Source of the DNA: an uncultured Pirellulales bacterium
GTDB lineage: Bacteria; Planctomycetota; Phycisphaerae; Sedimentisphaerales; Anaerobacaceae
Assembly (NCBI GenBank): GCA_964601355.1
Contig: CAZRNB010000001.1
Coordinates: 825 to 64,824, forward strand
Direction: 5' to 3'
DNA: 64,000 nucleotides
Both the position numbers and the translations under genes were made by a program. This document shows, piece by piece, positions 1-64,000 of the stretch. Numbering within the stretch: position 1 is the stretch's first letter; each line of letters opens with the position of its first letter. The notes under the pieces were generated by a model that saw nothing but the letters and a program-made list of their open reading frames with translations, was not told the origin of the DNA and ran no database searches.

Positions 1-228
1 TCTAAGCGCTGCGTTTGCTTCGCGCAGTGACTCGCGTTCAACTGTTAACTGCTTGTTTGTCTCCTGGAGTTTGCGTTCGGCTGAAAGCCGCATTGCCACC
101 GCACTGATGTTTTCAGCCACGGCATCAAGCAGGGTGCGCTCTTCTCTAAGAAACGGCCCTTCGTACAGGGCCGGCTTCTGCTGTGTATAAAATACCTCGA
201 CCTCGCCGACAGGCTCATTGAACATCAT
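1..228 (-). CDS. partial signalling protein fragment (end of a GAF-like module plus coiled-coil linker); runs off the window edge
   Basis: Minus-strand frame is open from 327 to position 1, with the first ATG at 228. Translation MMFNEPVGEVEVFYTQQKPALYEGPFLREERTLLDAVAENISAVAMRLSAERKLQETNKQLTVERESLREANAALR resembles sensor-kinase GAF-end/linker regions. Absent from the ORF track because there is no in-window stop. Confidence 0.35.
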   Translation of the reverse strand, partial: MMFNEPVGEVEVFYTQQKPALYEGPFLREERTLLDAVAENISAVAMRLSAERKLQETNKQLTVERESLREANAALR

Positions 229-691
229 AATCCTGGCAGCCTGCCGGGACTTGCGTCTGGTGTGAGCTGGGCAAGGGCTTCCAGTGCACACGCCAGGTAC
301 AGGCAAGATAAAATCCGCCGTTCCATATCAACTCCTAGCTCTACTTGGTGTTCTATACGGATTTAGCATTAACGTATTGCTTCACCAAATTTTTGTGCTA
401 AGTTCAGTCATCAAATCCCGCCATAAATTAGATGAAAGCAGACTGTCTGAACTTATTTGTTCCTCCAATTACCGATAACCCAGAATATTCAGTGACAGCA
501 ATTATGAAAGCTGTTTGCTGAAAAATTTTCTGATAGATTCTCTGTTAATTTTTCCTTATTCATGCGTCAAATCGTGCCGATATTATACGCACATTCATAA
601 GATGTTTCATCTTAGACATGCAAGCATATGCTGCACCGTGGGATATAGCAAACTTTTGTAGCAAGGCAAAGAATACAAGGAATATAAATTT

Positions 692-1132
692 ATGACAAGC
701 GAACCCCAAAAATCTCGAATTGAGGAATTATCGAAATTGTTCCATGATCGGGCACGTCAGAGTGCTGTAGAGCTTCATCGGCTTCTGCTCTCATTGTCAA
801 CTGGTGCTGTAGCAGTATTCTTTTTTGCTCTAACTATGAAGGTTGACCCTCCGCTGGGCCTCATTCAGAAGATTGCCGTCCTAATGAGCTTGGTTGCTAT
901 GTCTCTTGCAACCGGTGCGGGTATTAGAGCTTTACGTGCGGATATTCTTGTGAATTACTTCTGTGGCAAAGATATGCAATCTCAAGAATGTATAGAAAAA
1001 GAAAAATTCCGCCAGCAAAAGTATAAAAACGAAAAATCGAAAAGTAGGTCACAATGCGTTTTTTTGACCTCATTTGTCATCGGGGTGGTTACTTCTGTGA
1101 TCTATATTGTTCTTCGGGTATTGGGGATTTAG
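692..1132 (+). CDS. hypothetical small membrane protein (3 predicted hydrophobic helices)
   Basis: 146-aa ORF in an AT-rich segment with hydrophobic stretches LLLSLSTGAVAVFFFAL, IAVLMSLVAMSLATGAG and VFLTSFVIGVVTSVIYIVL. No recognisable family. Confidence 0.45.
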   Translation: MTSEPQKSRIEELSKLFHDRARQSAVELHRLLLSLSTGAVAVFFFALTMKVDPPLGLIQKIAVLMSLVAMSLATGAGIRALRADILVNYFCGKDMQSQECIEKEKFRQQKYKNEKSKSRSQCVFLTSFVIGVVTSVIYIVLRVLGI

Positions 1133-1166
1133 TCGGCGTAAGACGAATTTTTGCATACCTTACGAT

Positions 1167-2114
1167 TTACTCGGCAGTCGTAAGATGCTTTTTGAGATCC
1201 GGGTGAAAATGTCCCTCGAAGACTCCTTCAACCGGGCCGATCATCTGGATGCCCCAGTCGTTGTCGATTTCAACCAGCAACGTTCCGCCGGGCATTTTAA
1301 CATTTATGATTCTATCTACAAGTCCCAGCTTATAGGCCGCTGCGGCTGCTGCACATGAGCTGCTGCCGGAAGCAAGGGTATATCCTGCTCCTCTTTCCCA
1401 AATCCGTATCTCGATATTATTTCTGTCGAAGACCTTTAGAAGCTGCATGTTAATGCGATTCGGAAACACCTTGTGATTTTCAACGAAAGGCCCAATCTGT
1501 CGTGCCTTTTTCTCGCTCACCTCCGCCATCGGAATAACGCAATGGGGATTACCAATGGATAAACATGTCACTTTGTACTTATTTTTATTTATTTCAAGCT
1601 CCTCGTTGACAACCTCTCTTTTTTTGCCCGCAACCGGTATCTCGGTGCTGATGAAGGTGACTTTCCCCATACCGATTTTTATTAAGTTTGCAGTGTCATC
1701 TTTTATCTGAACTTCAACAACACCGCCTAATGTTTTGATTTTAAAATTCTTTTTATCGACGTATTTATTTTCAAATAGATATTTGGCAAATATCCGCAGG
1801 CCGTTGCCGCTTTTTTCAGCCTCGCTGCCGTCGGGATTGAAGATACGCAGCCCATATAAGTTTTGAGTTTTGAGTTCCCTCGACTCCGCTCGGGACAGGT
1901 TTGAGTTTTGAGTTTCTTTGATGGGGCCGTATAAAATTCCATCTGAGCCGATCCCATAATTTCTGTCACAAATCAGCCGAATGAACTGCGGCGTCAGCTT
2001 AATATCGTTGACGTTGGGGTCGATAACGAGGTAATCATTTCCAAGCCCGTGGTACTTTTTAAAATGTACTTCCATAGTTTTGCCCCTGATTATCTTCGCA
2101 GAAGTATCGGCCAA
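1167..2114 (-). CDS. dapF: diaminopimelate epimerase
   Basis: Motifs GLGNDYLVID, GIGSDGILYGP, IFNPDGSEAEKSGNGLRIF, SIGNPHCV and ERGAGYTLASGSSSCAAA are typical DapF. Carries an extra repeat-encoded segment (see 1860-1916). Confidence 0.9.
   Translation of the reverse strand: MADTSAKIIRGKTMEVHFKKYHGLGNDYLVIDPNVNDIKLTPQFIRLICDRNYGIGSDGILYGPIKETQNSNLSRAESRELKTQNLYGLRIFNPDGSEAEKSGNGLRIFAKYLFENKYVDKKNFKIKTLGGVVEVQIKDDTANLIKIGMGKVTFISTEIPVAGKKREVVNEELEINKNKYKVTCLSIGNPHCVIPMAEVSEKKARQIGPFVENHKVFPNRINMQLLKVFDRNNIEIRIWERGAGYTLASGSSSCAAAAAAYKLGLVDRIINVKMPGGTLLVEIDNDWGIQMIGPVEGVFEGHFHPDLKKHLTTAE
1860..1916. repeat. in-frame repeat insertion inside dapF: (GTTTTGA)n 7-mer flanks around CCCTCGACTCCGCTCGGGACAGG
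   Basis: Sequence gttttgagttttgagtt-ccctcgactccgctcgggacagg-tttgagttttgagtttc encodes TQNSNLSRAESRELKTQN between the conserved DapF blocks GILYGP and LRIFNPDGSEAE. It shares GGGACAGGTTTG with the pdxA insert. Confidence 0.75.
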
Positions 2115-2133
2115 ATCTCCATAGTTAGGATTT

Positions 2134-2751
2134 TTATACTATAAGGCTTACAAGGACTAACAGCCCGAAACCGGTGATAACTATGCCGGAAATCTTGTTC
2201 AGCCAGGTCAATTTAGCAAAATCCATTTTTTTCAAAAAAATACTCGTAATGCTATTCAATATAAACCACCAAAGTCCGGCACCAATAAACACGCCTCCAA
2301 CTAATACGCCGATTAATGAATATGGTACATTTGTGGTTACTACGCCTAATCCTGCGAATACCGCAGCGAAGATAAGAAATGCACCTGGATTCGTAAGCGT
2401 GAGAATAAATGCCGATACATAATTTCTAAAATAGCTTGTGCCGTTTCCTAAAGCATTTCGTTGCACCGGTCTTGAGCGAAAAAGCCTTACGCCCATATAG
2501 CAGATAAAAAGACCACCCACCAGGCGAAGCCAAAGCTGCTCTTTAATAATAAAATTTAAAATAAACGTCAGGCCGGAAGCTGCAATGAAACCATAAAAAG
2601 CATCGGCGGTAGCTGCTCCCAGTCCTGAAACTATTCCGTGAATCCTGCCCTTATTTAAGGTTCGCTGTATGCAAAGCATTGCGATAGGCCCCACAGGCAT
2701 TGAAATCAGGAAACCTATGAATATTCCTTTAAGAAGGATAATGGTCGCCAT
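2134..2751 (-). CDS. LysE/RhtB-family amino-acid exporter
   Basis: 205 aa, about 6 TM helices. The N-terminal GxxxGxxISxPxGP-like motif (GFLISMPVGPIAMLCI) is typical of LysE translocators. Confidence 0.8.
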   Translation of the reverse strand: MATIILLKGIFIGFLISMPVGPIAMLCIQRTLNKGRIHGIVSGLGAATADAFYGFIAASGLTFILNFIIKEQLWLRLVGGLFICYMGVRLFRSRPVQRNALGNGTSYFRNYVSAFILTLTNPGAFLIFAAVFAGLGVVTTNVPYSLIGVLVGGVFIGAGLWWFILNSITSIFLKKMDFAKLTWLNKISGIVITGFGLLVLVSLIV

Positions 2752-2881
2752 AAATACTACCTCTGGAGTATAGAACGTAAGCTATTCAAATTGGCTGATT
2801 CACTGCTGTTAATAATCTAAACTTTTTTATGTGCAAAGCAATACAGCATTTTATAATTCCTTTGACTCCGTTCCGAATTAT

Positions 2882-3385
2882 TCACACCAATTTCATCTCC
2901 ATAAAAATCATACCATCTACGTCGAAATGTTCATAGGGCGAAATCTCTTTAAATCCAAGAGAGCGGTAGAGCTTTTCCGCGCCAGCCATTCTACGATTAC
3001 TATCCAGGCGAATCGACGTATAACCGAGATTTCGGCCGTGCTCAATAACGGCATTAGCGAGGGCCTTTCCTATTCCCAATCCTCGATATTTGGGTCTGAC
3101 AAAGAGTCTTTTTAGCTCGCATATTCCGCCTCCCACGTCCCGAAGTCCAACACAGCCAGCCGGCTTTCCATCCTTCACGGCAAGCAGCAGACACCCTTTA
3201 TCTGTACCATAAGATCCGGGTAGAAAATTGGCAATTTCCTGCTCATAATTTCGGAAGTACTCTTCAAAGGCGGGTAAGTGCGAACGTTCATGGAAACAGC
3301 TCTTTAGAAATTCCCCGTATTCCCGCCAAAGTATCCGGACCTGCTCAAGATTTTCACCACTTTCCACCATACATAACTTTAACAT
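2882..3385 (-). CDS. GNAT-family N-acetyltransferase
   Basis: Acetyl-CoA motif RLFVRPKYRGLGIGKALANAVIEHGR; 167 aa. Confidence 0.8.
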   Translation of the reverse strand: MLKLCMVESGENLEQVRILWREYGEFLKSCFHERSHLPAFEEYFRNYEQEIANFLPGSYGTDKGCLLLAVKDGKPAGCVGLRDVGGGICELKRLFVRPKYRGLGIGKALANAVIEHGRNLGYTSIRLDSNRRMAGAEKLYRSLGFKEISPYEHFDVDGMIFMEMKLV

Positions 3386-3411
3386 TTCAGTCTATCCTTG
3401 TGCTTTTGGAT

Positions 3412-3858
3412 TCAGCTATCCACTGCCAGCATTTCTTCAAGAATCTCAGCGGCATCCTGAACGAGCCTGGGACATCTCGAAGTATACAGGCCTTTTTCCT
3501 CTGCCTGTTTCCGTCCTTCCGGCGTGCTTATATCACAGCCAAGCAAATCTCTACACATCACGGAGCCGTTGAGAGCCTTGAATCGTCTTGTATATTCCTC
3601 GACTTTTGTGTATGTCTTTGCTTTTGACTGCTTATCTTCAGCCGCGATATTGCCGTATTTTAAACCGAGCACCATCAAAGCGCCTGTTACTGCTCCACAG
3701 GTATCGCCCATGCGCATTCCGCCGCCAAAACCCGTTGCCACTCTAAATGCTTTTTCGCAATCAAGGCTGAACTGTTCACTGTAGCTGCTCAATATTGCCT
3801 GAGAACAGTTAAAACCTTTTTTGAATTTTTCAACCGCCTGTTCAACTTTCACACTCAT
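3412..3858 (-). CDS. C_GCAxxG_C_C family redox-active protein
   Basis: NCSQAIL..., GDTCGAVTGALMVLG and CRDLLGC match the C-GCAxxG-C-C signature. Confidence 0.8.
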   Translation of the reverse strand: MSVKVEQAVEKFKKGFNCSQAILSSYSEQFSLDCEKAFRVATGFGGGMRMGDTCGAVTGALMVLGLKYGNIAAEDKQSKAKTYTKVEEYTRRFKALNGSVMCRDLLGCDISTPEGRKQAEEKGLYTSRCPRLVQDAAEILEEMLAVDS

Positions 3859-3883
3859 AAATCTTCTCCGATTATTAGAAGCT

Positions 3884-4159
3884 CTAAGATTTTTCCTCCT
3901 CGATCTTAAAGATGACCTTAGCCAGGGGATCGGGGCACTGCCATTGGTCTAAAATATCCAAAATACCTTCACCTTTCTGGCTTTTGATAATCGCAGCCGT
4001 AATGGCCTGCAAGATACTGCCAAGGGCGAAGATACATAGACCCTGCGCCGGAGGAAGCTCCAACTTTGCGTTTCTCACATAGAATGTGTCACCTGGTTTG
4101 GAACGGCTGCACTGGCCTTCGACTTTTACACAAGTTATTTTTAAGTTTTTAAATGACAT
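3884..4159 (-). CDS. small TIGR04076-like protein
   Basis: 91 aa. The pattern C-x-GDxF...GLCxxAL...CPD resembles the TIGR04076 family, which is often paired with C_GCAxxG_C_C proteins. Confidence 0.55.
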   Translation of the reverse strand: MSFKNLKITCVKVEGQCSRSKPGDTFYVRNAKLELPPAQGLCIFALGSILQAITAAIIKSQKGEGILDILDQWQCPDPLAKVIFKIEEEKS

Positions 4160-4253
4160 TTTTGGTCTCCTTCATTACTACTTTACTCAAACCGACCGAT
4201 TTACTGAAAAACAATATCACAAGTAGCTATGCAGCAATAATGTAGCACAATAT

Positions 4254-4349
4254 GTCATTCCAGCGCAATGCCTGCCCTGAGCGCAGCCGAATGGGCGGGA
4301 ATCCACTGCTTCGATACGATAAATGGATACCCGCCTTCGCGGGTATGAC
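4254..4349. repeat. composite palindromic intergenic repeat (GTCATTCC...GGGAATCC / GGATACCCGCCTTCGCGGGTATGAC)
   Basis: gtcattccagcgcaatgcctgccctgagcgcagccgaatgggcgggaatcc followed by ggatacccgccttcgcgggtatgac (stem ATACCCGC/GCGGGTAT). The module CCCTGAGCGCAGCCGAA is related to the CTCAGGAC/CTCGGGAC modules at 1880, 13185 and 18145. Confidence 0.6.
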
Positions 4350-4433
4350 AAATTGTACTATTTTGTTGTTAAATAGTCACTTATAGCAATGTCCTATCGT
4401 AAAACGGTCGGTTTGAGTTCTTTAGATATTTCC

Positions 4434-5321
4434 CTAAACCAACTCTCCTTTGGCAACCATTACTACTTTTCCGCCGACGAACACATCTATCTTGCCGCTT
4501 TTCTCTTCCGCCCGCAGATAGAGCAGCGATGGCCTGCCTATTTCATGGCCTTGCTCTACACGAACATCAATTTTGCTTGTTCCGAAGTACCGATACTTGA
4601 CAAGATACCCAGCCAGACAGCAATTCGCACTTCCCGTAGCAGGGTCCTCTTGTATCCCGTAATAGTCAGCAAAGAACCGAACGTTCAAATGATTTTCGGG
4701 CTTATAAGTTTCCGGGCAAAAAACGAAAATGGTTTTCGCCTGCTTATTTTTAGCCCAATCGAAAAGTTTATCTTTGATAACGCCCGCTCTTCTGACAGCG
4801 TCCAATGTCCGAAGCGGCACAAAAACAAAATCAACGCCGACAGAGACCTGCTGGATCGGAAACCTGTCATCGATGTCTTCTCTACGCACCGTCAAAAACT
4901 GAGTTAACTCATCCGCCTTAAATATTTGTCCGAAGGTCGGCTCTATCGGCCTCATCCATAGAAGCTCCTCTCCGTTTGCTTTCCGGTCAAAAGTCACCGG
5001 AATCTGCCCGACCTTCAGATTCAGGATTACTTTGTCGATGGTTTTTTTGATAATTTCTTTCTGTATTATATAAGCGGTTCCAAGGGTCGGATGCCCGGCA
5101 AAAGGCACTTCCGCTGCCGGTGTGAAAATCCGAACATCATAGCCTCCATTGCACTCGGTTTCAGAGACGATGAACGTTGTCTCTGAGTAGTTCATCTCCT
5201 TGGCGATCTGCTGCATTTGGCTATTCGATAAAGAAGCTGCGTCTCGGACTACTGCAAGCTGGTTGCCTGCGTATTTTTCCTCAGCAAAAACATCCACAAT
5301 ATAAAAAGTCGGTTTTTCCAT
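4434..5321 (-). CDS. PhzF-family isomerase
   Basis: N-terminus FYIVDVFAEEKYAGNQLAVV, later FAGHPTLG and DPATGSANCCLAGYL; typical PhzF superfamily. Confidence 0.85.
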   Translation of the reverse strand: MEKPTFYIVDVFAEEKYAGNQLAVVRDAASLSNSQMQQIAKEMNYSETTFIVSETECNGGYDVRIFTPAAEVPFAGHPTLGTAYIIQKEIIKKTIDKVILNLKVGQIPVTFDRKANGEELLWMRPIEPTFGQIFKADELTQFLTVRREDIDDRFPIQQVSVGVDFVFVPLRTLDAVRRAGVIKDKLFDWAKNKQAKTIFVFCPETYKPENHLNVRFFADYYGIQEDPATGSANCCLAGYLVKYRYFGTSKIDVRVEQGHEIGRPSLLYLRAEEKSGKIDVFVGGKVVMVAKGELV

Positions 5322-6026
5322 TTAGTTTCTCTCCGTTACCGGATTCTTTTTGAATCCCCTTCCATTTGGGCAGAGCTTGCGACAATTATTGCAGAGATAT
5401 ATCCGATCGCCCTTCTTGGTACGTCCCTCGCACTTCTCTCTGCAAAGCTTTTGATTTACTCTTTTTCCGTCAAGAGCTCCAGCCGGACAGTTTCTTATAC
5501 AGATTTGACAATCGTCCGAGCAAAAATCATAGTCTGCCAAATCGTCAGGCTCAAGGGTTACGTTCAGTAAGGCTGCACCAAGTGAAATGCGATTGCCAAA
5601 GGTTGTATTTGTCAGCAGTGTATTTCTGCCAAGAATCCCTAATCCGGCCATATATCCGGCGTGACGTAATGAAAGGATGCCTTTACCTTCGCGTTTTTCT
5701 TCGTCCCAATATTCATAAGGCTCACTTGGCACGGGAACCGCAAAGACACCATCTTCCTGCTCAAGCCGGCAGCAAAGTGCACAGGCGAGGTTGATAACAT
5801 CTCTTATTATAACGATACTGGCAACTGTATAAGGAATCGGGCTATTAGACAGGAATGGCCCTTCAGGAAATCTCTTGGCGACAACAACCACTGATTTGGC
5901 GTCCGTATAAATATCTGTCGGCTTGAAACCAACAGGAGCTTCGCGAAAACGGTCCACCGATGCGATTCCACACAAGTCAGCGCCTAATTTTAGAGCCAGG
6001 TTCTTTACAAAATTAGCATTAATCAT
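5322..6026 (-). CDS. 4Fe-4S cluster protein, epoxyqueuosine-reductase-like
   Basis: Cys cluster CSDDCQICIRNCPAGAL plus a second Cys-rich tail. The N-terminal LGADLCGIASVDRF resembles the QueG/reductive-dehalogenase-related family. Confidence 0.55.
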   Translation of the reverse strand: MINANFVKNLALKLGADLCGIASVDRFREAPVGFKPTDIYTDAKSVVVVAKRFPEGPFLSNSPIPYTVASIVIIRDVINLACALCCRLEQEDGVFAVPVPSEPYEYWDEEKREGKGILSLRHAGYMAGLGILGRNTLLTNTTFGNRISLGAALLNVTLEPDDLADYDFCSDDCQICIRNCPAGALDGKRVNQKLCREKCEGRTKKGDRIYLCNNCRKLCPNGRGFKKNPVTERN

Positions 6027-6038
6027 ATTTCCACCTAT

Positions 6039-6176
6039 TTATTTTTTAAATACTGTATCCATCACTTCAAGGGCGAATCATGTTGATACTGTGGCAGGGC
6101 CGACACCCATCTCCATTCCAACCTATACCGCTTTAAGAACTTCCCGCATCGAGGCCCCAGCGTTTGAACCGTGAGC
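6039..6176 (-). pseudogene. decayed 3' fragment of a carboxymuconolactone-decarboxylase (AhpD-like) paralog
   Basis: Nucleotide similarity to 11803-11940. Translation AGASMREVLKAV*VGMEMGVGPATVST*FALEVMDTVFKKK* versus intact AGASMQEVLEAIEVGMEMGGGPATVSARFALEVMDTVFKE*. Two in-frame stops (6123-6125, 6078-6080) and no 5' part. Confidence 0.75.
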
Positions 6177-6298
6177 TGAACGACGCGGCGTAATACTTAA
6201 GGCCAAACGGATTGGATAGTTCTGAGCAGCTCGTGCTACGTAGCTCCCGCAGCTTCGTTTGCGAAGCAAACTGCAGGGGCAGAGTAGCAAAAGAAGAG

Positions 6299-8122
6299 TT
6301 ATCCCAGCTCTTCGGAATCCAGAATACTCATAAAAGCTTCCTGGGGTATCTGTACCGAGCCTATGCTCTTCATACGCTTCTTGCCTTCTTTTTGCTTTTT
6401 GAGCACCTTCATCTTTCGAGTGACATCACCGCCGTAAAGTTTGGCGGTTACGTCCTTACGATAAGCCTTGACGGTTTCCCTGGCAATAATCTTGGCCCCG
6501 ATGGCCGCCTGGAGTGGTATCTCAAACTGATGTCGCGGGATTGACTTGCGAAGCCTGGTTATAAGTCTTCGGCCGCGAGCCTCAGCAGTGCTTCGATGAA
6601 CAATCAGAGAAAGTGCGTCAACAGCGACTTTGTTGACAAGAACATCCATCTTGACAAGGTCGCTCTTTTCAAAATCCATAAACTCGTAGTCCATCGTCGC
6701 ATAGCCGTGGCTTATGCCCTTAAGGACGTTGTAGAAATCATAGACTATTTCAGCGAGTGGTGCTTTGTATTCAAGCATGACTCGGGTTCCACTTATGTAA
6801 TCGGTCTTGAGCAGTCTGCATCGTCGGCTCTCGGCCAGCTTCATAATATCACCTATCGAGTCGCTTGCCGTGACTATCTCCAGTCGAACAAACGGCTCAC
6901 GAAGCTCGGCGACTTTTGTAATGTCGGGCAGCTCGCTTGGAGAATCAATCCTTGTTACCTTGCCGTCTTTAGTCAGGACTTCATAGCTGACAGTCGGAGC
7001 AGTTTGGATGACGTTTATACCATGCTCGCGCTCGAGCCGCTCCTGGATAATATCCATGTGCAGGAGTCCCAGGAAGCCGCACCGAAAACCAAATCCCAGA
7101 GCGGGTGAATTGTGTGCAGAAAAAGAGAAACTTGCGTCATTGGGCGCCAATTTCTCAAACGCTGCCCGAAGTTTGGGATAGTCGGTATTATTACCGGGAT
7201 AGAAATCGGAAAACACCATCTGCATCGGCGGCTTATAGCCGGCCAGCGCCTTGTGAGCAGGTTCAGCGTTATCGGTAATCGTATCCCCAATAGTGACGTC
7301 AGCCAATTCGCGAATATTGGCAATCACATAGCCGACCTCTCCTGTGCCCATTTCGTCCACAGGTTTCATTTTGGGTGTGAACTTGCCTAACTCAGTTATG
7401 GTATATGTCCTGCCATTGCTCATAAAGCGAATCTTCTGCCCAACTCTAAGGCTTCCTGCGAATACCCTGACATAGCATATTACGCCCCTATAGTCATCAC
7501 AGTGACTGTCGAAAACAAGCGCTGCTGTTTGCTCGCGGCTTCGGTCGGGAGGCGGCGGAAGAAGCGTTACTAATGCATCCAGCAGCTCCGGAACCCCCGT
7601 GCCTTTCTTGGCACTGATGTGAAAACATTCATTCTTCCTGATTCCTATTGTGTGCTCAATTTCCTCTGCGACAATTTCGGGCCGGGCCGATGGGAGGTCA
7701 ATCTTATTCACCACGCCAATAAGCTCCACGTTATTTTCAACAGCCAGATGCGCATTGGCAACCGTCTGGGCCTGGACACCCTGGGTCGCATCAACCACCA
7801 GAAGCGCCCCCTCGCATGCCGCCAAAGCACGTGAGACTTCATAATGAAAATCCACGTGCCCGGGCGTATCAATGAGGTTTAGCATGTACTTTTTTCCTTC
7901 GTGCTCGTAGTTGAGGGTGACAGCGGAAGCTTTGATAGTGATGCCGCGCTCTCGCTCAAGGTCCATATCATCGAGTATCTGGTCCTTCTTTTCACGCTCA
8001 GTCACCGCCCCGGTAAGCTCCAGTATCCGGTCGGCCAGTGTGCTTTTACCATGGTCGATATGTGCTATTATCGAGAAATTTCTTATATGTTCTGTACTCA
8101 TCAATATTTCACCAAAATGCAA
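6299..8122 (-). CDS. lepA: elongation factor 4 (LepA)
   Basis: IRNFSIIAHIDHGKSTLADR, DTPGHVDF, NKIDL and the LepA-specific C-terminus. An alternative start is at 8101 (MSTEH). Confidence 0.95.
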   Translation of the reverse strand: MHFGEILMSTEHIRNFSIIAHIDHGKSTLADRILELTGAVTEREKKDQILDDMDLERERGITIKASAVTLNYEHEGKKYMLNLIDTPGHVDFHYEVSRALAACEGALLVVDATQGVQAQTVANAHLAVENNVELIGVVNKIDLPSARPEIVAEEIEHTIGIRKNECFHISAKKGTGVPELLDALVTLLPPPPDRSREQTAALVFDSHCDDYRGVICYVRVFAGSLRVGQKIRFMSNGRTYTITELGKFTPKMKPVDEMGTGEVGYVIANIRELADVTIGDTITDNAEPAHKALAGYKPPMQMVFSDFYPGNNTDYPKLRAAFEKLAPNDASFSFSAHNSPALGFGFRCGFLGLLHMDIIQERLEREHGINVIQTAPTVSYEVLTKDGKVTRIDSPSELPDITKVAELREPFVRLEIVTASDSIGDIMKLAESRRCRLLKTDYISGTRVMLEYKAPLAEIVYDFYNVLKGISHGYATMDYEFMDFEKSDLVKMDVLVNKVAVDALSLIVHRSTAEARGRRLITRLRKSIPRHQFEIPLQAAIGAKIIARETVKAYRKDVTAKLYGGDVTRKMKVLKKQKEGKKRMKSIGSVQIPQEAFMSILDSEELG

Positions 8123-8176
8123 AAAATGTTATATTAACATCTTTTACAGTTAAAAGCAATTTATACTAAACGCTGG

Positions 8177-8449
8177 TTGTGTCCTAATTTGAAAAAAGAT
8201 TGGTACAATCAAACAGAAGAACCCATCAGAGAATTAGTTCGCCTGCTTTGTAATAATGGCTTTAATACGACTTGTTCTTGTGGACATGAGATGTCTGTTC
8301 AAATGGAATGGTATGGATTTGAAGAAGAAATCCGCAGACTTTATAACCCGCTGGGCCAAAACGGCTACAATAATTTTGAATTGCGCATATTTTGGCCCAG
8401 TTCAGGTATTGGTCAGTTTATGGAGGTCAAATTACTTAATGCTAATTAA
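8177..8449 (+). CDS. hypothetical small Cys-containing protein (non-ATG start)
   Basis: 90-aa ORF in the AT-rich islet. Its stop overlaps the convergent HNH gene by 4 nt. No recognisable family. Confidence 0.35.
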   Translation: MCPNLKKDWYNQTEEPIRELVRLLCNNGFNTTCSCGHEMSVQMEWYGFEEEIRRLYNPLGQNGYNNFELRIFWPSSGIGQFMEVKLLNAN

Positions 8450-8727
8450 CCACCATAAGAGCCAGTATTTTCATGGCACGGTATACAAAGGGCTTCGCAG
8501 TTGCTTAGTGTATCGCCACCACCTGCTGCAACGGAAGTTTTGTGATGAGCGTGCCAATTGTGAGCGGTCAAAGTCTTGTTACAACGACCTATATGTCCGC
8601 AAGTTATTCTGGTACATTCGCATTTGCCCCCAGAACGTCTCCATACTTGGTCAATAACAGATTGTGGAAATGCCATATTTTTTTTCTCCTTTAATAATTT
8701 TTTTGATAGAAATATGCGCCCAGCCAC
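8446..8727 (-). CDS. small HNH endonuclease-domain protein
   Basis: CECTRITCGH...HAHHKTSVAAGGGDTLSNCEALCIPCHENT fits the HNH (His-Asn-His, Cys4) motif. Confidence 0.7.
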   Translation of the reverse strand: MAGRIFLSKKLLKEKKNMAFPQSVIDQVWRRSGGKCECTRITCGHIGRCNKTLTAHNWHAHHKTSVAAGGGDTLSNCEALCIPCHENTGSYGG

Positions 8728-8959
8728 ATAACTGAGCGCATGATGTTTGAGCCTTTATAAGCCCTTGTAGGACATAAAAGTCCAATGGCGCTTAAAAGGC
8801 CGAACAAATACAATTTGTTTTGGAATGGCCGGCATCCTTTCCGAGAATCACTTGACTTATAGGGCAGGATAGCCGATAATGATGATAGATATACGGGGCT
8901 ATCCCGCCCCTGCCTAATGGTTTGATTCCCTTATGAACCATTAGGAGTAACAAAATTCA

Positions 8960-8985
8960 GGGCTACTCTTGACAGAGAGTAGCCC
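8960..8985 (-). terminator. stem-loop immediately 3' of the 239-aa ORF
   Basis: gggctactct/agagtagccc is a 10-bp perfect stem with a 6-nt loop. On the minus strand it is followed by ctgaattttgtt. Confidence 0.55.
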
Positions 8986-9704
8986 TACTCTTTTGGTTCT
9001 TCTACTGCATTAACTTTTTTATAAAAATCCATAAAATCTTTGATTGTATCTAAATCCTTTATGGTTGGTTCTCCACTTGGAATAATCAACGTGGCAATCC
9101 TTCCTTTTAATGGTATATTCAAAACAAAATCACCTTCTTTGGGTTTTTGCAAAGGTGGTTTGGGTATTACTGGCGTTGAGGGCGAAAAGATTGGAAACTC
9201 TAATTCTTTATTCTCAACAGACTTTACTTCTGGTAGTTTTACCAATTCTCTCGTTTCTCTGAAAGACTTTATTAGTTTCTTTGATGATTCCTCGGTATAG
9301 GGCACTGGTCTCCTCAATAGATAGGCTTTCAAAGTATCATCGGAAGGTAAGTCAGTAGGATATTGGTTTATCAATTCACGGAAAATCGTTGGACGGTTAG
9401 CAGCTTCTTGAATGGCTCTTGCTCTATCATCAATGGATTTTGGAAGCAGTATATCTAACCCTAATTCCGTAATTTTAATTTTTTGCTTGCCTGCTCGTTC
9501 TATTAGCCCAAACTGTGCAACGGATGCAATCGTTTGTAGCGCAGGCCCGCTTACGCTATTATATCCCCACGCCTTGACCGCCACATCATTAACTACAGGT
9601 GCTGTCTTTTCACGTTCATATAAACTTTTTAACTTTTCTATGGCAGTGCTTAAACCCATACTTGGATAATTAGGACTTCTTTGGTATTTCTTTTTTTCAG
9701 CCAT
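8985..9704 (-). CDS. hypothetical protein
   Basis: 239-aa ORF with good coding look, in the AT-rich islet. No family recognised. Confidence 0.55.
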   Translation of the reverse strand: MAEKKKYQRSPNYPSMGLSTAIEKLKSLYEREKTAPVVNDVAVKAWGYNSVSGPALQTIASVAQFGLIERAGKQKIKITELGLDILLPKSIDDRARAIQEAANRPTIFRELINQYPTDLPSDDTLKAYLLRRPVPYTEESSKKLIKSFRETRELVKLPEVKSVENKELEFPIFSPSTPVIPKPPLQKPKEGDFVLNIPLKGRIATLIIPSGEPTIKDLDTIKDFMDFYKKVNAVEEPKE

Positions 9705-9848
9705 AAATGGCCTCCTTATAATATTTGGTCAATGTCAGGTTTTGATATATTATACATAGACCGAGATATAGCACAAGATAAATCTTCACTAAATTGAATA
9801 TTATTTCAAATTATTCTAAGTATTCTCTTGGCAGTTATAGAATAGGTG

Positions 9849-10223
9849 TTATGATTGTAAATGAAAAGTAAATAAAAAGGCCCCGTTGGGCAACATGCAA
9901 GTAACTACACAACAGGGCGATTGTTTAGGGCTTGGAACGGACTGAATCAGCCGCAACAGGATTTCGACATTGGCAACATCAGTAATCCGCATTTTGCCGT
10001 CTTCAGCAACCATTTTCAACCGGTTACATTTTGTAACCGTTTCACTGCCTTCTTTGTTCAGCCTGTTTTTCAAGACTTTCCAATAGTTTCTGGCAGCCTG
10101 GAAATCAGGCTGCTGTATCAGAACCTGTATAATATCCACTACTGAGAAATACCATGTTTCTGTTTCTTCATCGTACAGACGACGGATTTTGTAGTCTTCA
10201 AAAATGGCTAAATTGTTCTTCAT
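9849..10223 (-). CDS. Bro-N-like (phage antirepressor N-terminal) domain protein, probably C-terminally truncated
   Basis: IFEDYKIRRLYDEETETWYFSVVDIIQVL...ARNYWKVLKNRL...KMVAEDGKMRITDVANVEILLRLIQSVPSPK resembles Bro-N/DinD-type proteins. The tail QSPCCVVTCMLPNGAFLFTFHLQS looks like out-of-family read-through. Confidence 0.5.
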   Translation of the reverse strand: MKNNLAIFEDYKIRRLYDEETETWYFSVVDIIQVLIQQPDFQAARNYWKVLKNRLNKEGSETVTKCNRLKMVAEDGKMRITDVANVEILLRLIQSVPSPKQSPCCVVTCMLPNGAFLFTFHLQS

Positions 10224-10517
10224 AACAACTCCCTAATTGTATTCAGGTTTTCCGCAGACTGTTTACGCCAGAGGCGTATAAATCTGCCAGTACTGGCCCC
10301 TGCGTCTCCCGACGCAAGTCGGGGCAGCGGGTAAGAAGTTCCCGATGTTTCTTCAATCGTCTGCCGGACGGCAATGTTGACGGACGAAGGTATGATTCTC
10401 TGCCCCCGGCCTTAAAGTATCAATATATCGTTAAACCAAGGAAGAAAACAAGCTTTTTGCGCAGCTATATAAAAAACAGCGTTAATCTGCGTTAATCAGT
10501 GTCTAAAAAATCCCATT

Positions 10518-11672
10518 CTAAACGCCTGCAAAATCGCATAGGATCGAATCAGCAATTCCAAACGCTTGGCGCGTAAGGAAAATCCGTCCATGGTCGGTAT
10601 TAATTAACCCCAGTTTCTGATACGTCCGAATCGGTTCTGCAAATAGCTGCATGGCGTCAAAACCAGTCCGTGTTTTGAATTCCACCAAATCAATCCCACA
10701 CCGGCGACGCAGATTCAGCACCGCTGTCTCATAAGCCCGTTCGACATCGCTGAGCGTTTCACTGGCCGCGACCACACTTGCCCCGCTTGCAACTGCCTCG
10801 GCATACCTGTTTATATCAGCGAAATTTGTATTTCTTGTCCCATTCATGTACGAAGCTGCACCAGGCCCAATCCCGACATAACCTCCGTTCGCCCAGTAGT
10901 TAAGATTATGTCTGCACTTGAAACCATCCCTCGCGAAATTTGATATTTCGTACTGGTCAATGCCGGCCCTTTCAAGCTCGTCAATTGTTAGCTCGTACAT
11001 TGCCCTGTCGGTATCTTCATCGACGGGTTTTATCAGCCCAGCCGCAAGTTCCCTGCCAAGAGGAGTCTGGTCTTCGTAAGTAAGGCTGTAAGCGCTTACA
11101 TGGTCTATTGCCAGTTTGATTGCCGAGCGGAGATTGTGCTTCCATGAGTCGAGACAAGAGCCCGGAACGGCGAAAATCAAATCCAGACTGATATTGTCAA
11201 AACCCGCCGTCCTGCCCTGTTGGACCGATTTACGTATGCAATCGACAGTATGGCCCCTACCCAAAAAATCCAGCTCCCGCTGAATAAAAGATTGTGCACC
11301 GATTGAGAGCCGATTTACCCCTGCTCTGCGTAACTCATTAAGCAGTGTCTTATCCACTTGGCCGGGATTGATCTCGACTGTAAACTCCTCTGCCGCCGGG
11401 CACCGCAGCGTCAGCCGGTTAACCAGCCGAAGTATAAGTTCCTGCGTAAGGGAGCTTGGACTTCCACCGCCGATGTAAAGGGTTTTTATGCTCTCGCCCA
11501 GTTCATATCGCTCCATCTCGGCAATCATCGTGCTGACAATAGCACCTGCATCGTATTTAGCGATAGGCTCGGAGTAGAAGCCGCAGTAGCGGCACTTGGT
11601 CCGGCAAAATGGAACGTGAACATATAAGCCGGTACCGTCTGAACAAGATTTTGAGCTGCAATCACCTGACAT
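10518..11672 (-). CDS. hemW: radical-SAM heme chaperone HemW (oxygen-independent coproporphyrinogen-III-oxidase-like)
   Basis: LYVHVPFCRTKCRYCGF radical-SAM CxxxCxxC, GGGSPS and an HemN_C-like tail. Confidence 0.9.
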   Translation of the reverse strand: MSGDCSSKSCSDGTGLYVHVPFCRTKCRYCGFYSEPIAKYDAGAIVSTMIAEMERYELGESIKTLYIGGGSPSSLTQELILRLVNRLTLRCPAAEEFTVEINPGQVDKTLLNELRRAGVNRLSIGAQSFIQRELDFLGRGHTVDCIRKSVQQGRTAGFDNISLDLIFAVPGSCLDSWKHNLRSAIKLAIDHVSAYSLTYEDQTPLGRELAAGLIKPVDEDTDRAMYELTIDELERAGIDQYEISNFARDGFKCRHNLNYWANGGYVGIGPGAASYMNGTRNTNFADINRYAEAVASGASVVAASETLSDVERAYETAVLNLRRRCGIDLVEFKTRTGFDAMQLFAEPIRTYQKLGLINTDHGRIFLTRQAFGIADSILCDFAGV

Positions 11673-11802
11673 TTTCCCTGACCTGCACTACTGACGAAAT
11701 TTTTACGACCACCTGATGAAGTTTATCAGAAAGTGGCCGAATATAAAAGAGGCGCATCTGAAGAAACGGATACGAAGATCACAGGGGGTCACAGAGCACT
11801 AC

Positions 11803-12156
11803 CTATTCTTTGAAGACGGTATCCATCACCTCAAGGGCAAATCTTGCTGATACCGTAGCAGGGCCGCCGCCCATCTCCATTCCAACCTCTATCGCTTCAA
11901 GAACTTCCTGCATCGAGGCCCCGGCCTTAGCTGCCTGCTCAATGTGCCACTGCATACACGATTCGCAGTTAATTACCACCGAGATGCCGATTGCAATAAG
12001 TTCCTTGGCCTTTTTAGGTAAAGCGCCATCAGAGTAAGCAGCTTTCTCCATCTTGAGAAAGGATTCATAAACCTTGGATTTGAGTGACACCAATTTTGCA
12101 TGCGCTTCTTTTCTTCTTTTCGATATTTCTTCTAATCGACTCATATTTTTCTCCAT
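11803..12156 (-). CDS. carboxymuconolactone decarboxylase (AhpD-like) family protein
   Basis: 117 aa with the CxxC-like CESCMQWH motif typical of the CMD family. Confidence 0.85.
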   Translation of the reverse strand: MEKNMSRLEEISKRRKEAHAKLVSLKSKVYESFLKMEKAAYSDGALPKKAKELIAIGISVVINCESCMQWHIEQAAKAGASMQEVLEAIEVGMEMGGGPATVSARFALEVMDTVFKE

Positions 12157-12165
12157 GATTTCCAG

Positions 12166-12699
12166 TTAAATTCCAATTAGTTTACTTCTGCGTTCGGCAA
12201 GAATAACGTCACGCCATCGTCCATTCATACAGCCGATTTTTTCTCTTCTTCCAACTACTCGAAAGCCGCAACTCCTTTGAAGAGACAGGCTTGCGGCATT
12301 CTCGGGAAAAGTGCCGCCTTGAAGCATCCAGATACCAATGCGTTCCGATTCTTCTATAGCTGCTTTCAGCAAAGCTTTACCCACGCCTTGTCCCCTTGCC
12401 GATGATTTAACGTACAGGCTTACTTCAGACACGCCGCGATACGCACATCTGTCGGAAACCGGACTCAGCGCGACCCAGCCAACAATCTGCCCTGCGATTT
12501 TTGCAACCAATCTGCAATCTCGTAAGTGAGTTTTATCCCACTGCTGTCGGCTCGGCACTTCAGTTTCAAAGGTTGCATTGCCTGTATCGATACCTTCTTG
12601 ATAAATTTGCTTCACAGCAGGCCAGTCCTCATCTTTCATTTTTTCTATTATGACATTCATAATATTCTTATTTGCTCCGTAGAAAAGACCCTCTGTCAT
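12166..12699 (-). CDS. GNAT acetyltransferase, phosphinothricin-acetyltransferase-like
   Basis: GNATFETEVPS...WVALSPVSDRCAYRGVSEVSLYV...RGQGVGKALL. The likely true start is MNVIIEK at 12657. Confidence 0.8.
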   Translation of the reverse strand: MTEGLFYGANKNIMNVIIEKMKDEDWPAVKQIYQEGIDTGNATFETEVPSRQQWDKTHLRDCRLVAKIAGQIVGWVALSPVSDRCAYRGVSEVSLYVKSSARGQGVGKALLKAAIEESERIGIWMLQGGTFPENAASLSLQRSCGFRVVGRREKIGCMNGRWRDVILAERRSKLIGI

Positions 12700-13128
12700 C
12701 TCCGAAATCGCATTTTATGTCAAACTAATTTCATTTTTGAATCAAAATTTACAGACAAACACTATAAACATAGATTCTGCCATAATTTCTTTTGGCTTCG
12801 TACCAGGTCATCTCCTCGCCGTCAATGCGGCATGAATATGTCCGGTGGGCATGTCGCAATCATTTCGCGGGCCTCTATTGACTCATGACATAAACGCGCT
12901 TATGCCCGCCTCGACGAAACCTTTAAAATACCACGTTCCTGATAATGCTCCTTCTTCTTCAATATCCAATACGTCCCCTCCGCTCAAGACGGATGTTCTT
13001 TATTCCTTCACCCGAACTTACACACAATATATTACACTACTATACGCGTCTCCTTTCTGCGGCTTAACCGCAAATGTTTTTCTGATGCAGGGATTATATC
13101 CCAACACCAGGAGACGCGCTTTCATAAA

Positions 13129-13270
13129 ATCATTTCGAGCGAGCCGAAGGCGAGTCGAGAAATCTGCTTTAGATCCTTCGACTTCGCTCAGGACGCCTTA
13201 CGGCGGATTTCTCCGCTTCGCCCCTGTTTCTGTCTTCGACAGAAGACACGGGGGCTTCGCTCGAAATGAT
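13129..13270. mobile_element. MITE-like 142-bp element with perfect 14-bp terminal inverted repeats
   Basis: atcatttcgagcga at 13129-13142 and its exact reverse complement tcgctcgaaatgat at 13257-13270. The interior contains the CCTTCGACTTCGCTCAGGAC module and a gtctt/aagac hairpin. No coding capacity. Confidence 0.45.
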
Positions 13271-13595
13271 AGTGGGTCTTTTCTACAGAGCAATTTTGGT
13301 ATGTAATTTTTTATTTGTGCCTTTTGTAATTTAAATTTGTCTGGGCTGCCTTAAAGCCGATGATATACACTGACAAGCTGTTTCAACTGCATATATCTTT
13401 CGAACCTTTCAGATGCGCTTAAACTTACGAAACTTTCTAACGTCCTATAATTTTTATATTATCATATTTTTTATTCTCTTTCCTCATGTAATAGAATCTG
13501 CCTAAATTGCCTGTTCAATTCTATTTAGATTTTTTTAAGGGTTGATAATAAATAGCTTATCATGGCTAATATGGGAAATTTAATAATTTTTATTC

Positions 13596-13624
13596 TTGAC
13601 AACGAAAAGCTCCATAGTTAAATT
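13596..13624 (+). promoter_or_regulatory. sigma70-like promoter candidate for the response-regulator operon
   Basis: TTGACA (13596-13601), 17 nt, TAAATT (13619-13624). Followed by a small hairpin aggccg...cggcct and an RBS GGAAGGGATGGAGA before the ATG at 13690. Confidence 0.45.
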
Positions 13625-13689
13625 AGGCCGAAAAGGCAATATGGCGGCCTTTTGTCAAAAGGAATTGGCTAAAAAGGAAGGGATGGAGA

Positions 13690-14256
13690 ATGAAGGATTT
13701 GTTTACGACCGGCGAAGCCGCTGAAGTCTGCAGAGTAAGTCAACAAACAATTATCCGCTGTTTTGATTCCGGTCGCTTGGAAGGATTCCGTGTTCCAGGC
13801 TCAAAATTCCGCAGGATTCCACGTCGAAGTCTGATCAGGTTTATGAAGGAAAATAATATCCCTCTTGATCAGATCGAATCCGGTAAAAAGAAAGTACTTG
13901 TAGTTGACGATGACGCTGAAATAATAGAGTTGATAGTAGAGGTCTTGTCTCGAGACGGGAGATTCGAAGTTAAAACCGCTTCAAGCGGCTATGAAGCCGG
14001 GATATCTACTCAGCAGTTTCGACCCGATCTGATATTACTCGACTATATGCTGCCCGATGTTAATGGCAACATAGTCTGTCAGACCATAAGGAAAAACGCC
14101 GAATTCGAAGACACCAAGGTTATCATCGTAAGCGGCGTCGTCAAACAGGATGAAATCGACCAGCTGCTGAAATCCGGCGCTCAAGGTTTTTTAAAAAAAC
14201 CGTTCAACATTGATGAGCTTAACGATAAAGTCACTACCGTTCTGCAGATGAAATGA
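13690..14256 (+). CDS. response regulator with an N-terminal excisionase/MerR-type HTH and a C-terminal receiver domain
   Basis: TTGEAAEVCRVSQQTIIRCFDSGRLEGFRVPGSKFRRIPR (excisionase-family HTH), then KKVLVVDDD...DLILLDYMLPD...KPF receiver motifs. Confidence 0.85.
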   Translation: MKDLFTTGEAAEVCRVSQQTIIRCFDSGRLEGFRVPGSKFRRIPRRSLIRFMKENNIPLDQIESGKKKVLVVDDDAEIIELIVEVLSRDGRFEVKTASSGYEAGISTQQFRPDLILLDYMLPDVNGNIVCQTIRKNAEFEDTKVIIVSGVVKQDEIDQLLKSGAQGFLKKPFNIDELNDKVTTVLQMK

Positions 14257-14345
14257 AAACTGCAACCACGCAGCAGATTCCAAATCCCACGACAGCCGGC
14301 AGGGGTAATAACGGGTATTTTCTTAAAGTGGATACCTAATACGTC

Positions 14346-16673
14346 ATGCCGGTTCCAAGAGGCAAGGACGACTATATGCAGGTAAAGAACTCTGACCCAA
14401 CTATTGCACAGCAGATATATCTCGCAATAGGTCGGATTGAATCGTTTTCTACACTGCCCTGTATTGCCGTGCGATTCCTTCCCAGGCTCATGGAAGGCCA
14501 TTTCTCGCCGGCAGCCTTAGCGGATATTATAGAATCGGAGCCGGCCCTTGCCGCCAAGATTCTTTCAATCAGCGGCAGGCGAAATATAAGCCTGCCTGAT
14601 GAAAGGTTATCGCTTCGCCATATCCTTGACAGGCTCTCTGCGGATGAGGTTCGTAGCGCCCTTTTATCCATTAAAGTCCTTCCGGCTTTTGAATCAGGCC
14701 ATCCAGCGGCGCAAAGAATTCCGCTTAGAAGTGAGCTTTTACTTCACAGCCTTGCGGTGGCCTGCTGCGCAAAAGAAATTGCTGAAATAACTTTACCTCA
14801 GGCGGACCCGCACTTAGCTTACTGTGCAGGTCTGCTGCACGATATTGGAAAACTGGCTATCGAGGAGGCGATGCCGAAAAGTTTTGAACGAATTATTGAA
14901 CAGGCACGTTCGGCAAACGAATGTTCCTGCACTATTGAGCGACAGCATCTTGGCGTCGATCATACTATTCTGGGCAAGCACTTGGCTGAAAAGTGGCACC
15001 TGCCGAGTCAAATTGTCCTGGCAGCCTGGCTGCACCACAGTGACACTGCAACCATATCATGGCACGTGCCTGAGGCACGAATAGCCCAGGTCATTCAGTC
15101 AGCCGATTCCATAGCCCGGCAAGCCGGCATTGGCCAATCCGGCAGCTTCAATTCGCCCGAGCAGCCGGAAAAAACGGCATGGTCACTCGGAATAAGCCTT
15201 GCTCAACTGCAGCAAATTATTCAAAAACTGCCGGAAATAGTGACAGAAAAATCCAAAGTTCTGGGCCTGGCTTTACGAGATGCTCATGCGCGTTATTGTG
15301 ATATCCTCCACGCCGCCGCCGCACAGTTTGCACGCAAACAAATAGATTTATCCGGTGAAAATCGCCGGCTGCAAACCGCATCGAGTCACCTGGATTTTAC
15401 AACAGATTTCCTGCTCAATATCAGCTCGGCTGCAGCAGCTATTGAAATAGCAGAATACTTTGCCGCTCGCTGGCAAAGGTTCTATCAGACCGGTACAGTC
15501 TGTGTGTATTTAGCTCCTCCTGACGAGGGGCCACGTAGCCGGTTTCTCGAAGCCGTTGTTATAGAAAGCCTCGGGCAAAGCAAGACCGTTTTTCTGAATG
15601 TCCCTGAGAACGTGACACCGATACCGGAGACAATAACAAAGAGCTTTGCTATTTTAGACGCTCACAAGCACGTCGATTGGCTGTTTGAGCAATTAGACGT
15701 TGAATTCGGTCGGCAGCAAACCAGGCTGGTGCCGCTGCTTTCGGGCGGCAGAGCGGTCGGAGCGATAGTTTTTGAGCTTCACTGGCCGATAGACTCAAAT
15801 CTGATGGAGGAAAATTTTAGAATAGTGACCTCAATCGCAGGATCCGTTTTGGATTCTGCCTTCAAGCGGCAGAAACAAAAGCATCTTGCCGAATGTTTCG
15901 CCCAGCTTATTTGCAGTCCCACCCCGTCCGAGCCCTCAAAACCTGCGGCGTCAAAGGAGAAAATGACTCACGAGATTTCTTTTCCGGCTACGGCTCGGCG
16001 CTTCGCCGAGACGAGTGAGGCACTGGCTGAGATGGCGTCCGGCATAGCACATGAGCTGAATAATCCGCTCTCGGTCGTTTCCGGACGTGCGCAGTTGCTC
16101 GCAGATGCTGAGACCGACCCAAAAAAGAAACAATCGCTTAGACAAATACATGAAAAAGCATACGAGGCCTCTGCAATTATCTCAGACCTGATGGGCTTTG
16201 CTGAGCCTTCGCAGCCAAGGCCGACCCAGACGGATATGAAGCAGATGCTCATTGAAGCTATGCAATTAGCCGGCCAGAAGGCCAATGTAGAAAATATCGA
16301 CGCTCAGATTAGGGTCACTGAAGATGTCGGTAACGTCTTTGCAGACTCAGCTCAGATTGCATCAGCAATCGCAAACGTTATATGTAATTCACTCGAATCT
16401 TACGCAGACGAAATTGGGCCAATAACAATTACCGCTGACGCTGAGGGAGATACTCTGGTGAGACTGCAAATCAGTGACGAAGGTTGTGGAATGGATACGG
16501 AAACCCTGCGAAAAGCAATACAGCCGTTCTTCTCAGCAAGGCCTGCGGGCCGCAAACGAGGAATGGGTCTTGCCCACGCAGCAAGACTTATTCAATTAAA
16601 CAATGGCACATTGGATATAACAAGCCGGCCAGGCAGCGGAACTACAGTGACAATCACCCTGCCCTGTAAATAA
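14346..16673 (+). CDS. HDOD-domain sensor histidine kinase
   Basis: HDOD-like N-terminus (LLHDIGKLAIEEA, HHS), a central GAF-like region, H-box GIAHELNNPLS and an HATPase_c (DEGCGM...GMGL...GSGTTVTITLP). Confidence 0.8.
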   Translation: MPVPRGKDDYMQVKNSDPTIAQQIYLAIGRIESFSTLPCIAVRFLPRLMEGHFSPAALADIIESEPALAAKILSISGRRNISLPDERLSLRHILDRLSADEVRSALLSIKVLPAFESGHPAAQRIPLRSELLLHSLAVACCAKEIAEITLPQADPHLAYCAGLLHDIGKLAIEEAMPKSFERIIEQARSANECSCTIERQHLGVDHTILGKHLAEKWHLPSQIVLAAWLHHSDTATISWHVPEARIAQVIQSADSIARQAGIGQSGSFNSPEQPEKTAWSLGISLAQLQQIIQKLPEIVTEKSKVLGLALRDAHARYCDILHAAAAQFARKQIDLSGENRRLQTASSHLDFTTDFLLNISSAAAAIEIAEYFAARWQRFYQTGTVCVYLAPPDEGPRSRFLEAVVIESLGQSKTVFLNVPENVTPIPETITKSFAILDAHKHVDWLFEQLDVEFGRQQTRLVPLLSGGRAVGAIVFELHWPIDSNLMEENFRIVTSIAGSVLDSAFKRQKQKHLAECFAQLICSPTPSEPSKPAASKEKMTHEISFPATARRFAETSEALAEMASGIAHELNNPLSVVSGRAQLLADAETDPKKKQSLRQIHEKAYEASAIISDLMGFAEPSQPRPTQTDMKQMLIEAMQLAGQKANVENIDAQIRVTEDVGNVFADSAQIASAIANVICNSLESYADEIGPITITADAEGDTLVRLQISDEGCGMDTETLRKAIQPFFSARPAGRKRGMGLAHAARLIQLNNGTLDITSRPGSGTTVTITLPCK

Positions 16674-16960
16674 CCTTGCAGGCAATCGCAAGGCCAACCG
16701 ATTATTGGCTTAATGAGATTCAGTTAAACTATACGATATTGGCCTCTAATAACGCTGTTTTTGTCCTTGCAAATCCCCCTTATGCAGGTTAGCATCTCAT
16801 TGAAGTGCAGGAAGCTCAGAAAGATGTTGCCAAAAACATGGCTGAAACAGCTATCACCGTGACCCGCGACTTGATCGGGGCTTAAGAATAATCCCAGGAA
16901 AATGACACAGCAGGATATAGAAAGAATCTGACGTAATCTTGTGAACAACAAGTAATCCTA

Positions 16961-17905
16961 ATGGTCAAACAAAATCGCCAAGACGGCTTACGCCAGAAAT
17001 ATCGTGGTGTTGTAGTCCCTATGGTGACTCCTTTTACACCGCATGGCGATATCGATCTGGACACCACCGGGAGACTCGTTGACCACATCGTTGGTAACGG
17101 GGCTTGCATATTCGCGCTCGGCACTACAGGAGAAGCAGCCTCTATCAGGAACTCGGCTAAGGCACAATTTATTGACACGGTCGTTAAAAAAAACGCGCAT
17201 AGAGCTATGACTTATGCAGGCATATCAGATAATTGCCTGGCTATTTCCGTGGACTTGGCCAAACAGTTTTTTGATTTAGGCGTTGATGTGGTCGTGGCAC
17301 ATGTGCCGAGCTATTATCCCTTGACCGGCGATGATATACTGAGCTACTACGAAACTCTGGCTGAGCACATTGGCGGCCCTTTGATGCTATACAATATTCC
17401 GATAACAACAGGAGTGTCAATTCCCTTAGAGGTAATTGACCGGCTCAGTCATCTTCCGACGATTATAGGATTAAAAGACTCGGATAATAACATGGACCGC
17501 ATGAAACAAGCCATTGCCTTGTGGAAGGACAGGGATGACTTTTCATACCTGAGCGGCTGCACGTCTCTGAGCAAGACTGCATTAGCTATGGGTGCAGACG
17601 GAATTGTGCCGAGCGTGGGCAACATTGTACCTGATTTATTCGTCAAGCTCTATAACTCTGTGCTGAATGGCGATCCGGATGAGGCGGAGCGGTGTCAGAG
17701 ATGTGCCAACGACATCTCGGATATTATTCAGAAGAACAAAACTTTGAGCCAATCGCTGCCTGTCCTGAAGGTGATAATGCACATCCTGGGATTTTGCGAG
17801 CCGAAAGTCCTGCCGCCTCTGCGCGACTTGACCGAAGATCAGATTCAAGACGTCAGAGAAACTTTGAATGACATGGGTCTCTTACAGGAAGGCCACTCAC
17901 TATGA
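16961..17905 (+). CDS. DapA/N-acetylneuraminate-lyase-family class I aldolase
   Basis: VVPMVTPF, GTTGEAASI, YNIP, and GLKDS (Schiff-base Lys). Confidence 0.85.
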   Translation: MVKQNRQDGLRQKYRGVVVPMVTPFTPHGDIDLDTTGRLVDHIVGNGACIFALGTTGEAASIRNSAKAQFIDTVVKKNAHRAMTYAGISDNCLAISVDLAKQFFDLGVDVVVAHVPSYYPLTGDDILSYYETLAEHIGGPLMLYNIPITTGVSIPLEVIDRLSHLPTIIGLKDSDNNMDRMKQAIALWKDRDDFSYLSGCTSLSKTALAMGADGIVPSVGNIVPDLFVKLYNSVLNGDPDEAERCQRCANDISDIIQKNKTLSQSLPVLKVIMHILGFCEPKVLPPLRDLTEDQIQDVRETLNDMGLLQEGHSL

Positions 17906-18999
17906 AAGACACAAGGCCTATTCTTGGAATCACGATGGGCGATCCTCACGGCATCGGCCCGGAGGTTGCCGTCAAGGCCCTGTCAAATAAGGACGTCTAT
18001 TCGCTTTGCAGGCCCTTGCTTATCGGCGATGCCAATGTATTCAAGCAGGCTATTACTTTTACTCGTCCCGGCGTAGCGGGCCGGAGCGGGACAGGTTTGG
18101 AATTGAAAGTCCGGCCGGTGCAAAGTGAGACCGATGCTGATCCTTCGACTTTGCTCAGGACAAGTTTCGAGCCGGGCCAAATCGACGTGCTTCAGCCGCA
18201 AGGCGGCTGTGTCCAAGAACTAAAATACGGAACTATCTCGGCTCAGGCCGGTCAGGCCGCTTTTGCTGCAATTGAAAAGGCAATCGAGCTGGCTCTTGGC
18301 GGAAGGATTGATGCAGTAGTGACAGGCCCGATCAATAAAGAAGCGATACGTTCAGCGGGACATAACTTCCCCGGCCATACCGAGATATTCGCCCATTATA
18401 CGGCTACCAGCGATTACGCAATGCTTCTGATCCATGGCGACCTGAGAGTAGTTCATGTCACAACCCATATTCCTATTCAGCAAGTCAGCCAAGCGATTAA
18501 CCAAGCGCGCATCTTAAAAGTTATTAAGCTGGCGCACGACGCCTGCCAAAAGCTCGGCATAATCCATCCTCGAATCGGCGTAGCAGGATTGAATCCTCAT
18601 GCCGGTGAGGGAGGTTTGTTTGGCCAAGAGGAGCACGAGCACATCGCACCAGCCATCGAAGCGGCCAGATCTATTGGGATCAATGCCGAAGGCCCTATTC
18701 CGCCGGATACGTTATTTCCAAAGGCTATTGGCGGATGGTTCGATGTCTGCGTTGCCATGTATCACGACCAGGGACATATACCCTTAAAAGTGATGGGTTT
18801 TATCTGGGACAAGGAAAATAAGCGATTGTCTTCCGTCAACGGTGTCAATATCACACTGGGACTTCCCATTATAAGAACTTCGGTTGATCATGGCACAGCC
18901 TTCGATATTGCAGGCCGAGGCATTGCCTCGCCGGACAGTATGATAAGCGCGATTACATACGCCGTAATATTGGCGAACTCAAACAAGACACAGGAATGA
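17902..18999 (+). CDS. PdxA-family NAD-dependent phospho-hydroxyacid dehydrogenase/decarboxylase (PdxA2-like)
   Basis: LGITMGDPHGIGPE, VTGPINKEA, GHTE, NPHAGE, MYHDQGHIPLK and RTSVDHGTAFDIAG. Start overlaps the upstream stop (ATGA). Contains a repeat insertion (18064-18175). Confidence 0.9.
   Translation: MKDTRPILGITMGDPHGIGPEVAVKALSNKDVYSLCRPLLIGDANVFKQAITFTRPGVAGRSGTGLELKVRPVQSETDADPSTLLRTSFEPGQIDVLQPQGGCVQELKYGTISAQAGQAAFAAIEKAIELALGGRIDAVVTGPINKEAIRSAGHNFPGHTEIFAHYTATSDYAMLLIHGDLRVVHVTTHIPIQQVSQAINQARILKVIKLAHDACQKLGIIHPRIGVAGLNPHAGEGGLFGQEEHEHIAPAIEAARSIGINAEGPIPPDTLFPKAIGGWFDVCVAMYHDQGHIPLKVMGFIWDKENKRLSSVNGVNITLGLPIIRTSVDHGTAFDIAGRGIASPDSMISAITYAVILANSNKTQE
18064..18175. repeat. in-frame mosaic repeat insertion inside the PdxA-family gene
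   Basis: ccggcgtagcgggccggagcgggacaggtttgg...gatccttcgactttgctcaggacaagtttcgagccggg encodes RPGVAGRSGTGLELKVRPVQSETDADPSTLLRTSFEPG. It shares GGGACAGGTTTG with the dapF insert and CCTTCGACTT(T/C)GCTCAGGAC with 13185-13204. Confidence 0.65.
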
Positions 19000-20180
19000 T
19001 ACTTGCCGTAGCAGATGATATCAGTGGCGCCGCAGAGATCGCGGCGGTTGGACGGACATTCGGCCTAACAGCTCAGATCCAGACCAGGCTGCGGCTATCT
19101 CCGCCCAGACGAGTGAATGTCCCCAGGAGCACATCTTCTGATCTTGTGGTTGTTGATACGGACACCAGATACAGGACATGCGATTCAGCACGTGACATTG
19201 AGCAGGCGCTGGCAAATTGCGACAGGTCCGCAGTTGAGTGGTATTATAAAAAGGTGGATTCCGTGCTGCGCGGCAACGTGGCCGAAGAATTATGCGCCAT
19301 GATGCAGATTCTGCAAAAAGACAGGGCCATTCTGGCCCCGGCCAATCCGGCTAAGGCAAGAGTGATATCAAACGGGCAGTATTTCATCAATGGTCATCTT
19401 CTCCATGAAACAGACTTTGCGAACGACCCGGATTATCCGGCTACAACATCCGATGTCGTCAAGCTATTAAATGTGCCGAAAGGTTATCCTCTCCAGATAC
19501 GGACGTGGAGGACTTATGACAATAATGAGCAGGGCATCATCATCGCAGAAGCCCAAAGCATGAACGACCTGGTTCGATGGTCGCATTGCGTAGATGAGCA
19601 TACGCTGGCAGCGGGCGGCTACGACTTTTTCAGAACCTTGCTCGAGAAGAAACTTCCTTCGGTAAGAGCGCAATCTGAGATGGGCATTATTGCTGTCTCA
19701 GGCAAGAAGCTGTTTGTTTGCGGCAGCACATCGGAGACCTCAAGAAAGGCCGTCGCCCAGGCCGGCGATTTGGGCGTCACTGTGTGTCCTATGCCGGATA
19801 CCTTGTTTAATGATACTCCGGCTAATGATACTCTGCTGGCGCGATGGTCAGATGATGTTTTGAAGGCCTTGTCAAAATCCGGCTGCGTTATCATAGCAAT
19901 CCTTCAGCCGGTTGTGCGCGATTCTAAATTGGCACAAAATCTGCGTATGAAAACCGCCGCCTTAGTGCAAAGGGTGCTCAATAAGACAGCGATCCATGAG
20001 CTGTTCCTCGAAGGCGGGGCAACGGCGGAGGCCGTGCTGCACAAACTACGATGGGACACCTTCGACGTGCTCGCCGAATACGGACCTGGTGTAGTACAAA
20101 TGCGCGTCACACTGGAACCAGATAATTATGTCACTATCAAGCCTGGCAGCTATCCATGGCCTAAAAAGATTTGGATATAG
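18996..20180 (+). CDS. four-carbon acid-sugar kinase family protein (DUF1537-type)
   Basis: N-terminus ILAVADDISGAAEIAAV matches the ADDxTGA motif of DUF1537 kinases. Translationally coupled to the PdxA-family gene (ATGA overlap). Confidence 0.75.
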   Translation: MILAVADDISGAAEIAAVGRTFGLTAQIQTRLRLSPPRRVNVPRSTSSDLVVVDTDTRYRTCDSARDIEQALANCDRSAVEWYYKKVDSVLRGNVAEELCAMMQILQKDRAILAPANPAKARVISNGQYFINGHLLHETDFANDPDYPATTSDVVKLLNVPKGYPLQIRTWRTYDNNEQGIIIAEAQSMNDLVRWSHCVDEHTLAAGGYDFFRTLLEKKLPSVRAQSEMGIIAVSGKKLFVCGSTSETSRKAVAQAGDLGVTVCPMPDTLFNDTPANDTLLARWSDDVLKALSKSGCVIIAILQPVVRDSKLAQNLRMKTAALVQRVLNKTAIHELFLEGGATAEAVLHKLRWDTFDVLAEYGPGVVQMRVTLEPDNYVTIKPGSYPWPKKIWI

Positions 20181-20192
20181 AAAGGTTTCAAA

Positions 20193-21740
20193 ATGCCGTA
20201 TGAAAAGCTCCACTTGTTAGACTATCTCGTGGTCTTGTTATATCTGGGTGTCATTGTGTACATCAGTGCATACCTCTCCAAGAGACAAAAATCCACAGAA
20301 ACCTATTTTGCAGGCAATCGTTCGGTTCCTGCCTGGGCGGTGGGTATGTCCATGCTGGCCACAATTATCAGCAGTGTCACCTTCATAGCCTATCCGGGCG
20401 AAGGATTTACCGGGAACTGGATTCGTCTGGTTCAGGGATTAGCCGTGCCTGTGGTGCTTCTGGTCATTATCTGGTTCATTGTGCCCATGTATCGCCAGAT
20501 TATCGGGCTTAGCGCGTATGAGTACTTCGAAAAACGGTTTGGCTATTTCGCACGCTTGTATAGCTCATTGGCCTTTATTATGGCACATTTTACCAAGATG
20601 GGCTCGGTACTCTATCTGCTGGCTCTGGCGATAGCTTCCATGACGGGTATGAATACATACAATGTGATCCTGATATTAGGAGTGATAACAGTCCTCTACA
20701 CACTGATTGGGGGCATTGAAGCGGTTATCTGGACTGACGTCATTCAAGGATTCATCCTCATCGGCGGCGGGCTAACTTGTGCCGCTGTGTTACTGCTCAG
20801 GCCGGAGCAGGGGCCTGTGGCTGTGATACAGACAGCCTGGGAAAACGGCAAGATGGGCATGGGGCCTTTCGACTGGGACTTCAAACGCCTGACATTCTGG
20901 GTTATGGCCATCAACGGTATCTTCTATGCCATCCAAAAATACGGAACGGACCAAACCATCGTACAGCGATTCATCGTAACAAAGTCGAATAAAAGCGCCA
21001 TCAGAGCAACGCTCATGGGCGTACTATTATGTGTTCCTGTGTGGACGTTATTTATATTCATCGGCACATTACTATGGGTCTTTTACCGCACGTCAACCGC
21101 TAAACTTCCCGATGGCATTACAGGCGATGCGGTATTTCCCTATTTTATCATGTCACAACTTCCCCCCGGCGTGACCGGGTTAATCTTAACTGCACTGATC
21201 GCAGCAGCCATGTCCACTCTGGATTCGGATATGAACAGCTTAGCAGCGGTCGCCGTTGTGGACTACTATCGTCGTTTCAAGCCTCATGCCACGGACAAGC
21301 AATGCCTGACCATGGGAAAGATAATCGTCACTGTCAGCGGGCTGGCCTCGATCGGCATTGCGTGCCTGTACGTTCATTTTGGGGGCGAGGCCATCCTCGG
21401 CACGATTTTTGCCCTGTATGCAATTTTTTCCGGTGGTATTGCGGGCCTGTTTGTTTTGGGATTTCTAACGGTTCGCGCCAACCGCAAAGGTCTCTATGTC
21501 GGCATTGCGGCCTGTGTTCTATTTACGGCCTACGCGTTTTTAACCAGCACCAAGTTCGATCTGGGAGGACCCGAGACAATTCAAATACTCGATTTCGGCA
21601 GATTTAACTTCCCTCATCACAAGTACATGCTCGGCGTATATAGCCACATCGTACTTTTTGTTGTCGGCTACTTTGCGAGTTTTCTATTCCGCCCAGACAA
21701 GGACACCAGAAGCTTAACTCTCTACGGCTGGCGCCGTTAG
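20193..21740 (+). CDS. sodium:solute symporter (SSS family)
   Basis: 515 aa, about 13 TM helices. YFAGNRSVPAWAVGMSMLATIISSVTFIAYPG is typical of SSS transporters. Confidence 0.85.
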   Translation: MPYEKLHLLDYLVVLLYLGVIVYISAYLSKRQKSTETYFAGNRSVPAWAVGMSMLATIISSVTFIAYPGEGFTGNWIRLVQGLAVPVVLLVIIWFIVPMYRQIIGLSAYEYFEKRFGYFARLYSSLAFIMAHFTKMGSVLYLLALAIASMTGMNTYNVILILGVITVLYTLIGGIEAVIWTDVIQGFILIGGGLTCAAVLLLRPEQGPVAVIQTAWENGKMGMGPFDWDFKRLTFWVMAINGIFYAIQKYGTDQTIVQRFIVTKSNKSAIRATLMGVLLCVPVWTLFIFIGTLLWVFYRTSTAKLPDGITGDAVFPYFIMSQLPPGVTGLILTALIAAAMSTLDSDMNSLAAVAVVDYYRRFKPHATDKQCLTMGKIIVTVSGLASIGIACLYVHFGGEAILGTIFALYAIFSGGIAGLFVLGFLTVRANRKGLYVGIAACVLFTAYAFLTSTKFDLGGPETIQILDFGRFNFPHHKYMLGVYSHIVLFVVGYFASFLFRPDKDTRSLTLYGWRR

Positions 21741-21804
21741 AAATACACAATTTTAGGAAGGCAGGTAAATTTCTTGCGATAATTGTGCCGATAAATTAAA
21801 ATTA

Positions 21805-21862
21805 GGATACCACGTGGGCAGCAGTGGCATACGCCACGCCGTGTGCCGGTATCCCACTGTGG
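21805..21862. repeat. nested hairpin repeat GGATACC...GTGGC-ATAC-GCCAC...GGTATCC directly upstream of clpX
   Basis: ggataccacgtgggcagcagtggcatacgccacgccgtgtgccggtatcccactgtgg. A shortened copy ggataccacgtggagtatcccacagtgg lies inside the S41 peptidase ORF at 37124-37151. Confidence 0.65.
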
Positions 21863-21875
21863 AAGGAAGGTAATA

Positions 21876-23147
21876 ATGGCCAAGCAATCAAATATGAAAG
21901 GGCCGAAAGCAATCTGCAGCTTCTGCGGACGATCGGCAAGCCAGGCTGATACGCTCATAGAGGGCCCGAACAGGGTTTTTATTTGTCCGGAATGCGTTGA
22001 GCTTTGCCATAACATCATTCGACAAAACCGAAAACATCCCGTCCGCACAAGTACAAATCTGCGAGAATTGCCCAAGCCAAAGGAAATAAAAGCGTTTCTC
22101 GACCAATATGTAATCGGGCAGGAGCACGCCAAAAAATATCTCTCCGTCGCCGTGCACAATCATTACAAACGGCTCCTCCATAGTGACACAGCCGACAGCG
22201 ACATCGAGATAGACAAATCCAATGTGCTGCTAATCGGGCCGACCGGCAGCGGCAAAACGCTGCTCGCCCGCACGCTGGCCCGGAAATTAGAAGTGCCGTT
22301 TGCGATATGCGACGCCACCACCGTTACCGAGGCCGGCTACGTCGGTGAAGACGTCGAAAATTTCCTGCTGCGGCTGCTGCAGAACGCCGACTACGACCTG
22401 GAAGCCGCCCAGCGAGGCATTGTCTATATCGACGAAATCGACAAAATAGGCAAAACTTATCAAAATATCTCAATCACCCGTGACGTCTCCGGCGAAGGTG
22501 TGCAGCAGGCACTATTAAAGATGCTGGAAGGAACAACCGCTAATATCCCGCCCCAAGGGGGAAGAAAGCATCCGGAGCAGACCTATATACAAATGGACAC
22601 CACGCAAATACTTTTTATATGCGGCGGAACCTTCATAGCCCTGGACAATATCATCAAAAAACGTTTGGGCAGAAAAATGATCGGCTTCGGCTCGGAAATA
22701 TCCGGCAGAACCGATGAAAAAACAGAGTATAGCGACATCCTCAGACAGGTTACTCCTGAAGACCTAATAGAGTTCGGCATGATACCGGAGTTCGTCGGAA
22801 GATTGCCTGTAATTGCCAATCTTGACGCACTCGATGAAAAGGTGCTTATGGAAATATTAACCAGGCCGAAAAACGCATTGATAAAGCAGTATCAGAGATT
22901 CTTCGAGATGGAGGATGCCGGGCTGGAATTTACAACGGGCGCCTTACAATCGCTGGCTCAAAAGGCGCTCAAGCGGGACACAGGCGCCAGGGCTCTTCGT
23001 GCAATTACTGAGGAGCTGATGGTGGACCTGATGTACCAGCTTCCGGATGAATCCAGAGGCGCAAAATACGTAATTACCCGTGACATTGTCGAAGGCAAAG
23101 CCGACCTATTCACTGCAAAACAAACGAGAAAAAAAGAATCCGCTTAA
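21876..23147 (+). CDS. clpX: ATP-dependent Clp protease ATP-binding subunit ClpX
   Basis: Zinc finger CSFCGRS...CPEC, Walker [14 protein letters not shown] and the ClpX-typical IGF-like loop region. ATG at 21876 is preceded by GGAAGGAAGG. Confidence 0.95.
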
Positions 23148-23154
23148 GTCTGTT

Positions 23155-23228
23155 GATCGATACTCGATGCTTTGATGCTCTCCACAGGACACCTTTCGGC
23201 GGGCGAGTATCGAATATCCAGGATCGAG
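23155..23228. repeat. hairpin element: 7-mer arms (TCGATAC/GAGTATC type) around the 22-nt core, between convergent clpX and the L,D-transpeptidase gene
   Basis: gatcgatactcgatgctttgatgct-CTCCACAGGACACCTTTCGGCG-ggcgagtatcgaatatccaggatcgag, where tcgatactcg pairs with cgagtatcga. Likely a bidirectional terminator. Confidence 0.7.
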
Positions 23229-24308
23229 TTAATCTACGACTCTGACCTGCGAATGAACCGGCACTAACATATTATAAAGGAGTATTGCATCACCATTATG
23301 CAGACGAATACAACCTCTGGATTCGGCAGCACCAATCGTATCCGGCTCTTTTGTGCCGTGAATACCAAAGCCGGTTCGGTCCCTGGCTGGTCCTTCCACG
23401 CCTTGCAGCTCAATCCATCTTGAGCCTAAGGGATAATCCGGATCGGTAGGCTTATATACCCGATGTGTATCAGGGTCTGTCCAAATGGGCTTTTCCATTT
23501 TTCCATCTTTTTTCACACGCCAGAGCCCTAACGGCGTTTCCTTGCCCGGCTTGCCAAGCCCCACGGGGAAGCTACGAATGTAAGTATTCTGCAGATATAA
23601 ATCCATTGTAAAAGTCGAACGATTTACCTTAGCATTGAAAGGGCCATTAATGGCCTTTATAGTCTGTCCGACCTGTAGTGCCTGCGGACTGCTGATATTG
23701 TTAATCTGCATTAAAATCTCATAAGGCACTTTATACCGCTCACCAATTATTCTTAGCTCATCACCCTGTTTGATTCTATAACTGCTGCAAATTTTATCAT
23801 CCGGAAAAAGACTTTTGCTGAAGAGCCAGCGCTCTGAGAGACCGGTTAGCTGCCCTTTAATAAATTCTCGCTGCCTGGCGTCACGGCATATTATTAGCGC
23901 ATCATTCAACCTGTCGCGTGCCTCTATAACCAAGCTGGGCTGACTGTTGATCAGCGCCATAGCCTCGCGAATAATCTCGGCGACCTTAGGATCCGATTGA
24001 ATCGCTGATTTCGATAAAAGACTTACCACATTAGGCTCAAGCCTGGATCCTGCCGCCAAGGTCGCAACAGACTGTGGCGTTTTGATGCCTAAATCAGGCT
24101 CAGGCAAACTCTTAGCCACGGCTTTTTCATTTCCCTCGGCCACGCTCTCCACAGGACGCCTGTCGGCGGGGGCAGATTTGCCGAAAGGACCGAGACCGTA
24201 AATCACGGCAATTATCGCAACAATGATAAGAAGAGCTAAAATGATGTATATTCCATTTGTGCTCAGGCTTATCCGTCTGCCAGGCAATGGGAAAGGAAAA
24301 CGAGCCAT
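23229..24308 (-). CDS. L,D-transpeptidase (YkuD) with LysM domain, membrane-anchored
   Basis: LysM: YRIKQGDELRIIGERYKVPYEILMQINNISSPQALQVGQTIK. YkuD: GFGIHGT...SRGCIRL. The ATG at 24308 has an AAGGAG RBS; the ORF-track start at 24335 is less likely. Confidence 0.85.
   Translation of the reverse strand: MARFPFPLPGRRISLSTNGIYIILALLIIVAIIAVIYGLGPFGKSAPADRRPVESVAEGNEKAVAKSLPEPDLGIKTPQSVATLAAGSRLEPNVVSLLSKSAIQSDPKVAEIIREAMALINSQPSLVIEARDRLNDALIICRDARQREFIKGQLTGLSERWLFSKSLFPDDKICSSYRIKQGDELRIIGERYKVPYEILMQINNISSPQALQVGQTIKAINGPFNAKVNRSTFTMDLYLQNTYIRSFPVGLGKPGKETPLGLWRVKKDGKMEKPIWTDPDTHRVYKPTDPDYPLGSRWIELQGVEGPARDRTGFGIHGTKEPDTIGAAESRGCIRLHNGDAILLYNMLVPVHSQVRVVD
24147..24168. repeat. diverged copy of the 22-nt core inside the L,D-transpeptidase linker
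   Basis: ctccacaggacGcctGtcggcg has 2 differences from the copy at 23180-23201. It encodes ADRRPVES. Confidence 0.55.
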
Positions 24309-24309
24309 A

Positions 24310-24894
24310 TTAATCTCCTTTTCTACGGCTTTCAAAATACAGTATCTCTTCGTCGGTTACTAAAAAATCTACCGGCTCATCGCACTCCGTTACCGGTATT
24401 GAGCTGACCACCTGCTCTTCAAAAGCAAAGCCACACCGAAAGGCCCGAAGCTGCTTATTACTGAAAAGCCTGTCATAGAAGGAACCGCCTCTGCCGAGAC
24501 GATGGCCTTTCCTGTCAAATCCCAACGCCGGGGCAACCACTAAATCGATTTCCTCAAACGGTATCGGTATGCCTGTCACCGGATTCCGCAGTCCTGAAAC
24601 CTCTATGGTAAAATCCGTCTCCAATGAGTTGATTTGCACGGGTATCATGTGCCTTTGCTGCCATGAAATTTTCGGCACCGCGACAGTTTTACCGAGCTGC
24701 CAGGCCTGAAGTATAGCCTCAGAGGTGTCCACCTCATGGGGAAGTGATAAATACATCATAATCGTCGAAGCATCCTGAAATTCCTTCGTTGAAATCAGAT
24801 TCCGACAGGCCTTGTGACTTTTCTCAACACGCTGCTTTTCATCGATCTCGAATATACAATTTTTTAACTCACACCGCAATCGGCCTTTATCCAT
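24310..24894 (-). CDS. 5-formyltetrahydrofolate cyclo-ligase
   Basis: 194 aa. VAVPKI..., GFDRKGHRLGRGGSFYDR matches the 5-FCL family signature. Confidence 0.8.
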   Translation of the reverse strand: MDKGRLRCELKNCIFEIDEKQRVEKSHKACRNLISTKEFQDASTIMMYLSLPHEVDTSEAILQAWQLGKTVAVPKISWQQRHMIPVQINSLETDFTIEVSGLRNPVTGIPIPFEEIDLVVAPALGFDRKGHRLGRGGSFYDRLFSNKQLRAFRCGFAFEEQVVSSIPVTECDEPVDFLVTDEEILYFESRRKGD

Positions 24895-26283
24895 TCAATA
24901 ATCCTTCGTTTCAGAAATATCTTTATCAGATTTGCTATTTTGTACCAACGTTTGAAACTTTTGTAAATAATGCCTGATATTTTTTTCATATCCGATTTCT
25001 TTTGGCTCATAATATTTGCTCTTCATCGCCGTCGGAAAATACTCCTGTGGCACAAAGCCATTCTCAAAATCGTGCGGATATTTATAATCAGCCCCATAGC
25101 CCAGCTTTTTCGCAGCCGGGTAATGACTATCCTTCAGATGCTTAGGCACAGGTTTAATCGGCTGCTCTTTAACATCGGCCATAGCCTTCCATATAGCCTT
25201 CGCTGCTGCGTTTGATTTTGGAGCACAAGCCACATATAAGGCCGCCTGCGCCAGAGCGAGCTGCGCTTCCGGCAAACCCACGAATTCGGAAATTTGAATA
25301 GCCGCTGCCGCCAGCACCGCTGCCATAGGGTCGGCATTTCCAACGTCCTCGGCTGCACAAACCGCAATCCGCCTCGCGATAAAACGCGTATCTTCTCCGC
25401 CGGCTATCAGCCGGGCAAGCCAATAAACAGTAGCATCAGGATCGCTGCCCCTCATGCTCTTCTGCAGCGCACTTGCCAAATCGTAGTGCGTATCGCCCGT
25501 ACGGTCATAGACAATAGCCTTTTGTTGTATCGACTCTTTAGCAGCTTCCAAATTAAATATTATTTCTCCTTTATGCTTCCGGGCGGATTGTGATAAGATG
25601 CCTATCTCCAGTGCCGTTAAAGCCCTTCGGGCATCACCATCGCACATCACGGCTAAGTATTTAAGCGCATTTTCATCCGCCTGGATGTCGAATTTGCCCA
25701 GGCCACGTTCAGAATCAACAATCGCTCTTTGCATCAACAATAGAATATCCTGCTGACTTAGCGGCTCAAAATGAAAGACGGTGCTGCGGGAAATTAACGG
25801 CGAATTTATCGCAAAGTATGGATTTTCCGTCGTAGCGCCTATGAGAATCAAGACACCGGCTTCAACATCATCCAGCAATACATCCTGCTGGGCCCGGTTG
25901 AAGCGGTGGATTTCATCAATAAAAAGCACCGTCCTGCCGCCGCTAACAGCGAGTCTGTCTTTCGCAGCAGTAATTATCTCGCGAATATCCTTCACGCTGG
26001 CAGCCGGTGCACTTAAATAATAGAATTTGGCCTTGGTATAATTAGCGATGACCATCGCTAATGAGGTTTTGCCTACGCCGGGCGGGCCATAAAATATCAG
26101 GCTGGTCAGCTTGTCGGCTGCAAGAATCCGAGTTAACAGCTTATCAGGCCCAAGGAAGTGACTTTGCCCGATAAATTCATCGAGATTTTTCGGCCTCATC
26201 CGCACCGCTAAAGGCTCGGCTGAGACTATATTGGCCTTTTCGTGTGAATCAAACAGCTTTTTATCGGTCGAATCTTTGCGCAT
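24895..26283 (-). CDS. rarA: replication-associated recombination protein A (RarA/MgsA)
   Basis: LAVRMRPKNLDEFIGQ, Walker A GPPGVGKTS, DEIHRFN, and a MgsA C-terminal domain (YDLASALQKSMRGSDPDA, YAKAP-like). Confidence 0.9.
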   Translation of the reverse strand: MRKDSTDKKLFDSHEKANIVSAEPLAVRMRPKNLDEFIGQSHFLGPDKLLTRILAADKLTSLIFYGPPGVGKTSLAMVIANYTKAKFYYLSAPAASVKDIREIITAAKDRLAVSGGRTVLFIDEIHRFNRAQQDVLLDDVEAGVLILIGATTENPYFAINSPLISRSTVFHFEPLSQQDILLLMQRAIVDSERGLGKFDIQADENALKYLAVMCDGDARRALTALEIGILSQSARKHKGEIIFNLEAAKESIQQKAIVYDRTGDTHYDLASALQKSMRGSDPDATVYWLARLIAGGEDTRFIARRIAVCAAEDVGNADPMAAVLAAAAIQISEFVGLPEAQLALAQAALYVACAPKSNAAAKAIWKAMADVKEQPIKPVPKHLKDSHYPAAKKLGYGADYKYPHDFENGFVPQEYFPTAMKSKYYEPKEIGYEKNIRHYLQKFQTLVQNSKSDKDISETKDY

Positions 26284-26370
26284 CGAAGATATTATATGCT
26301 GACCACTTAAAACTGTCGAAAATTTATTTTCTGCCGATCGTAGGATATGCCACGCATACCATATTCTTGT

Positions 26371-27384
26371 CTAAACCGTCCGGTTGGCCATAAATTTAGC
26401 CGTTTCAATCAAAGCCTCTTTAGCACGGCTTTCCTTCAGGCTGGTTATGGCCGATAGTGCCGCATCGAGAAAATCCTGTGCCCGGCTGTGCGCATATTTT
26501 AAACTCCCATGATCCGTCAGCATTTCCAGAAGCTTTTCCTTATCAACTCCTGATGTTTGGTTGAACGTATCATGGACCTTTTTCCCCTCTTTATCATCGA
26601 CAACTCTCAGCAGATGTATTACAGCTAAAGTCAGCTTATACTTGTTGACGTCGCTGCCGGCCGTTTTTCCGGTTTGGTTTTCATCGCCGGTCAGGTCAAG
26701 CAAATCATCGGCAATTTGAAATGCTATACCGGCATTGAGACCAAAAAGCTTAAGCGATTGGACATGAGTTTCACTTCCGCCAGCCAGAAGGGCACCAACA
26801 CCGCAACAATCACTAAAGAGAGCAGCACTTTTTTCGGTGATTATATCAATATATTCCGACTCACTTAGCTGCCAATTATGCCTCTGTATCACCTGCCTTA
26901 ATTCACCTTCACAGGTTCGCGCAGCAGCAGAAGCAATCACGTTAATGACCTTTGGCTCCAAATCGGAGCATATCTTAAAAACCCGGCTTAACAGGAAATC
27001 GCCCAATATTACGGCTGATTCGTTGCCCCAAAGCTTGTTTATGGTAGGCTGTCCTCGTCGCTTTTGCCCTTCATCTATAACGTCGTCGTGCAGCAGCGTA
27101 GCATTATGAATCATCTCAACAACTGCTGCAATTCTTATATGCTCATCAGCAATTTTGCCAACGGCGCTGCCGGCAAGCAAAACCAGGCCCGGCCGAAGCA
27201 TTTTTCCAGGACGGCTGTTTATATATTGGAGTAATTGCTCAATATCCCCTGCTTTTACAGGGACGGCCAACTGTTTATTGATCAGCTCTCTTACCTGGTC
27301 TAACTTGACTTCGATAAGTTTAAAAGGAGGGATGCCGCTGCGTGGAATCCTATCGGTTATATCGGTATGTATTGGTAACTCCAT
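26371..27384 (-). CDS. polyprenyl diphosphate synthase (IspB/heptaprenyl-octaprenyl type)
   Basis: First DDxxD: LLHDDVIDEGQKRRG. Second: FQIADDLLD. Confidence 0.9.
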   Translation of the reverse strand: MELPIHTDITDRIPRSGIPPFKLIEVKLDQVRELINKQLAVPVKAGDIEQLLQYINSRPGKMLRPGLVLLAGSAVGKIADEHIRIAAVVEMIHNATLLHDDVIDEGQKRRGQPTINKLWGNESAVILGDFLLSRVFKICSDLEPKVINVIASAAARTCEGELRQVIQRHNWQLSESEYIDIITEKSAALFSDCCGVGALLAGGSETHVQSLKLFGLNAGIAFQIADDLLDLTGDENQTGKTAGSDVNKYKLTLAVIHLLRVVDDKEGKKVHDTFNQTSGVDKEKLLEMLTDHGSLKYAHSRAQDFLDAALSAITSLKESRAKEALIETAKFMANRTV

Positions 27385-27431
27385 ATATCGTAGGTCAGCA
27401 GACAGCGTTCAGCGTACAGGAAAAATAAGAC

Positions 27432-27514
27432 GAATTTGAATTAAGAATTGAGAATGTAGAATTTAGAATTAAACTTTTCCCTTTTCTCAATTCTCAATTC
27501 TAACTTCTAAATTC
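27432..27514. repeat. hairpin element, family A (AGAATTG/TAGAATT 7-mer arms)
   Basis: gaatttgaattaagaattgagaatgtagaatttagaatt-loop-tctcaattctcaattctaacttctaaattc followed by a T-run. 3' of ilvE. Related copies at 44293-44376 and 54013-54068. Confidence 0.75.
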
Positions 27515-27538
27515 TTTTTTTGCCTGATATTCAGATTT

Positions 27539-28432
27539 CTACGCAGTATGGCTTGCGCCACTGCAACCTGATTTTCTGCTGTGCGCATATTCAAAGAAGT
27601 TCTTTCTCATTAGCTGAGTAATACACCCGGGTTTACCGTCACCTATTACTCTGCCGTCTATTTCGACAACACCAATGACCTCGGCGGCGGTGCCGGTCAG
27701 GAATAATTCATCACAGATATATAGATCAACTCTTGTGAGATTCTTTTCAACCACCGCCAGCTTTTCTTTTTTAGCCAGCCGAATAACCACAGCTCGCGTT
27801 ATTCCTGCCAACGCCCCTGCTTCAACCGGTGGTGTATAAATCACACCATTTTTGACAATGAAGACATTGTCGCCCGTCGCTTCGGCAACATAGCCTTCGT
27901 GGTTATACATAATCGCTTCCGGCACATTGTTGTCCAGCGCCTCAATCTTGGCCAGAATGTTATTGAGATAGTTTAGGCTCTTGATCTGTGGCGGAATAGC
28001 AAGCGAATAGTTACGAACCGTCGTAGCGCTTATCACCTTCATCCCTGTTTCATAAAGCTCCCCCGGATAAAGCTGAATATTATCGGCGATGATAAACACT
28101 TTGCTGCTCTCACAAACGAAAGGATTCAGCCCCAACGTTCCTTCTCCTCGAGTAACCACCAGCCTGATGTAGCCGTCAATAACGCCGTTTGCTTCAACGG
28201 TTTTCTCGATAGCACTTGTAAGCAAGCTCTTTTCCATTGGGATTTCAAGCCGAATAACCTTAGCTGACTCGTAAAGCCGTTTTAAGTGAGCGTCAAGCTC
28301 AAAAATCCTGCGATTATAGACACGAATGCCTTCAAAAACGCCGTCGCCATAAAGCAGTCCATGATCAAAAACAGAAATTTTAGCATCCGCCTCATCAACA
28401 AGCTTATCATCAAGCCAAATCTTCAATGACAT
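27539..28432 (-). CDS. ilvE: branched-chain amino-acid aminotransferase (class IV)
   Basis: FDHGLLYGDGVFEGIRVYN, YIRLVVTRGEGTLGLNP, SLNYLNNILAKIEA and FLTGTAAEVIGVVEIDGR. Confidence 0.9.
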   Translation of the reverse strand: MSLKIWLDDKLVDEADAKISVFDHGLLYGDGVFEGIRVYNRRIFELDAHLKRLYESAKVIRLEIPMEKSLLTSAIEKTVEANGVIDGYIRLVVTRGEGTLGLNPFVCESSKVFIIADNIQLYPGELYETGMKVISATTVRNYSLAIPPQIKSLNYLNNILAKIEALDNNVPEAIMYNHEGYVAEATGDNVFIVKNGVIYTPPVEAGALAGITRAVVIRLAKKEKLAVVEKNLTRVDLYICDELFLTGTAAEVIGVVEIDGRVIGDGKPGCITQLMRKNFFEYAHSRKSGCSGASHTA

Positions 28433-28482
28433 AAAAAACCTCTACGAACTCAAAATTCCAAGCACTTTGGCATTTTAATTTT

Positions 28483-28566
28483 GTAGGGTGGGGTCATACC
28501 CCACCAATCGTTATCCTTCGTCATATAAATCAAAATGTTCGGTGGAGTAAAAGACCCCACCCTACC
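28483..28566. repeat. inverted partial copy plus 50-bp direct repeat copy 1 (28517-28566)
   Basis: gtagggtggggtcataccccacc (28483-28505) is an inverted relative of the repeat end. ttcgtcatataaatcaaaatgttcggtggAgtaaaagaccccaccctacc (28517-28566) recurs at 29200-29249 with one mismatch. Confidence 0.8.
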
Positions 28567-29179
28567 ATTCTCTTTCTCCCATCTTCCAAATAGGATAGTA
28601 ATACCAAATCGCAAGTTCGATTTGCCGCAATGCACAATCATGGAGTTCGTTATGATCCTGCTGCAGTTGCAGCAGTCTGCTACGGAAGTTAATGTAATCG
28701 CGTACTAAAATATCATTTCTTACACTGTCCTGTCTCATCCCGAGTACGACCAGCGTCCTAAAATCAACAATGCCAAACTGTATAGGATTCCAAGCAGTAA
28801 GTAGAGCGCTCGCCGTCGGGATCGCCACTCCGTCCAGTTGAGTTAACTCCCGTAATGCGTTACTAATATCATTGTCTTGTAGTACCTGTTCATCCAGATG
28901 GAATAAAGCCCTTTGCCAGCAATTGCTCACTTCGTCCTGCCTCATTTGACGCACCAAACGGGATCTCCTTTGGGACTTCCAGTGACAAATGTTTCTAAAT
29001 AAACCCAATGGAATAGAATTACGATTTGAGCGCCATTTAAGTGAATTTTGCAAATAGAACACCTTATCATCTTGTGGCAATACAGGAGCAAGATGGCATA
29101 CGAAATTCACGTATGTATAGGCATCTACTGGGCGGCTGCCGTATGAGTATTTCATACTTTTTTCCTTTGTTCTATCCAT
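28562..29179 (-). CDS. hypothetical protein, possible helix-hairpin-helix-like fold
   Basis: 205-aa ORF bracketed by the 50-bp direct repeats. The segment LDGVAIPTASALLTAWNPIQFGIVDFR resembles an HhH-type 'GvG..tAS.iL....P..f.i.D.r' motif (weak). MKYSY at 29155 has a better RBS than the first ATG. Confidence 0.5.
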   Translation of the reverse strand: MDRTKEKSMKYSYGSRPVDAYTYVNFVCHLAPVLPQDDKVFYLQNSLKWRSNRNSIPLGLFRNICHWKSQRRSRLVRQMRQDEVSNCWQRALFHLDEQVLQDNDISNALRELTQLDGVAIPTASALLTAWNPIQFGIVDFRTLVVLGMRQDSVRNDILVRDYINFRSRLLQLQQDHNELHDCALRQIELAIWYYYPIWKMGEREW

Positions 29180-29199
29180 AACAAAATCATCAAATCTTT

Positions 29200-29249
29200 T
29201 TCGTCATATAAATCAAAATGTTCGGTGGGGTAAAAGACCCCACCCTACC
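29200..29249. repeat. 50-bp direct repeat copy 2
   Basis: 49/50 identical to 28517-28566. Contains the hairpin ggtgggg-taaaaga-ccccacc. Confidence 0.8.
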
Positions 29250-29262
29250 TTAATTGATGAAT

Positions 29263-29308
29263 AGGGTTCGGGGGTCAGTAAAAACCAGACCTCTGAACCC
29301 TGATCCCT
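29263..29308. repeat. hairpin element, family C (GGGGTCA / TGACCCC type), short copy
   Basis: agggttcgggggtcagtaaaaaccagacctctgaaccctgatccct, directly 3' of lolD. Confidence 0.65.
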
Positions 29309-29311
29309 TAA

Positions 29312-30001
29312 TTAAGAACCAGCCGTCATCTTTCCATCTACCATTTTTATAATCCGTCCTGCTCTTTTTGCGACTCCTTCATTATGAGTTACCATTACAA
29401 TGGTTTGGCCGGCTTTATTTAGTTTTTCAAAGGTCTCTAAAATACCACTTCCTGTTGCCGAGTCAAGATTTCCCGTAGGTTCATCGGCTAAAAGCAGCTC
29501 AGGCTCATTCATCAGGGCCCTTCCGATAGCAACCCTTTGTCTTTCTCCGCCGGAGAGCTGGTATGGTTTATGTTCGGCTCTGTCCGTTAGACCAAGCTGA
29601 ACCAGCAGCTCTTTGGCTCGGCTTTTCGCCTGCTTTCGGCACGTGAGCCAGCCGACCACGCTTTTCGAGGCCATTGCCGGCAGATAAACGTTTTCCAATA
29701 CAGTTAATTCGTCCAATAAATGGTAGAACTGAAAAACAAATCCAATCATTTTATTACGAAACCTGTTTAATTCGCCGGAACTGTAGCTATTTAAATCCCT
29801 GCCTTCAAACTTAACTATTCCTTTATCGGGCCTGTCCAGAGCACCCAATATATGCAATAACGTGCTTTTACCACTTCCGGAAGCCCCGATTATCGCAGCA
29901 AATTCGCCCTTTTCAACAGACAAATCAACACCTTTGAGCACCTTAACTTCGGTTGCACCCATGCGATAAGATTTATATATTTCCTCGGCTCTTAACATCA
30001 A
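29312..30001 (-). CDS. lolD: ABC transporter ATP-binding protein, LolD/MacB-type
   Basis: Walker A GASGSGKST, signature LSGGERQRVAIGRAL, Walker B LLLADEPT. Adjacent to two FtsX-type permeases. Confidence 0.8.
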   Translation of the reverse strand: MMLRAEEIYKSYRMGATEVKVLKGVDLSVEKGEFAAIIGASGSGKSTLLHILGALDRPDKGIVKFEGRDLNSYSSGELNRFRNKMIGFVFQFYHLLDELTVLENVYLPAMASKSVVGWLTCRKQAKSRAKELLVQLGLTDRAEHKPYQLSGGERQRVAIGRALMNEPELLLADEPTGNLDSATGSGILETFEKLNKAGQTIVMVTHNEGVAKRAGRIIKMVDGKMTAGS

Positions 30002-30020
30002 TTGTCCTACATAAAATTGT

Positions 30021-30085
30021 GAGTAGGATTCGGGGGTCAGGGGTCGGGAGTCGGCAAAAACCTGACCCCTGATCCCTGATCCCTT
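30021..30085. repeat. hairpin element, family C, full copy
   Basis: gagtaggattcgggggtcaggggtcgggagtcgg-caaaaac-ctgacccctgatccctgatccc. Nearly identical to the copy inside lysS at 34347-34417. Confidence 0.85.
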
Positions 30086-30106
30086 AATTTTTATATTTGA
30101 TATTCT

Positions 30107-31528
30107 TTATAATTGGCTTACCTGCAAAGTCTCTATCGTATTCCGCCTTGCCGCCTGCCGGCTCGGTATAAATGCACCAATTAAACATACAGCAACCGCG
30201 GAGAAAATAATCAGTGCCAGAACATCAAACTCCACCTGATTCGGGATATCACCAATAGCATATATCGTCCTGTCCCAAAGTTGAAAACCAAAATGTTCGA
30301 AAAGCCACTGCTCAATCTGATTTATTTTCCGCAAAAATAACCAGCCGGTGAATAATCCTATTGCAGAGCCTATCAGGCCGACAGAAAAGGCAAATCCCAA
30401 AAAAAGCATAATAATATTGGTATTTGAGACACCGACGCTTTTTAGTATCCCAATATCTTTGCTTTTATGACTGATAATCATATAAAAGACAACTAAGACT
30501 ATAAAAACCGTCGTAATTCCCACGAGTGCAAATAATACGGTCATCATCGTCTGCTCTTTCTCCATGGCAGCGATGTACTCACGTCTGTACTCCTTCCAGC
30601 TTTGAACGGTTACCGTATCTAACAGGTACGCCTGCTCTTCGGCGGCTTTTCCCTGCTTAAATTTGTCCCAGAGCAAAGCGACTTTTTCGCAGCCGATGTG
30701 CAATCTGATATCGGGTTTGAACTTTATATGAATGGTGTTGACTCGTTTCAAAGGGCCATCCATACCACAAAGCCATTGGGCCTGCTCAAAAGGAATATAT
30801 ACGACAGAACCATCCACTCGGGCTAAACCGCTGTAAGAATAGTCACTATAGTAGAAATTTTGAGTGTTAATCAGCCCTAAGTCAGCTTTAGCCGGCGCAC
30901 CTTTTGCCGTCAGGGGAACACAGCTAACAGATACAGATGTTTCATCAAGACGGTCACTAAAAAAATAGTCTCCTCTCGGCCCGCGCTGCGGCGCCATAGC
31001 GATTCCCAGCCTGTTACCAACCTCGATACCCAGCACGCACCCAATGAGGTTCGGGTCGCCCTGCCCAAGGCGGGTCTGACCTCGTCCAGGCATTTGGCCT
31101 GGCCGGCCCGGCGGCTCAAATGCCTTCGAGAGATCGCCTCTGTGGTAATACAGCATCTCGCCGAAACCCGTGGTACTGCTGTGCCTGACCGGCTCGATAC
31201 CCATAATCTCCAGGCCGACCCCGCGCTCCGTCCAGCTCGGACAGACCAGCGCGTAACTTTTTATCACAGCAGATACACTATCAATAAAATCGGCCTGCTC
31301 CAATATCTTCATAAAATCTTCGTAGTATGTAAAACCAACCAATGTCTCAGTACCGACCACGCAATCCCCGGTAAAGCGGTGATTTTTCTGCTTAAAGTCA
31401 CGCACTAAGCCCGTCAGCACAGTCATTACCACTAAAACGATAAAAACGCAAAGTGCAACAGTAAGCACCACAAAATACGTTATATGGCGCTTCACCAAAT
31501 ATCTGCTTGCAAGAATAAGCTTATACAT
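30107..31528 (-). CDS. ABC transporter permease, FtsX/LolC-E family
   Basis: 473 aa. N-terminal TM, large periplasmic domain and three C-terminal TM helices (FtsX fold). KSKDIGILKSVG motif. Confidence 0.8.
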   Translation of the reverse strand: MYKLILASRYLVKRHITYFVVLTVALCVFIVLVVMTVLTGLVRDFKQKNHRFTGDCVVGTETLVGFTYYEDFMKILEQADFIDSVSAVIKSYALVCPSWTERGVGLEIMGIEPVRHSSTTGFGEMLYYHRGDLSKAFEPPGRPGQMPGRGQTRLGQGDPNLIGCVLGIEVGNRLGIAMAPQRGPRGDYFFSDRLDETSVSVSCVPLTAKGAPAKADLGLINTQNFYYSDYSYSGLARVDGSVVYIPFEQAQWLCGMDGPLKRVNTIHIKFKPDIRLHIGCEKVALLWDKFKQGKAAEEQAYLLDTVTVQSWKEYRREYIAAMEKEQTMMTVLFALVGITTVFIVLVVFYMIISHKSKDIGILKSVGVSNTNIIMLFLGFAFSVGLIGSAIGLFTGWLFLRKINQIEQWLFEHFGFQLWDRTIYAIGDIPNQVEFDVLALIIFSAVAVCLIGAFIPSRQAARRNTIETLQVSQL

Positions 31529-31541
31529 ATCTCAAAGTTTA

Positions 31542-31600
31542 GTTCATTGTTATTAGTTCATAGTTCATCGTCAATAAACAACGAACTATGAACAATGAAC
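31542..31600. repeat. hairpin element, family B (GTTCATN 7-mer arms)
   Basis: gttcattgttattagttcatagttcatcg-tcaataaaca-acgaactatgaacaatgaac. Related copies at 38344-38406 and 53882-53923. Confidence 0.75.
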
Positions 31601-31604
31601 CAAT

Positions 31605-32978
31605 CTACTCATATCGCAGGATCTCCACCGGCTTTGTCTCGGCTGCGACAATCGCAGGGATTAATGTTCCGATAGCAGCTGCTACGACGGCAAACAATAC
31701 GATAGGCAAAACCGATGACCAGTCAATATTATTCGGAATCCTGCTGAACATATAGACACTGCTTTTCCAAAGCTTCAGCCCGAAGATTATCCTAATCCAT
31801 TCCTCAAGCGTATTGATATTCTTTGTAATAATGTATGCCAAAACAGCTCCGAGACCTGAGCCGACGGCTCCTACAAAACCTCCAAAACCGAGAAACACAA
31901 GGGCTACTGAGCTGCTCGTCGTCCCGCAGCTTTTTACTATGGCGATGTCACGCTGCTTAAGCCTGACTATCATGTAGAATATACAGAATATAAGCACTAT
32001 TACACTGAAACTGACGACGCCAAAAATCAGCAATAAAACTCCCATTTGCTTTCGCAGCTCACCGGCATACTGACTCTGCATCTGTTTTGCCGTTTCAATG
32101 TCTGTATAGCCTATAAGATATGGATTTGCGTTAAGGTGCTGATTAACAAAATTCAGCCACGCGCCACGAATTTGGGCTATTGCAGCATCTGTCCTGGCAG
32201 CACTGGTGAGCTTAATTTGAATCTGGTTGGCAAGCGGCTCTTTTTCCGTCGGATATAAAACCTGCTGTAATTGTTCTATGGGAAGGTACACAAATCCTTT
32301 ATCAAGGTCATAGACGCCGGTCTGTACAATATCTACAATGGTTAATTTTAAGGCCTTTCTTTTAAACCTGATGCCGGCCTGACCACTTGATGGCGAATCT
32401 TCAGATCCTATTTTTGCACCTGTAGTGAGAACAACCTGCTGGCCAATCATGCTATCGACCACTCTGTAATCATATTCATCTGTCGTTTCATTAGGTTCGG
32501 TTATCACTGCGATCCCAACAAATCCACCGACATCGTTTGGCGAGTCCGCCACTTCAAAAGAAGGCTCCTCATCCGATTGTCCCTGTCTGCGCAAAAACTG
32601 TTTAAAGCCGGTTACCCTCGCACGTTTGGCAGGCTCAATCCCCCAAATGTGCACTGCACGCACATTGCCTTTGCCTAAATGCAGAAGTCCCTGTGACGAT
32701 AGTGTAGCCGTGGCCGCATCAACAGCAGAAATCTTCTCGAGCTGCTCAATAAATAGTGGATACTTTGCAAATGTTACCGGTGCCGAAAGAACAACGTCGC
32801 CTATTGTCTGAACCGCCGCCTGTTCAAGCATATTGATAAAACCGGTGAACAGGCTGGCCACAACAATCAACAGCGACGTTGACAACGCAACCGCAGCGAT
32901 GCTCAACAGTACAATTTTTTTCTTACAGAGGTATCGAAACCACAAAAATAATTTCAACATCTCGTTTCGGAGGTTCAA
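31605..32978 (-). CDS. ABC transporter permease, FtsX/LolC-E family
   Basis: 457 aa with the same architecture as 30107-31528. KQRDIAIVKSCG motif. Confidence 0.8.
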   Translation of the reverse strand: MNLRNEMLKLFLWFRYLCKKKIVLLSIAAVALSTSLLIVVASLFTGFINMLEQAAVQTIGDVVLSAPVTFAKYPLFIEQLEKISAVDAATATLSSQGLLHLGKGNVRAVHIWGIEPAKRARVTGFKQFLRRQGQSDEEPSFEVADSPNDVGGFVGIAVITEPNETTDEYDYRVVDSMIGQQVVLTTGAKIGSEDSPSSGQAGIRFKRKALKLTIVDIVQTGVYDLDKGFVYLPIEQLQQVLYPTEKEPLANQIQIKLTSAARTDAAIAQIRGAWLNFVNQHLNANPYLIGYTDIETAKQMQSQYAGELRKQMGVLLLIFGVVSFSVIVLIFCIFYMIVRLKQRDIAIVKSCGTTSSSVALVFLGFGGFVGAVGSGLGAVLAYIITKNINTLEEWIRIIFGLKLWKSSVYMFSRIPNNIDWSSVLPIVLFAVVAAAIGTLIPAIVAAETKPVEILRYE

Positions 32979-34564
32979 TCTTTAAAAGGTTTCAGAAGTG
33001 GAAACAATACGACATCACGAATACTCAAAGCGCCGGTCAAGACCATAACCAATCTGTCAATTCCGATACCCAATCCACCTGCCGGCGGCATACCATACTT
33101 CAGCGCCGTTATATAGTCCTGGTCCATTTTGGTTAGTGATTCTTCCTGGCCGCGAAGCTGCGTAAGAAAATTCTCATATTGTTCCGCAGGGTCATTCAAC
33201 TCAGTATATGCATTCGCCAGCTCCATCTGGGCGACGAACAATTCAAATCGCTCGGCAAATCTTCCGTCATCCTTTTTACGTCTGGCTAAAGGACACAATA
33301 CGGCCGGATAATCAATCACAAACGTCGGGGCAATGAGATGCTCCTCAACGGTGGTCTCAAATACCTCATTGGTAACTACCGCGTCATCCAAAACATCCTC
33401 TTCTATACCGAGCGATTTTGCTTTTATTCTGATAGCTTGTATATCATCAATATTACAGCCGCTGTATTGCTTTAGAAGGTCCGCGTATCGGGCTCGCCGC
33501 CAGGGCCGCGTGAAATCCACAGCCATTTCGCCGAACATCACCCCATTAGAAATTTCTCCCTGAGAGGTAATCGCCTTCTTTTCGTTATTTCCAACGGGGT
33601 GAATCTGTTTGGCCGCGCTAAGTTTTTCCGCGCATGCGGAGATAGCATCCTCAGCCAATTCCATCATCACATTGTAATCAGCGTACGCTTGATACGCTTC
33701 GAGCATCGTAAATTCCGGATTGTGGTATCTGCTGATTCCTTCGTTGCGGAAGCTGCGATTTATCTCGAAGACCTTTTCCATCCCGCCCACCAGCAGTCTC
33801 TTGAGAAACAGCTCCGGCGAAATCCGCAGGAATAAATCCATATCAAGACTATTATGGTGCGTTATGAAAGGCTTTGCCGCGGCTCCGCCGGCTATGGTCT
33901 GCATCATCGGCGTCTCGACTTCCAGAAAACCCTTCGATACAAGGAGCTGGCGAATCGCAGCAATGACGTCGCTGCGTTTTTTAAACCGCTCCAGCACCTC
34001 AGGATTAGCCCACAGGTCAACGTATCTCTGCCGGTAGCGCAGGTCAATATCCGCCAGACCGTGAAACTTTTCCGGCGGCGGATACAAACACTTGCTCAAA
34101 AGTGTAAGGCGGTCAACCCAAATGGTTATCTCTCCCGTTTGGGTCCTGCCCAATTGACCGGCAGCACCGATTATATCACCAAGCTCAAGCAGCTTGGCAA
34201 GCTGCCAATCGTTTGCATTGGTTCCAATCAGACCCTTGCTCAAGCCGACCTGGATGGTTCCGCTGCTGTCACGCAGAGTAATAAATATCAGCTTGCCAAT
34301 ATCCCTCAGCAGCACAATCCTGCCTGCACAATTGGCACGCCCCGATGAGTAGGATTCGGGGGTCAGGGGTCGGGGGTCGGCAAAAACCTGACCCCTGAAC
34401 CCTGATCCCTGACCCCTTGCCGGGTCTTTGAATCTGCGCTTTACATCTTCAGCCGGCTCCGTATCCTCATATCTGCCGCCGTACGGCTCAATACCAAGCT
34501 GCTTAATTTGGTTCAGCTTTTCCTGTCTTTGTCGTTCAAATTTATCTTGTTTTGTATCTTGCAT
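32975..34564 (-). CDS. lysS: lysine--tRNA ligase (class II)
   Basis: RYRQRYVDL, EVETPMMQ..GGAAAKPF, FRNEGIS..HNPEFTMLE and GGLGIGIDRLVM. Contains a repeat insertion at 34347-34417. Confidence 0.95.
   Translation of the reverse strand: MQDTKQDKFERQRQEKLNQIKQLGIEPYGGRYEDTEPAEDVKRRFKDPARGQGSGFRGQVFADPRPLTPESYSSGRANCAGRIVLLRDIGKLIFITLRDSSGTIQVGLSKGLIGTNANDWQLAKLLELGDIIGAAGQLGRTQTGEITIWVDRLTLLSKCLYPPPEKFHGLADIDLRYRQRYVDLWANPEVLERFKKRSDVIAAIRQLLVSKGFLEVETPMMQTIAGGAAAKPFITHHNSLDMDLFLRISPELFLKRLLVGGMEKVFEINRSFRNEGISRYHNPEFTMLEAYQAYADYNVMMELAEDAISACAEKLSAAKQIHPVGNNEKKAITSQGEISNGVMFGEMAVDFTRPWRRARYADLLKQYSGCNIDDIQAIRIKAKSLGIEEDVLDDAVVTNEVFETTVEEHLIAPTFVIDYPAVLCPLARRKKDDGRFAERFELFVAQMELANAYTELNDPAEQYENFLTQLRGQEESLTKMDQDYITALKYGMPPAGGLGIGIDRLVMVLTGALSIRDVVLFPLLKPFKD
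34347..34417. repeat. family C hairpin element inserted in-frame in lysS
   Basis: gagtaggattcgggggtcaggggtcgggggtcggcaaaaacctgacccctgaaccctgatccctgacccct encodes ARGQGSGFRGQVFADPRPLTPESYS, N-terminal to the anticodon-binding OB fold. Confidence 0.85.
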
Positions 34565-37283
34565 CTTGTAATAGGAGACAGGAGACAGGAGACAGAAGAC
34601 AGGAGTTAATATTCTGTATTCTGTATTCTGTATTCTGTATTCTTTCCTGAGCCAGTTTAGTTTTAATAACCAGGACGGCTACCGCCAGCTCCGGGTCCGC
34701 CGCTAAGGTCTCTTCGATAGTATGTCTTTTCGGCATCTCTCTGCCGGCGCCACGGTCGGCTTGAGATCCGTTAGAAGATTCTTTTCTGCCGGTTAGAGTA
34801 TTCTGATCCTCCCTTCGGGTCTGAGCCTCAGGGTCGAAGACTAACACGGTTTTTCTAACGGGTTGAACAAGCACGTCATTATCGCGCTGAATATCGAGCA
34901 TTTTCTTGAGATCATCACTTGTCAGCACTATTTCAACGTTTGGCCCGACACCCCAATCTTTGCCGCCCTGTTTTTCGACCTCATCTCGGCTTTTAACTCT
35001 TTGACCGGAAGGTAAATGATAGTATGCCATCGTATATTTTAGCTGTGCTCCGCCGCCTGGATATTCGGTTATTCCCTGTACGCTGCCTTTGCCATGCGTT
35101 CTTTCGCCGACCAGGACCGCCCGGTTGTGCATCTGGTCTGCTAAAGCTCCCGCTACAATTTCAGAAGCGCTGGCCGAGTCGGAATTAATCAATATGACCA
35201 GCGGATAATCCGGATGCGTCCCCTTGGCGTGCGCCGCTTTATAACTCGGCGTCCTGCCGAAGCCGGGTTGTGTTCTGACTATCAATCCCTCTTTTATGAA
35301 ATGGTCGGCCACATCCACGGCACTTTCCAGCAGACCCCCGGAATTGAATCGCAGGTCCAGGATAAGCCCTTTCAATCCTTCCTGCTCTAATTGACTTAAT
35401 ACCTTATCAAGCTCCACGGGAGCATCTGCGGAAAAGCTGGTAAGACGAACATAGCCGACTTTGTTCTGCTGGTCGATCATATACAGCCAGTCGCCTGTTC
35501 CAGTCCTTTGCCAGCCCCGAACCGATGAAACAGTTATCCTGGCTCTGGTAATGGTAATATCCTGAGTTTTTTCTTCGCCCGGCCGCTTAATCGTCAGCGT
35601 CACCTTCGTGCCTTTGGGGCCGGTGATTTTATGAACAGCGCATATAAGACTCATATCTTGCGCATCAAGGCCGTCCACCGCCGTTATCACGTCACCGGCG
35701 TCAAGACCGGCTTTATATGCCGGTGTATCCGGCAATAAGCTGGACACCGTCAACAGCCCTTTGGGTTTGGAAATCTCTATCCCAATGCCCGTGAACTCAT
35801 TGGTCATTATCTTCTCGAAATCCTGCACTTGCCTGGGCCATACTATAACCGTATAAGGATCAAGCGAAGATAATGCCGCTTCTGCAAACTGGGAAATCAG
35901 CACCTGCCGAGGCAGCTGAATCGTTACGGCGTTCAGTGACATTATTCTCTCAAAAATTTCTATGAACTTATCTTTAGTGAGCCCGGCAGACAAAGTAAGG
36001 CCCTGTATATGACCTCCGGTCGAGCTCGATGCGGCTTCAGCCTCGGACAATTCGTTAAGGCGGACAAGAGCAGCTGAGAAGGCGGCAAGCTCATTGGCAT
36101 CCACCCCCCGCAGCACTGTGGAGGATTGATTGGGCGATGAGCCTTCCACTGTGGGATTACTATCTTCACCCTCCGACATGGCCAAAGGTAACTGCCGACC
36201 GGCTTGAAAATATGTATTTACAATCTCGGCCAACAGCTCACAACGTTTGATAGCATCGGCAGTCATCCGGCTATAATCGATAGTATTGACGTAATGCGTA
36301 TCGAGCGCCTCTATCGTCCGAATGAACATCTCTTTTTTAATCCCCTGGAAACGTTCTTCGCGTGTTTCACAGGGACTGTCCTGAAGAGAAGCAATAATGC
36401 CGGCTTTATCCAAAAGCTGATCTGCATAATCTGAATAAGCCTCGTTGTTTGGATCAATTGCCTGCAGCCAAAAGTAGCAGGTTGTGTATGCTTCAAGATA
36501 TTTACCCTGAAGCTCAAGACCGGATGTCCTATCTATGGCCTTTTGAAAAACCTGTTTAACATAAGAATTAGATAATAGCTCCGCTTTCTGCGCATCATCT
36601 GCCAGCTCACCTGCCGCGGTGATAACAGAAAGCATTTTAATTATATCATTTACGTCGTTTACGTCGTTTGCGGAGGATTTAGAGGCCGAATCGTTGACGT
36701 GGATTCCTGCTAAGGGGGGTTCGTCGCTGCTGTGCATCTTGGCCTGAAGTTTCTCCAGCTCAGTTAACTGCTGCTGGTAAGCTGATTGCCGAGCTGATCG
36801 ACGCTGTCGATCTAAAGTCTGATACGCATCAATAATCTCCAACAACTGACGAATAGTTCCACTAAATCCACCTGCATTGCCCTGGTCGATTTGTTTCAGC
36901 AGCTCGCCGGCAAAATCGAATTTACCCTTGTAAATCAGTTCGCACGCTGCGCGGATAACGCTTAACGGCGATTCCGACACTTCATTAGCGTTTGGTTCCG
37001 CCGGGAGGGGCTTTGGAACTTCAGCAGGCGTTAGTTTATCCTGAAGTATGCTGTCAGCTGATACGTCAGCAGCAGGTGTTTCCAGGGCAATTAGCGGAGT
37101 TGAAAATCTATGCCCAAGAGATAGGATACCACGTGGAGTATCCCACAGTGGCCAGCAGAAGAACACCAAAAGAAAAGAGCATAGAAGCAGCAGGAACAAA
37201 GTGACTTTTACACTTTTAGCTCGATTGTCCTGCCAAAATAATTTTTTTAATCTTAACAACTGCAATGAACCGCTCCTTACCAA
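34542..37283 (-). CDS. S41-family C-terminal processing peptidase with PDZ domain and a long N-terminal extension
   Basis: PDZ (GIGIEISK...PAYKAGLDAGDVITAVDG) and S41 core (LILDLRFNSGGLL, INSDSASASEIVAGAL, GERTHGKGSVQ). TTG start, so uncertain. The C-terminal 30 aa are read through the family F repeat. Confidence 0.85.
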   Translation of the reverse strand: MVRSGSLQLLRLKKLFWQDNRAKSVKVTLFLLLLCSFLLVFFCWPLWDTPRGILSLGHRFSTPLIALETPAADVSADSILQDKLTPAEVPKPLPAEPNANEVSESPLSVIRAACELIYKGKFDFAGELLKQIDQGNAGGFSGTIRQLLEIIDAYQTLDRQRRSARQSAYQQQLTELEKLQAKMHSSDEPPLAGIHVNDSASKSSANDVNDVNDIIKMLSVITAAGELADDAQKAELLSNSYVKQVFQKAIDRTSGLELQGKYLEAYTTCYFWLQAIDPNNEAYSDYADQLLDKAGIIASLQDSPCETREERFQGIKKEMFIRTIEALDTHYVNTIDYSRMTADAIKRCELLAEIVNTYFQAGRQLPLAMSEGEDSNPTVEGSSPNQSSTVLRGVDANELAAFSAALVRLNELSEAEAASSSTGGHIQGLTLSAGLTKDKFIEIFERIMSLNAVTIQLPRQVLISQFAEAALSSLDPYTVIVWPRQVQDFEKIMTNEFTGIGIEISKPKGLLTVSSLLPDTPAYKAGLDAGDVITAVDGLDAQDMSLICAVHKITGPKGTKVTLTIKRPGEEKTQDITITRARITVSSVRGWQRTGTGDWLYMIDQQNKVGYVRLTSFSADAPVELDKVLSQLEQEGLKGLILDLRFNSGGLLESAVDVADHFIKEGLIVRTQPGFGRTPSYKAAHAKGTHPDYPLVILINSDSASASEIVAGALADQMHNRAVLVGERTHGKGSVQGITEYPGGGAQLKYTMAYYHLPSGQRVKSRDEVEKQGGKDWGVGPNVEIVLTSDDLKKMLDIQRDNDVLVQPVRKTVLVFDPEAQTRREDQNTLTGRKESSNGSQADRGAGREMPKRHTIEETLAADPELAVAVLVIKTKLAQERIQNTEYRIQNINSCLLSPVSCLLLQDARYKTR
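34574..34642. repeat. hairpin element, family F (GGAGACA / TTCTGTA 7-mer arms)
   Basis: ggagacaggagacaggagacagaagacaggag-ttaat-attctgtattctgtattctgtattctgtattc. Arms pair with G-T wobbles. Related long copy at 62724-62826. Confidence 0.8.
37124..37151. repeat. short copy of the GGATACC...GTATCC element inside the S41 peptidase ORF
   Basis: ggataccacgtggagtatcccacagtgg encodes WDTPRGIL in the N-terminal membrane-proximal region. Confidence 0.6.
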
Positions 37284-37290
37284 GGTATCT

Positions 37291-37363
37291 GGTAATTGGT
37301 GAGTGGTTAATTGGTTAAATGGTTAATTGGTTAATTAACCACTCACCGCTCACCATTTAACCA
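37291..37363. repeat. hairpin element, family E (GGTTAAT 7-8-mer arms)
   Basis: ggtaattggtgagtggttaattggttaaatggttaattggttaatt|aaccactcaccgctcaccatttaacc, 3' of fba. Confidence 0.75.
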
Positions 37364-37365
37364 GT

Positions 37366-38310
37366 TTACAAACACTCCGCCGCTTTGCCGGCACAACCGA
37401 GGACGTGCAGTTTATGCCTGACCATCTTCTCGATAGCCTCTCTGCCCGGGCCGAGGTACTTACGGGGGTCAAACTCACCCGGCTTTTCCGCAAAGACCTG
37501 CCTGATTTTAGCCGTCAGCGCCAGTCTCAAATCCGTATCAATATTAACCTTGCAGATGGCCATCTTTGCAGCTCTGCTGATTGCTTCTTCCGGCACGCCC
37601 ATAGCATTGGGCATTTTGCCGCCGTACTTGTTAATAAGGTCAACGAACTCTTTTAGCACAGTGCTTGCGCCGTGCATTACCAGCGGAAAGCCGGGCAGCC
37701 TGTCGGCTATCTCCTGTATTACGTCGAAAGCTAATTTGGGTTCACTTTTGAACTTATAAGCCCCATGACTTGTGCCGCAGGCCACCGCCAGCGAATCACA
37801 GCCGCTCTTTTCCACAAACTCTTCCACCTGATCCGGGTCAGCCAGGTGTTTATGCACATCGTCAACGCTGACCACGTCCTCTTCAATACCGCCCAATTGG
37901 CCAAGCTCAGCCTCAACGCATACGTCCCTTGCGTGCGCATATTGAACCACCTTTTTAGTAATCTCGATGTTTTCTTTAAACGGTCGGCTCGAAGCGTCAA
38001 TCATCACTGAGGTGAAACCATCATCCACGAATTGTTTGCACGTCTCAAAGGAATCACCATGGTCGAGATTTGTGGCTATGGGTATGCCGGGATTTTCTTC
38101 AACTACCACATTGATAATCGCCTTAAGATAGCTATTCTTTGCATAATCACGGGCGCCCCTGGATATCTGCAAAATAAGCGGGGCTTTTTCCGCACCTGTG
38201 GCAGCAATAATACCCTGCGTTATTTCCATATTGTTCACGTTGAAGGCCCCAACTGCATAGCCATTTTTATAAGCCATCTCGAACATCTTTCTTGTATTAA
38301 CCAACGGCAT
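37366..38310 (-). CDS. fba: class II fructose-1,6-bisphosphate aldolase
   Basis: GYAVGAFNVNNME, LDHG, HGASTV and the TDLR-type motifs. The ATG at 38310 has an AAGGAGA RBS; the ORF-track start is 38337. Confidence 0.9.
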   Translation of the reverse strand: MPLVNTRKMFEMAYKNGYAVGAFNVNNMEITQGIIAATGAEKAPLILQISRGARDYAKNSYLKAIINVVVEENPGIPIATNLDHGDSFETCKQFVDDGFTSVMIDASSRPFKENIEITKKVVQYAHARDVCVEAELGQLGGIEEDVVSVDDVHKHLADPDQVEEFVEKSGCDSLAVACGTSHGAYKFKSEPKLAFDVIQEIADRLPGFPLVMHGASTVLKEFVDLINKYGGKMPNAMGVPEEAISRAAKMAICKVNIDTDLRLALTAKIRQVFAEKPGEFDPRKYLGPGREAIEKMVRHKLHVLGCAGKAAECL

Positions 38311-38343
38311 AATTGTCTCCTTAAATATGGACGTCATTTTGAA

Positions 38344-38406
38344 CGTTCATTGTTATGAGTTCATAGTTCATCGATGAACAATGAACAGCGGACAATGAAC
38401 AACGAA
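38344..38406. repeat. hairpin element, family B
   Basis: gttcattgttatgagttcatagttcatcg|atgaacaatgaacagcggacaatgaacaacgaac, between the LptD-like gene and fba. Confidence 0.75.
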
Positions 38407-38411
38407 CATAG

Positions 38412-41400
38412 TTAATAGTTTACCGGACTGCCAACTTCCATATATCTTCTTGATCCCAGCGTTAGCTCCGCCAAACCTTCAGGCCATAAGCTAAATACCA
38501 CTGAATGGTCGTTCATCGACTCATCCACGCCATACGTCAAAGCAAAATTAACCCTGTGATATTTTCTCACGAGCGTTACTTCGCTGCGGACGTTTTGGCC
38601 GTAGTCGAAATCATACTGCTGTGAGAAGACGGCCGTATAACGCGGATCGAGCACATACGTAGCTGCGAAAGTAAAGGCGTTCGAGCCTTCCTGGCCGAGA
38701 CCGTTTTCGAACCGTTTTAAATATCTGCTTCCTATGTAATAACTTAAATTAGGCCAGCGCAGAACTGAAACGCCGATATTAAACTGCTGCACAACTCCGC
38801 TTTGCATATCATAATTCAAATCGCTCAATATCGCCGTAACATCGCTCAGATTCCATATATAGTCCGCCGAGAAGTAATTGCGCCTTGGACCGAAGTTGTC
38901 ACTGCTGCGTCTGTCCACCGGCGGTATCAAGGCCTGGCCAAATTTGCTGCTGTATCTATTTGCTAAGGGGATAAACGGCTTATTCCAGATGAATCTGTCC
39001 GGCCCTGCGGATGCGTCATCTGAGTTATTTACCCATGTCACATCCGTATCCAGCCGCATCCAGTCAACGGTTCGCTCCTTGTCGCCGGCGCCTCGCTTTG
39101 TCTGCAGCCGCTGAGAAAGACCAATGTTCAGCGTATCTCGCTGCTCAATAACCGATTCATCCTGAGCAAAAGCAACGGCTGTCAGCCGTGGACTTATAAC
39201 GTGCCGCAAGCCGTTCAAATCCCAAAGACGCGACTTTGCATTTGGATAAATCTTCCAAAAAGGCTGCGTTGCCGCACGCATACCCGCCTCACCGAGCCAG
39301 ACGGCATTTTCTGCCGGCTCAGCAGAGCCGTCGATATTGGTTCTGAAGCCGCTGCCGTCGTCATATCCGAATGTCCCCGCCAGGAAAGGCACAACTTTTG
39401 ATCTGCCCAAAACCATCGGCAGGTCCATCTCATTTCTTGTTGAAGCAAACGTGTAAAAATCATTCAAGGCGGCTGATGAATCGCTGGTACCTAAACGCTG
39501 ACGAAACTGGTCAAACTGGGTATCACTATAGAACGTCAGCGTATCGTTACGAAAAGATTGACCCGTCCAGTGAAACTCGGCGCCGGGCAGCTCCTCTACT
39601 ACGTTTTGAAAATCATTCATCCGAGCTTTGCCCAAAAAAGCCAGAGCCCAATTATCTTCGATGCGCTTTAAATAAAGAGCTGTCTCCTGCTCTTTATCGG
39701 TATAGAACTCGCCGCGATAAAACTGCTCTATAAAATTCTCATCGGAAATATAGCTTGCCTCAGCGGTTAGCTGCCAGTTGTACGGCAGAAAGTGCCTGTG
39801 CTGCCAACTGAACCGGCCGCGCAGGTCGCGCGGCGGCTCAAGGTCTCTACGGCTGCCGGCCCTTCCAAGCCTGTCCTCACCGGAGTCACTAATTATATAA
39901 CCCAACATTCTGCCGAAATATTTTTCTCTTTCGTAACTAATCTCTGCACCGCTGCCTAAGCCGCGCTTACTATAATAATCCAAAGAAACAGTGCTATCCG
40001 TCCCTTCAGACTCATGCAGACCCAGCAGCCGGGCCAGGTACCATTGAGTCTCAATCGACGTTCCCCAGGTGCTGTCATTACCGACACTAACACTTTTAAG
40101 CGGAACATCGGGCCTTTGAAGATTACTCCGCACGTATGGCCAATAAAAAAACGTTTTATCATACACCTTAAATCGCACATCCTTCATCTCTGCGTCGAAG
40201 CTGTCATCAGAAAGCCTGCCGCTTCGCTCATCAACAGGCGTAGTATCTGTAATACTTATTTTCGAAGCGTTAACTGAAAGCTGCGGCAGATAAAATTCGC
40301 TTGTTGTCAGGGTAATATCGTCAGCCGTAAATGTATTTTCCGCCAGCTGTTTTAGCTTTGCCGCTCTGATATAAATCGGTATCCCCCTGGATGCATCAAA
40401 GGTCCTGGCTACCGCATTTATCGCAAGGGCTTGTTTCCGGTGGAAATCATAGTAAATCTCGTCCGCCCGGATCGTTCGCTGCCCCTCTGTCATCACTACG
40501 TCACCGGACAGATAAATCGCCTGCACCTTCCCGGTTGCCAAAACATCCTCGATACCACCGGTTTGGCCGGAACCTTCATAAGTCTGCTCGGCAAAAAATA
40601 TAACTGCATTATCCGCCTGCAATTCCAGCAGACGGCCGGATTCATCCTGTTTTTGCCACAGATAAAACCTGCCGATAACTGTTCCGATCTTTGCTTTAAC
40701 GTCCCATTCTATTCGCGGCGCAACACCTCCGGCAGGCGATAGATTGATCGGATACAAAAAATAAGGTTTCTTTTCCTGCGGCGTAATAGGCAGCACCTCT
40801 TCAGACTCCAGGCCCTCTTCTGGCGGCGTCAAAATCGGCTTGAGCTGAGGCTCCGCAGGACCGACGGCGGCAAAGGCTTTTACATACAGCTCCAAACCAC
40901 GGGGATCCTCGGCTTCTCTTTTTTCCGCCGTCACAAAGACTTCGCCTCTGAAGCCGAAACTAACTACCGTGGCTGTGCCCTGTTCAATCAGGACCTTCTT
41001 CAAAAAGATAGGCTCGGTATCTTTAGCCTCTTCGGCTGATATATTGCCCTGCAAATACATCCTCACTTCGTAACCAGTGGCTAAGCCACCAGCTAACGCG
41101 CTGTCTTCGCGCTTAGTCACGACATTTGTAAGCCAGACAACGGCACTATCGCTCTTTAACATGGTATCGCCGAAAACAAACGAAAAGCCCTTTTGGAAAA
41201 CAAGAATGTGCTCGTTTCCCCTTTCAGTGCTTATCTGATGACTTACAACCTCCCGCCCGGCCAAGTGCAAATTCCGACCGATAAAAACCAGCTTTGCATC
41301 TTTATTACCGGCGAACGATAACTCCATCGGCAGCAAAATTATAATTGTAAAAAGAGTAAAAATGACTGGTTTTCTTTGTCCCATACTAACCTTAACTAAT

Positions 41401-41438
41401 TTCGTTATGCGTCGTGCGAAGAAATTGGGCAATCCCAC
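38412..41438 (-). CDS. large outer-membrane protein, LptD/OstA-like
   Basis: Signal/anchor at the N-terminus and OstA-like beta-jellyroll segments (ADNAVIFF...GDVVMTEGQRTIRADEIYYDF). The long C-terminal region is rich in alternating aromatic beta-strand patterns and ends in an aromatic residue (VNY). Start possibly at 41384. Confidence 0.5.
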   Translation of the reverse strand: MGLPNFFARRITKLVKVSMGQRKPVIFTLFTIIILLPMELSFAGNKDAKLVFIGRNLHLAGREVVSHQISTERGNEHILVFQKGFSFVFGDTMLKSDSAVVWLTNVVTKREDSALAGGLATGYEVRMYLQGNISAEEAKDTEPIFLKKVLIEQGTATVVSFGFRGEVFVTAEKREAEDPRGLELYVKAFAAVGPAEPQLKPILTPPEEGLESEEVLPITPQEKKPYFLYPINLSPAGGVAPRIEWDVKAKIGTVIGRFYLWQKQDESGRLLELQADNAVIFFAEQTYEGSGQTGGIEDVLATGKVQAIYLSGDVVMTEGQRTIRADEIYYDFHRKQALAINAVARTFDASRGIPIYIRAAKLKQLAENTFTADDITLTTSEFYLPQLSVNASKISITDTTPVDERSGRLSDDSFDAEMKDVRFKVYDKTFFYWPYVRSNLQRPDVPLKSVSVGNDSTWGTSIETQWYLARLLGLHESEGTDSTVSLDYYSKRGLGSGAEISYEREKYFGRMLGYIISDSGEDRLGRAGSRRDLEPPRDLRGRFSWQHRHFLPYNWQLTAEASYISDENFIEQFYRGEFYTDKEQETALYLKRIEDNWALAFLGKARMNDFQNVVEELPGAEFHWTGQSFRNDTLTFYSDTQFDQFRQRLGTSDSSAALNDFYTFASTRNEMDLPMVLGRSKVVPFLAGTFGYDDGSGFRTNIDGSAEPAENAVWLGEAGMRAATQPFWKIYPNAKSRLWDLNGLRHVISPRLTAVAFAQDESVIEQRDTLNIGLSQRLQTKRGAGDKERTVDWMRLDTDVTWVNNSDDASAGPDRFIWNKPFIPLANRYSSKFGQALIPPVDRRSSDNFGPRRNYFSADYIWNLSDVTAILSDLNYDMQSGVVQQFNIGVSVLRWPNLSYYIGSRYLKRFENGLGQEGSNAFTFAATYVLDPRYTAVFSQQYDFDYGQNVRSEVTLVRKYHRVNFALTYGVDESMNDHSVVFSLWPEGLAELTLGSRRYMEVGSPVNY

Positions 41439-41573
41439 TCACGCAATACGCATCACGAATTATAGCTGCTAATTCGACCAACGCCAGAAAAAATCATTAC
41501 TATAATATCGACAGCTTGATTTAAATATAATTATCATTTAAAAATGATTTCCTGAATAGACAAGAGGATTGCT

Positions 41574-41855
41574 ATGGCGAAAAATGAGTATTCAGACTAT
41601 CAGAAAAAAGTTATATCAGGCTATTACGACAACCTTAATGCGATAATGCTCCAGAAATTAAGCGAGCTTGTAACAGAATTGTACTTAGCCGATTCGCAGG
41701 CCAGGAAAGACCGGCTCTGGCAAAGGGCCAACAAGGCCATGTTAAATCTAAAAATCCCGCCCGCAATCATCAATCATATTATGCAGAAAAAAGACGTGGA
41801 AGTTTTAGCCAAAAACCTCCAGGACTGGCTTGCCACAGCAAAAAAGAAAAAATAA
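41574..41855 (+). CDS. hypothetical small helical protein
   Basis: 93-aa ORF with a clear ATG and a Lys-rich tail. No family recognised. Confidence 0.55.
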   Translation: MAKNEYSDYQKKVISGYYDNLNAIMLQKLSELVTELYLADSQARKDRLWQRANKAMLNLKIPPAIINHIMQKKDVEVLAKNLQDWLATAKKKK

Positions 41856-41862
41856 AAAGAAC

Positions 41863-41889
41863 TATCCGTCGCCGTGCTGGCGACGGATA
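41863..41889. terminator. perfect 11-bp stem-loop after the 93-aa ORF
   Basis: tatccgtcgcc-gtgct-ggcgacggata. A T-run is present only on the minus-strand side (gttcttttta). Confidence 0.5.
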
Positions 41890-42019
41890 AACTTAGCCTT
41901 TGCTTTAGTATAGTTGCGTTGATATACTATCACCATGCCTTCCCAAGTGGGATGGAATTTTCGATTTTTACTATTAACAAAATACTGATTACTAACGACT
42001 AATTCCGGTGGAGGCAAAT

Positions 42020-43156
42020 ATGTCCGAAGGTTATCCTGAAACAGCGAAGGTCTATCCAACTGAAAAACTGGGTCAGCTCAGCATCCTCGATATGCTTGTC
42101 TATTTTGAGCAGCACGGAGCGCTGCGAGTCTCAGACCTGCACCTCAAAGTCGGCGCACCGCCCACGTACCGCATTGACGGCGACCTGGTAAAACTCAAAG
42201 GCCCATCCGTAACTGCGGATATGGCAGCACGCCTTATTTACCCCCTTATAAGCGATGCAAATTTGAAAAAGTACCAAAGCAAAAACAGCGTCGATTGCTC
42301 CTATCGGCTTCGCTCGCTGCAATTCAGAATAAATATCTTCAAAGAAAATGACGGGATAGCCGCAGCCATCCGGGCATTATCGCTGGACGTTCCAAAAATC
42401 GAAGACATCGGCTTCCCAAACAATGTCTGGGAGGATATTCTCGACCTCAAGCAAGGTCTGGTCCTCTTAACCGGCATCACCGGCGCCGGCAAATCTACAA
42501 CAATCGCATCATTTATCGGCAGAATCAGCGAAAAACACGCCTGTCGGATGATAACCGTTGAGGACCCGATAGAATACATCTTCCAGCAGAAATATTCGAT
42601 TATCTCCCAAAGGGAGGTTGGAAGGGACGTCAAATCCTTCATTGAGGGACTGAAAGAAATGATGCGGGAGGACCCGGACGTGATATTCGTCGGCGAAATG
42701 CGAGACCCCGAGACCATAGCCATGACGCTTATGGCCGCCGAGACCGGCCATTTAGTCTTTTCCACGCTGCACACCAGAGATGCGACCGGCACAGTGTCAC
42801 GAATCCTGGACTATTTCCCGTCCGGCAGGCAGCAGGAAGTGCGAAATCAGCTCTCGCTCGGACTTGCCTACATCATCAGTCAAAAGCTCATACCGAAAAA
42901 AGACGGCACGGGCAGGATCGCCGCGATAGAAATCCTCAATAACAATTACGCCTGCGCCAACCTGATTCGCATCGGCAAGATAGAACAATTATATTCACAA
43001 TTGCAGACAAAGACGCGAGAAAAACCCGATGAAAAAATGATAACGATGGAAAAGCATCTGGCGATGCTGGTAAAGCAGGACAAAATCGACCTGCTCGAAG
43101 CCAAAAAGTGGGCCAACGATCTTAAAGCCTTCACCGACTGTATGCAGCGAGAATAA
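42020..43156 (+). CDS. pilT: type IV pilus retraction ATPase PilT
   Basis: Walker A GITGAGKST, Asp box ITVEDPIE, Walker B-like FVGEMRD, His box TGHLVFSTLHT. The ATG at 42020 follows GGAGG. Confidence 0.9.
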   Translation: MSEGYPETAKVYPTEKLGQLSILDMLVYFEQHGALRVSDLHLKVGAPPTYRIDGDLVKLKGPSVTADMAARLIYPLISDANLKKYQSKNSVDCSYRLRSLQFRINIFKENDGIAAAIRALSLDVPKIEDIGFPNNVWEDILDLKQGLVLLTGITGAGKSTTIASFIGRISEKHACRMITVEDPIEYIFQQKYSIISQREVGRDVKSFIEGLKEMMREDPDVIFVGEMRDPETIAMTLMAAETGHLVFSTLHTRDATGTVSRILDYFPSGRQQEVRNQLSLGLAYIISQKLIPKKDGTGRIAAIEILNNNYACANLIRIGKIEQLYSQLQTKTREKPDEKMITMEKHLAMLVKQDKIDLLEAKKWANDLKAFTDCMQRE

Positions 43157-43176
43157 ATACGTTGTGCGTCTTATAA

Positions 43177-43263
43177 GTGCCTAAAGTGAGCTAAAGTGTC
43201 TAAAGTGAACTAAAGTTGTTGTTCTTAACTTTAGGCACTTTTAACTTTAGTCACTTTAGTCAC
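43177..43263. repeat. hairpin element, family D (CTAAAGTG 9-10-mer arms)
   Basis: gtgcctaaagtgagctaaagtgtctaaagtgaactaaagt-loop-aactttaggcacttttaactttagtcactttagtcac, 3' of pilT. Second copy at 60681-60789. Confidence 0.8.
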
Positions 43264-43310
43264 CGGCCCTTCGTATTAACAATGAACAATAAACTTTTTG
43301 CGGAGCGGGA

Positions 43311-43343
43311 CGAGTATCGAGTATCCAGCATCGAGTATCGAGT
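43311..43343. repeat. tandem 7-mers (GAGTATC/CAGCATC) abutting the start codon at 43344, preceded by a core remnant GCGGAG
   Basis: gcggagcgggacgagtatcgagtatccagcatcgagtatcgagt-ATG. Confidence 0.6.
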
Positions 43344-44237
43344 ATGACCATAGAATTTAACTGTCCCTATTGCGAGGCTCTGATTGCCTTCGACAGCAAA
43401 CACTGCGGCAAACGCGCACGATGCTTAACCTGCGGACAGCTCTTCATAATACCTTCTAAAGACTTTGAAAAAGCGGAGAAAATTAAGCCTAAAATTGAAA
43501 GAGCTGAACCACTGCCCGGCTTTTACCGAGCCGTATTTGTCGGAAGCTGGAAGTTATTCATCAATCCAGAAAACGCAACCTCAATTGTGTTCGTTTTCGT
43601 AGCGATATGCTTTAAATTTCTTTTCGGCAGAGGGATATGCTGTATGAATCATATCTCATTTATAGTTGTCTGGGGCTGGCTGCTGGGATTCTACCTGAAT
43701 ATTATCTATGAGACGGCATACGAGATAGATAAGCTGCCAAAAATTTACCTCGGTACAAGCATTACATTTCTGTGGTACATTATTAAGCCGCTTTTTATTT
43801 TCTTATGGACTATGGCGTTCTTGGAGCTTCCATTTATTATCACACTGAGCATCTTACAAAATAAGAATTTGACTGTCGAAAATATGTGGCGGTTAGGAAT
43901 CGGACTACAATTGCTGCTTCAAACTCTATTTATTCTTGGCTTATTCCTTTTTCCAATGGCGATATTAACTATTGCGGTCGGTAGAGACATCACCTTATTA
44001 AGGCCTGATTACGTTTTCAAGCCGGTTTTTAGAAAACCTGGGCCGTATTCAGTATCCGTGCTACTACTTGCCACTGCGGCTATTATTGAGATGCAAACGA
44101 GGTCATTTACCGGTATAAATCTTACTGTAGATGTGGTCTATTTAATGTTGGACCTTTCAGCCCAGGTGATTGCCATCATTTCTATGCGTGCGATCGGCCT
44201 ATTCTATCGCCACTATAGCTGTCATTTTGCATGGTAA
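43344..44237 (+). CDS. membrane protein with an N-terminal zinc ribbon
   Basis: CPYC...17 aa...CLTC zinc-ribbon pattern, then about 6 hydrophobic helices (DUF4013-like architecture). Confidence 0.6.
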   Translation: MTIEFNCPYCEALIAFDSKHCGKRARCLTCGQLFIIPSKDFEKAEKIKPKIERAEPLPGFYRAVFVGSWKLFINPENATSIVFVFVAICFKFLFGRGICCMNHISFIVVWGWLLGFYLNIIYETAYEIDKLPKIYLGTSITFLWYIIKPLFIFLWTMAFLELPFIITLSILQNKNLTVENMWRLGIGLQLLLQTLFILGLFLFPMAILTIAVGRDITLLRPDYVFKPVFRKPGPYSVSVLLLATAAIIEMQTRSFTGINLTVDVVYLMLDLSAQVIAIISMRAIGLFYRHYSCHFAW

Positions 44238-44292
44238 AATACGGATGATACCAGGCAAATTAGACTTGACGCAAGTAATTGAGAAACATAGT

Positions 44293-44376
44293 ATTTAGAG
44301 TAAGAGAATTTTGAATTTAGAATGTAGAATCCAGAAAATTCAATTCTCAATTCATCATTCTTAATTCTTAATTCTA
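44293..44376. repeat. hairpin element, family A
   Basis: atttagagtaagagaattttgaatttagaatgtagaat-loop-attcaattctcaattcatcattcttaattcttaattct. Confidence 0.75.
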
Positions 44377-44431
44377 CCGAAATGACCCTGTTCATCTGAT
44401 AACCTGATTTCCTTTTTAGGCATTTAGACTT

Positions 44432-46036
44432 ATGAAACTGGTCAAAAACAAAAAAGTCTTCTTAATAGCTATATTGCTTGCCGTCTGTTTTGCAGTCGGC
44501 TGCGGCAGGATATTTAGCACTAAACGCAGCTCAAAAGAACCGGCACCTAAGCTGGGTCCTACAATAGGAACGTTAGCCGATGTAATCGTGCCGGAATCGA
44601 TCGCTGTGGAAGGTTACGGAATAGTGGGAGGTCTTAACGGAACAGGCTCGGCTGAATGTCCGCCGCCTGTTAGAGTATATCTAAAACAATATATACTCAC
44701 GCAGCTGCCGGAACGCATAGATATAGGCAAATTTATCGAAAGTCTCGATACTGCCGTAGTACGTGTCGAGGGAGTAATACCCGCAGCGGCATCGAAGAAC
44801 CAGTCCTTTGATGTGAAAGTAACCGCCCTTCCGGGCACACAGACAACCTCACTGGAAAACGGCTGGCTCTACGGCACGGAGCTTATCCTTAAAGGAACCT
44901 TCGGCATAAGTACAAGGGTCATGGCTAAGGCAGAAGGACCTCTGTTCATAGATAAAATCGATGTTCCCAGGGTGGATACAAAACTTGCATACATATTGGG
45001 CGGCGGTAAGGTTGCCGAAGAAAGCATTATAAATCTGGTTATCCGCAAACCCGACTATAGAATCACCAGCCTCGTTCGCAACCGTTTAGACGAACGTTTC
45101 GGCTTTGGCATTGCTAAGGCGGTCTCAGCCAGCCGGATCGAATTGAACGTGCCGGCCAAATATAAAGAACAAAAACAAAAATTTGCCGGGTTAGTTAAAG
45201 CGCTTTATCTTGATAATCAGCCGCAAGCTACTCAGGAAAGAATCACAACCTTAGTCAACAAACTTGCAGGCCCACAGGATAAAGGTGAAAGTGAAATCGC
45301 TCTTGAAGCCATAGGCAATGAATGTCTCAATGCACTGTCGCTTTTTTTAAATTCCTCCGAGGAGCAGGTCCGGCTGCGAGCAGCCAGATGCATGCTTAAT
45401 CTGGGCGGCGACCAGGGCCTGCCGATTCTTCGGGGGATAGCAATGGACAGGAGCTCCACTTACAGGCTTGAAGCCTTACAGGCGATAGCCACAGCAGCAA
45501 GGCGTGAAGATGTCGCCGCAATATCACGGAAATTACTTCGTGATAATGATTTTGACATCCGGCTGGCAGCGTATGAACAATTGCATAAATTAAAAGATTT
45601 TGCTGTAACACAAAGACTCGTGGCACGCAGTTTTTATCTGGAACAAACCGCACAAACCGAGCATAAGTCTGTCTTCGTTTTGCGCAGCGGCCAGTCGAGA
45701 ATTGTACTATTCGGCGCACCAATTTATTGCCGCGATGATGTTTTTGTGCAGTCGGCAGACGGCAATATAACAATAAATGCTTCGCCCGGCGCCGAATATG
45801 TCACAATAATACGCAAACATCCCAAACGGCCCGATGTAGTTCTGCAATTGAAAAGCTCCTTCGATCTGGCCGATATTATTATGACACTATGCGAAGAGCC
45901 TCTGACAAAAGAAAAGCAGGAACGTCAGGGTTTAGGAATCTCTTATTCCGACATAATATCCCTTTTGAAACAGATGTGCGACAAAGGAGCAATTACAGCA
46001 GAGTTTCGAGCTGGGCCCATTCCTAAAATCGGCTAA
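44432..46036 (+). CDS. lipoprotein with a FlgI (flagellar P-ring)-like N-terminal domain and HEAT-like repeats
   Basis: Lipobox LLAVCFAVGC. VEGYGIVGGLNGTGS and AVVRVEGVIPAAASKNQSFDVKVTALPGTQTTSLENGWL parallel FlgI blocks (GYGLVVGLxGTGD; AAVMVTAxLPPFxxxGxxIDVTVSSxGDAxSLxGGTL). Residues about 290-400 are HEAT/armadillo-like. Confidence 0.55.
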   Translation: MKLVKNKKVFLIAILLAVCFAVGCGRIFSTKRSSKEPAPKLGPTIGTLADVIVPESIAVEGYGIVGGLNGTGSAECPPPVRVYLKQYILTQLPERIDIGKFIESLDTAVVRVEGVIPAAASKNQSFDVKVTALPGTQTTSLENGWLYGTELILKGTFGISTRVMAKAEGPLFIDKIDVPRVDTKLAYILGGGKVAEESIINLVIRKPDYRITSLVRNRLDERFGFGIAKAVSASRIELNVPAKYKEQKQKFAGLVKALYLDNQPQATQERITTLVNKLAGPQDKGESEIALEAIGNECLNALSLFLNSSEEQVRLRAARCMLNLGGDQGLPILRGIAMDRSSTYRLEALQAIATAARREDVAAISRKLLRDNDFDIRLAAYEQLHKLKDFAVTQRLVARSFYLEQTAQTEHKSVFVLRSGQSRIVLFGAPIYCRDDVFVQSADGNITINASPGAEYVTIIRKHPKRPDVVLQLKSSFDLADIIMTLCEEPLTKEKQERQGLGISYSDIISLLKQMCDKGAITAEFRAGPIPKIG

Positions 46037-46144
46037 TTATCAAGAAATAACGAACCGTCGGCCGATAATAGTATTAAATATCAACCTGAAGTGATTGCGT
46101 GACTTTAGTATATTTATTATAGGACGTTAATAATAGGGTGAAAA

Positions 46145-49100
46145 ATGAGACTTGAAAAAATCGTTCTTGATGGATTCAAAAGCTTCGCAGACAAAACAGA
46201 TTTTAATTTCAGATCATCAATAACCGCTGTCGTAGGACCCAACGGCTGCGGCAAAAGCAACGTTGTCGATGCGGTAAAATGGGTGCTCGGAGAGCAAAGC
46301 GTCAAAAGCCTTCGGAGCGACCAGATGGCCGATGTGATATTCGGCGGCAGCAGCAGCCGTAAGCCGCAGGCGGCAGCCGAAGTCAATTTGTTTATTTCAA
46401 ATCCCGATGGAAGCATAACAGGCAAATTACCGCTCGCTTCTGACGAAATACAAATAAGCCGCAGAATATACAAAAATGGTGAAAGCGAATACCGAATAAA
46501 CAACAACATCTGCCGGTTAAAAGACTTACGAGAGCTATTCATGGACACCGGCCTCGGTACAAAAGCCTATTCGATTATCGAGCAGGGACAGGTCGAGCAA
46601 TTGTTAAGCGGCTCGAAGATAGACAGAAGAGCCCTCTTTGAAGAAGCAGCGGGCATAAGCAAATATAAAGCGCATAAGAAAGAAGCGATTCGCAAACTTG
46701 AACGCACCGAGCAAAATCTGCTGCGGCTTGTGGATATTTTAAGCGAAGTCACCAGAGAATTGCGAAGCATAAAGATTCAGGCTGCCAAAGCACGAAATTA
46801 CTTACAATACAGCCAAAGACTCAAAGAGCTGCAGGTCAATTATTGGCTGGCTGAATACGCCAGAAACCAAACCCAGCTTACAGAGAAGGCAAATTCCCTC
46901 GACCATATTGAGCAGCAGCTGCAGCAGGTGGATGTAGAAGTGGCAAAAGACGATGCTCTGCTCAGTAAGATGGGAGAAGAAAAAATCGAAATCGAGCATA
47001 AGCTGAACCATACCGACAACCTTCTGGTCTCTATCCAGAGCAAAATTGAGCAGCTTCTTCAGCGTATCGAGTTCCTGCGAACCAGAATAACAGAACTCCA
47101 GCAAAGGAAAGAAAACGCCGGCCTGCGTATCGAAAAAATACAGGAGCAGGAAAGGATTCTTCAGGAAAATTTGTCTGGTCACAAACAGGAGCAGGCCGAC
47201 TGCGAAAAAATGCTGCAGGAAAAAAGCAGCTCCGTCGAGCAGACCCAAAAAGCAATCCAGCAGATTAATGCGGACTGTGCCTCGCTCGAGGCAGATTTGG
47301 AAGACAATAAGTCAGGTATTATAGATATGGTTCGCAGAACCGCACAACTGCACAATGAAATTCAAAGCATTTCAGTCTATCGCAATAATTTGTCTAACCA
47401 GAAGGACCGCCTTGCAGGCAGAGCGGAAACCGCCAATGCCGAGCTTGAAAAACTCTTTGCTGAAAAAGCACAATGCAAAGCCCGCCTGGAGGACATCGAA
47501 AAAGTGCTGAGTGAGCTGCATCGGAGTCTGGATTCCAAACGCACAAGAGCAGAAGAAATTACCAGCCTTACCGAAGCAGATAATAAGCGATTGGCCCATA
47601 CCAAAGAGGCACGCAGCGCATTGTGCAGCGAGCTGGCCGTATTGGAAGATATGGAAAAAAAATACGAGGGCCTAAACAGCGGGGTTAAAAGCATCCTGCA
47701 GAATAAAACCGTTGATAAATTAGATTATATCGAAGGCTTGCTGGCTGAAATAATAAAAGCTGATTTGCAGTACGCCAACGCGGTCGAGGCCGCTCTCGAA
47801 GGCAAGACCGACGCCCTGGTAGTTGATAACACAAACAGACTGCTTGCTGATACCGAAACCATTGAGAAGCTCGAAGGCAGAGTGAGCTTTATCTGCATGG
47901 ACAAAATAGAGCCTTTTTCAGATCAGAAAGACTTTTCAAGCCGGTCAGGCGTCAAGGGTCGTCTTGCTGAATTTGTTAATGCCGAGAGTAAATATGCACC
48001 TTTAGTCTGGAAACTGCTGGGCAAAGTGATACTGGTTGATTCGATTGCGAACGCGATTGAGATGGCGAACGAAAACGGCAGTGATTATACGTTTGTCACT
48101 TTAAAAGGTGAATCCGTAAGCAACGATGGCACCGTGAAGCTTGGGCCGATGAGCAAGCCGGCCGGGCTGATATCTCGCAAGAGCCGGCTGCGCCAATTGG
48201 AACAAAGTATCGCAAAAATACAATCCGAAATCACGATGCTCGAAGAGGAAATTGATAAGAAAAATCGGGAAAACTCACATTTAGACAAGCTTTGCAAGGA
48301 CCTGCGAACCGCCGTCTATGAAGCCAATACCGAAAAGATGCACATAACCTCAAAGCTGACCGTTTGCGAGCAGGATATAAATCGGCTCAAAAAAGAGCAG
48401 CCTTTGATAGCCGGGGAGATCGACCTGCTGGAGGCTCAGATCGCCCAATCGGTGCAAAAAGAGTATGACTCACAGCAGAAATTGCAGGAGCTTGAGGCTG
48501 TTAATAAGCAGCGCACGGAACGCATAAAAGAGCTTGAGACAAAGTTCAGCGAACAAAAAGAGATGCAGCAGAGGCAGATGACCCTGCTTACCGACCTTAA
48601 GGTGGCTTTGGGACAAGCTGCCGAGCAGAGCCGGGCTTTGAAACAGATAATAATGAACCTGGAAAGCCAGGTGCGGTCAAACCGTTCGGCTGCAGAAACG
48701 GCACAGAATGAAATTAAAAGCTGCAGCGAGCAATGGCAGCAGGCTCAAAGAGACATCCTTGGCAGCGAAGCGGCTGTATCGGAACTTTTCGTCGAGAAGG
48801 AGCAGAACCAGAAAAACAATCAGCTTTTATATCAACAGATAGAAAAGCTGCTCAGCGAGAAAAAACAAATAGAGGAAACTCTGCTGCTTAAGCGGTCCGA
48901 AAAAGGCAAATTCGAGTCCGTCATAGGGGAGCTTAAAATAGAGCTGGGCCAATTGGAGGTAAAAAAACAGAACTTAATTGACAGGGTCCAGGAGGAGCTG
49001 CAGATTAACCTTGTCGAGGCATACAAAAATTATACGGACAGGGACGTCGATTGGGATAAGGTTCGGGAAGAGATAGCCGAGCTACGCGGCAAAATCGAAC

Positions 49101-49762
49101 GGCTTGGCAACGTAAATATGGACGCCATCGCTGAGCAGGATAATCTTGACCAAAGGCATAAATTTTTGAGCAGCCAGGTTGACGATTTGAACTCAAGCAA
49201 AGCTCAGCTTCAGCAGCTAATAAATCGGCTTAACAAAAAGAGCCGGGAGAAATTCATCGAGACTTTTGAGCAAATCAGAGGTCACTTCCAGCAGATTTTC
49301 CGTAAGCTCTTTGGCGGAGGTAAGGCTGATATAGTGCTTGAATCCCTGATTCAGCCGGGAACCGGCCAAAGCGGAGAATCGGACCCGCTTGAAGCTGGGA
49401 TAGAAATTATTGCAAAACCTCCCGGCAAAGAGACAAGGAGCATATCTTTGCTTAGCGGCGGTGAGAAATCAATGACAGCGATTGCACTTTTATTTTCGGT
49501 TTTTAAGACAAAGCCTTCTCCATTTTGTTTCCTCGATGAAATCGACGCGGCGCTGGACGAGGCAAATAATGAACGTTTCAATATTCTGCTGCGGGAATTT
49601 CAAAAAGATACTCAGTTCATCGTAATTACTCACTCCAAGCGCACGATGAGCGTTGCTGATGAGCTATTCGGCATAACTATGCAAACCCAGGGAGTAAGTA
49701 AGAAGATAAGCGTCAGGTTCGACCAGTTCGGCCGGCAGGAGGAAACTGCTGCCGTAGCGTAA
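46145..49762 (+). CDS. smc: chromosome segregation protein SMC
   Basis: N-terminal Walker A GPNGCGKSN, long coiled coils, hinge region, C-terminal LSGGEKSMTAIALLF signature and Walker B FCFLDEIDAALD. Confidence 0.95.
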   Translation: MRLEKIVLDGFKSFADKTDFNFRSSITAVVGPNGCGKSNVVDAVKWVLGEQSVKSLRSDQMADVIFGGSSSRKPQAAAEVNLFISNPDGSITGKLPLASDEIQISRRIYKNGESEYRINNNICRLKDLRELFMDTGLGTKAYSIIEQGQVEQLLSGSKIDRRALFEEAAGISKYKAHKKEAIRKLERTEQNLLRLVDILSEVTRELRSIKIQAAKARNYLQYSQRLKELQVNYWLAEYARNQTQLTEKANSLDHIEQQLQQVDVEVAKDDALLSKMGEEKIEIEHKLNHTDNLLVSIQSKIEQLLQRIEFLRTRITELQQRKENAGLRIEKIQEQERILQENLSGHKQEQADCEKMLQEKSSSVEQTQKAIQQINADCASLEADLEDNKSGIIDMVRRTAQLHNEIQSISVYRNNLSNQKDRLAGRAETANAELEKLFAEKAQCKARLEDIEKVLSELHRSLDSKRTRAEEITSLTEADNKRLAHTKEARSALCSELAVLEDMEKKYEGLNSGVKSILQNKTVDKLDYIEGLLAEIIKADLQYANAVEAALEGKTDALVVDNTNRLLADTETIEKLEGRVSFICMDKIEPFSDQKDFSSRSGVKGRLAEFVNAESKYAPLVWKLLGKVILVDSIANAIEMANENGSDYTFVTLKGESVSNDGTVKLGPMSKPAGLISRKSRLRQLEQSIAKIQSEITMLEEEIDKKNRENSHLDKLCKDLRTAVYEANTEKMHITSKLTVCEQDINRLKKEQPLIAGEIDLLEAQIAQSVQKEYDSQQKLQELEAVNKQRTERIKELETKFSEQKEMQQRQMTLLTDLKVALGQAAEQSRALKQIIMNLESQVRSNRSAAETAQNEIKSCSEQWQQAQRDILGSEAAVSELFVEKEQNQKNNQLLYQQIEKLLSEKKQIEETLLLKRSEKGKFESVIGELKIELGQLEVKKQNLIDRVQEELQINLVEAYKNYTDRDVDWDKVREEIAELRGKIERLGNVNMDAIAEQDNLDQRHKFLSSQVDDLNSSKAQLQQLINRLNKKSREKFIETFEQIRGHFQQIFRKLFGGGKADIVLESLIQPGTGQSGESDPLEAGIEIIAKPPGKETRSISLLSGGEKSMTAIALLFSVFKTKPSPFCFLDEIDAALDEANNERFNILLREFQKDTQFIVITHSKRTMSVADELFGITMQTQGVSKKISVRFDQFGRQEETAAVA

Positions 49763-49795
49763 TTTATGTGAACCCAGCAATAAATCTGTTTAGCG

Positions 49796-49818
49796 GTCGC
49801 CGGTACGGCGACGGTTTT
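49796..49818 (+). terminator. intrinsic terminator candidate after smc
   Basis: gtcgccg-gta-cggcgac followed by ggttttc. Confidence 0.5.
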
Positions 49819-49945
49819 CGGCAACAACCAATCATGCCCGATATACGCAGGGTCTTGGCTGCATTTTCTTTTTACATTCTGTAATTGCAAATATTCATGT
49901 CTATTAGTAGAATTCACATTTCATTTTTATTGTTTCACAAGAGAA

Positions 49946-51184
49946 ATGACGATGGCAGAAAAACTTGACAAACACACATTGAAAAACGGGGTGGTTCTTC
50001 TCGGCGAACCTATGGAGGCCGTCAAATCAGTAGCGTTTGATTTTATGCTGCCGGCCGGAGCCGCTGTGCTTGCCGAAGGCTGTTGTGGCGCAGCAAACGT
50101 CATCACAGATTGGATCTTCAGAGGCGCCGGTTATAGAAACAGCAGACAATTAGGCGACGCCCTTGATGGCCTTGGCCTGCACCGTGATGAGTCGGTCGGC
50201 AGCTCCCATATAACCATTGGAGCAGCCCTGGAAGCCGACAATTTAACAAAAGCCCTGGACTTGTACGCTGATATTATACGGCAGCCGCGTCTGGAAGAAG
50301 ACCAGTTCGAATTGGCCAGGCAATTAGCAATTGATGAGGTGCATGCTTTAGATGATGAGCCGCGGCAAAAAGTTAAGTTTAAGCTGCGAGAAAAGTTTTA
50401 TCCACATCCGCTCGGACGCAGCACTGCCGGCAATATTGATGAGCTAAAGAAATTGACCGCAGACAAAACCCGGGAAATTGTAAAGGATAATTTAAATCTT
50501 TCGCAGACAATTTTTTCGATTGCAGGCAAATATGATTTTGATGCGATTTGTCGGCAGATGGAGAAGCTGTTTGAGGCGAACCAGCAAAAAGCCCTTGAGC
50601 CGGTTACATTGGGTCTAAAAGCCGGCGGTTATACACATATAAATGAAGATTGTGCGCAAGTGCATATCGGCCTGATGACAGAGACAGTTAAGCCGACTGA
50701 CGACAACTACTATAATGTGATGACGGCTGTGTCGGCTCTTTCCGGCGGAATGAGCGCAAGATTGTTCACAGAGGTAAGAGAAAAAAGAGGCTTATGCTAT
50801 GCAATCGGGGCACGCTATCATGGCTTAAAAGAAGCGGCCGGCATAATGTGCTACGCTGGCACAACACCGGATAAGGCTCAGGAAACGCTCGAATGTGTCA
50901 TCGGCGAATTTAACCAGCTAAGCTCTGGAATCAGCGAAGAAGAAATTAACAGGGCTAAAGTCGGCTTAAAAAGCTCTTTAATTCTGCACAGCGAATCGTC
51001 CGGCAGCCGGGCCGGCTCAATTGGAAGCGATTACTATATGTTAGGCAGAGTGCGGAGCCTGGATGAAATTAAAAACAAGATAGAGACAACTAACGTCGAT
51101 TCAGTTTTGGATTTTCTCGGCTCCAATAAATTCAAGGATTTCACGATTGTTACAATCGGCCCAAAGGAATTAACAATCAAGTGA
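49946..51184 (+). CDS. M16-family peptidase-like protein, non-catalytic subunit type
   Basis: M16 fold features, but no HxxEH at the N-terminus (region ...AFDFMLPAGAAVLAEG...). Confidence 0.8.
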   Translation: MTMAEKLDKHTLKNGVVLLGEPMEAVKSVAFDFMLPAGAAVLAEGCCGAANVITDWIFRGAGYRNSRQLGDALDGLGLHRDESVGSSHITIGAALEADNLTKALDLYADIIRQPRLEEDQFELARQLAIDEVHALDDEPRQKVKFKLREKFYPHPLGRSTAGNIDELKKLTADKTREIVKDNLNLSQTIFSIAGKYDFDAICRQMEKLFEANQQKALEPVTLGLKAGGYTHINEDCAQVHIGLMTETVKPTDDNYYNVMTAVSALSGGMSARLFTEVREKRGLCYAIGARYHGLKEAAGIMCYAGTTPDKAQETLECVIGEFNQLSSGISEEEINRAKVGLKSSLILHSESSGSRAGSIGSDYYMLGRVRSLDEIKNKIETTNVDSVLDFLGSNKFKDFTIVTIGPKELTIK

Positions 51185-51191
51185 CAAAAGT

Positions 51192-52460
51192 ATGGAATTT
51201 AAGGGAAAAAGATTATCGAATGGTCTGGATTTAATTGGAGAGGTTAATCCATCCGCTAAATCGGCTGCGGTTGGTTTCTTCGTTAGAACCGGCTCTCGAG
51301 ATGAGACCGGGCAAATAAACGGAGTTTCACACTTTCTGGAGCACATGCTGTTTAAAGGTACTGAAAAGTTAAACGCGTTTGAAGTCAATAAGGCATTCGA
51401 CAATACGGGGGCGCAGTTCAACGCCTTTACCGGCGAGGAAAATACTGTTTACTACGCAGCCGTTTTGCCAGAGTACGTCATAGAAGTCACAAAGCTATGG
51501 ATCGAATTGATGAGGCCGGCCCTTAGAGATACAGATTTCAATATCGAGAAAAATGTCATCAAAGAAGAAATAGCAATGTACAAGGATACGCCCAGCTTTG
51601 ACGTCGTGGATAGATGCAGAAGTCTGCACTTCGATAGACATCCATGCGGCAACAGTATTCTCGGCAGCGAAAAAAGTATAGACGGTCTCACAGTCGAGAA
51701 GATGCGGGACTATTTTATAAGGCGTTATACACCGGACAATATGATGTTCACCTGTACCGGCAACTTCAACTGGGAACAAATCTGCCGGACCATGGAAGAG
51801 GCCTGTTTCAGGTGGCAGGGACAAACTGCTTCCAGAAAGTTAGAGCACTTTGGCGGCAGCAAAAAGAAAGAAAGGATTGAAAAATCCAATCTGGCCTGCG
51901 AGCATATATGCCTGATAGGCCCGTGCGTGTCCTTTCAGGATCCGCTAAGGTTCGCAGCCTCGCTCTTGACGGTTATTGTCGGCGACAACGTCGGCTCAAG
52001 ATTCTTCTGGGAATTAGTGGATAAGGCGTTGGCAGAAGCAGCCACGATGCAATATAGCCCTATGGACGGCACAGGGGCGCTGTATAGTTATATCAGGTGC
52101 AGCAGCAAAAACGTCTCCAAGGTTCTGGACATCGTCAGGATTATCTTCCAAAGCTTATCTGAAAACGGCGTAACGGAAGATGAATTGAGAAAGGCCAAAA
52201 ATAAAGTCCTCAGCGCATTGGTGATTAAAAATGAGCTGCCGATGGGTCGTCTCCTTGACCTCGGTTTTAACTGGATTTATTTAAAAGAATATTGTACCAT
52301 TGAATACGACGTTCAGGCCGTTAAGGCAGTAAGCATTGATGATATTAACTCACTGATAGAGCAATTTAATCCGGGTGAGTTCACACAATTTTCTATAGGT
52401 CCCGTTAGAAATACCGATCTAACGAAAAATCTTATAGAGAATGAATTTCTAACGGGATAG
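51192..52460 (+). CDS. M16-family zinc peptidase (catalytic subunit type)
   Basis: Inverted zinc motif HFLEHMLFKGT and a downstream conserved E. Confidence 0.9.
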   Translation: MEFKGKRLSNGLDLIGEVNPSAKSAAVGFFVRTGSRDETGQINGVSHFLEHMLFKGTEKLNAFEVNKAFDNTGAQFNAFTGEENTVYYAAVLPEYVIEVTKLWIELMRPALRDTDFNIEKNVIKEEIAMYKDTPSFDVVDRCRSLHFDRHPCGNSILGSEKSIDGLTVEKMRDYFIRRYTPDNMMFTCTGNFNWEQICRTMEEACFRWQGQTASRKLEHFGGSKKKERIEKSNLACEHICLIGPCVSFQDPLRFAASLLTVIVGDNVGSRFFWELVDKALAEAATMQYSPMDGTGALYSYIRCSSKNVSKVLDIVRIIFQSLSENGVTEDELRKAKNKVLSALVIKNELPMGRLLDLGFNWIYLKEYCTIEYDVQAVKAVSIDDINSLIEQFNPGEFTQFSIGPVRNTDLTKNLIENEFLTG

Positions 52461-52469
52461 GACCTGCAC

Positions 52470-52994
52470 GTGGTGAATATGGCCAACAGCAATAAACAAA
52501 ATGATGACGGCGTTCTTCGAGCAGGCGATATAATACCGCCCTACAACACTCGACCGGCTCGGGAAACCCCGGCAGAACAAACAGACACAAAACAGCAGGC
52601 AAGCGACATACCGAGATTTAACTTAGCCGAGCAGATCTTGGCAGAGCAGCGAAAAATATCCTCTACAAAAAGAAAATCTCCCGGCCCAAAAAGTATACCT
52701 CCAAGCCGACTCATCACGGCGGAGCGTGCCGGAGCGAGACAGGAAAAGAACGAGAAAAGCAGCGGAGTATTCATTCTCCGTCCCTTAGCGCCGAAAGGTG
52801 TCCTGCGGAGGACTGCGAAGGATGAAAGCCCCACTCAATTCTATTCGGCTGTTACACAGCCGGCAATACTGCTGTTAAACCAGCAGCAAATCATAGCAGA
52901 GATTGTAGCGAAGGATATAGCAAAGCTGTCCGGAGACTTGGCTGGTGGCCATCAAAAGCAAACATCCAGTGCATCAACCCCGTTAGAGAATTAA
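52470..52994 (+). CDS. hypothetical low-complexity protein
   Basis: 174-aa ORF immediately after the M16 pair, GTG start. Conserved-looking IPRFNLAEQILAEQRK and QQQIIAEIVAKDIAKL segments. The middle contains a core repeat. Confidence 0.5.
   Translation: MVNMANSNKQNDDGVLRAGDIIPPYNTRPARETPAEQTDTKQQASDIPRFNLAEQILAEQRKISSTKRKSPGPKSIPPSRLITAERAGARQEKNEKSSGVFILRPLAPKGVLRRTAKDESPTQFYSAVTQPAILLLNQQQIIAEIVAKDIAKLSGDLAGGHQKQTSSASTPLEN
52767..52830. repeat. 22-nt core (reverse orientation, 52789-52810) with imperfect inverted flanks, in-frame in the 174-aa ORF
   Basis: gtattcattctccgtccc-ttag-CGCCGAAAGGTGTCCTGCGGAG-gactgcgaaggatgaaagcc encodes GVFILRPLAPKGVLRRTAKDES. Confidence 0.7.
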
Positions 52995-53038
52995 GTTCTC
53001 TAATCCTGATGTATCTGGAGAGGCTTTCTCTAACGGGG
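52978..53038. terminator. 13-bp perfect inverted repeat between convergent genes
   Basis: ccccgttagagaa (52978-52990) pairs with ttctctaacgggg (53026-53038). An inner ttagagaa/ttctctaa hairpin is present. Confidence 0.55.
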
Positions 53039-53061
53039 TCAACGAAGGCCTAAAGAAAAGC

Positions 53062-53688
53062 TCAAAACGTCTTCGCAATTCGCTTAGCTTTCTCAATGGC
53101 TTCCGCCTGTTTTTGTTTCGCAACGTCGGCGCCGCCGGCGAGGGTCGGCTCAACAATTACGGAGCGAATATCAGACAAACCCATAAAGCCCAAAATAAGC
53201 TCAAGATAGCTCTTTTGCATATCAAAAGCTTTGCCGGCTTCCGATGAGTACTGCCCGCCACGCGCGTATGCAATAAAGACCAGCTTATTTTTTACCAATC
53301 CCTCATAGCTGCCGTCTTTTTTGGCGGTGAAAGTTAAACCGGGCTGAACAATGACGTCTATATATTGTTTCAGCCGGTAAGGAATCGAAAAATTCCACAT
53401 CGGCACCGCGAAAACATATTTGTCCGCTGCCTTGAACTTTTCTATTACAGAAACAATCCCCTGCCAGATTTGGCGGTCTTTTTGTGTATGCTCTTTGGAA
53501 TGCATTATTTTGTATTTTGCGGCTGCCGCCGGCAAATCAAACGCCGGCAGCTCTTCCTGAAAAATGTCGATGGTTTTGATTTCATCGCCGGAATGGCTTT
53601 GGCGATACGATTCAATAAACGCGTCGGCTGCCGCAATTGAGTGAGAAAGACTACCAAGCGGCGAGGCTTTGATGTATAAAATAGTGCT
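53062..53688 (-). CDS. azoR: FMN-dependent NADH-azoreductase
   Basis: STILYIKASP...S.S, VFAVPMWNFSIPYRLKQYID and GLTF fit AzoR/flavodoxin-like. The ATG at 53688 is 9 nt after AAGGAG; the ORF-track start 53802 is unlikely. Confidence 0.85.
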   Translation of the reverse strand, partial: STILYIKASPLGSLSHSIAAADAFIESYRQSHSGDEIKTIDIFQEELPAFDLPAAAAKYKIMHSKEHTQKDRQIWQGIVSVIEKFKAADKYVFAVPMWNFSIPYRLKQYIDVIVQPGLTFTAKKDGSYEGLVKNKLVFIAYARGGQYSSEAGKAFDMQKSYLELILGFMGLSDIRSVIVEPTLAGGADVAKQKQAEAIEKAKRIAKTF

Positions 53689-53881
53689 CATAGTGTTCAT
53701 CTCCTTGAATACTTCTGAAAATTTATATGTGGGGCTTAACACCACATTATTCTTTAGATTGCTGCAATTATAATTGATACACTCCGAATAGTCACTTAAC
53801 AAATCATTCAGAAATCAGCTTTGAGGTTAATATTGATGCTGATAAAATGCTCATAAAATGTTCAAGTGAACAGCCCTCATA

Positions 53882-53923
53882 GTTCTTTGTTCGTCGATAA
53901 ACAATGAACTGATAACAATAAAC
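53882..53923. repeat. degenerate family B element
   Basis: gttctttgttcgtcgataaacaatgaactgataacaataaac. Confidence 0.45.
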
Positions 53924-54012
53924 TACCATTGCCATTAGGCTTTGACTTTAGCAATATAAACAAATATATACGTAGCCCTGTGCTATAGTTTCTAAAGCCT
54001 GATCTGTTCAAT

Positions 54013-54068
54013 TTTGAATTAAGAATTGAGAATTTAGAATGAAGAAAAATTTAATTCTCAATTCTTCA
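54013..54068. repeat. hairpin element, family A
   Basis: tttgaattaagaattgagaatttagaatgaag-aaaaat-ttaattctcaattcttca. Confidence 0.7.
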
Positions 54069-54191
54069 TATCCTGATTCTCTAAGCACCTGCTCTGTTGC
54101 TCGGTTAGGATGGTCAAATTTGGGTAGGTTTAACGGAAGAATTATACGAGAATTTAGACACAAAATAAAACGGATTTTCAAAAAATAAAAC

Positions 54192-54220
54192 TTGACCTAT
54201 AACGTTATGTGTTATATAAT
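54192..54220 (+). promoter_or_regulatory. near-consensus promoter of higBA with an embedded palindromic operator candidate
   Basis: TTGACC (54192-54197), 17 nt, TATAAT (54215-54220). The palindrome ATAACGTTAT (54199-54208) lies in the spacer. The ATG at 54232 is only 11 nt after the -10, and no SD is visible. Confidence 0.6.
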
Positions 54221-54231
54221 CTATTTGATTT

Positions 54232-54513
54232 ATGATTAAAACCTTCAAGTGTAAAGAAACGCAAAAGATTTTTTGCCGGCGATATTCCAGAAAGCTGCCT
54301 TCTGATATTCAAAAGGTAGCTTTTAGAAAACTGCGTATGATCGACCGTAGTTACACATTAAGTGATTTGAAAGTTCCGCCAGCTAACAGGTTGGAAATGC
54401 TGTCCGGTAAAAGAAAAGGGCAATATAGTATTCATATTAATGATCAATGGCGAATTTGCTTTAGATGGATAGATAATAATGCCCTTGACGTAGAAATTAC
54501 AGATTATCATTGA
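54232..54513 (+). CDS. higB: HigB-type toxin (RelE/ParE superfamily, 'killer protein')
   Basis: MIKTFKCKETQKIF...LRMIDRSYTLSDLKVPPANRLEMLSGKRKGQYSIHINDQWRICFRW is the classic HigB/plasmid-maintenance killer pattern. Confidence 0.85.
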   Translation: MIKTFKCKETQKIFCRRYSRKLPSDIQKVAFRKLRMIDRSYTLSDLKVPPANRLEMLSGKRKGQYSIHINDQWRICFRWIDNNALDVEITDYH

Positions 54514-54522
54514 GGTAAGAAA

Positions 54523-54825
54523 ATGAGAAATAATAAAATACCTCCACTGCATCCTGGAGAGATTCTTCTTGAAGAATTCTTAAAGCCTCTGAATATAAGC
54601 CAAAATCAGCTTGGTCGAGACTTAGGAGTGTCTGCTCGAAGAATAAACGAGATTATTCATGGCAAAAGGAGCATAACAGCAGATACGGCTCTCCGTTTAG
54701 CCCGGTATTTTGGCAATTCGCCGCAGTTTTGGCTCGGCCTTCAAATAGATTACGATTTGGACGTGGAGACAGACAGGCTCTCACATCGAATAAAAAAAGA
54801 AGTGAAAAAATTAGCCTATGCGTAG
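54523..54825 (+). CDS. higA: HigA-type antitoxin (XRE-family HTH)
   Basis: HPGEILLEEFLKPLNISQNQLGRDLGVSARRINEIIHGKRSITADTALRLARYFGNSPQFWLGLQ. Confidence 0.9.
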   Translation: MRNNKIPPLHPGEILLEEFLKPLNISQNQLGRDLGVSARRINEIIHGKRSITADTALRLARYFGNSPQFWLGLQIDYDLDVETDRLSHRIKKEVKKLAYA

Positions 54826-55051
54826 GGTTCCCGCAAGGTGGGGTCCCAATCAAGAGATGCTATCACTTTTCAACCGAAAGGTAGGCAGTAAGAATGCCTG
54901 CACGACCCAAAGACTTATAGCTTTTCAACCTATTTGGAAGTTCATGCTTAAATCTCAAGCTTCCGCAAAATTACGTTATGTTTACAGAAATACGGGGTTT
55001 TATATAATACAATGTAGGTTTCCAGATAGGACCATCCGTTTGGATTGATTT

Positions 55052-55612
55052 ATGGATGAATCTCTGAAAGACTTACTCTTTAACTGTGGTTTGCAGAGTC
55101 CAGGTTCGTGGCTTATGAGCGCTTTATGACTCAAGCGTGCGGCTGAGGAGATTGACTATTGGAAGCATTATAAGGCTGATATAAATAGCCCGGAAGGCGA
55201 TTTTCAATTCATGATCCCCGTCTACAAGTTACTTTTAGGGCTCTCTTTCGAGAACTTGCTGAAAGGGATTGCAGTAGAACAACGTGGTTCAGGAGGTTCG
55301 CTTGGCAAGATCGAAAAAGATTTGACAACTCACCATATGGAGGACTTGCTAGATCTTGCCGACTTATCTGCGGTTTATATTTCAAATGAAGAAAGGTCTC
55401 TGCTGATTGATTTGGAGCAGTATGTAGTTTGGGCAGGTCGGTACCCACTCCCAAAGAAATCTGCAGACCTTTTTGCCAAAATGGACTCTTCCAATGACAA
55501 CAAAAATAGATTGGGACTTTGGGATCGCCTATTTACTCATCTAAAAAGTATCGGTTGGGTCACTAAGATGGACGGATCTAAATTATTCACTGGTAAACCT
55601 GTCAGTGAATAG
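55052..55612 (+). pseudogene. hypothetical (possibly HEPN-like) gene interrupted by an in-frame TGA, or a shorter 133-aa ORF starting at 55211
   Basis: The ATG at 55052 opens a frame that hits TGA at 55127-55129, then continues in the same frame through the ATG at 55211 to 55612. The segment YKLLLGLSFENLLKGIAV resembles the helix-1 'aiELlLKa' pattern of HEPN-type proteins (weak). Confidence 0.4.
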
Positions 55613-55627
55613 TTGCCAAAGCATAAC

Positions 55628-57283
55628 TCACCTGTTTCGTGTTTTAAGATAATCAAGAACCACTAATTTGTCGCTGAAATTGAATTTCTGGGTTCCGATT
55701 ATTTGGTAGTTTTCATGGCCTTTGCCGGCGATAAGCACAATATCATCCTTGCCGGCAGTTCTTATGGCTAACTCGATGGCCTTTCTTCTATCCGGCTCAA
55801 TTATTTTCGTCGCTCGTCGCTCGTCGCTCGTCGCTCGTAATTCCGTATGCGGTACCGCAGGCCCTTTTTCAAAACCTGTAACTATTTCATTAATGATGCC
55901 TCCGGGTTTTTCTGTTCGCGGATTGTCACTGGTGACGATTACAATGTCTGCTAATTCCTCGGCGACTTTGGCCATTCGAGGACGTTTGGTTCTGTCCCTG
56001 TCGCCGCCGCAGCCAAAAACGACTATCAATCTGCCTTTGCACAAAGGTTTCAGTGTCGTCAGGACGTTTTTCAAGGCATCATCAGTATGGGCATAATCAA
56101 TTAACACGTGACTCGTCCATTCTCCGTAGCACTGCGAAGGATGAATCGCTTGTCGCTCGTCGCTCGCTGCTCGTTCCCTGACCCCCGACCCCCGACCCCC
56201 GACTCCTGAACAATCGACTTTTTCCAATCGGCCAGGCACGCCCTGCAGGACCGAAAGGCCTGCTGCTATCGTTTCCAAATCCATGCCGGATGCAAGGCAC
56301 AATCCCGCTGCTGCAAGGTGATTGCTGACATTATGAAGACCCAATAAAGGAGTCTTTACGAGTGACGAGTGACGAGTGACGAGTGACGATTCGTCTGCAT
56401 ACTCTAAAGTGAAAACCGTTCCATTTATGTCCGTCGATTCGGTGTGAGCAGTAATATCCGCTGGTTCATCGATAGCATACCATAAGATTTTGGCCTTTGT
56501 ATTTTTGGCAATATGCTCAGCCTGGGGTGATTGCTTGTTCAATACCGCAACCGCATCAGGCAAAAGGGCGGAAAAAAGTTTCGTCTTGGCGGCCAAATAA
56601 TCTTCTGTGGTCTTGTGATAGTCCAGGTGGTCGCCGGTGAGGTTGGTAAAAGCTGCTGCTGTAAAATTTATCCCAGCCAGGCGATTCTGTGACAGGGCAT
56701 GGCTGCTGGCCTCGATGACCATATATTCGCAGCCGGCTTTAATCATTTCCTGCTGGATGCGTGCAATTTCCAGGCAATCCGGTGTTGTCATTGAAGCCTG
56801 GCAGATGCTACGGCCTGTGTCGTATTCAACGGTGCCGATTAGGCCGCACTTTTTGCCGGCCGTTTGTATTATCGACCGAACCAAATAAGCCGTAGTAGTT
56901 TTGCCGTTTGTGCCGGTGACGGCGAGATTGATTAGTAGCGAAGCCGGATTACCAGCCCTTGCCTGTGCCAGAAGGGCTGCCGCTTCTGCGGAATTTTTCA
57001 CGTCGATAATCTCGATACTCGATGCTTGATGCTGGATACCGTCACCACAGGGGTGACGGCTAAACATCGTCCATCGTCCGTCGTCTCTCGTCCCTCGTTT
57101 TTTCTTCTGGCAAACTATGTATTTTGCGCCTTTGGCGATGGCCTGGTCGATGAAGTCATGGCCGTCACAGTTGGCGCCTTTGATAGCTACAAATATATCG
57201 CCGTCTTTGACGAGCCGTGAATCAATGCAAATATTTGGGTGATCGACGGAAGATGCCAACGCTAATAATTCGTTGAATGTCAT
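55628..57283 (-). CDS. murE: UDP-N-acetylmuramoyl-L-alanyl-D-glutamate--2,6-diaminopimelate ligase
   Basis: VTGTNGKTTT, EASSHAL, FTNLTGDHLDYH, IDYAHTDDAL, FGCGGDRDRTKRP, DNPRTE and AGKGHE. The ORF is intact despite four repeat insertions. Confidence 0.95.
   Translation of the reverse strand: MTFNELLALASSVDHPNICIDSRLVKDGDIFVAIKGANCDGHDFIDQAIAKGAKYIVCQKKKRGTRDDGRWTMFSRHPCGDGIQHQASSIEIIDVKNSAEAAALLAQARAGNPASLLINLAVTGTNGKTTTAYLVRSIIQTAGKKCGLIGTVEYDTGRSICQASMTTPDCLEIARIQQEMIKAGCEYMVIEASSHALSQNRLAGINFTAAAFTNLTGDHLDYHKTTEDYLAAKTKLFSALLPDAVAVLNKQSPQAEHIAKNTKAKILWYAIDEPADITAHTESTDINGTVFTLEYADESSLVTRHSSLVKTPLLGLHNVSNHLAAAGLCLASGMDLETIAAGLSVLQGVPGRLEKVDCSGVGGRGSGVRERAASDERQAIHPSQCYGEWTSHVLIDYAHTDDALKNVLTTLKPLCKGRLIVVFGCGGDRDRTKRPRMAKVAEELADIVIVTSDNPRTEKPGGIINEIVTGFEKGPAVPHTELRATSDERRATKIIEPDRRKAIELAIRTAGKDDIVLIAGKGHENYQIIGTQKFNFSDKLVVLDYLKTRNR
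55805..55864. repeat. murE insertion 4: (TCGTCGC)x4 plus the palindrome GCGGTACCGC
   Basis: Tandem 7-mers at 55807-55834, then taattccgtatgcggtaccgcagg. Encodes GPAVPHTELRATSDERRATK between VTGFEK and IIEPDRR. Confidence 0.85.
56109..56216. repeat. murE insertion 3: mosaic of a core-like module, degenerate TCGTCGC 7-mers and family C GACCCCC units
   Basis: ctccgtagcactgcgaaggatgaatcgc-ttgtcgctcgtcgctcgctgctcgttcc-ctgacccccgacccccgacccccgactcc encodes CSGVGGRGSGVRERAASDERQAIHPSQCYGEWTSH, between GRLEKVD and VLIDYAHT. Confidence 0.85.
56360..56387. repeat. murE insertion 2: (GAGTGAC)x4 perfect tandem 7-mers
   Basis: Four exact copies encode SSLVTRHSSLV, before the conserved PLLGLHNVSN. Confidence 0.85.
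57012..57100. repeat. murE insertion 1: TCGATAC/GATGCTG 7-mers, perfect hairpin CCGTCACC-ACAG-GGGTGACGG, CATCGTC 7-mers
   Basis: Encodes KRGTRDDGRWTMFSRHPCGDGIQHQASSIE between IVCQKK and IIDVKNSAEA. Confidence 0.85.
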
Positions 57284-57287
57284 ATAA

Positions 57288-58172
57288 TCAAATAACTGCC
57301 GTTTTGTGCCTGTGACTGTGGCATTCGATATTCACTGCTACCGGCAGTGAGGCAATGTGGCAGGGTGCCATTTCAACTGCAGCCGCCAAGGCGGTAGTAT
57401 CACCGCCGAGTCCCTGCGGCCCCAAGCCAAGTGCGTTAATCCTCGAAAGCAAATCCGCCTCAATCGCAGCGTAAAACTCGCTGGGATTGTGTGAAGCCAG
57501 ATTTCGCAGCAGCGCCTTTTTGCTCAGCAGGCAGCTTAATTCAAAATCGCCGCCAATGCCCACTCCCACAATAAATGGAGGACAGGCATCCGCCCCAGCC
57601 GTTTTTACAGCATCGACGACCCAGTCAATAATCTGGTTTCTTTCCGCGGTGGGTTTAAACATCCTGAACTGGCTTTTGTTCTCACATCCGCCGCCCTTGG
57701 CCATGACGGTCAACTTTAACTTATCGCCGGGTACAATTGTATAATGAATTACAGCAGGCGTATTAGAGCTGGTATTTTCACGTTTATTCAAAGGTTCTGC
57801 AACAACGCTTTTTCGCAGGTATCCTTTCTCGTAACCGGCCTTGACGCCTGCATTGATAGCGTCGAGTGGGGTGGCGCAGTCTTTCCCTCCGCAGGACACC
57901 TTTCGGCGGACGGAAGATTTGAAAACGACATCCGCTCCCTGCTCGACAAACACTATCGCCAGGCCTGTGTCCTGACACAATGGTATTTGTTCAGCCGAAG
58001 CCATGCGGGCATTTTCAATGAGCTGATTTAATATTTTTGCTGCACGGGGATTGGATTCTTTACGTGCGGCTTTTTCCAGAGCAGCTAAAACGTCCTCAGG
58101 CAGCTCGTAATTAGCTGCTATACAAAGGGATTCGACCGTCTCAGCGATCTTTTCAAGCTCGATGTAGCGCAC
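57288..58172 (-). CDS. class I (Fe-S) fumarate hydratase / tartrate dehydratase alpha subunit
   Basis: LCIAANYELPEDV, IPLCQDTGLAIVF, NTPAVIHY and AKGGGCENKS. The GTG at 58172 is preceded by GAGGGA and avoids the 80-nt overlap implied by the ORF-track start 58274. Confidence 0.8.
   Translation of the reverse strand: MRYIELEKIAETVESLCIAANYELPEDVLAALEKAARKESNPRAAKILNQLIENARMASAEQIPLCQDTGLAIVFVEQGADVVFKSSVRRKVSCGGKDCATPLDAINAGVKAGYEKGYLRKSVVAEPLNKRENTSSNTPAVIHYTIVPGDKLKLTVMAKGGGCENKSQFRMFKPTAERNQIIDWVVDAVKTAGADACPPFIVGVGIGGDFELSCLLSKKALLRNLASHNPSEFYAAIEADLLSRINALGLGPQGLGGDTTALAAAVEMAPCHIASLPVAVNIECHSHRHKTAVI
57887..57908. repeat. 22-nt core copy in-frame in the fumarase alpha gene
   Basis: CTCCGCAGGACACCTTTCGGCG, read on the minus strand as RRKVSCG within the extra segment KSSVRRKVSCGGKDCATP. 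Confidence 0.8.
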
Positions 58173-58194
58173 AATAATAAAATCCCTCAAATCC

Positions 58195-60666
58195 TTATTT
58201 TCCCGGCAGATCGAAAGTTTTATACGTTGTATTATCAACGTCGTCTTTGACTTTGACGGTGAGGATATGCTCACCGGCTTTCAAATCTTCTACTACAATT
58301 GTGAAGCTCTCATCTGTAGTATCATAAACCAGGTCGTCAGGAATGGAGCCTTTCCATTCTGCATTGCTGTCAACGGTGTATTGCACCTCGCCGATTATGC
58401 TTAGCTCGTCATGCACCAGCAGCTTTAATGTTATTGTGCTGTCGGTTTTTGTAATAGAGTTTTCACCGATGACCGGCCCGGTATTATCGATTATCACCGG
58501 ATCGCTTATTCTGCTGTCCGTCAGTTTGGTTGCCGCATTATTGCTTCTTTCATCGCTTGCGGTTACTCTGAGCTCATACCGGCCATCTTCAACGGTCCTT
58601 CCGTCCCAGTCGAAGCTATCTGCTTCGTGCTCGTCTTCAAGCTCAATCCAGTTAGTTCTGCCGATTTTTCTAAGGTCTATCTTGTAGATCAGCTTGTCAC
58701 TGTTGTCGTCCTTTGCCTTATAGGTAATTTTGAATCCTCCGGGAAGGATTTTATTGGTAGGCTCAACCCGGCTGACATTGACGGATTCAACCTTCGGAGC
58801 CAGATTCGGCACGGTGCTGGCAACTGCAATTTCCCTTATAATGGGAGTTTTAAGACCGTCTTCGCTTTTCAGGATAAGTTTATATTGGCAGAATCTGCCG
58901 ATTGGACAAGACAGTTGTACCGGCTCATTTATCTCTATCGGCTCAGTCCAATCCGAAAAAGTTGGGTCGTTCACGTCTTCAACGTTACCGCTGCGGGATG
59001 CTATCAAAACCTTGCATCCCTGCGGGATGTCGGCCTCAATTTGCAGCTTGCCCCACCTGGCAGGCTGACCGGCGTCAATCAGGTCGGAAATGTAGGTACC
59101 ATCCGCAGCAAAAGTTTTGTTTAGCTTTATCAGCTTTGGAGGATTTGCGGTCCCAAGATACACAACACCATCGGCCACGGCTATCGATGTTATCTGTGAT
59201 GCCTGCTCGTCCTCATAAACAATTGCCTGCTGCTCCGTCGCCGGGTCGATGGTAAAAAGTTGAGCGGAGTTTCCCGTTCCTACAAGCAGCTTTGAATCTT
59301 GTTCGGCCAAGCAGAAGAAAACCGCTGTCTCGCTGAATACATCGGTTACAAAACCCTCTTTGTTTATTTTGTGTATAACGCTGGTTTTATCAGATTTGGC
59401 TGCCTGGCGGGGTGGCATCTTTTTGCCGGCTGATTCATCAACTGCTCGTCTTTTTATATTTGCTATTTGCAGCTTACGTCCCGATACATCGGGATTGACG
59501 GAGTCTTCCCGCTTTTGCGAGGGCACCTCAGGCCGACCCGCCACAAACGATTCCGCTGCAAAACTTGTTTCAGCCTGGACGGCCTGGGCCGATGTTGCCG
59601 CCGCGTATAAATATGTATCTGCAGAAGTCAAAGTCGATGCCGACAGCAGCGCTGTAATCTCAGGCTGCTCACTGTCATACAAAACCGTCGCTGTTTTAGT
59701 GCGTGGATTTATTTTATATACCAGTCCTCGGCCGTCGCTGCCGGCATAAATTGAACCATCTTTTGCAGTGGCTAACGAAAGGATGTTTTTGTCTCGACTG
59801 GTATAAATAATTTGTGCCTCTCTGCCCAGAGAGTCGAGCTGATACACATTGCCCTTCGGCCCCGTACCTAAATAAATATTACCTACATTATCGGTAGCTA
59901 TGGCGAAGATATATCTGGTGTCATCCGCAGCGCCGAAAGGTGTCCTGCGGAGCGGCGGGTCTGATCCGGTCCAGGCTTTCAGCCTGGTCGTCCTGGGCTC
60001 AAAAATCGTTTCCAGCTTGTTTCCTTCAAGCCGACACAGTCTGCATTCTTTACCACTTATACCTGCCAGCAGCCTGCCAGAAACATCGGTAGCCATCGCA
60101 AAAATATGCTCATTTGACAGATGCCGTTCTTCCCCCTCGGCTGCACTCGGGACAGGCTTAACCTCGTTTGCATCGTTGATCTCGTCTGTACTTTCAATCT
60201 CCGCAGGACACCTTTCGGTGCTGTCGGTGGCAGGCTCATTATCCTGCTCGGCATCCGGTTCTTCCCCCCGGAAGGGGTCCTGTGGACTGGGAGGATCTTC
60301 TATTGTGGGATTTTTCTCGGGCTTTTGATCACTTTGCAGAGGATATACCTTTGTCAATTGCCCGATGCTGTATTTATAAATGCCTCCGTTGGGACTTGTG
60401 CCGATGTAAATTATGCCGCCGCTTATAACGATGCTGTTTATCGACCAGACATTCTCGAGCTTCTCAACCAGAACTTGCGAGGCATATCCAAGCTGAATAA
60501 TCCCCCGAAGGTCAATGACAATGTTTTCGGTTTTGCCCTTTAGTAAATCAGCACCGCTTTTGTGGTGTATAATTTTTGTTGTGACCGCTCGGCTCTGAGT
60601 AACAAAAAACATAGGTAATATGCAGCTTGCAAGTGCACAAATCACAAAAATTCTTTTATGTGTCAT
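58195..60666 (-). CDS. secreted repeat protein (beta-propeller-like repeats plus C-terminal Ig-like region)
   Basis: Signal peptide (FVICALASCILPMFFV). A recurring motif (I/V)Y(L/I/A)G(T/S)xxxGx(V/I/L)(Y/F/I)K(Y/I/L) appears at least 5 times. An acidic disordered linker is present, and the C-terminus is beta-rich. Confidence 0.65.
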   Translation of the reverse strand: MTHKRIFVICALASCILPMFFVTQSRAVTTKIIHHKSGADLLKGKTENIVIDLRGIIQLGYASQVLVEKLENVWSINSIVISGGIIYIGTSPNGGIYKYSIGQLTKVYPLQSDQKPEKNPTIEDPPSPQDPFRGEEPDAEQDNEPATDSTERCPAEIESTDEINDANEVKPVPSAAEGEERHLSNEHIFAMATDVSGRLLAGISGKECRLCRLEGNKLETIFEPRTTRLKAWTGSDPPLRRTPFGAADDTRYIFAIATDNVGNIYLGTGPKGNVYQLDSLGREAQIIYTSRDKNILSLATAKDGSIYAGSDGRGLVYKINPRTKTATVLYDSEQPEITALLSASTLTSADTYLYAAATSAQAVQAETSFAAESFVAGRPEVPSQKREDSVNPDVSGRKLQIANIKRRAVDESAGKKMPPRQAAKSDKTSVIHKINKEGFVTDVFSETAVFFCLAEQDSKLLVGTGNSAQLFTIDPATEQQAIVYEDEQASQITSIAVADGVVYLGTANPPKLIKLNKTFAADGTYISDLIDAGQPARWGKLQIEADIPQGCKVLIASRSGNVEDVNDPTFSDWTEPIEINEPVQLSCPIGRFCQYKLILKSEDGLKTPIIREIAVASTVPNLAPKVESVNVSRVEPTNKILPGGFKITYKAKDDNSDKLIYKIDLRKIGRTNWIELEDEHEADSFDWDGRTVEDGRYELRVTASDERSNNAATKLTDSRISDPVIIDNTGPVIGENSITKTDSTITLKLLVHDELSIIGEVQYTVDSNAEWKGSIPDDLVYDTTDESFTIVVEDLKAGEHILTVKVKDDVDNTTYKTFDLPGK
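59931..59987. repeat. 22-nt core (59931-59952, reverse orientation) plus hairpin CCAGGCT-TTC-AGCCTGG, in-frame
   Basis: Encodes ...KAWTGSDPPLRRTPFGAADD... in the propeller-like protein. Confidence 0.75.
60199..60220. repeat. 22-nt core copy (one substitution) in the acidic linker of the same protein
   Basis: CTCCGCAGGACACCTTTCGGTG, read as TERCPAE. Confidence 0.75.
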
Positions 60667-60680
60667 AATAACTCCCAGAA

Positions 60681-60789
60681 GTGCCTAAAATTTAGAGTGA
60701 CTAAAGTGCCTAAAGTTACGAAATATAATCTTAGCTTGCTTTAGGCACTTTAGCTCACTTTAGGCACTTTAGCTCACTTTAGGCACTTT
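60681..60789. repeat. hairpin element, family D, long copy
   Basis: gtgcctaaaatttagagtgactaaagtgcctaaagt-loop-ctttaggcactttagctcactttaggcactttagctcactttaggcacttta, between the S55-like gene and the propeller-like gene. Confidence 0.8.
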
Positions 60790-60810
60790 ATCTAATTGGA
60801 TTCTGTCACA

Positions 60811-62862
60811 CTATTTCTCTACCGTTATACGCATACTTTTTCTATCGGCTACGATTGTGCCTGTTCTTACACTTTTTTCGAGCCATTGTGGATAGGGCTG
60901 GATTCTTAATGCTCTTATATCATCCTGCATGACAAGCGTTTTTGTCGCCGGCAAATCAGGAAGCTCAGACCTTTCTACTGCTATGCCGCTGGGCGGTAAA
61001 ACTAAAAGGCAGTACAATTTATCTCTATTGATGCTTAAAACATCGTTCAATGCCTCAATCAGACTCGTCATATCATACGCGATAAATCTATACGGGACGG
61101 TTTTCCGCAGATGCTGTTCATATTCGGACGAGCCTAATACAATCAATTCGTATTTCCCGGGATTGAGACCTTCGGGTATTTTCAGGCTGAACTGATATTT
61201 TTTCTTTTCTGAGAGGTACGATTCGAGAACGACGTCCACCTGGATTTGATGCCCAGGCTTAATACTCGAATCAGACAAATCGACCGACCATATATAAGAG
61301 GCGATGTTTTTCGGCAGGATGCGGATATCGAAATCAAGTGATGTTATATCAACTTCCTCAAAGGGATTGTTCATTAGCAGAAGCACGGAACCTTTACTTT
61401 CGGCTATCATTTCAGCCGTAGATAGTCCTGTGGATATATTTTCAAAATTGATCCCTATTTGTTGGGATTTGTCTTTCAGGCCGATACTTACCTTGTATTC
61501 AATCGTATGGTCCGGCGGAAAGCTGCCGAGGGACATAACTGCTCCAGACACGGTTGCATGGAGCAGCTCAGGAGTAAGCAATCGATTGTTGGCGAGCCGG
61601 CAGTTAAAACTTGCATCCCGTCGAAATCGGCTTTGCTCCCGTCCAGACAATCGGCCTGGCTGCTCTTGTGTGTTAAAACGGCTCACTTTTATCGTCAGCG
61701 GTATCATCTGCGGCGTTGCACCGATTTGCCCGAAAATCGCTGTTGGTTCGTCGGTTGTCAAGGCGCCGACTATTTCCATGCTGCTACCGAGCTTAAAAGA
61801 ACGAGCCAGATTTGATACAATGGTATGCACTTGGCCGGTGGCCATTGGCAAATCTATCGCTCCATAACCAAGCAGGCTGTGGCCAAAACCATAGACCTTA
61901 TCTCCCACAATCTCAGTGACGGTCCCAAGCACAGTCGATGTTATATCACCATCGACTAACGGCACCGTAAGAACTGCACCCGGGGTTAGCTGCACCTTTT
62001 GAGTATTGTTGGCATCCGAATTGCCTCCAATGCCCGAAACAGCCATAAGCCCGTAAGGCTCAAGCAAGGCCTCGAATTGTTTACAGGCATCAGGCGGCAG
62101 GCCGGAAATAATTAACGGGCACGGCAGCCATCCCAGCGCCGAAAGGTGTCCTGCGGAGCTGGATGCTGGATGCTGGATGCTGGATGCTGAATGCTCGACG
62201 AGAATCGAGCGTCGAGAATTGAGCATCGAGTTAATTTCAGCAAAATCGATCGGCTTGGAAAAATCGAGCGCAAATCCCATTTTGTTGGATTTCAAATCGT
62301 TGGCACTGCCTACTTTGAGCATTTCTTTAATCGGCGTAACGCCGTAAAGCGGGTCTTTGCTGAGTGTCCAGGCGAAAGACATCGCCCCGGCCAGCCGGCC
62401 TTCAATATAGACCGGCGAGCCGCTGCACCCGGCTACGGGACCTGTGTAAATAAAACGCTTATCTGTGCCTTGAACCAAAATCGCATCTCGACCCGGCTCA
62501 ATATTGTGCACCACACTTATAACATCCAAATCGAACTTCTCGATTTTGGTGCCGCTGTAACAGGTAAGACAATATGCCTTCATCCCAGGAGTAATCTCAT
62601 CAATGCTTATATATTTGGCTGGATCCCAAAGGTCTTTTGCAGAGCTTTTGCTGGGTGGGGCCGTATCTGGCGCAGCATTTTTTCCCACCTGCTGAGCGGA
62701 TTCACAAAGAGAGTCAGCTAAAAGCAGAAGACAGAAGACAAAAGCCGGAAAACAGAGGACAGAGGACGGAGAACGGAAATTCTGCCTTCTGTCTTCCGTC
62801 TTCTGTCTTCTATATTCTGTATTCTTTTTTTGCCCTTTTGCCCTTGTTTTTATTATGAACAT
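60811..62862 (-). CDS. secreted SpoIVB/S55-like serine peptidase-domain protein
   Basis: GCSGSPVYIEGRLAGAMSFAW (GxSGSP serine motif) and GTVTEIVGDKVYGFGHSLLGYG resemble peptidase S55. The N-terminal signal peptide is encoded by the family F repeat. Confidence 0.55.
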   Translation of the reverse strand: MFIIKTRAKGQKKNTEYRRQKTEDRRQNFRSPSSVLCFPAFVFCLLLLADSLCESAQQVGKNAAPDTAPPSKSSAKDLWDPAKYISIDEITPGMKAYCLTCYSGTKIEKFDLDVISVVHNIEPGRDAILVQGTDKRFIYTGPVAGCSGSPVYIEGRLAGAMSFAWTLSKDPLYGVTPIKEMLKVGSANDLKSNKMGFALDFSKPIDFAEINSMLNSRRSILVEHSASSIQHPASSSAGHLSALGWLPCPLIISGLPPDACKQFEALLEPYGLMAVSGIGGNSDANNTQKVQLTPGAVLTVPLVDGDITSTVLGTVTEIVGDKVYGFGHSLLGYGAIDLPMATGQVHTIVSNLARSFKLGSSMEIVGALTTDEPTAIFGQIGATPQMIPLTIKVSRFNTQEQPGRLSGREQSRFRRDASFNCRLANNRLLTPELLHATVSGAVMSLGSFPPDHTIEYKVSIGLKDKSQQIGINFENISTGLSTAEMIAESKGSVLLLMNNPFEEVDITSLDFDIRILPKNIASYIWSVDLSDSSIKPGHQIQVDVVLESYLSEKKKYQFSLKIPEGLNPGKYELIVLGSSEYEQHLRKTVPYRFIAYDMTSLIEALNDVLSINRDKLYCLLVLPPSGIAVERSELPDLPATKTLVMQDDIRALRIQPYPQWLEKSVRTGTIVADRKSMRITVEK
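62137..62230. repeat. 22-nt core followed by about ten 7-mers (CTGGATG x3, degenerating to CTCGACG/AGAATCG/AGCATCG), in-frame
   Basis: CGCCGAAAGGTGTCCTGCGGAG-ctggatgctggatgctggatgctgaatgctcgacgagaatcgagcgtcgagaattgagcatcgag encodes SRRSILVEHSASSIQHPASSSAGHLSALG. Confidence 0.85.
62724..62826. repeat. long family F hairpin inside the 5' end of the S55-like ORF
   Basis: Left arm gcagaagacagaagacaaaagccggaaaacagaggacagaggacggagaacggaa, right arm ttctgccttctgtcttccgtcttctgtcttctatattctgtattc. gaagacagaagac and gtcttctgtcttc are perfectly complementary. Confidence 0.85.
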
Positions 62863-63024
62863 CTACACCCTTTCGATTATTTATTGAATAAGATTTTAAT
62901 AGTTGAATATCTTCATTGCAAGGCTAAAGAAATTTTGATAAAATGCGGACCTGGTTGTATAGTGGAACAATGATAAATGATAAATAAGGATAAAAGGGAA
63001 CCAGAATAAAAAACGGAGAATATA

Positions 63025-63870
63025 ATGAAATCTGGGCATAGACATGAGCTTAAAACAAATGAATTAGCCGAGTGGATGTCAAATTTTCCAGAATGGATCA
63101 AAGAAAATCGCATAACAATTATCAGCTTATTGTTGGTTGTTGTTGTGGCCGGTATTCTGTCCGTCTGGAGAAATCAAAACAGAAAAGTCACTATCAAAAG
63201 ACAGCTCGAGTTTACAGGTTATTTGAGCCAGTTGTTAGGCGGCAGGGCGCAAATTATGAGCTCTCAAGCCCAGGGTAAAGACCTTTCATACATACTGCTG
63301 CAGCCGGCCAATAGTCTGGCGAATTTTGCTCAAACTGTAAAAGACAGCCGGATGTCCGCTTTTGCGCTTATTAAACGAGCGGAAGCTCTGCGAGCCGAGT
63401 TACATTACCGACTCGGCCCGGTAAATGAGCAGGATTTTGCAGCTCAGATAAGTCTGGCGAAAGACAGCTACAATGAAGCAATTAAAAAAGCTGGTTCCGA
63501 TCCTTCACTGATGGCAGAGGCAAAATTCGGCCTGGGACTATGTGAGGAAGAGCTGGGCAATTTTGAGGCTGCCCGGCAGATATATCAAGACGTGGCGGCC
63601 AATCCCGATTTTGAAGGCACAGTAGCTAAAACCGCTGCAAAGCAGCGCCTTGTGACAATGGCTGATTATAAGACAAAGATTATCTTTATGCCATCTGCCA
63701 AACCAAAACCTCCGGCTGCTATACAGCCGAAGATAGAATTAAAACCCGTTGACATCAATAGTCTGCCGGACGGCGTAAAGAAATCGCTTCAGTCCGCAGG
63801 ACGCCTTCCGGCGGACCCGAATAGAATTCGTAACGTTCCCGTCATAAATATCGAACCAAACCTGCGGTGA
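63025..63870 (+). CDS. membrane-anchored TPR-like protein (YfgM-like architecture)
   Basis: N-terminal KTNELAEW...ITIISLLLVVVVAGILSVW anchor, helical TPR-like body and a Pro-rich tail. Confidence 0.55.
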   Translation: MKSGHRHELKTNELAEWMSNFPEWIKENRITIISLLLVVVVAGILSVWRNQNRKVTIKRQLEFTGYLSQLLGGRAQIMSSQAQGKDLSYILLQPANSLANFAQTVKDSRMSAFALIKRAEALRAELHYRLGPVNEQDFAAQISLAKDSYNEAIKKAGSDPSLMAEAKFGLGLCEEELGNFEAARQIYQDVAANPDFEGTVAKTAAKQRLVTMADYKTKIIFMPSAKPKPPAAIQPKIELKPVDINSLPDGVKKSLQSAGRLPADPNRIRNVPVINIEPNLR

Positions 63871-64000
63871 AACCGCAGGCTAAATCCGCCAAAGGCGGAT
63901 AAATATTTAGCCCCACGTTTCACGTGGGGTTCATATGCAAAGCAAAATGTGCGAGTCGCCGGATACCACAGCGCCGAAAGGTGTCCTCCGAAAGGAGTCC
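63861..64000. repeat. cluster of at least five short stem-loops, including a core copy
   Basis: cctgcgg-tgaaa-ccgcagg (spans the stop codon), atccgcc-aaa-ggcggat, ccccacg-tttca-cgtgggg, then ggataccacagCGCCGAAAGGTGTCCTccgaaaggag, with cgcc-GAAA-ggtg and ctcc-GAAA-ggag tetraloop hairpins. Confidence 0.7.

Follow-up and report, generated by a model that had tools for sequence, protein, structure and literature searches.

Palindromic heptanucleotide arrays in a planctomycete locus most likely spread by copying errors rather than as gene-end signals

The locus raises the question of what generates and maintains a set of hairpins whose arms consist of tandem 7-nt units and whose sequences fall into unrelated families. 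In the preliminary description of this 64-kb stretch of DNA (hereafter referred to as the window, the source of all data from this genome), they were taken to punctuate nearly every gene end, with a possible function as terminator, mRNA stabiliser or processing site. Hairpins with tandem-unit arms were present at all 14 positions that had been listed. The proposal of at least six sequence-unrelated families with one architecture holds, with the number of families exceeding six: additional ones comprise ATCSAGY (43311, 57011 and 62158) as well as TCGTCGC, ACGAGTG and TCGCTCG in murE (Table 1).

Non-overlapping period-7 tandem arrays of at least three copies were counted with TRF, yielding 23 arrays in 64 kb, whereas dinucleotide-preserving shuffles gave 0.05 on average. 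The enrichment was limited to period 7, with six perfect runs of at least three copies and none in the shuffles; perfect runs of this length at periods of 5, 6, 8 and 10–13 were absent from the window. A periodicity-blind inverted-repeat scan, using a threshold derived from a Markov null, returned 25 loci in the window, about 15 of which had arms with a period of 7, or of 8–10 in families D and E. The arrays in the window usually contained 3.4–6.6 copies, and the majority adjoined a complementary array, giving rise to hairpins of 60–120 nt, whereas those at 43311, 55807 and 56358 were unpaired. Folding of the hairpins as sense-strand RNA gave z-scores of -2.2 to -9.8 (A1: -26.4 kcal/mol, z -4.7); a fold of -46 kcal/mol (z -6.3) was obtained for D2. 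Array densities per 10 kb amounted to 3.6 in the window and 0.45 in the 18 closest LysRS loci. The unit sequences were highly diverse, with most heptamers in 683 kb of related contigs found only once or twice. The heptamer hairpins are real and non-random, and most arrays are organised as imperfect palindromes.

Table 1. Arrays and hairpins in the window (strand given where assigned)
Element	Position	Strand	Units	Location and remarks
Hairpin A1	27432..27516		GAATTNA / TTCTAAA; 5.7 + 4.6 copies (TRF)	ilvE stop to ispB start; also in inverted-repeat scan
Hairpin C1	29249..29316		1-2 GGGGTCR	Short family-C copy; overlaps lolD stop codon; adjoined by a REP-like GTAG element
Hairpin C2	30021..30090		GGGGTCR / CCTGAYC	Fills perm1|lolD spacer
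Hairpin B1	31536..31606		TAGTTCA / ATGAACA	perm2 stop to perm1 start; z -9.8
Hairpin C3	34347..34417		Family C	In frame within lysS; codes for 23-aa insertion
Hairpin F1	34573..34643		AGGAGAC x4.7 / TATTCTG x4.9	S41 peptidase / lysS junction; S41 peptidase ORF runs through it, end 34542, beyond lysS start 34564
Hairpin E	37290..37355		TGGTTAA type, period 7-8	fba stop to S41 start
Hairpin B2	38345..38408		GTTCATW / ATGAACA	lptD-like stop to fba start
Hairpin D1	43175..43263		CTAAAGTGNN, period 9-10	3' of pilT
Unpaired array	43311..43345	+	CGAGTAT x5	Abuts zinc-ribbon gene start codon
Hairpin A2	44293..44376		AGAATTT / AATTCTN	Zinc-ribbon gene to FlgI-like gene
B3	53882..53950		Weak family-B copy	Divergent intergenic region
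A3	54013..54066		Family-A copy	Divergent intergenic region also holding B3
murE hot spot 4 array	55807..55838	-	TCGTCGC x4.6 on +	In frame; peptide LRATSDERRATK
murE hot spot 3 arrays	56146..56203	-	TCGCTCG x4.1 + CCCCGAC x4.0	In frame; adjacent, non-complementary
murE hot spot 2 array	56358..56389	-	Sense TCGTCAC x4.6	In frame; peptide SSLVTRHSSLV
Imperfect hairpin M, murE hot spot 1	57011..57098	-		In frame; small central stem-loop between two arrays
Hairpin D2	60675..60790		CTAAAGTG family, period 9-10 and 19	3' of S55-like gene
Hairpin G	62158..62231		GCTGGAT x5.4 / CGAGAAT x4.6	Within S55-like ORF
Hairpin F2	62720..62825		CAGAAGA x6.1 / TTCTGTC x6.6	5' end of S55-like ORF, divergent region

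Between 27.4 and 46.1 kb, hairpins (A1, C1, C2, B1, F1, E, B2, D1 and A2) were found at 9 of the 13 gene junctions, the four others being a gene overlap, a divergent promoter region, a junction with a REP-like pair and flgI|smc. In five cases, the next start codon followed 6–8 nt past the hairpin end, with stop and start codons at the base of the stem. Four elements had been misplaced, since C3 (34347) is situated inside the lysS coding sequence and F2 (62724), A3 (54013) and B3 (53882) lie in divergent, 5'-side regions. The phrase "nearly every gene end" was also too broad, as the first 27 kb had no array at any of its 25 junctions and the remainder had one at 12 of 24, and as 10 of 26 arrays were located within coding sequence.

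The junction counts between 27.4 and 46.1 kb, the lack of a hairpin in the 569-nt divergent lptD|pilT region, the significant sense-strand folding of all hairpins and the closeness of five of them to a start codon would be in line with selected RNA elements at gene 3' ends. Such elements could terminate transcription without a U-tract, block 3'-5' exonucleases or be processed by RNases so as to set the relative expression of operon genes, as has been proposed for REP/BIME in E. coli and for cyanobacterial STRR, whose hairpins have been proposed to mediate transcript stabilisation or translational coupling (PMC2670836). We nevertheless consider this explanation unlikely. T-runs (U-tracts) were absent after the hairpins, a terminator scan called none of them, and, of 14 cases, 9 folded better on the antisense strand and 4 on the sense strand. 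Shifting the register by 7 nt did not worsen arm pairing, and the arms differed systematically at 1–2 positions per unit, which argues against compensatory maintenance. Units were 79–82% alike within an arm and 71% alike across arms as complements; in F1, the arms were 93% and 100% uniform internally but only 75% alike as complements. Because the shifted registers pair equally well and both a sense-strand preference and U-tracts are missing, the hairpins do not reflect selection for a particular RNA helix. Moreover, lysS and murE carry elements of the same kind within their coding sequence, F2, A3 and B3 occupy divergent 5' regions, and the junctions of the first 27 kb are devoid of such elements. 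Together with the tight gene spacing in relatives described below, these findings do not support a dedicated role as terminator or mRNA stabiliser.

The comparison of orthologous intergenic regions, suggested as a check at the outset, revealed other repeat families, hairpins or tightly spaced or overlapping genes at several junctions. The gene order lptD-fba-S41-lysS-perm2-perm1-lolD-ilvE-ispB is kept in relatives, against which the elements stand out as lineage-specific insertions. Of six relatives, four have perm1 and lolD spaced by -4 to +12 nt, with an overlap of 4 nt in L002, L005 and L007, compared to 105 nt, filled by C2, in the window. Similarly, four of eight relatives show a perm2|perm1 spacing of -1 to +9 nt, compared to 76 nt, filled by B1, in the window; single B1-like arrays take the place of the hairpin in L007 and L008. 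A family-D hairpin is present at lysS|perm2 in L001, where the genes of the window overlap, and L009 has an unrelated repeat hairpin at fba|S41, followed by a T-run. The 3' end of fba speaks for an RNA-level function: ordinary GC-rich hairpins were found there in five relatives (L002, L004, L007, L010 and L013) and the repeat-arm hairpin with T-run in L009, so that the hairpin looks conserved while its sequence is replaced. Since some hairpin was present in all relatives examined, it may be functionally required at this position.

The 23-aa LysRS insertion encoded by C3 was absent from all 13 homologues aligned. MurE homologues vary in length between 481 and 599 aa and contain four variable hot spots with 7-aa periodic peptides, and period-7 arrays were detected at the same murE hot spots in the DNA of L201 and L202. 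At hot spot 2, the orthologous units read (TCGTCAC)4.6 in the window, (TCGTCAA)4.9 in L201 and TCAAAAC/TCATAAC in L202; one identical base change in every unit between the window and L201 amounts to concerted evolution. Read on the sense strand, the CCCCGAC array of hot spot 3 has the family-C unit. At hot spot 1, L201 possesses the central stem-loop and one array, to which the window adds a second, partly complementary array; it is the sense-strand upstream array of hairpin M (+ strand 57065-57098) that is missing from L201.

Over 65 positions, loop and non-repeat flank included, C2 and C3 show two differences (~97% identity). Therefore, whole elements are copied to new places, also in frame into essential genes. 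The pairs B1/B2 and A1/A3 have long identical stretches in common, and family D is present in L001, with its unit occurring in at least 120 metagenome contigs. The initial argument against a mobile sequence family needs to be revised in this respect, as the families, judged by C2/C3 and family D, behave as dispersed elements. Each family could accordingly be a non-autonomous MITE- or REP-like element moved in trans by a transposase that is encoded elsewhere in the genome and binds or cleaves at the reiterated 7-nt units. Family C begins with GTAG, like GTAG-tagged REPs, and the window also contains genuine GTAG REP-like hairpins, which lie in frame within murE in L202 as well; both the presence of REPs within genes and RAYT-mediated mobility are documented (PMC3733652). 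However, target-site duplications were absent at C1, C2 and C3, neither a transposase among the window ORFs scanned against Pfam nor a RAYT was seen, and the GTAG tag is confined to family C. The extreme diversity of units in the related contigs would demand many cognate enzymes, many family-D arrays are devoid of an inverted partner (136 single arrays versus 20 pairs), and orthologous arrays stay put and evolve in concert instead of being replaced by insertion. Mobilisation by a transposase is, on balance, improbable.

The missing transcript-strand preference would also fit an action at the DNA level, with the arrays being bound at their reiterated units by a nucleoid or other DNA-binding protein or, in another form, influencing supercoiling or replication through non-B structures (G-quadruplexes, cruciforms). 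Family C (GGGGTCR) could form a G-quadruplex, similar to GGGAATC in Xanthomonas and GGGGAYT in Nostoc (PMC4692102), and a preprint reports an influence of heptamer repeats on the activity of NtcA- and LexA-dependent promoters in Nostoc (bioRxiv 10.1101/2022.06.06.494920). Most families, however, are AT-rich or mixed, making a G-quadruplex impossible, and the many unrelated units would need many proteins. In addition, the helical repeat is not 7 bp, and a required site is at odds with the in-frame arrays in murE and lysS and with the hairpin-free junctions in several relatives. We regard a DNA-level role, in whichever form, as highly improbable.

The reading that we favour, with slightly better than even confidence, is that the elements are heptanucleotide arrays of the LSSR/STRR type that have bloomed in one Sedimentisphaerales-like lineage, being for the most part selfish or neutral arrays that arise by slippage and are mirrored through template switching; a spread by copying errors rather than gene-end signalling is most likely. 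Replication slippage with a 7-nt step would make an array and keep turning it over. Where an array lies beside a small stem-loop, a template switch (quasi-palindrome correction) would then add its reverse complement on the other side, resulting in array-loop-array hairpins, whose arms would diverge as slippage within an arm outpaces correction between arms. Complete elements would now and then be copied elsewhere and persist at the least harmful sites, namely spacers holding gene 3' ends and protein surface loops. On polycistronic mRNA, the long, mismatch-studded hairpins might loop out the insert and hold stop and start codons close; effects on mRNA decay, processing or termination would be a by-product and not the reason for their existence. 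A sequence-independent generating process, in line with the structure-driven one proposed initially, fits the diverse units, the concerted change in orthologous arrays and the separate homogenisation of the arms, each being more uniform internally than complementary to its partner. Hairpins are known to be created and extended by template switching (PMC8794818). For the window, this step is suggested by array pairs in which one genome has an arm that a relative lacks (murE hot spot 1; perm2|perm1 in L007 and L008), a difference that could equally stem from the loss of an arm or from its gain. The favoured explanation gives no reason for the 7-nt step and does not account for the array-free first 27 kb. 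Array pairing also occurs in other phyla (L043, L047, L049 and L059). The units CTAAAGTG, CAGAAGA and GGGGTCR recur among genomes whose LysRS is just 60–75% identical, which is not predicted by pure neutral turnover and hints at a trans-acting factor or ongoing transfer.

Although the 7-nt periodicity had been described as foreign to any known element class, the repeat kind is already known from cyanobacteria and Xanthomonas, as STRR and GGGAATC repeats, respectively, and from heptamer LSSRs. Cyanobacterial STRR (short tandemly repeated repetitive sequences) were reportedly described by Mazel et al. in 1990. They are 7-bp repeats forming hairpins between genes, such as the co-transcribed hupS-hupL, with proposed roles in transcript stability or translational coupling (PMC2670836), and have also been noted inside a functional gene, that of RNase P RNA (Vioque 1997, as cited in PMC4046671). 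The window resembles them in its 7-bp tandem units, several families, intergenic location and hairpin formation. STRR, in contrast, belong to heterocystous cyanobacteria and have other unit sequences, whereas the host of the window is a Sedimentisphaerales-like planctomycete (Phycisphaerae), in which most arrays form complementary pairs and some have demonstrably invaded essential protein-coding genes in frame. The GGGAATC repeats of Xanthomonas form heptamer arrays that favour ~4 units, lie for the most part near stop codons and between ORFs of the same orientation, and vary in length between related species; among 186 repeat sites, 70 cases are convergent inverted pairs capable of forming stem-loops (Rehm et al. 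2015, PMC4692102). They constitute a single G-rich family, read as a G-quadruplex former, while the window contains at least eight families, mostly not G-rich, so that a G-quadruplex cannot be the common denominator. TAACTGA heptamers of marine Beggiatoaceae and some cyanobacteria form 2–6 direct intergenic copies and sometimes fall in ORFs, giving 7-aa periodic peptides (LSVISYQ), but comprise a single unit, with 1 indirect repeat versus 169 direct sets, located just upstream of start codons (PMC4679880).

The analogy to REP/BIME drawn at the outset is apt. REP, BIME and REPIN elements of E. coli and Pseudomonas are short imperfect palindromes in dispersed families, mostly in 3'-end spacers within operons and occasionally in genes, and are regarded as selfish with possible effects on mRNA; REPs, however, are 20–40 bp long, GTAG- or CGTC-tagged, not internally tandem and RAYT-mobilised (PMC3733652, PMC3116915). 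The stems in the window differ in being tandem 7-mers, and true GTAG REP-like hairpins co-occur there as a separate element. Rickettsia palindromic elements (RPE), which are mentioned in PMC3733652 and were reportedly described by Ogata et al. in 2000, are said to lie in frame at permissive sites of essential protein-coding genes, where the inserted palindromic repeats add peptide segments while function is kept; they reportedly measure 100–150 bp, have no tandem heptamers and are restricted to Rickettsia. According to the survey of long simple-sequence repeats (LSSRs; 5–11 nt) by Mrazek 2007, as summarised in PMC4679880, heptanucleotides are the commonest type in prokaryotes, are phylogenetically scattered and mostly non-coding, and were ascribed to polymerase slippage, with a ~7-nt footprint being proposed. 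As far as that summary conveys, the survey treats direct arrays, to which the window adds palindromic pairing and the concerted evolution of orthologous coding arrays.

The architecture set out in the preliminary description, a short loop between one arm of 3–6 tandem 7-mers (9–10-mers in family D) and a second arm roughly complementary to it, was recovered at every named hairpin (A1 to F2, the letter giving the unit family: A, AGAATTG type; B, GTTCATN; C, GGGGTCR; D, period 9–10; E, GGTTAAT; F, GGAGACA/TTCTGTA). On the 64 kb, TRF called 23 non-overlapping period-7 arrays of at least three copies, compared with a mean of 0.05 per shuffle in 20 dinucleotide-preserving shuffles. When perfect runs were counted for periods 3–15, enrichment was seen at period 7 alone (six runs of at least three perfect copies vs 0). 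Inverted repeats were located irrespective of periodicity by local self-alignment with Watson-Crick or wobble scoring, and 25 loci exceeded the 99.9th percentile of a Markov null, about 15 of which had complementary arms of period 7 or, in families D and E, of period 8–10. An earlier gapless hairpin scan limited to Watson-Crick pairs was too strict (five found) and GC content distorted the outcome of a sliding minimum-free-energy scan; both were replaced. The sense-strand folds of the hairpins ranged from -18 to -46 kcal/mol (z -2.2 to -9.8). Per 10 kb, the window holds 3.6 arrays and the 18 closest LysRS loci 0.45; the excess is a lineage-specific bloom. The best LysRS relatives were MAGs of the Planctomycetota/Phycisphaerae/Sedimentisphaerales with identities of 73% and below, and the closest named MurE relative was a Sedimentisphaerales MAG (77%); on these grounds a cyanobacterial source was rejected.

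Genes were identified with Pfam. The proposed siting at gene ends held for 9 of the 13 junctions between 27.4 and 46.1 kb, which carry a hairpin, and failed for C3, F2, A3 and B3: C3 lies within the lysS coding sequence, and the other three occupy divergent 5'-side regions rather than gene 3' ends. Although intergenic DNA makes up 12% of the window, it contains 16 of the 26 arrays, in agreement with the non-coding location of long simple-sequence repeats (LSSRs); the coding sequences of lysS, murE, the S55-like gene and clpX hold the other 10, in frame. Six arrays in murE, a hairpin in the S55-like ORF and three arrays without a partner had been overlooked. Period-7 arrays were absent from all 25 gene junctions at positions 1–27384, 13 of which measure at least 80 nt, and present at 12 of 24 junctions thereafter (27385–64000). 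GC content and skew displayed no shift matching the array-free first 27 kb, and a change in composition was rejected as its cause.

Positions of hairpins, arrays and neighbouring features (window numbering unless another locus is given)
Feature	Locus	Coordinates (strand)	Position
Hairpin A1	window		ilvE–ispB junction
Hairpin C1	window		lolD–hyp205 (205-aa ORF) junction
Hairpin C2	window		perm1–lolD junction
Hairpin B1	window		junction of the permease genes perm2 and perm1
Hairpin F1	window		S41–lysS junction
Hairpin E	window		fba–S41 junction
Hairpin B2	window		lptD-like–fba junction
Hairpin D1	window		pilT–zinc-ribbon junction
Hairpin A2	window		zinc-ribbon–flgI-like junction
Arrays without partner	window	43311; 55807; 56358	
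REP-like hairpins	window	28483-28495 (+); 28553-28565 (-); 29236-29248 (-)	
hyp205 ORF	window	28562-29179	between lolD and ilvE
Direct repeat	window	28516-28565; 29199-29248	hyp205 flanks
S41 peptidase ORF	window	34542-34649 (end region)	through F1
Longest S55-like ORF	window	62701-62862 (start region)	start within F2 or upstream
FlgI-HEAT protein	window	44432-46036	
Terminator-like site	window	41862-41890 (-)	divergent lptD–pilT region
murF array	L201	15248-15277	in frame
GTAG REP	L202	10001-11677 (region)	murE hot spot 3
Paired hairpins	L043 (Ratteibacteria)	5978-6149; 16149-16231	near lysS
Paired hairpin	L047 (Thermodesulfovibrionia)	8129-8200	near lysS
Paired hairpins	L049 (Vicinamibacterales, Acidobacteriota)	3052-3122; 7651-7747; 12807-12904	near lysS
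Paired hairpin	L059 (Desulfuromonadales)	7120-7193	near lysS
Paired hairpin	L032 (Planctomycetia)	11442-11563	

An intrinsic terminator is a short-looped, GC-rich stem of 5–20 bp with a U-tract behind it on the transcribed strand. The view that a role as terminator or stabiliser accounts for the elements found no support, as they lack a U-tract, show no preference for the sense strand and pair independently of register. A terminator scan of the window called 19 sites, none at the hairpins, and shuffled sequences averaged 20.3, so there was no enrichment; among the hairpins, a loose T5 run was present near A1 only. The combination of stem and U-tract was thus not found, nor was an orthologously conserved position at the end of a transcription unit, the hairpins being located inside a conserved co-directional cluster. 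Folding was more favourable on the antisense strand in 9 of 14 cases and on the sense strand in 4. Selection at the RNA level, as judged from the asymmetry between G:U and C:A, was discarded because no strand was consistently favoured; the excess of G:T over C:A mismatches followed the element, not the direction of transcription. Position-specific compensatory pairing was ruled out as well, since registers 7 or 14 nt off paired equally well: on shifting by 7-nt steps, the Watson-Crick fraction was 0.86, 0.86, 0.83, 0.77 and 0.76 for the arm of A1 and 0.74, 0.74, 0.73 and 0.73 for that of F1. It follows that a variant unit in one arm has no mirror image in the other. Units resembled each other more within arms (0.79, 0.82) than across arms as complements (0.71), and the arms are homogenised separately, most clearly in F1 (0.93 and 1.00 within arms, 0.75 between), whose two near-perfect arrays differ in consensus. 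Rfam gave no match anywhere in the window. The evidence speaks against a dedicated RNA role of the hairpins, which is not supported.

The sole canonical-looking intrinsic terminator between 27 and 46.5 kb is situated upstream of the lptD-like start. Its 12-bp stem, in which 7 pairs are GC, precedes TTCTTTTTAT, and the site could serve as an attenuator or mark where an unannotated transcript stops. The flgI-like gene encodes a 534-aa protein with the odd combination of a FlgI (flagellar P-ring) domain and HEAT repeats, adjoining pilT and smc with no other flagellar genes nearby.

The gene order lptD-fba-S41-lysS-perm2-perm1-lolD-ilvE-ispB was retained in eight related loci (L002, L003 and L005–L010), which allowed individual junctions to be compared. 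The perm1–lolD spacer measures 105 nt in the window and is filled by C2, compared with a 4-nt overlap of the genes in L002, L005 and L007; likewise, the perm2–perm1 spacer, which is -1 to +9 nt in L002, L005, L006 and L010, measures 76 nt in the window and is filled by B1. The closest relative, L001, carries a family-D hairpin (CTAAAGTG) at the lysS–perm2 junction, where the genes overlap in the window, and a repeat hairpin of a different kind at perm2–perm1. An unrelated (GGAAGTAA)n/(CCTTAC..)n hairpin was present at the fba–S41 junction of L009, and single arrays with units resembling family B at perm2–perm1 in L007 and L008, so that single arms are present or absent. The suggested comparison of orthologous spacers thus confirmed that families substitute for one another, with empty, single-array and paired states coexisting in the clade. 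Given these states, the hairpin elements are non-conserved features of the junctions, with the caveat that the fba 3' end bears some hairpin, mostly an ordinary GC-rich one, in every relative examined.

The elements are, at least partly, dispersed copies. C2, in a spacer, and C3, in lysS, differ at 2 of 65 positions, and the loop GGCAAAAACC and the non-repeat flank TGAGTAGGATTC both fall within their common stretch, indicating copying of whole elements; C1 is a shorter copy, and the three are unequal in unit number. Long identical stretches are also shared by B1 and B2 and by A1 and A3. A metagenome scan placed the family-D unit in at least 120 contigs, in which the arrays listed comprised 136 single ones, 20 with the unit followed by its complement and 0 in the opposite arrangement, together with another 72 period-7 arrays whose units vary widely; an exact search of metagenomes with the family-C core returned no match. 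MITEs possess terminal inverted repeats and a flanking target-site duplication. The ends of the three copies C1, C2 and C3 lack a direct duplication and have AT-rich palindromic flanks (TTAATT) that could be either target or stem, and no transposase was detected among the window ORFs scanned against Pfam (64 kb of genome).

Within lysS, C3 coincides exactly with a 23-residue insertion in LysRS (GSGFRGQVFADPRPLTPESYSSG) that is absent from all 13 homologues compared. Alignment of MurE to solved structures revealed extra residues at all four array places, and the protein varies from 481 to 599 aa among 120 close homologues. An alignment of 20 MurE sequences contained four variable hot spots with peptides of 7-aa period (SSLVTRH/SSIVNRQ/NSKLKTQ, RATSDER and RRQKTED), the last of which results from reading family F in each of the three frames, and DNA of two JGI contigs carried period-7 arrays at the hot spots of the window's murE. 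Hot spot 2 reads (TCGTCAC)x4.6 in the window, (TCGTCAA)x4.9 in L201 and (TCAAAAC/TCATAAC)x4.6 in L202; since the flanks of the window and L201 are alignable and a single substitution is repeated in every unit, the orthologous array has undergone concerted evolution. Hot spot 1 of L201 contains one array and a small central stem-loop; the window has an additional, partly complementary array on the other side of the stem-loop. Three 7-nt units equal 21 nt, or 7 codons, so changes by three units keep the reading frame. Arrays are tolerated in both spacers and predicted protein loops.

The S41 peptidase ORF runs through F1, gaining 36 extra codons and ending 22 nt past the lysS start, and the start of the longest S55-like ORF lies in F2 or upstream of it, so that the N-terminus contains RRQKTEDRRQ, again family F in three frames. 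Either repeat insertion has reshaped these protein termini or the true start and stop differ from those of the longest ORF. In L201, murF contains an in-frame (AATTACC)x4.3 array (peptide NYQLPVTNYQ), and hot spot 3 of murE an extra 21-nt mini-hairpin (AGCCCCCGAC-AAG-TCGGGGCT) that the window lacks.

Three true GTAG REP-like hairpins, separate from the heptamer elements, occur around hyp205, an ORF without Pfam or NCBIfam match that separates two genes which are neighbours in every syntenic relative. A direct repeat of ~48 nt brackets the ORF, each copy ending in a GTAG-tagged hairpin (GGTGGGGT-AAAAG-ACCCCACC-CTAC), and the region resembles a gene cassette, or a small mobile element, that has been inserted. 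An assignment of hyp205 as a RAYT-like (REP-associated) transposase was rejected, given these database results and the lack of an HUH motif on reading of the sequence. Hot spot 3 of the L202 murE harbours the GTAG REP of the window (GTAGGGTGGGC...GCCCACC) in frame plus an inverted second copy, which adds the peptide ..SRVGFSPPSPSKENGGAS..; proteins P0011, P0040 and P0047 show the insertion too, and the REP is also present in L083, L089, L133 and L137. REPs, and not just heptamer arrays, therefore invade coding sequence in this clade.

Slippage in 7-nt steps, an idea credited to Mrazek 2007 in a passage of PMC4679880, may make the arrays and keep turning them over, and such turnover is reflected in the murE arrays, the unit numbers of C1–C3 and the likeness of units within arms. 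During replication, a template switch at a small stem-loop, a type of event that has been reviewed and documented (PMC8794818, PMC7202029), could write the reverse complement of an array on the other side, after which the two arms would diverge. Palindromic inserts are perhaps better tolerated within operons because an RNA hairpin would loop the insert out and hold the stop codon close to the start codon; in five hairpins, 6–8 nt separate the end from the next start codon. We consider it rather unlikely that a sequence-independent generator, combining fixed 7-nt slippage of the replisome with template switching at stem-loops, operates in many phyla and is hot in this lineage. If it did, it would ceaselessly supply spacers with new hairpins and essential proteins with new loops of 7-aa period, and the recurrence of units would suggest that an unrecognised factor, acting in trans, reads heptamer arrays or propagates them; the units CTAAAGTG, CAGAAGA and GGGGTCR recur across genomes whose housekeeping proteins are just 60–75% identical.

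With its conserved cluster in three junction states and its murE arrays, the locus is an unusually clean natural experiment, and such comparisons, through comparative genomics and mutation accumulation, can separate slippage, template switching and transposition. In practice, annotation of such genomes should not assume that a gene-end hairpin is a terminator, and repeat invasion can be the source of length differences in essential proteins, MurE among them.

The heptamer hairpins are a real feature and belong to a known but poorly understood kind. To our knowledge, the 7-nt preference and inverted pairing of LSSRs have been noted since 1990 and 2007 and never explained. Strict STRRs (short tandemly repeated repetitive sequences) are found in heterocystous cyanobacteria, with the units CCCCAGT, TTGGTCA and CAACAGT (STRR1-3). 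The window arrays, made of 7-nt head-to-tail units in at least three copies beyond chance, are of the broader LSSR/STRR type and differ from strict STRRs in their units and in the Planctomycetota/Sedimentisphaerales affiliation of the LysRS and MurE relatives. REP/BIME elements are 20–40-bp palindromes tagged terminally with the tetranucleotide GTAG or CGTC; they are linked to a RAYT (TnpA_REP) transposase and reach high copy numbers across a genome. The window hairpins measure 60–120 nt and start with GTAG in family C only. The in-frame palindromic insertions in LysRS (C3) and at the MurE hot spots, with orthologues that lack them, behave like Rickettsia RPEs, a likeness that does not imply homology. 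Paired heptamer hairpins were detected near lysS in four loci of other phyla and, by eye, in a Planctomycetia locus (table); among loci L019–L080, adjacent period-7 array pairs were inverted in 5 of 5 cases and direct in 0. A purine-rich arm in first place was dismissed as a general rule: families A, C, D, E and F obey it, family B and several loci of other phyla do not. Heptanucleotides are the commonest units of prokaryotic LSSRs according to Mrazek 2007, as quoted in a passage of PMC4679880, and 7-bp STRRs form hairpins between hupS and hupL in cyanobacteria (PMC2670836). GGGAATC repeats of Xanthomonas, preferably of four units, lie between co-oriented ORFs and near stop codons; a study of 186 such repeat sites counted 70 cases of convergent inverted pairs and stated that detailed literature on heptameric repeats was absent (PMC4692102). 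What the present locus adds to these systems is the occurrence in Planctomycetota, the crowding of many families into a short stretch, the coexistence of empty, single and paired states at junctions that are orthologous, and the concerted evolution of in-frame arrays within essential genes.

Follow-up and report, generated by a model that had tools for sequence, protein, structure and literature searches.

Rickettsia palindromic elements (RPEs) are about 100-150 nt long and contain no tandem heptamers. Dozens of copies are spread over the genomes of Rickettsia; they are nearly identical in nucleotides, and those lying within genes are translated as an extra surface segment that does not destroy the protein. 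Reportedly, as Ogata et al. are said to have described in 2000 and 2002, they are found both between genes and in frame in coding genes, housekeeping genes included.

As for repeats built from heptamers, G-rich units are known from Xanthomonas (GGGAATC) and Nostoc (GGGGAYT), and the cyanobacterial STRR belong to the same literature (Rehm et al. 2015, PMC4692102; a second source for heptameric repeats and STRR is Mrazek et al. 2007, as cited in PMC4692102). These tandem arrays comprise about four units, are often convergent and capable of forming stem-loops, with 70-75 convergent pairs per Xanthomonas genome; they lie mostly between co-oriented ORFs, form G-quadruplexes (G4), vary in length among close relatives, and overlap ORFs in 7-11% of cases in Xanthomonas and in about a third in Nostoc (PMC4692102). 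Regarding mobile palindromes, REP/REPIN sequences (Di Nocera et al. 2013, PMC3733652; Bertels and Rainey 2011, PMC3116915) are imperfect palindromes of 20-40 nt with high copy number, associated with RAYT; REPs have also been described inside genes, in several cases genes of replication and repair (PMC3733652, PMC3116915), and Rickettsia palindromic elements are mentioned in PMC3733652 as well. Bacterial MITEs include Correia, ERIC, Nezha and others (reviewed in PMC10969869).

The element described here lies in a 64-kb window, the whole stretch of DNA that was analysed. It is palindromic and built of G-rich heptamers, (GGGGTCR)n-GGCAAAAACC-(YGACCCC)n, 65-72 nt in size, whose arms are inverted tandem arrays, GGGGTCR in one and YGACCCC in the other; the hairpin spans about 60-70 nt, and each arm holds 24-30 nt of tandem units. 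Three copies, named A, B and C (Table 1), are all inside 5.2 kb, with none elsewhere in the window, a clustering that has a p of about 0.02 under uniform placement by our own estimate.

Table 1. Positions of the element copies, their surroundings and other heptamer arrays in the window
Feature	Position	Strand	Basis or composition
Copy C, third and shorter family member, intergenic	29252..29312	+	nhmmer E 8e-18, blastn
LolD-like ABC ATPase, flank of copy A	29312-30001		
Copy A, intergenic, gap between LolC/E-like permease and LolD-like ATPase genes	30020..30090	+	alignment, blastn
LolC/E-like FtsX permease, flank of copy A	30107-31528		
Unrelated heptamer-array hairpin in the gap between two permease genes	31536..31606		TAGTTCA / TGAACTA type
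lysS (class II lysine--tRNA ligase), 529 aa, intact ORF	32975..34564	-	NCBIfam, Pfam
Second, older in-frame hairpin insertion in lysS	33538..33603	-	16-bp stem TTCACCCCGTTGGAAAT/ATTTCTAATGGGGTGA, encodes HPVGNNEKKAITSQGEISNGV
Net in-frame insertion in lysS, 69 nt = 23 codons, residues 53-75	34340..34408	-	ortholog alignment; translated GSGFRGQVFADPRPLTPESYSSG
Copy B, within lysS	34346..34417	+	TGAGTAGGATTC-(GGGGGTCA GGGGTCG GGGGTCG)-GCAAAAAC-(CTGACCC CTGAACC CTGATCC CTGACCC)
Adjacent arrays	34573..34643		(AGGAGAC)x4.7 + (TATTCTG)x4.9
Array in murE frame, beside a (GCGAGCG)-type array	56146..56206	-	(GGGGTCG)x4

Copies A and B, 4.3 kb apart, are identical at 63 of 65 positions between 30020-30084 and 34346-34410 (E 3.5e-28; alignment and blastn, within the window); their leading 29 nt, TGAGTAGGATTCGGGGGTCAGGGGTCGGG, are the same, two substitutions separate them, and copy B has one additional heptamer at its 3' end. 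A sequence-only reading of this DNA had proposed two nearly identical copies of about 65 nt at these positions, and the alignment bears this out. The copies also match in the 12-nt 5' tag TGAGTAGGATTC and in the loop GGCAAAAACC, both non-repetitive, and in the order of the variant heptamer units. The 300-nt flanks on each side of copy A have no significant similarity to those of copy B (blastn), thus the two copies lie outside any duplicated block. Copy C has fewer heptamers and the loop TAAAAACC, and it ends as the family does (TGAATAGGGTTCGGGGGTCAG ... CTGAACCCTGATCCCTTAATT). The ends TGARTAGGRTTC ... CCCTGATCCCTT are common to all three copies; termini containing AATT are shared by A and C and missing from B, and the tetranucleotide four bases ahead of the stem is GTAG in A and B, ATAG in C. 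Period-7 tracts were delimited by TRF at 30026-30054, 30061-30084, 34356-34380 and 34387-34417, in agreement with our own scan, and the convergent arrays of the three copies correspond to the inverted repeats I5, I6 and I9, which are stem-loop-capable. For the genes flanking copy A, LolD and LolCE are the top NCBIfam matches, both with scores under the curated cut-offs.

The lysS product matches the NCBIfam equivalog TIGR00499 with 532 bits, above the cut-off of 428, and by Pfam it contains an OB-fold domain and a class II core domain; its length is 529 aa, versus the 483-485 aa typical of relatives. Across copy B it reads ...RRFKDPARGQGSGFRGQVFADPRPLTPESYSSGRANCAGRIVLLRDIGKLIF..., exactly as noted earlier, in frame ahead of the OB fold and in an intact ORF. 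The comparison set consisted of 119 orthologues, representatives of 90%-identity clusters (120 with the window's own sequence), and the 23-aa segment is in none of the 119. In all relatives KD and A(K/N)C are separated by six codons, and Q52 is nearly invariant; in the closest relative (P0002) the interval is 18 nt, versus 87 nt, or 29 codons, in the window. This nearest empty-site comparator is another species, at 83% nt identity in lysS, not a strain-level one. The insertion follows the conserved Gln52 codon, in a variable linker that leads from the N-terminal helices to the OB-fold anticodon-binding domain, as placed by alignment to 3A74 and 1E1O, and its junctions are CAG/GGA and GGG/CGT. 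In the alignment with the closest relative, neither a target-site duplication nor a clean boundary was seen at the insert; the last unit of copy B (34409-34417) probably represents the native R50-G51-Q52 codons and not an inserted heptamer. By comparison of sequences, the 69-nt addition was shown to be lineage-specific and in frame, with the ORF still intact. The copies differ at 2 of 65 positions, a small divergence when set against that between lysS and its closest relative, and together with the absence of the segment from the orthologues this supports the earlier proposal that the segment was inserted, or gene-converted, recently and is no ancient feature of the protein. Equally, none of what would have spoken against that proposal was found: relatives have no homologous segment, the copies are not in a duplicated block, and a third copy is present.

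Frame preservation suggests that the insert is translated in LysS, in which case the predicted tryptic peptides include GQGSGFR and GQVFADPRPLTPESYSSGR. In its observed orientation copy B is open in two of three frames, while the reverse orientation has stops in all three. A peptide search with the element translated in three frames gave no match, and it was insensitive, as the self match to LysS was likewise missed. An AlphaFold model of LysS, built from a 25-sequence alignment, had a mean pLDDT of 40 and was unusable.

Regarding the hairpin character of the element, also part of the sequence-only reading, all three copies fold far better than their shuffles, at -32 to -56 kcal/mol with z-scores of -3.4 to -6.7. 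The antisense (+) strand folds more stably than the sense strand in each of the three (-55.9 vs -47.2, -42.6 vs -31.7 and -32.4 vs -26.5 kcal/mol); this asymmetry was considered as a sign of function and rejected, because the other heptamer hairpins in the window have no consistent strand bias in folding, and it is treated as an inherited family trait. As read from the sequence, the sense strand of copy B contains four G3+ tracts. In a terminator and promoter scan no site coincided with the copies, and the counts in the window were at shuffle level (9 terminator-like sites vs 10.8 expected); no Rfam family matched in the window.

The earlier picture is refined in that the element does not stand by itself: many heptamer arrays and hairpins occur in this 64-kb window of an uncultured Planctomycetota lineage, and the element is probably part of a population of them that extends through the genome. 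The window contains 12 period-7 arrays versus 0.0 in shuffles; among the other periods examined, period 8 has a single array, and periods 5, 6 and 9-12 have none. In murE four arrays lie within the reading frame, seen as gaps against solved MurE structures, and one of them, a GGGGTCG half-array (56176-56206), uses the heptamer unit of the element in one arm only. The adjacent arrays just beyond lysS form the 3' tail of an S41 peptidase ORF, directly upstream of the lysS start. The hairpin between the two permease genes indicates that gaps in the lysS-lol gene string are occupied by heptamer hairpins, and several gaps of this co-directional string have one. The syntenic gaps of the relative L016 have different hairpins, and in the relative L001 heptamer arrays follow the permease gene, which points to a position that is kept while the sequence turns over; the element family itself is absent from the syntenic loci of both.

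LysS has taken up such sequences more than once. The older lysS hairpin is common, among the 120 LysS, only to the window and its closest relative. Between these two sequences its nt identity is 92%, about 2.2 sd above the 84% mean of the gene and on par with the catalytic motifs, and each of the two substitutions in the stem leaves a G.U pair on the sense strand; the conservation is a hint that hairpins of this type are perhaps not neutral in every case. Other insertions occur in 13 other LysS of the 120, for a total of seven sites when the copy B insertion is counted, and those whose DNA was read are heptamer arrays: ACAGAGG x6 in L016, GACGAGR x about 17 in L017, and GACGAGG with an inverted CGTCCAT in L018, all in frame. 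At one site the insertions measure 7, 7, 14 and 35 aa, corresponding to 3, 3, 6 and 15 heptamers in 21-nt steps, the pattern expected of slippage filtered by the reading frame.

Compared with the systems introduced above, the element resembles RPEs in that members of one family are found in frame (copy B in lysS) and between genes (copies A and C). It differs in its size, in the variable unit number of its heptamer-array arms, in having three copies within 5 kb, and in its host, which by its LysS relatives belongs to Planctomycetota and not to Rickettsiales; the likeness is one of behaviour, and membership is not claimed. Tandem 7-nt units, a period-7 excess (in the 64-kb window), varying unit number and convergent stem-loop pairs are all shared with the Xanthomonas, Nostoc and STRR arrays. 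However, the unit here is GGGGTCR, in-frame arrays occur in the core enzymes LysS and MurE with 21-nt quantised variants among orthologues, and a composite of tag, arm, loop and arm is duplicated near-identically at three sites, which argues for copying as a unit and not for local slippage alone. Like REPs, the element is positioned downstream of ORFs in co-directional strings, and in copies A and B, though not in copy C with its ATAG, the hairpin is preceded by GTAG; the stem, however, is far longer than that of REPs and consists of repeats, and the 36 ORFs scanned included no RAYT. It is like a MITE as a small non-autonomous repeat of inverted symmetry that is now and then in frame in genes, but terminal inverted repeats other than the stem itself are absent, the lysS insert is not flanked by a target-site duplication, and no cognate IS was identified.

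On this evidence, the lysS insert is probably a recent DNA-level copy of a nearby element that is translated into a loop which the enzyme tolerates and is carried as a passenger. A local origin is suggested by the clustering of the three copies, by the absence of the family from the L001 and L016 loci, and by the lack of a transposase in the scanned ORFs. With a neighbouring copy as the donor, the copying could have taken place through template switching primed by microhomology, through illegitimate recombination or through gene conversion. The heptamer unit is matched by the native AGG-GGT-CAG codons (Arg-Gly-Gln), which may have served as the primer, although relatives have GGC CAA or ACT CAA at this site and not GGT CAG, which counts against the microhomology model, based as it is on inferred ancestral codons. 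Heptamer number would then drift through replication slippage, and copy B may have survived owing to the two stop-free frames of its orientation, a net length that is a multiple of three, and a tolerant surface linker. Its product would be a Gly/Pro/Arg-rich loop, a passenger rather than a functional protein module.

Some of the same observations could be read as the work of a non-autonomous mobile element, REP/REPIN- or MITE-like, moved by a transposase encoded elsewhere (for instance a RAYT that recognises a hairpin with a GTAG tag on its 5' side) and landing in frame by chance. The GTAG of copies A and B, four bases ahead of their stem (TGAGTAGGATTC...), and the ends common to all three copies agree with it, as does the documentation of GTAG-tagged REPs, intragenic ones too, in several phyla including Planctomycetes (PMC3733652). 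We consider it unlikely, given the ATAG of copy C, the absent target-site duplication at lysS, the missing AATT-containing termini of copy B, arms of tandem heptamers in a total length well above that of REPs, and the confinement of all copies to one short interval; no transposase was detected in the 36 ORFs scanned against Pfam (35 of them of at least 150 aa, most but not all window ORFs of such size), and two family-specific patterns, a loop-specific 23-mer and the 5' tag with the loop, had no match in the public metagenome contig collections searched, nor did a scan of viral sequences find the element. Independent slippage expansion of one favoured heptamer at each site, with convergence and without copying, would fit the one-armed GGGGTCG array in murE and the look-alike hairpins that a two-anchor pattern scan of genome contigs found in other phyla, where GGGRTCA/TGAYCCC heptamers occur in Acidobacteriota, Nitrospiraceae, Pirellulales, Lysobacterales and Thermomicrobiales; the shared tag, loop and order of variant units effectively refute it. 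Hardly more credible is an artefact of the metagenome-assembled genome, with a repeat threaded wrongly into lysS. Short-read assemblies do break at arrays, as seen in Logan contigs (ERR4334733, ERR4334734) that end at one and in L014, which begins exactly at the array at 62160, but these independent contigs are 100% identical to the window where they overlap it, both junctions run in frame into bona fide lysS with a net length that is a multiple of three, and independently assembled relatives have analogous in-frame arrays in lysS.

Selection is invoked by two further explanations. That a nucleic-acid structure (an mRNA stabiliser, a processing or insulation signal between cistrons, a translational pause site, or a G-quadruplex/hairpin switch) keeps the lysS copy in place appears improbable: hairpins hold their position in the gaps of L016 and L001 while their sequence changes, the copies are far more stable when folded than shuffles are, the older lysS hairpin exceeds the gene mean in conservation, with stem substitutions that retain pairing as G.U on the sense strand, and the four G3+ tracts recall the heptamer repeats known to form G4 (PMC4692102), but the G.U asymmetry of the family favours the antisense strand and not the mRNA, the other hairpins are unbiased, no copy is at a terminator-like site, Rfam has no match, and the conservation of the older hairpin concerns two sequences only. 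Moreover, the absence of the insert from all relatives implies that it is not needed for LysS expression in general. A broader proposal, only slightly less doubtful, is that heptamer-array hairpins, far from being passive debris of slippage, are actively generated and selected in operon gaps and in essential enzymes (seven sites in LysS, four in MurE), in 21-nt quanta, and in the enzymes act as translated mRNA structures, a role suggested by the conservation of the older lysS hairpin; if true, the GGGRTCA hairpin in at least five phyla would indicate a shared unrecognised mechanism or horizontal spread.

In conclusion, a recent copy of a neighbouring element remains the preferred origin of the lysS insert. 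The locus adds Planctomycetota, and palindromes built from heptamers, to the range of RPE-like behaviour, a known habit of bacterial palindromic repeats and no new kind of system. In practical terms, heptamer arrays lengthen ORFs or join them together, the junction of the S41 peptidase ORF and lysS being a case, which concerns annotation, and contigs break at them, which concerns metagenome assembly. For the lineage itself, the lysS locus would be a natural example of non-coding repeat DNA turned into protein, from an intergenic hairpin, nearly unaltered, to 23 residues of an essential aminoacyl-tRNA synthetase; same-clade orthologues repeat the process at the seven LysS sites, one of them growing by three heptamers (seven amino acids) at a time, and this may bear on how insertion-tolerant loops originate in core enzymes.

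The hairpin element was located where the sequence-only reading had placed it, once in the gap between two ABC transporter genes (copy A) and once within lysS (copy B), and the near-identity claimed for the two copies was confirmed: ungapped alignment gave 63 identities over 65 positions (blastn E 3.5e-28 in the window), the first 29 nt match, and copy B carries one heptamer more than copy A at its 3' end. The 300-nt flanks on each side of copies A and B are unrelated by blastn, so that no duplicated block is involved. The "lol" naming of the genes next to copy A is reasonable but soft, since both top NCBIfam matches fall under their curated cut-offs. Regarding their construction, tandem-repeat (TRF) and inverted-repeat searches defined each copy as a palindrome with arms made of tandem heptamers; on the + strand, the 5' part of A and B runs from TGAGTAGGATTC to GGGGGTCA GGGGTCG GG(A/G)GTCG and the loop GCAAAAAC, and the 3' arm that follows is CTGACCC CTGA(T/A)CC CTGATCC. 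The shorter copy C has the same ends and fewer units (TGAATAGGGTTCGGGGGTCAG-TAAAAACC-AGACCTCTGAACCCTGATCCCTTAATT). A profile built from the three copies detected no further member, whether in the window or at the syntenic loci of two relatives.

Hairpins of very high stability are predicted for all copies (z from -3.4 to -6.7 relative to shuffled sequences). This includes the one in lysS, for which structure prediction of the mRNA had been suggested as a check. In every copy, the + strand is predicted to fold better than the strand in mRNA sense, since mismatches that are G.U on one strand become C.A on its complement. The other heptamer hairpins of the window showed no consistent strand bias of this kind; therefore, we read the asymmetry as inherited within the A/B/C family and not as a mark of function.

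As for the gene hosting copy B, it is an intact, bona fide lysS: the ORF scored 532 bits against the equivalog TIGR00499 (cut-off 428), its product had strong matches among solved LysRS structures, and the frame stays open through the element, with the translation reported earlier. Among the best 120 LysS matches, all Planctomycetota MAG proteins and mostly 483-485 aa long, the copy-B segment is absent from all but the query; as the earlier reading held, it is not an ancestral protein feature. The closest relative (protein P0002, contig L001; 83% nucleotide identity over the gene) shows the site without the insert, with 18 nt (GDETQQ) against 87 nt in the window. In all relatives, six codons connect the conserved KD to A(K/N)C, the fifth being a nearly invariant Gln (Q52), and the window protein reads KD-PARGQ-[23 codons]-R-ANC. 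A 69-nt insertion (34340-34408, codons 53-75) immediately behind the native Gln codon is the simplest interpretation. In that case, the heptamer that copy B has in excess (TGACCCC on the + strand, read as AGG GGT CAG in lysS) is probably a native Arg-Gly-Gln that matches the repeat unit, which would account for the seemingly additional unit and for the priming of copying; we only infer this, since relatives carry GGC CAA or ACT CAA at the Gly-Gln position. Alignment with the LysRS structure 3A74 places the insertion in a linker of variable length that follows the N-terminal helices and leads into the first OB-fold strand, and the insert is most likely a passenger loop that the protein tolerates. 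The observed orientation is open in two of three frames, and the reversed one has stops in all three because the CCCTGAY repeats carry TGA through each frame; hence, only a minority of possible insertions would be able to persist in a gene.

The near-identity of A and B, which extends to the non-repeat tag and loop, their unrelated flanks and the absence from relatives support the recent insertion or gene conversion initially proposed. Judged from these comparisons, copy B would have been recently copied in frame into lysS, at the DNA level and with a nearby copy as the source; template switching, illegitimate recombination or gene conversion may have produced it, and slippage would have followed. 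Such local copying is favoured over transposition because all three copies are confined to 5.2 kb of the 64-kb window, copy B does not have the AATT-containing termini common to A and C, no target-site duplication is present at lysS, and the 36 ORFs scanned, which include most, though not all, of the window ORFs of at least 150 aa, have no transposase domain. Transposition by a RAYT-like enzyme is possible, as GTAG precedes the stem in A and B like in GTAG-tagged REPs (PMC3733652), but copy C reads ATAG.

The hairpins may be under selection for an RNA-level role, given that their positions in operon gaps are conserved. The second, older lysS insertion, common only to the query and P0002, points the same way: its 78-nt segment is 92% identical in the two species, where the gene averages 84% (sd 3.6; two sequences only), so that it equals the best-conserved catalytic region, and both stem substitutions lead to sense-strand G.U pairs.

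The genome is rich in heptamer arrays. Strict scoring counted 12 arrays of period 7 in the window, where composition-preserving shuffles gave 0.0, and none at periods 5, 6 or 9-12; TRF lists about 30 period-7 rows. Many arrays are inverted pairs lying in the gaps of one co-directional gene string (S41 peptidase, lysS, two permeases, ATPase, unknown ORF, aminotransferase, polyprenyl synthase). The syntenic gaps in the relative's contig L016 hold different heptamer or 7-8-nt hairpins, and L001 has heptamer arrays after the permease gene. In the window, L001 and L016 alike, a 7-8-nt repeat hairpin (TGGTTAA(A)T / ACCAGTTACC) separates the fructose-bisphosphate aldolase gene from that of the S41 peptidase, so that here not only the position but also the sequence of a repeat hairpin is conserved. 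A separate 19-nt / 9-nt family (TTAGCTCACTTTAGGCACT; core CTTTAGGCA) forms inverted arrays at two intergenic sites of the window, and is seen again in L016, upstream of its aminotransferase gene.

Coordinates of the copies, arrays and related features (window positions unless a contig is named)
Feature	Position	Strand	Remarks
Copy A	30020-30090		between LolD-like and LolC/E-like ORFs
Copy B	34346-34417		within ORF 32975-34564
Copy C	29252-29312		shorter; next intergenic gap downstream
LolD-like ABC ATPase ORF	29312-30001	minus	best NCBIfam match LolD, below curated cut-off
LolC/E-like FtsX permease ORF	30107-31528	minus	best NCBIfam match LolCE, below curated cut-off
lysS	32975-34564	minus	Pfam tRNA_anti-codon, tRNA-synt_2; TIGR00499
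Older lysS hairpin insertion	33538-33603; L001 about 6955-7032		21 residues, 16-bp stem
Inverted heptamer pairs	27424-27521, 29252-29312, 30020-30090, 31536-31606, 37290-37369, 38345-38408		
TGGTTAA(A)T hairpin	37290-37369; L001 3273-3329; L016 7230-7324, 14677-14740		
19-nt / 9-nt family	43171-43263, 60696-60790; L016 15840-15872		
murE	55628-57283	minus	four in-frame heptamer arrays
murE arrays	55807-55838, 56146-56203, 56358-56389, 57011-57098		
(GGGGTCG)x4 array	56176-56206		one-armed; inside murE
ORF with one array	60811-62862		array 62158-62195
S41 tail arrays	34573-34643		region 34542-34680
S41/lysS junction array	L017 900-1035		AGAATACAGAAGACAG, related
L016 lysS array			(ACAGAGG)x6; adjoins site of copy B
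L017 lysS array			(GACGAGR)x about 17
L018 lysS array			(GACGAGG)x5 + inverted CGTCCAT arm
GGGRTCA/TGAYCCC hairpins	L003 7197-7272, L006 7262-7335, L007 2306-2381, L008 167-242, L010 4421-4497, L011 574-654, L012 646-710		

Arrays also occur inside other genes. Those of murE have the units TCGTCGC, TCGCTCG with CCCCGAC, ACGAGTG, and CTCGATA/CATCGTC, and encode RATSDERRAT, GVGGRGSGVRERAASDER and SSLVTRHSSLV among others; against solved MurE proteins, these segments correspond to gaps or stay unaligned, including one clean 7-residue gap. In the S41 peptidase, two arrays, (GAATACA)n and (CTGTCTC)n, encode a C-terminal tail that replaces the one found in L001 and L016 and overlaps the lysS start codon; a related array sits at the same junction in L017, another relative's contig. 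Near its C terminus (34720-34830), the peptidase has ~30 extra residues (KTVLVFDPEAQTRREDQNTLTGRKESSNGSQ) compared to L001 and L016. An independent Logan contig of the same strain (L014, 100% identity) ends exactly within the (GCTGGAT)n array of ORF 60811-62862, at window 62160, indicating that such arrays fragment assemblies.

Internal insertions of at least 5 aa occur in 14 of the 120 LysS proteins, query included, at seven sites; 13 of the carriers are among the 26 sequences nearest the query, and the fourteenth is the orthologue P0109. In-frame heptamer arrays were confirmed in the lysS DNA of three relatives (L016, L017 and L018). One catalytic-domain site has inserts of 7, 7, 14 and 35 residues, corresponding to 3, 3, 6 and 15 heptamers, as would be predicted if slippage alters the unit number and the frame keeps only multiples of three; these lengths are the chief indirect evidence for translation of such inserts. 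In the orthologue P0018, a 17-aa insert after core alignment column 339 (VGAGLRARPGQPQGIAP) does not look heptamer-derived, and may be the in-frame translation of some other GC-rich repeat.

In behaviour, the lysS element is nearest to the Rickettsia palindromic elements, in-frame palindromes of housekeeping genes that also have intergenic siblings. Its construction comes nearest to that of the G-rich heptameric repeats in Xanthomonas and Nostoc, often inverted pairs between co-oriented ORFs, with some overlapping ORFs (PMC4692102). The over-representation of heptamer repeats in bacteria and its explanation by polymerase slippage are already published (summarised in PMC4692102 and PMC4679880), and intragenic REPs are documented (PMC3733652); therefore, the kind of element is known, and what is new here is the phylum and the composite heptamer architecture. 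Apparently intergenic GGGRTCA/TGAYCCC heptamer hairpins were also seen in Nitrospiraceae, Acidobacteriaceae, Blastocatellia, Lysobacterales, Thermomicrobiales and Pirellulales MAGs, and may reflect convergence or a shared origin. A more interesting lead than the single lysS copy is that heptamer arrays have colonised core enzymes across the clade, in 21-nt quanta.

Follow-up and report, generated by a model that had tools for sequence, protein, structure and literature searches.

Short arrays of tandem heptanucleotides, and heptamer elements that lie inside genes, are already known in other bacteria. Phase-variable contingency loci, such as those with heptamer or tetramer units in Haemophilus and Moraxella, have long tracts, usually belong to surface, restriction-modification or virulence genes and switch at high frequency. 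Rickettsia palindromic elements (RPEs) are palindromic and are not microsatellites. The SDR elements that Elhai described from cyanobacteria in 2008 are said to be hairpins of 21-27 nt nested in heptamer arrays.

In Geobacter metallireducens, elements of four tandem heptanucleotides (Gmet_H4##, consensus GGACCGG) have been catalogued, with those within genes listed, together with a second set of five-heptamer sites that were drawn as hairpins (Aklujkar et al. 2009, PMC2700814). Heptameric SSRs were reported from cyanobacteria (STRR, with the unit GGGGAYT in Nostoc) and from Xanthomonas (GGGAATC; Rehm et al. 2015, PMC4692102). For Beggiatoaceae and cyanobacteria, TAACTGA direct repeats and abundant heptamer arrays of 2-6 copies were described, and stop codons in the units restrict where such arrays can be placed relative to coding sequence (MacGregor 2015, PMC4679880). 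According to the summary given in PMC10969869, RPEs (Ogata 2000/2002) measure ~150 bp and fall into ten families, each with a conserved peptide. The GTAG-tagged REPs are referred to as a superfamily in PMC3733652. A literature search on heptanucleotide repeats in Planctomycetes found nothing, and one on repeats in Sedimentisphaerales found no repeats in titles or abstracts.

Four repeat segments in the murE gene

The gene under study occupies positions 55628-57283 (minus strand) of the window, by which we mean the whole 64-kb stretch of DNA that was analysed. It encodes 551 amino acids without interruption, and family and motif matches predict the product to be a UDP-MurNAc-L-Ala-D-Glu:meso-DAP ligase. 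Going by the source names attached to its homologs, the host is an uncultured planctomycete of the Sedimentisphaerales. The sequence-only reading had called it an intact murE, and this is upheld by the three-domain architecture (Pfam Mur_ligase, 3.9e-11; Mur_ligase_M, 2.4e-48; Mur_ligase_C, 8.8e-29), by a full-length alignment to solved PDB MurE structures (best E = 5e-92) and by the catalytic motifs. The translation contains the ATP-binding P-loop TGTNGKT, the DYAHT(P/D)DAL block and DNPR, the motif of meso-DAP-adding enzymes, and none of the three varies over the 21 orthologs that we aligned. A second, clean murE, with this one not expressed, had been named as something that would refute the case; in the 64-kb window no Mur ligase was found besides this one.

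Repeat DNA adds roughly 70 residues to the protein, or 13% of its length, at four sites. As had been proposed, the four segments are in frame and lie between conserved blocks: all of them are gaps when MurE is aligned to the solved enzymes, all fall in variable columns of the ortholog alignment, and both the solved structures and distant orthologs lack the insert peptides. They are placed in a domain-1 loop (site 1), a domain 2 beta-hairpin (site 2), the linker of domains 2 and 3 (site 3) and a domain-3 loop (site 4). In an AF2 model the segments fall between secondary-structure elements and sites 1-3 have low pLDDT, the model itself being moderate (mean pLDDT 66.9, with low-confidence stretches outside the inserts as well) and used solely to read off the order of these elements.

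All four segments are described here on the minus strand, the strand of the gene, and each repeat element listed in the earlier reading was recovered from the sequence and by TRF either where it had been placed or a few bases away. Site 1 (57011..57106, residues 60-91, KKKRGTRDDGRWTMFSRHPCGDGIQHQASSIE) is an imperfect hairpin with two arms. A GACGRNN array (57065-57098; 4.9 copies by TRF) and a CATCRAG/TATCGAG array (57011-57039; 4.1 copies) flank a centre that is a perfect hairpin with an 8-bp stem, CCGTCACC-ACAGG-GGTGACGG (57040-57060). Its RNA fold has a free energy of -29.5 kcal/mol (z -2.15 versus shuffles). The same site holds 9-12 residues in the outgroup. Site 2 (56357..56395, residues 297-309, DESSLVTRHSSLV) is a perfect (GTCACTC)x4.4 array, which TRF reports as ACGAGTG x4.6 at 56358-56389 with 100% matches. 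In codon alignments its length equals a base state of six residues plus 21 nt, or three units.

Site 3 (56105..56215, residues 357-393), which lies between GRLEKV and LIDYAHT, is a mosaic. It comprises a GGGGTCR array at 56176-56203 (CCCCGAC x4.0 in TRF), a CGAGCGA-type array at 56146-56174 (4.1 copies by TRF) and a hairpin module, TCATCCTTCGCAGT/GCTACGGAGAATGGA, recovered by module search at 56117-56143; residues 359-390 have a pLDDT below 50. Site 4 (55805..55867, residues 473-493, KGPAVPHTELRATSDERRATK) combines a perfect (CGAGCGA)x4.6 array at 55807-55838 (TRF, TCGTCGC x4.6, matches 100%) with a non-repeat part of 30 nt that contains the palindrome GCGGTACCGC (55849-55858). The arrays of sites 2 and 4 are thus the two in murE with a complete unit match, at ~4.6 copies each. 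The label of palindrome that had been given to the segments holds only in part. It stands for site 1, where folding upholds it, and for the small internal modules; sites 2-4 show no hairpin beyond what shuffles give (z -0.16 to +1.3) and are one-armed direct arrays.

Heptamer arrays across the window

A scan of the window found 20 arrays of period 7, where shuffled sequence gave 0-1, and periods 4-6 and 8-13 yield 0-2 arrays each; the 10 arrays at period 14 are period-7 arrays recounted at double period. Heptamer arrays are therefore over-represented, and chance is excluded. The unit families of murE were seen again at 23155, 30026, 34356, 43311 and 62158. This agrees with the earlier claim that they also build intergenic hairpins (23155, 30026, 43311) and extends it to other genes, including dapF and lysS.

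In dapF, an in-frame insert at 1859..1915 (minus strand; TRF, module search and translation context) consists of an (AACTCAA) array split by a 23-nt hairpin module, CCTGTCCCGAGCGGAGTCGAGGG, and corresponds to a 13-residue gap versus PDB DapF. Near the N-terminus of lysS, the insert at 34356..34417 (minus strand) is a two-armed GGGGTCR / CCTGAYC hairpin (TRF; fold z -3.4), which makes a 17-residue gap within an aligned stretch of PDB LysRS. It is a near-copy of a GGGGTCR-family hairpin at 30026..30084 (TRF; fold z -3.9) in the spacer of the genes for an ABC ATPase and an FtsX-like permease. Inside a 683-aa ORF (60811-62862) there are two further hairpins on the minus strand. One, at 62158..62230 (z -2.7), has the arms GCTGGAT / CGAGMAT and belongs to a CTCGATR/CTGGATG family that is common to murE site 1, 43311 and the intergenic hairpin at 23155..23230, downstream of clpX. 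The other is a long hairpin in the 5' part of the ORF (62725..62825; z -7.0) whose arms, CAGAAGA / TTCTGTC, are exact reverse complements of each other, and its CAGAAGA family also fills murE site 1 in the orthologs L087, L091 and L085. A hairpin with the arms AGGAGAC / TATTCTG (34573..34643) is at the 3' end of an S41 peptidase ORF, just upstream of the lysS start.

TRF also detected intergenic hairpins with AT-rich heptamer arms, GAATTNA / TTCTNAA (27432..27515), the units of which contain stop codons on both strands, and with the arms TAGTTCA / CAATGAA (31539..31600), a family with a second member at 38345-38408. The intergenic heptamer-armed hairpins occupy spacers of co-directional genes. 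None of the 16 arrays within ORFs has a stop on the coding strand, and 10 of the 14 intergenic arrays have stops on at least one strand. A scan of the window with Rfam at gathering thresholds and a tRNA scan gave no matches.

The repeat phenomenon is a property of the lineage and genome and not of murE alone, as dapF and lysS share its families. The load is nevertheless uneven: murE has five arrays in 1.65 kb versus 15 in 62 kb of flanks, and the corresponding counts for murE versus flanks are 4 versus 1 in L081 and 4 versus 0 in L085. The number of arrays in murE correlates with flank array density (rho 0.51, p 0.005, n=29), and the density of heptamers in the flanks showed no correlation with total MurE length (rho 0.24, p 0.21). 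This excess in murE is not predicted by a purely neutral genome-wide process.

Turnover of units and modules among orthologs

MurE orthologs from Sedimentisphaerales (n=120) range from 481 to 599 aa, and they vary in length and content at the same four sites. Outside the inserts conservation is strong, with orthologs 62-78% identical. Even pairs of MurE that are 88-98% identical differ in insert state, and this was seen at all four sites. The content of each site is thus replaced between strains whose enzyme is otherwise nearly the same. More distant relatives have close to zero arrays.

Arrays gain and lose whole 7-nt units. At site 2, lengths of 6, 13, 20 and 27 aa occur in 46, 36, 3 and 4 of the 120 proteins, that is, in steps of three heptamers (7 residues), with parallel series of 8/15 and 11/18. 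At site 1 the change from L084 to L093 and that from L087 to L091 are +21-nt steps, and site 4 has states of 7, 11 and 21 aa and longer. The outgroup sequence at site 2, GGCCAATCGTCCATCGTCAAA, already contains a 1.7x proto-repeat; expanded alleles exceed the outgroup by exactly 21 nt in the same register, and their units have become uniform, as GTCCCTC, GTCAATC or GTCACTC depending on lineage. By these alignments, site 2 has expanded in situ, by +21 nt, from a native proto-repeat. The earlier description of four insertions is accordingly right about in-frame repeat DNA at four sites, and 'insertion' is not always the right word for how it came to be there. Simple slippage cannot raise a proto-repeat of 1.4-1.7 units to 4.4 units in one in-frame step.

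Small hairpin modules come and go precisely inside arrays or other hairpins, and they are dispersed over the window and other loci. At site 3, L081 and L087 contain the mosaic of the window plus a nested 21-nt hairpin that the window lacks. A 24-nt CCTGAGCGAAGTCGAAGG module interrupts the CAGAAGA array in L085 and not in L087, a CCYGAGCGRAGTCGARGG module of 23-24 nt splits arrays in both dapF and L085, and in P0149 a module of +10 aa is present. The unit families are few, and intergenic hairpins are built from the same ones. Of the 2340 cyclic heptamer classes 1608 are stop-free, yet the heptad-peptide families that turn up at different sites number about ten, which argues for copying from a shared pool and not for random local seeding. 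There is no general support for homogenisation between the sites of one genome. NTQYAIR is found at sites 1 and 4 together (7/11, Fisher p 2e-4, a value not corrected for phylogeny), and ATSDERR, RRQKTED and ESRATSH show no association between sites within genomes.

Seven is not a multiple of three, and the prediction that a change in unit number can shift the frame of murE is borne out by two natural alleles. Versus L170, to which both are ~96-99% identical, L169 lacks one CGAGCGA unit (-7 nt) and L168 lacks two GTCAATY units (-14 nt), with the frameshift exactly at the missing units; the neighbouring genes are intact. The two sequences are the consensus of assemblies that belong to one ENA study. 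In L169 the frame breaks in the linker of domains 2 and 3, where a second ORF starts with GTG at LIDYAHT and overlaps the stop of the first. Two other candidates were set aside: the 1-nt indel of L171 lies on a contig with further broken genes, which points to long-read error, and the 8-nt deletion in L172 adjoins an array but lies outside it. Frameshifted or split alleles from slips that are not multiples of three nucleotides thus occur, but they are rare; the gene is in a single frame at all 47 loci defined by tblastn.

Origin of the segments and relation to known systems

We think it probable that the segments are heptanucleotide microsatellites with nested REP/SDR-like mini-palindromes, drawn from a genome-wide pool and changing in length by whole units, with selection admitting only those versions that are stop-free, have 3n units and lie in permissive loops. 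They would be resident copies of the small-repeat population of the lineage, in which heptamer arrays of ~4-5 units are mixed with, or broken by, REP/SDR-like mini-palindromes of 21-30 nt. Units may be gained and lost by slipped-strand or hairpin-assisted mispairing in replication or repair, and families may move between loci by copying, either through transposition of hairpin elements or through ectopic copying seeded by microhomology. Purifying selection on murE would then act as a filter with three conditions. The sense strand would have to be free of stops; a 7-nt array uses all three frames over 21 nt, so if one frame is open all are open. The net change would have to be a multiple of three units (21 nt, or 7 residues), and the location would have to be a loop or linker. 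The kept frame and the lack of stops suggest that the inserts are translated, and their hydrophilic peptides are probably passengers with no required function.

There is an appreciable, if small, chance that the four segments are instead preformed miniature mobile elements, heptamer-armed and of the MITE, RPE or REPIN type, which were inserted after mobilisation in trans by a RAYT or an IS200/IS605-type TnpA encoded elsewhere, with unit change as a secondary event. Such elements would account for the families common to murE, other genes and intergenic hairpins, for the precise presence or absence of small modules and for the reuse of a small repertoire at different sites. They would also fit the site 3 cassettes of L168 and L170, which are wholly different in near-identical genes, and that of L095, which is a GTAG-tagged REP-like hairpin. 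The window hairpins have inverted arms. No transposase, RAYT or reverse transcriptase was found in the 64 kb, terminal inverted repeats are not evident, and target duplications are unscorable inside repeats. Palindromic structure is lacking in three of the murE segments, and site 2 has grown by exactly three units from a native proto-repeat in the outgroup register. Length steps of 7 residues and whole-unit deletion alleles are the behaviour of microsatellites.

We see a slimmer chance that a dedicated or lineage-specific process working in a 7-nt register, such as a defect in a replication or repair enzyme or a hairpin-copying enzyme, writes and rewrites arrays genome-wide and, in Sedimentisphaerales, has made mutable cassettes out of loops in essential enzymes. 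Whole-unit slips could then yield viable frameshifted or split MurE, for example in L169. Canonical cell-division (dcw-cluster) genes are reportedly non-essential in one planctomycete. If such a process exists, it would give rise to heritable and reversible heterogeneity in peptidoglycan synthesis.

It is improbable that the arrays are themselves selected, be it as reversible frameshift switches (contingency loci), as cis-acting nucleic-acid motifs that a heptamer-binding protein, for instance, might recognise, or as adaptive surface loops. The enrichment of arrays in murE over its flanks in several genomes might be taken as a sign of selection, as might the two frameshift alleles, given that the layout of L169 would fit an enzyme made in two pieces by coupled translation, and the GPAIPH.ELR part of site 4, kept in 53 of the 120 orthologs. 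Yet the same repeats occur in dapF, lysS and intergenic spacers, the arrays of ~4 units are shorter than typical contingency loci, and the arrays showed no link to functions that are variable or concern the surface. Inserts are freely swapped or missing in close relatives while the enzyme is otherwise conserved, and the tblastn-defined loci are in frame throughout. That the segments are a feature of the protein level, an artefact of assembly or part of a pseudogene in decay, for which nothing speaks beyond their unusual look, is hardly credible: 7-nt periodicity at 100% unit identity is beyond what protein selection can produce, independent assemblies (JGI, ENA, NCBI) have arrays at the same murE sites, which answers the concern raised in the earlier reading, and the ORF is intact with invariant catalytic motifs and well-conserved orthologs.

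The more than 120 orthologs form a natural experiment on the amount of unstructured peptide from repeat DNA that a conserved enzyme can tolerate, and on the places where it does so. They also show how microsatellites with units that are not multiples of three can persist in essential genes: those that survive lack stops in every frame and move in triple-unit steps. For annotation, heptad-periodic peptides such as RATSDER, SSIVNRQ, RNTQYAI and RRQKTED, and motifs of the LSEVEG / GFSPPS type, are to be regarded as repeat DNA and not as domains. In the strain series, selfish or slippery repeat DNA can be watched as it remodels a housekeeping protein, and the case ties the long-noted heptamer excess of some bacteria to a clade with repeat-less sister lineages.

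The murE arrays resemble contingency loci in that the unit is not a multiple of three, so that a single-unit slip shifts the frame, and such alleles are seen here. In contrast to contingency loci, the tracts are short, the genes are housekeeping genes and nearly all alleles are in frame. Hairpins nested in heptamer arrays, reportedly 21-27 nt long in the SDR of Elhai 2008, are present here and are polymorphic between relatives. As with REP, BIME and REPIN sequences, hairpins lie in spacers, and one site 3 ortholog class is GTAG-tagged; here, however, each family has its own unit, repeated in tandem to form the arms, copies lie inside ORFs, and no RAYT was seen in the window.

The sequence-only reading had offered the RPE as the precedent. 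Going by the summary in PMC10969869, the likeness lies in selfish repeat DNA that resides in frame in unrelated housekeeping ORFs and adds peptide at positions compatible with the fold, which is what we find in murE, dapF and lysS. The RPE is neither the only nor the closest precedent, as the Geobacter elements (PMC2700814) and those of cyanobacteria, Xanthomonas and Beggiatoaceae show. That the architecture looked different from an RPE was well judged: of the murE segments only site 1 (96 nt) outdoes shuffles in folding, site 2 measures 39 nt against the long palindrome of ~100-150 bp, and three of the four are non-palindromic arrays of 28-32 nt that change by whole 7-nt units. TAACTGA is a single unit with forward stops that is mostly found upstream of start codons (PMC4679880), whereas here there are many units and the coding ones are stop-free.

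A lineage-specific heptamer excess, inverted pairs able to form stem-loops, and close relatives that vary in length and sequence are shared with the cyanobacterial and Xanthomonas repeats (PMC4692102). Their G-rich units resemble GGGGTCR, a likeness by description in a different phylum. As far as the account in PMC4692102 goes, those heptamers are mainly intergenic, and in-frame residence in essential enzymes and 21-nt steps, as found here, fall outside what it describes. The Gmet_H4 elements are like the murE arrays in being four-heptamer elements inside genes; compared by description, they form one unit family in a deltaproteobacterium and were read as regulatory (PMC2700814), whereas here many families occur in a planctomycete. 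Steps of three units, turnover, nested modules and frameshift alleles are documented here, features for which Gmet_H4 has no comparative evidence. With head-to-tail 7-nt units, an excess at period 7 and whole-unit polymorphism between close relatives, the arrays of this lineage have the features of long-unit SSRs.

The murE gene and its repeat segments

The murE ORF (55628-57283, minus strand) encodes a 551-aa product with Mur_ligase, Mur_ligase_M and Mur_ligase_C domains by profile match, which aligns full-length with solved MurE enzymes (best E = 5e-92). The translation contains the P-loop TGTNGKT, the DYAHTDDAL block and the DNPR motif, none of which varies among relatives. Within this gene, Tandem Repeats Finder located six period-7 arrays: TCGTCGC x4.6 (55807-55838) and ACGAGTG x4.6 (56358-56389), each with 100% matches, CCCCGAC x4 (56176-56203), and three more at 56146-56174, 57011-57039 and 57065-57098. 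A palindrome, GCGGTACCGC, lies at 55849-55858 and a perfect 8-bp hairpin at 57040-57060. With ORF, domains and arrays located, the claim of the sequence-only reading that an intact murE carries four in-frame repeat segments was borne out.

The four segments, site 1 (residues 60-91; 57011-57106), site 2 (residues 297-309; 56357-56395), site 3 (residues 357-393; 56105-56215) and site 4 (residues 473-493; 55805-55867), are each a gap in alignments to solved MurE. An AlphaFold model of moderate confidence (mean pLDDT 66.9), used for the order of secondary-structure elements alone, places all four between predicted elements: site 1 between strands 55-59 and 91-95, site 2 in a beta-hairpin (strands 290-294 / 308-312), site 3 in the domain 2-3 linker (strands 353-356 / 392-396) and site 4 between helix 460-468 and strand 493-495. 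These gaps and positions agree with the earlier proposal that the segments fall between conserved blocks. The palindromic part of its description holds for site 1, the only one in murE that folds better than shuffles (z -2.15), and for small internal modules; sites 2-4 are one-armed direct arrays.

Among loci bearing murE orthologs in relatives, L081-L083, L085 and L086 hold small toxin-antitoxin or nucleotidyltransferase cassettes (HigB/HigA, HicA/HicB, DUF4258, HEPN/NTP_transf) in the murE-murF interval. Synteny of murE and murF is broken in the window: a HigA-like HTH gene and an unannotated 133-aa ORF come after murE (54523-55612), and neither murF nor mraY was found after it within the 64 kb. 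The murE-murF junction resembles a hotspot for insertions. Over 80 nt (58195-58274), the fumarate hydratase ORF, with a GTG start at 58274, runs over the 3' end of an upstream 823-aa ORF; the fumarase gene probably begins at a start codon downstream of this GTG.

Heptamer arrays across the window and among relatives

An autocorrelation scan of the 64 kb window found 20 period-7 arrays, against 0-1 in shuffled sequence and 0-2 for each of periods 4-6 and 8-13; the 10 matches at period 14 are period-7 arrays counted at double period. Outside murE, arrays typically occur in adjacent pairs with units that are near reverse complements. The pairs form hairpins (RNA folding z -2.7 to -7.0) that occupy spacers of co-directional genes, e.g. 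27432-27515, 30026-30084, 31539-31600 and 38345-38408. Unit families were shared between places: GGGGTCR (30026, 34356, murE site 3), CTCGATR/CTGGATG (23155, 43311, 62158, murE site 1), CAGAAGA/AGGAGAC (34573, 62725), GAATTNN (27432, 44305, 54016), GTTCATW (31539, 38345) and GACGANN (all four murE sites). Through the first two of these families, the suggestion that murE unit types recur in intergenic hairpins was confirmed at 23155, 43311 and 30026. The coding strand is free of stops in 16 of 16 arrays inside ORFs, and stops occur on at least one strand in 10 of the 14 intergenic arrays.

Other housekeeping genes also contain in-frame copies. In dapF, a 23-nt hairpin module interrupts an AACTCAA array (1859-1915) where solved DapF has a 13-residue gap, and in lysS a GGGGTCR hairpin (34356-34417) corresponds to a 17-residue gap in solved LysRS, within an aligned stretch. 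The module CCYGAGCGRAGTCGARGG has four copies in the window versus 0.05 expected, one of them in pdxA. On the opposite strand of pdxA (17902-18999, plus strand), the module CCTGAGCAAAGTCGAAGG (18142-18159) is read in-frame as ...DPSTLLRTSF...; the Pfam match of PdxA spans 320 residues versus a profile of 286 positions.

The window's strongest hairpin (62725-62825, z -7.0) falls within 50 codons of the start of a 683-aa ORF (60811-62862, minus strand) that weakly matches S55 peptidases. This start may be misannotated, and the hairpin may be part of a 5'-UTR. An S41 peptidase ORF reads through the AGGAGAC/TATTCTG hairpin (34542-34643) and extends 23 nt into lysS, which starts at 34564. This hairpin may have lengthened the peptidase C-terminus or may mark the real intergenic spacer. 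Two intergenic hairpins of a second family (43175-43263 and 60680-60790) have arms of ~9.5/19-nt tandem units with AGTGCCTAAAGT (10 matches versus 0.28 expected). One of the two period-8 arrays found by autocorrelation, TAATTGGT x5.6 (37293-37336), lies in the spacer of an S41 peptidase and a class-II aldolase gene. A compound nest of small palindromes at 13113-13253, containing an LSEVEG-type module and a GCTCGCTCGAAATGA-type hairpin, is outside any ORF accepted as a gene, and the sole ORF overlapping it is an unannotated 153-aa GVG ORF (12845-13306, plus strand). Its translations resemble 'SLRSLEMT / ARNDF' pseudo-peptides, which are frequent in metagenomic ORF calls.

Heptamer arrays are frequent in most loci of the closest relatives (0.2-1.7 per kb); Phycisphaerae further removed, and other phyla, have essentially none. 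A higher array density in the flanks goes with more arrays in murE itself (rho 0.51, p 0.005, n = 29). The window has 5 arrays in the 1.65 kb of murE versus 15 in 62 kb of flanks, and the corresponding counts are 4 versus 1 in L081 and 4 versus 0 in L085. The simplest account of this excess would be that old arrays were inherited at tolerant sites. Although 1608 of 2340 cyclic heptamer classes are stop-free, the heptad-peptide families seen repeatedly at different sites number about ten, and so seeding of the units is not random. Array content comes from a limited genome-wide repertoire. General homogenisation between sites within one genome was not supported when these families were tested across sites.

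Length ladders, cassette turnover and frameshift alleles

The 120 best MurE homologs carry source names of uncultured Sedimentisphaerales, Phycisphaerae or Planctomycetota. They share 62-78% identity with the query and range in length over 481-599 aa. Ortholog alignment and structure mapping, as the sequence-only reading had proposed, placed their length variation at sites 1-4, in loops or linkers. Site 2 is 6, 13, 20 or 27 residues long in 46, 36, 3 and 4 of these proteins, with parallel series of 8/15 and 11/18 residues; the step is 7 residues, or 21 nt, or three heptamers. In codon alignments of orthologous DNA, insert-free relatives have GGCCAATCGTCCATCGTCAAA at site 2, already 1.7 heptamer copies, and expanded alleles exceed this state by exactly 21 nt. 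Units are homogenised to GTCCCTC (L082), GTCAATC (L081, L085, L087, L092) or GTCACTC (window), and other families found there are AACTCAA (L091), GAGTCAC (L097) and CTCGATA-like (L090). As read from these alignments, site 2 reflects concerted evolution in place, and not the insertion of foreign DNA. Steps of +21 nt were also seen at site 1 (L084 to L093, L087 to L091).

Small modules, by the same comparison, behave like insertions. At site 3, L081 and L087 add to the window's mosaic a 21-nt hairpin set within the loop of another hairpin. In L085, a 24-nt module interrupts the CAGAAGA array known from L087, and the SSIEYRA array of ortholog protein P0149 contains a 10-residue module. Across orthologs, the interdomain linker at site 3 holds small repeats of four or more unrelated types, including a double hairpin (L090, L168) and a GTAG-tagged, REP-like hairpin, GTAGGGTGGGC...GCCCCACCCTAC, which is in-frame in L095 and at least nine orthologs (GRVGFSPPS...GGASPTL class). 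Insert turnover is fast: MurE proteins with 88-98% identity in the columns they share show different states at all four sites. L168 and L170, with ~96% identical murE, have wholly different site-3 cassettes (alignment A2, columns ~1018-1130), a heptamer mosaic in one and a double hairpin encoding QQRPHVSRGAKYLAPQFIAGS in the other, which suggests cassette replacement or between-strain recombination.

At the DNA level tblastn delimited 47 loci, and all of them read murE in a single frame. Within 90%-identity clusters, murE was broken on two contigs. Compared with L170, L169 (~99% identical) lacks 7 nt, exactly one CGAGCGA unit of the site-3 array, and L168 lacks 14 nt, exactly two GTCAATY units of the site-2 array. 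Both genes are frameshifted at the point of unit loss, as had been predicted for unit changes not divisible by three, and adjoining genes are full length. The second ORF of L169, whose GTG start falls at LIDYAHT, overlaps the first ORF's stop, and a two-piece MurE enzyme is conceivable. Two weaker candidates were dropped: the indel in L171 is of 1 nt, on a contig prone to errors, and the 8 nt deleted in L172 lie beside an array.

Mechanism and relation to known systems

Arrays change by whole units, the common changes in intact genes are of 3n units only, and modules appear and disappear precisely. A 7-nt array passes through all three frames over 21 nt and therefore yields an identical 7-residue peptide from any entry frame; open in one frame, it is open in all, and total length is the sole remaining constraint. 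Unit changes would come from slipped-strand or hairpin-assisted mispairing, unit families would spread by a copy process, and selection would act as a filter on arrays. One simple slip cannot take a proto-repeat of 1.4-1.7 units to 4.4 units. Neither a transposase, a RAYT nor a reverse transcriptase was found within the 64 kb window, the rest of which is ordinary housekeeping chromosome.

The nested hairpins of the window's lineage match cyanobacterial small dispersed repeats, reportedly described by Elhai in 2008 as 21-27-nt hairpins within heptamer arrays. Heptameric SSRs are reported to be over-represented in many bacteria, an excess proposed to stem from polymerase slippage with a 7-nt footprint (Mrazek et al. 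2007, cited by PMC4692102 and PMC4679880). PMC2700814, on Geobacter metallireducens, lists four-heptamer elements within genes and also five-heptamer sites, which it draws as hairpins. Xanthomonas GGGAATC and Nostoc GGGGAYT arrays (PMC4692102) are similar to the GGGGTCR family, and Beggiatoaceae TAACTGA arrays show a stop-codon constraint too (PMC4679880). Rickettsia palindromic elements, the classic in-frame selfish DNA of housekeeping genes (PMC10969869), differ from the murE repeats in being longer elements and not microsatellites. A literature search found no report of such intragenic heptamer repeats in Planctomycetes.

The earlier observation was confirmed and its interpretation was essentially right. 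The murE repeats are not a new category; they are a variant, resolved in unusual detail, of intragenic heptanucleotide repeats with mini-palindromes, in which four repeat sites in one essential gene, insert lengths quantised in 21-nt steps, concerted evolution of heptamer units, putative cassette replacement at an interdomain linker and natural frameshift alleles by whole-unit change are new.
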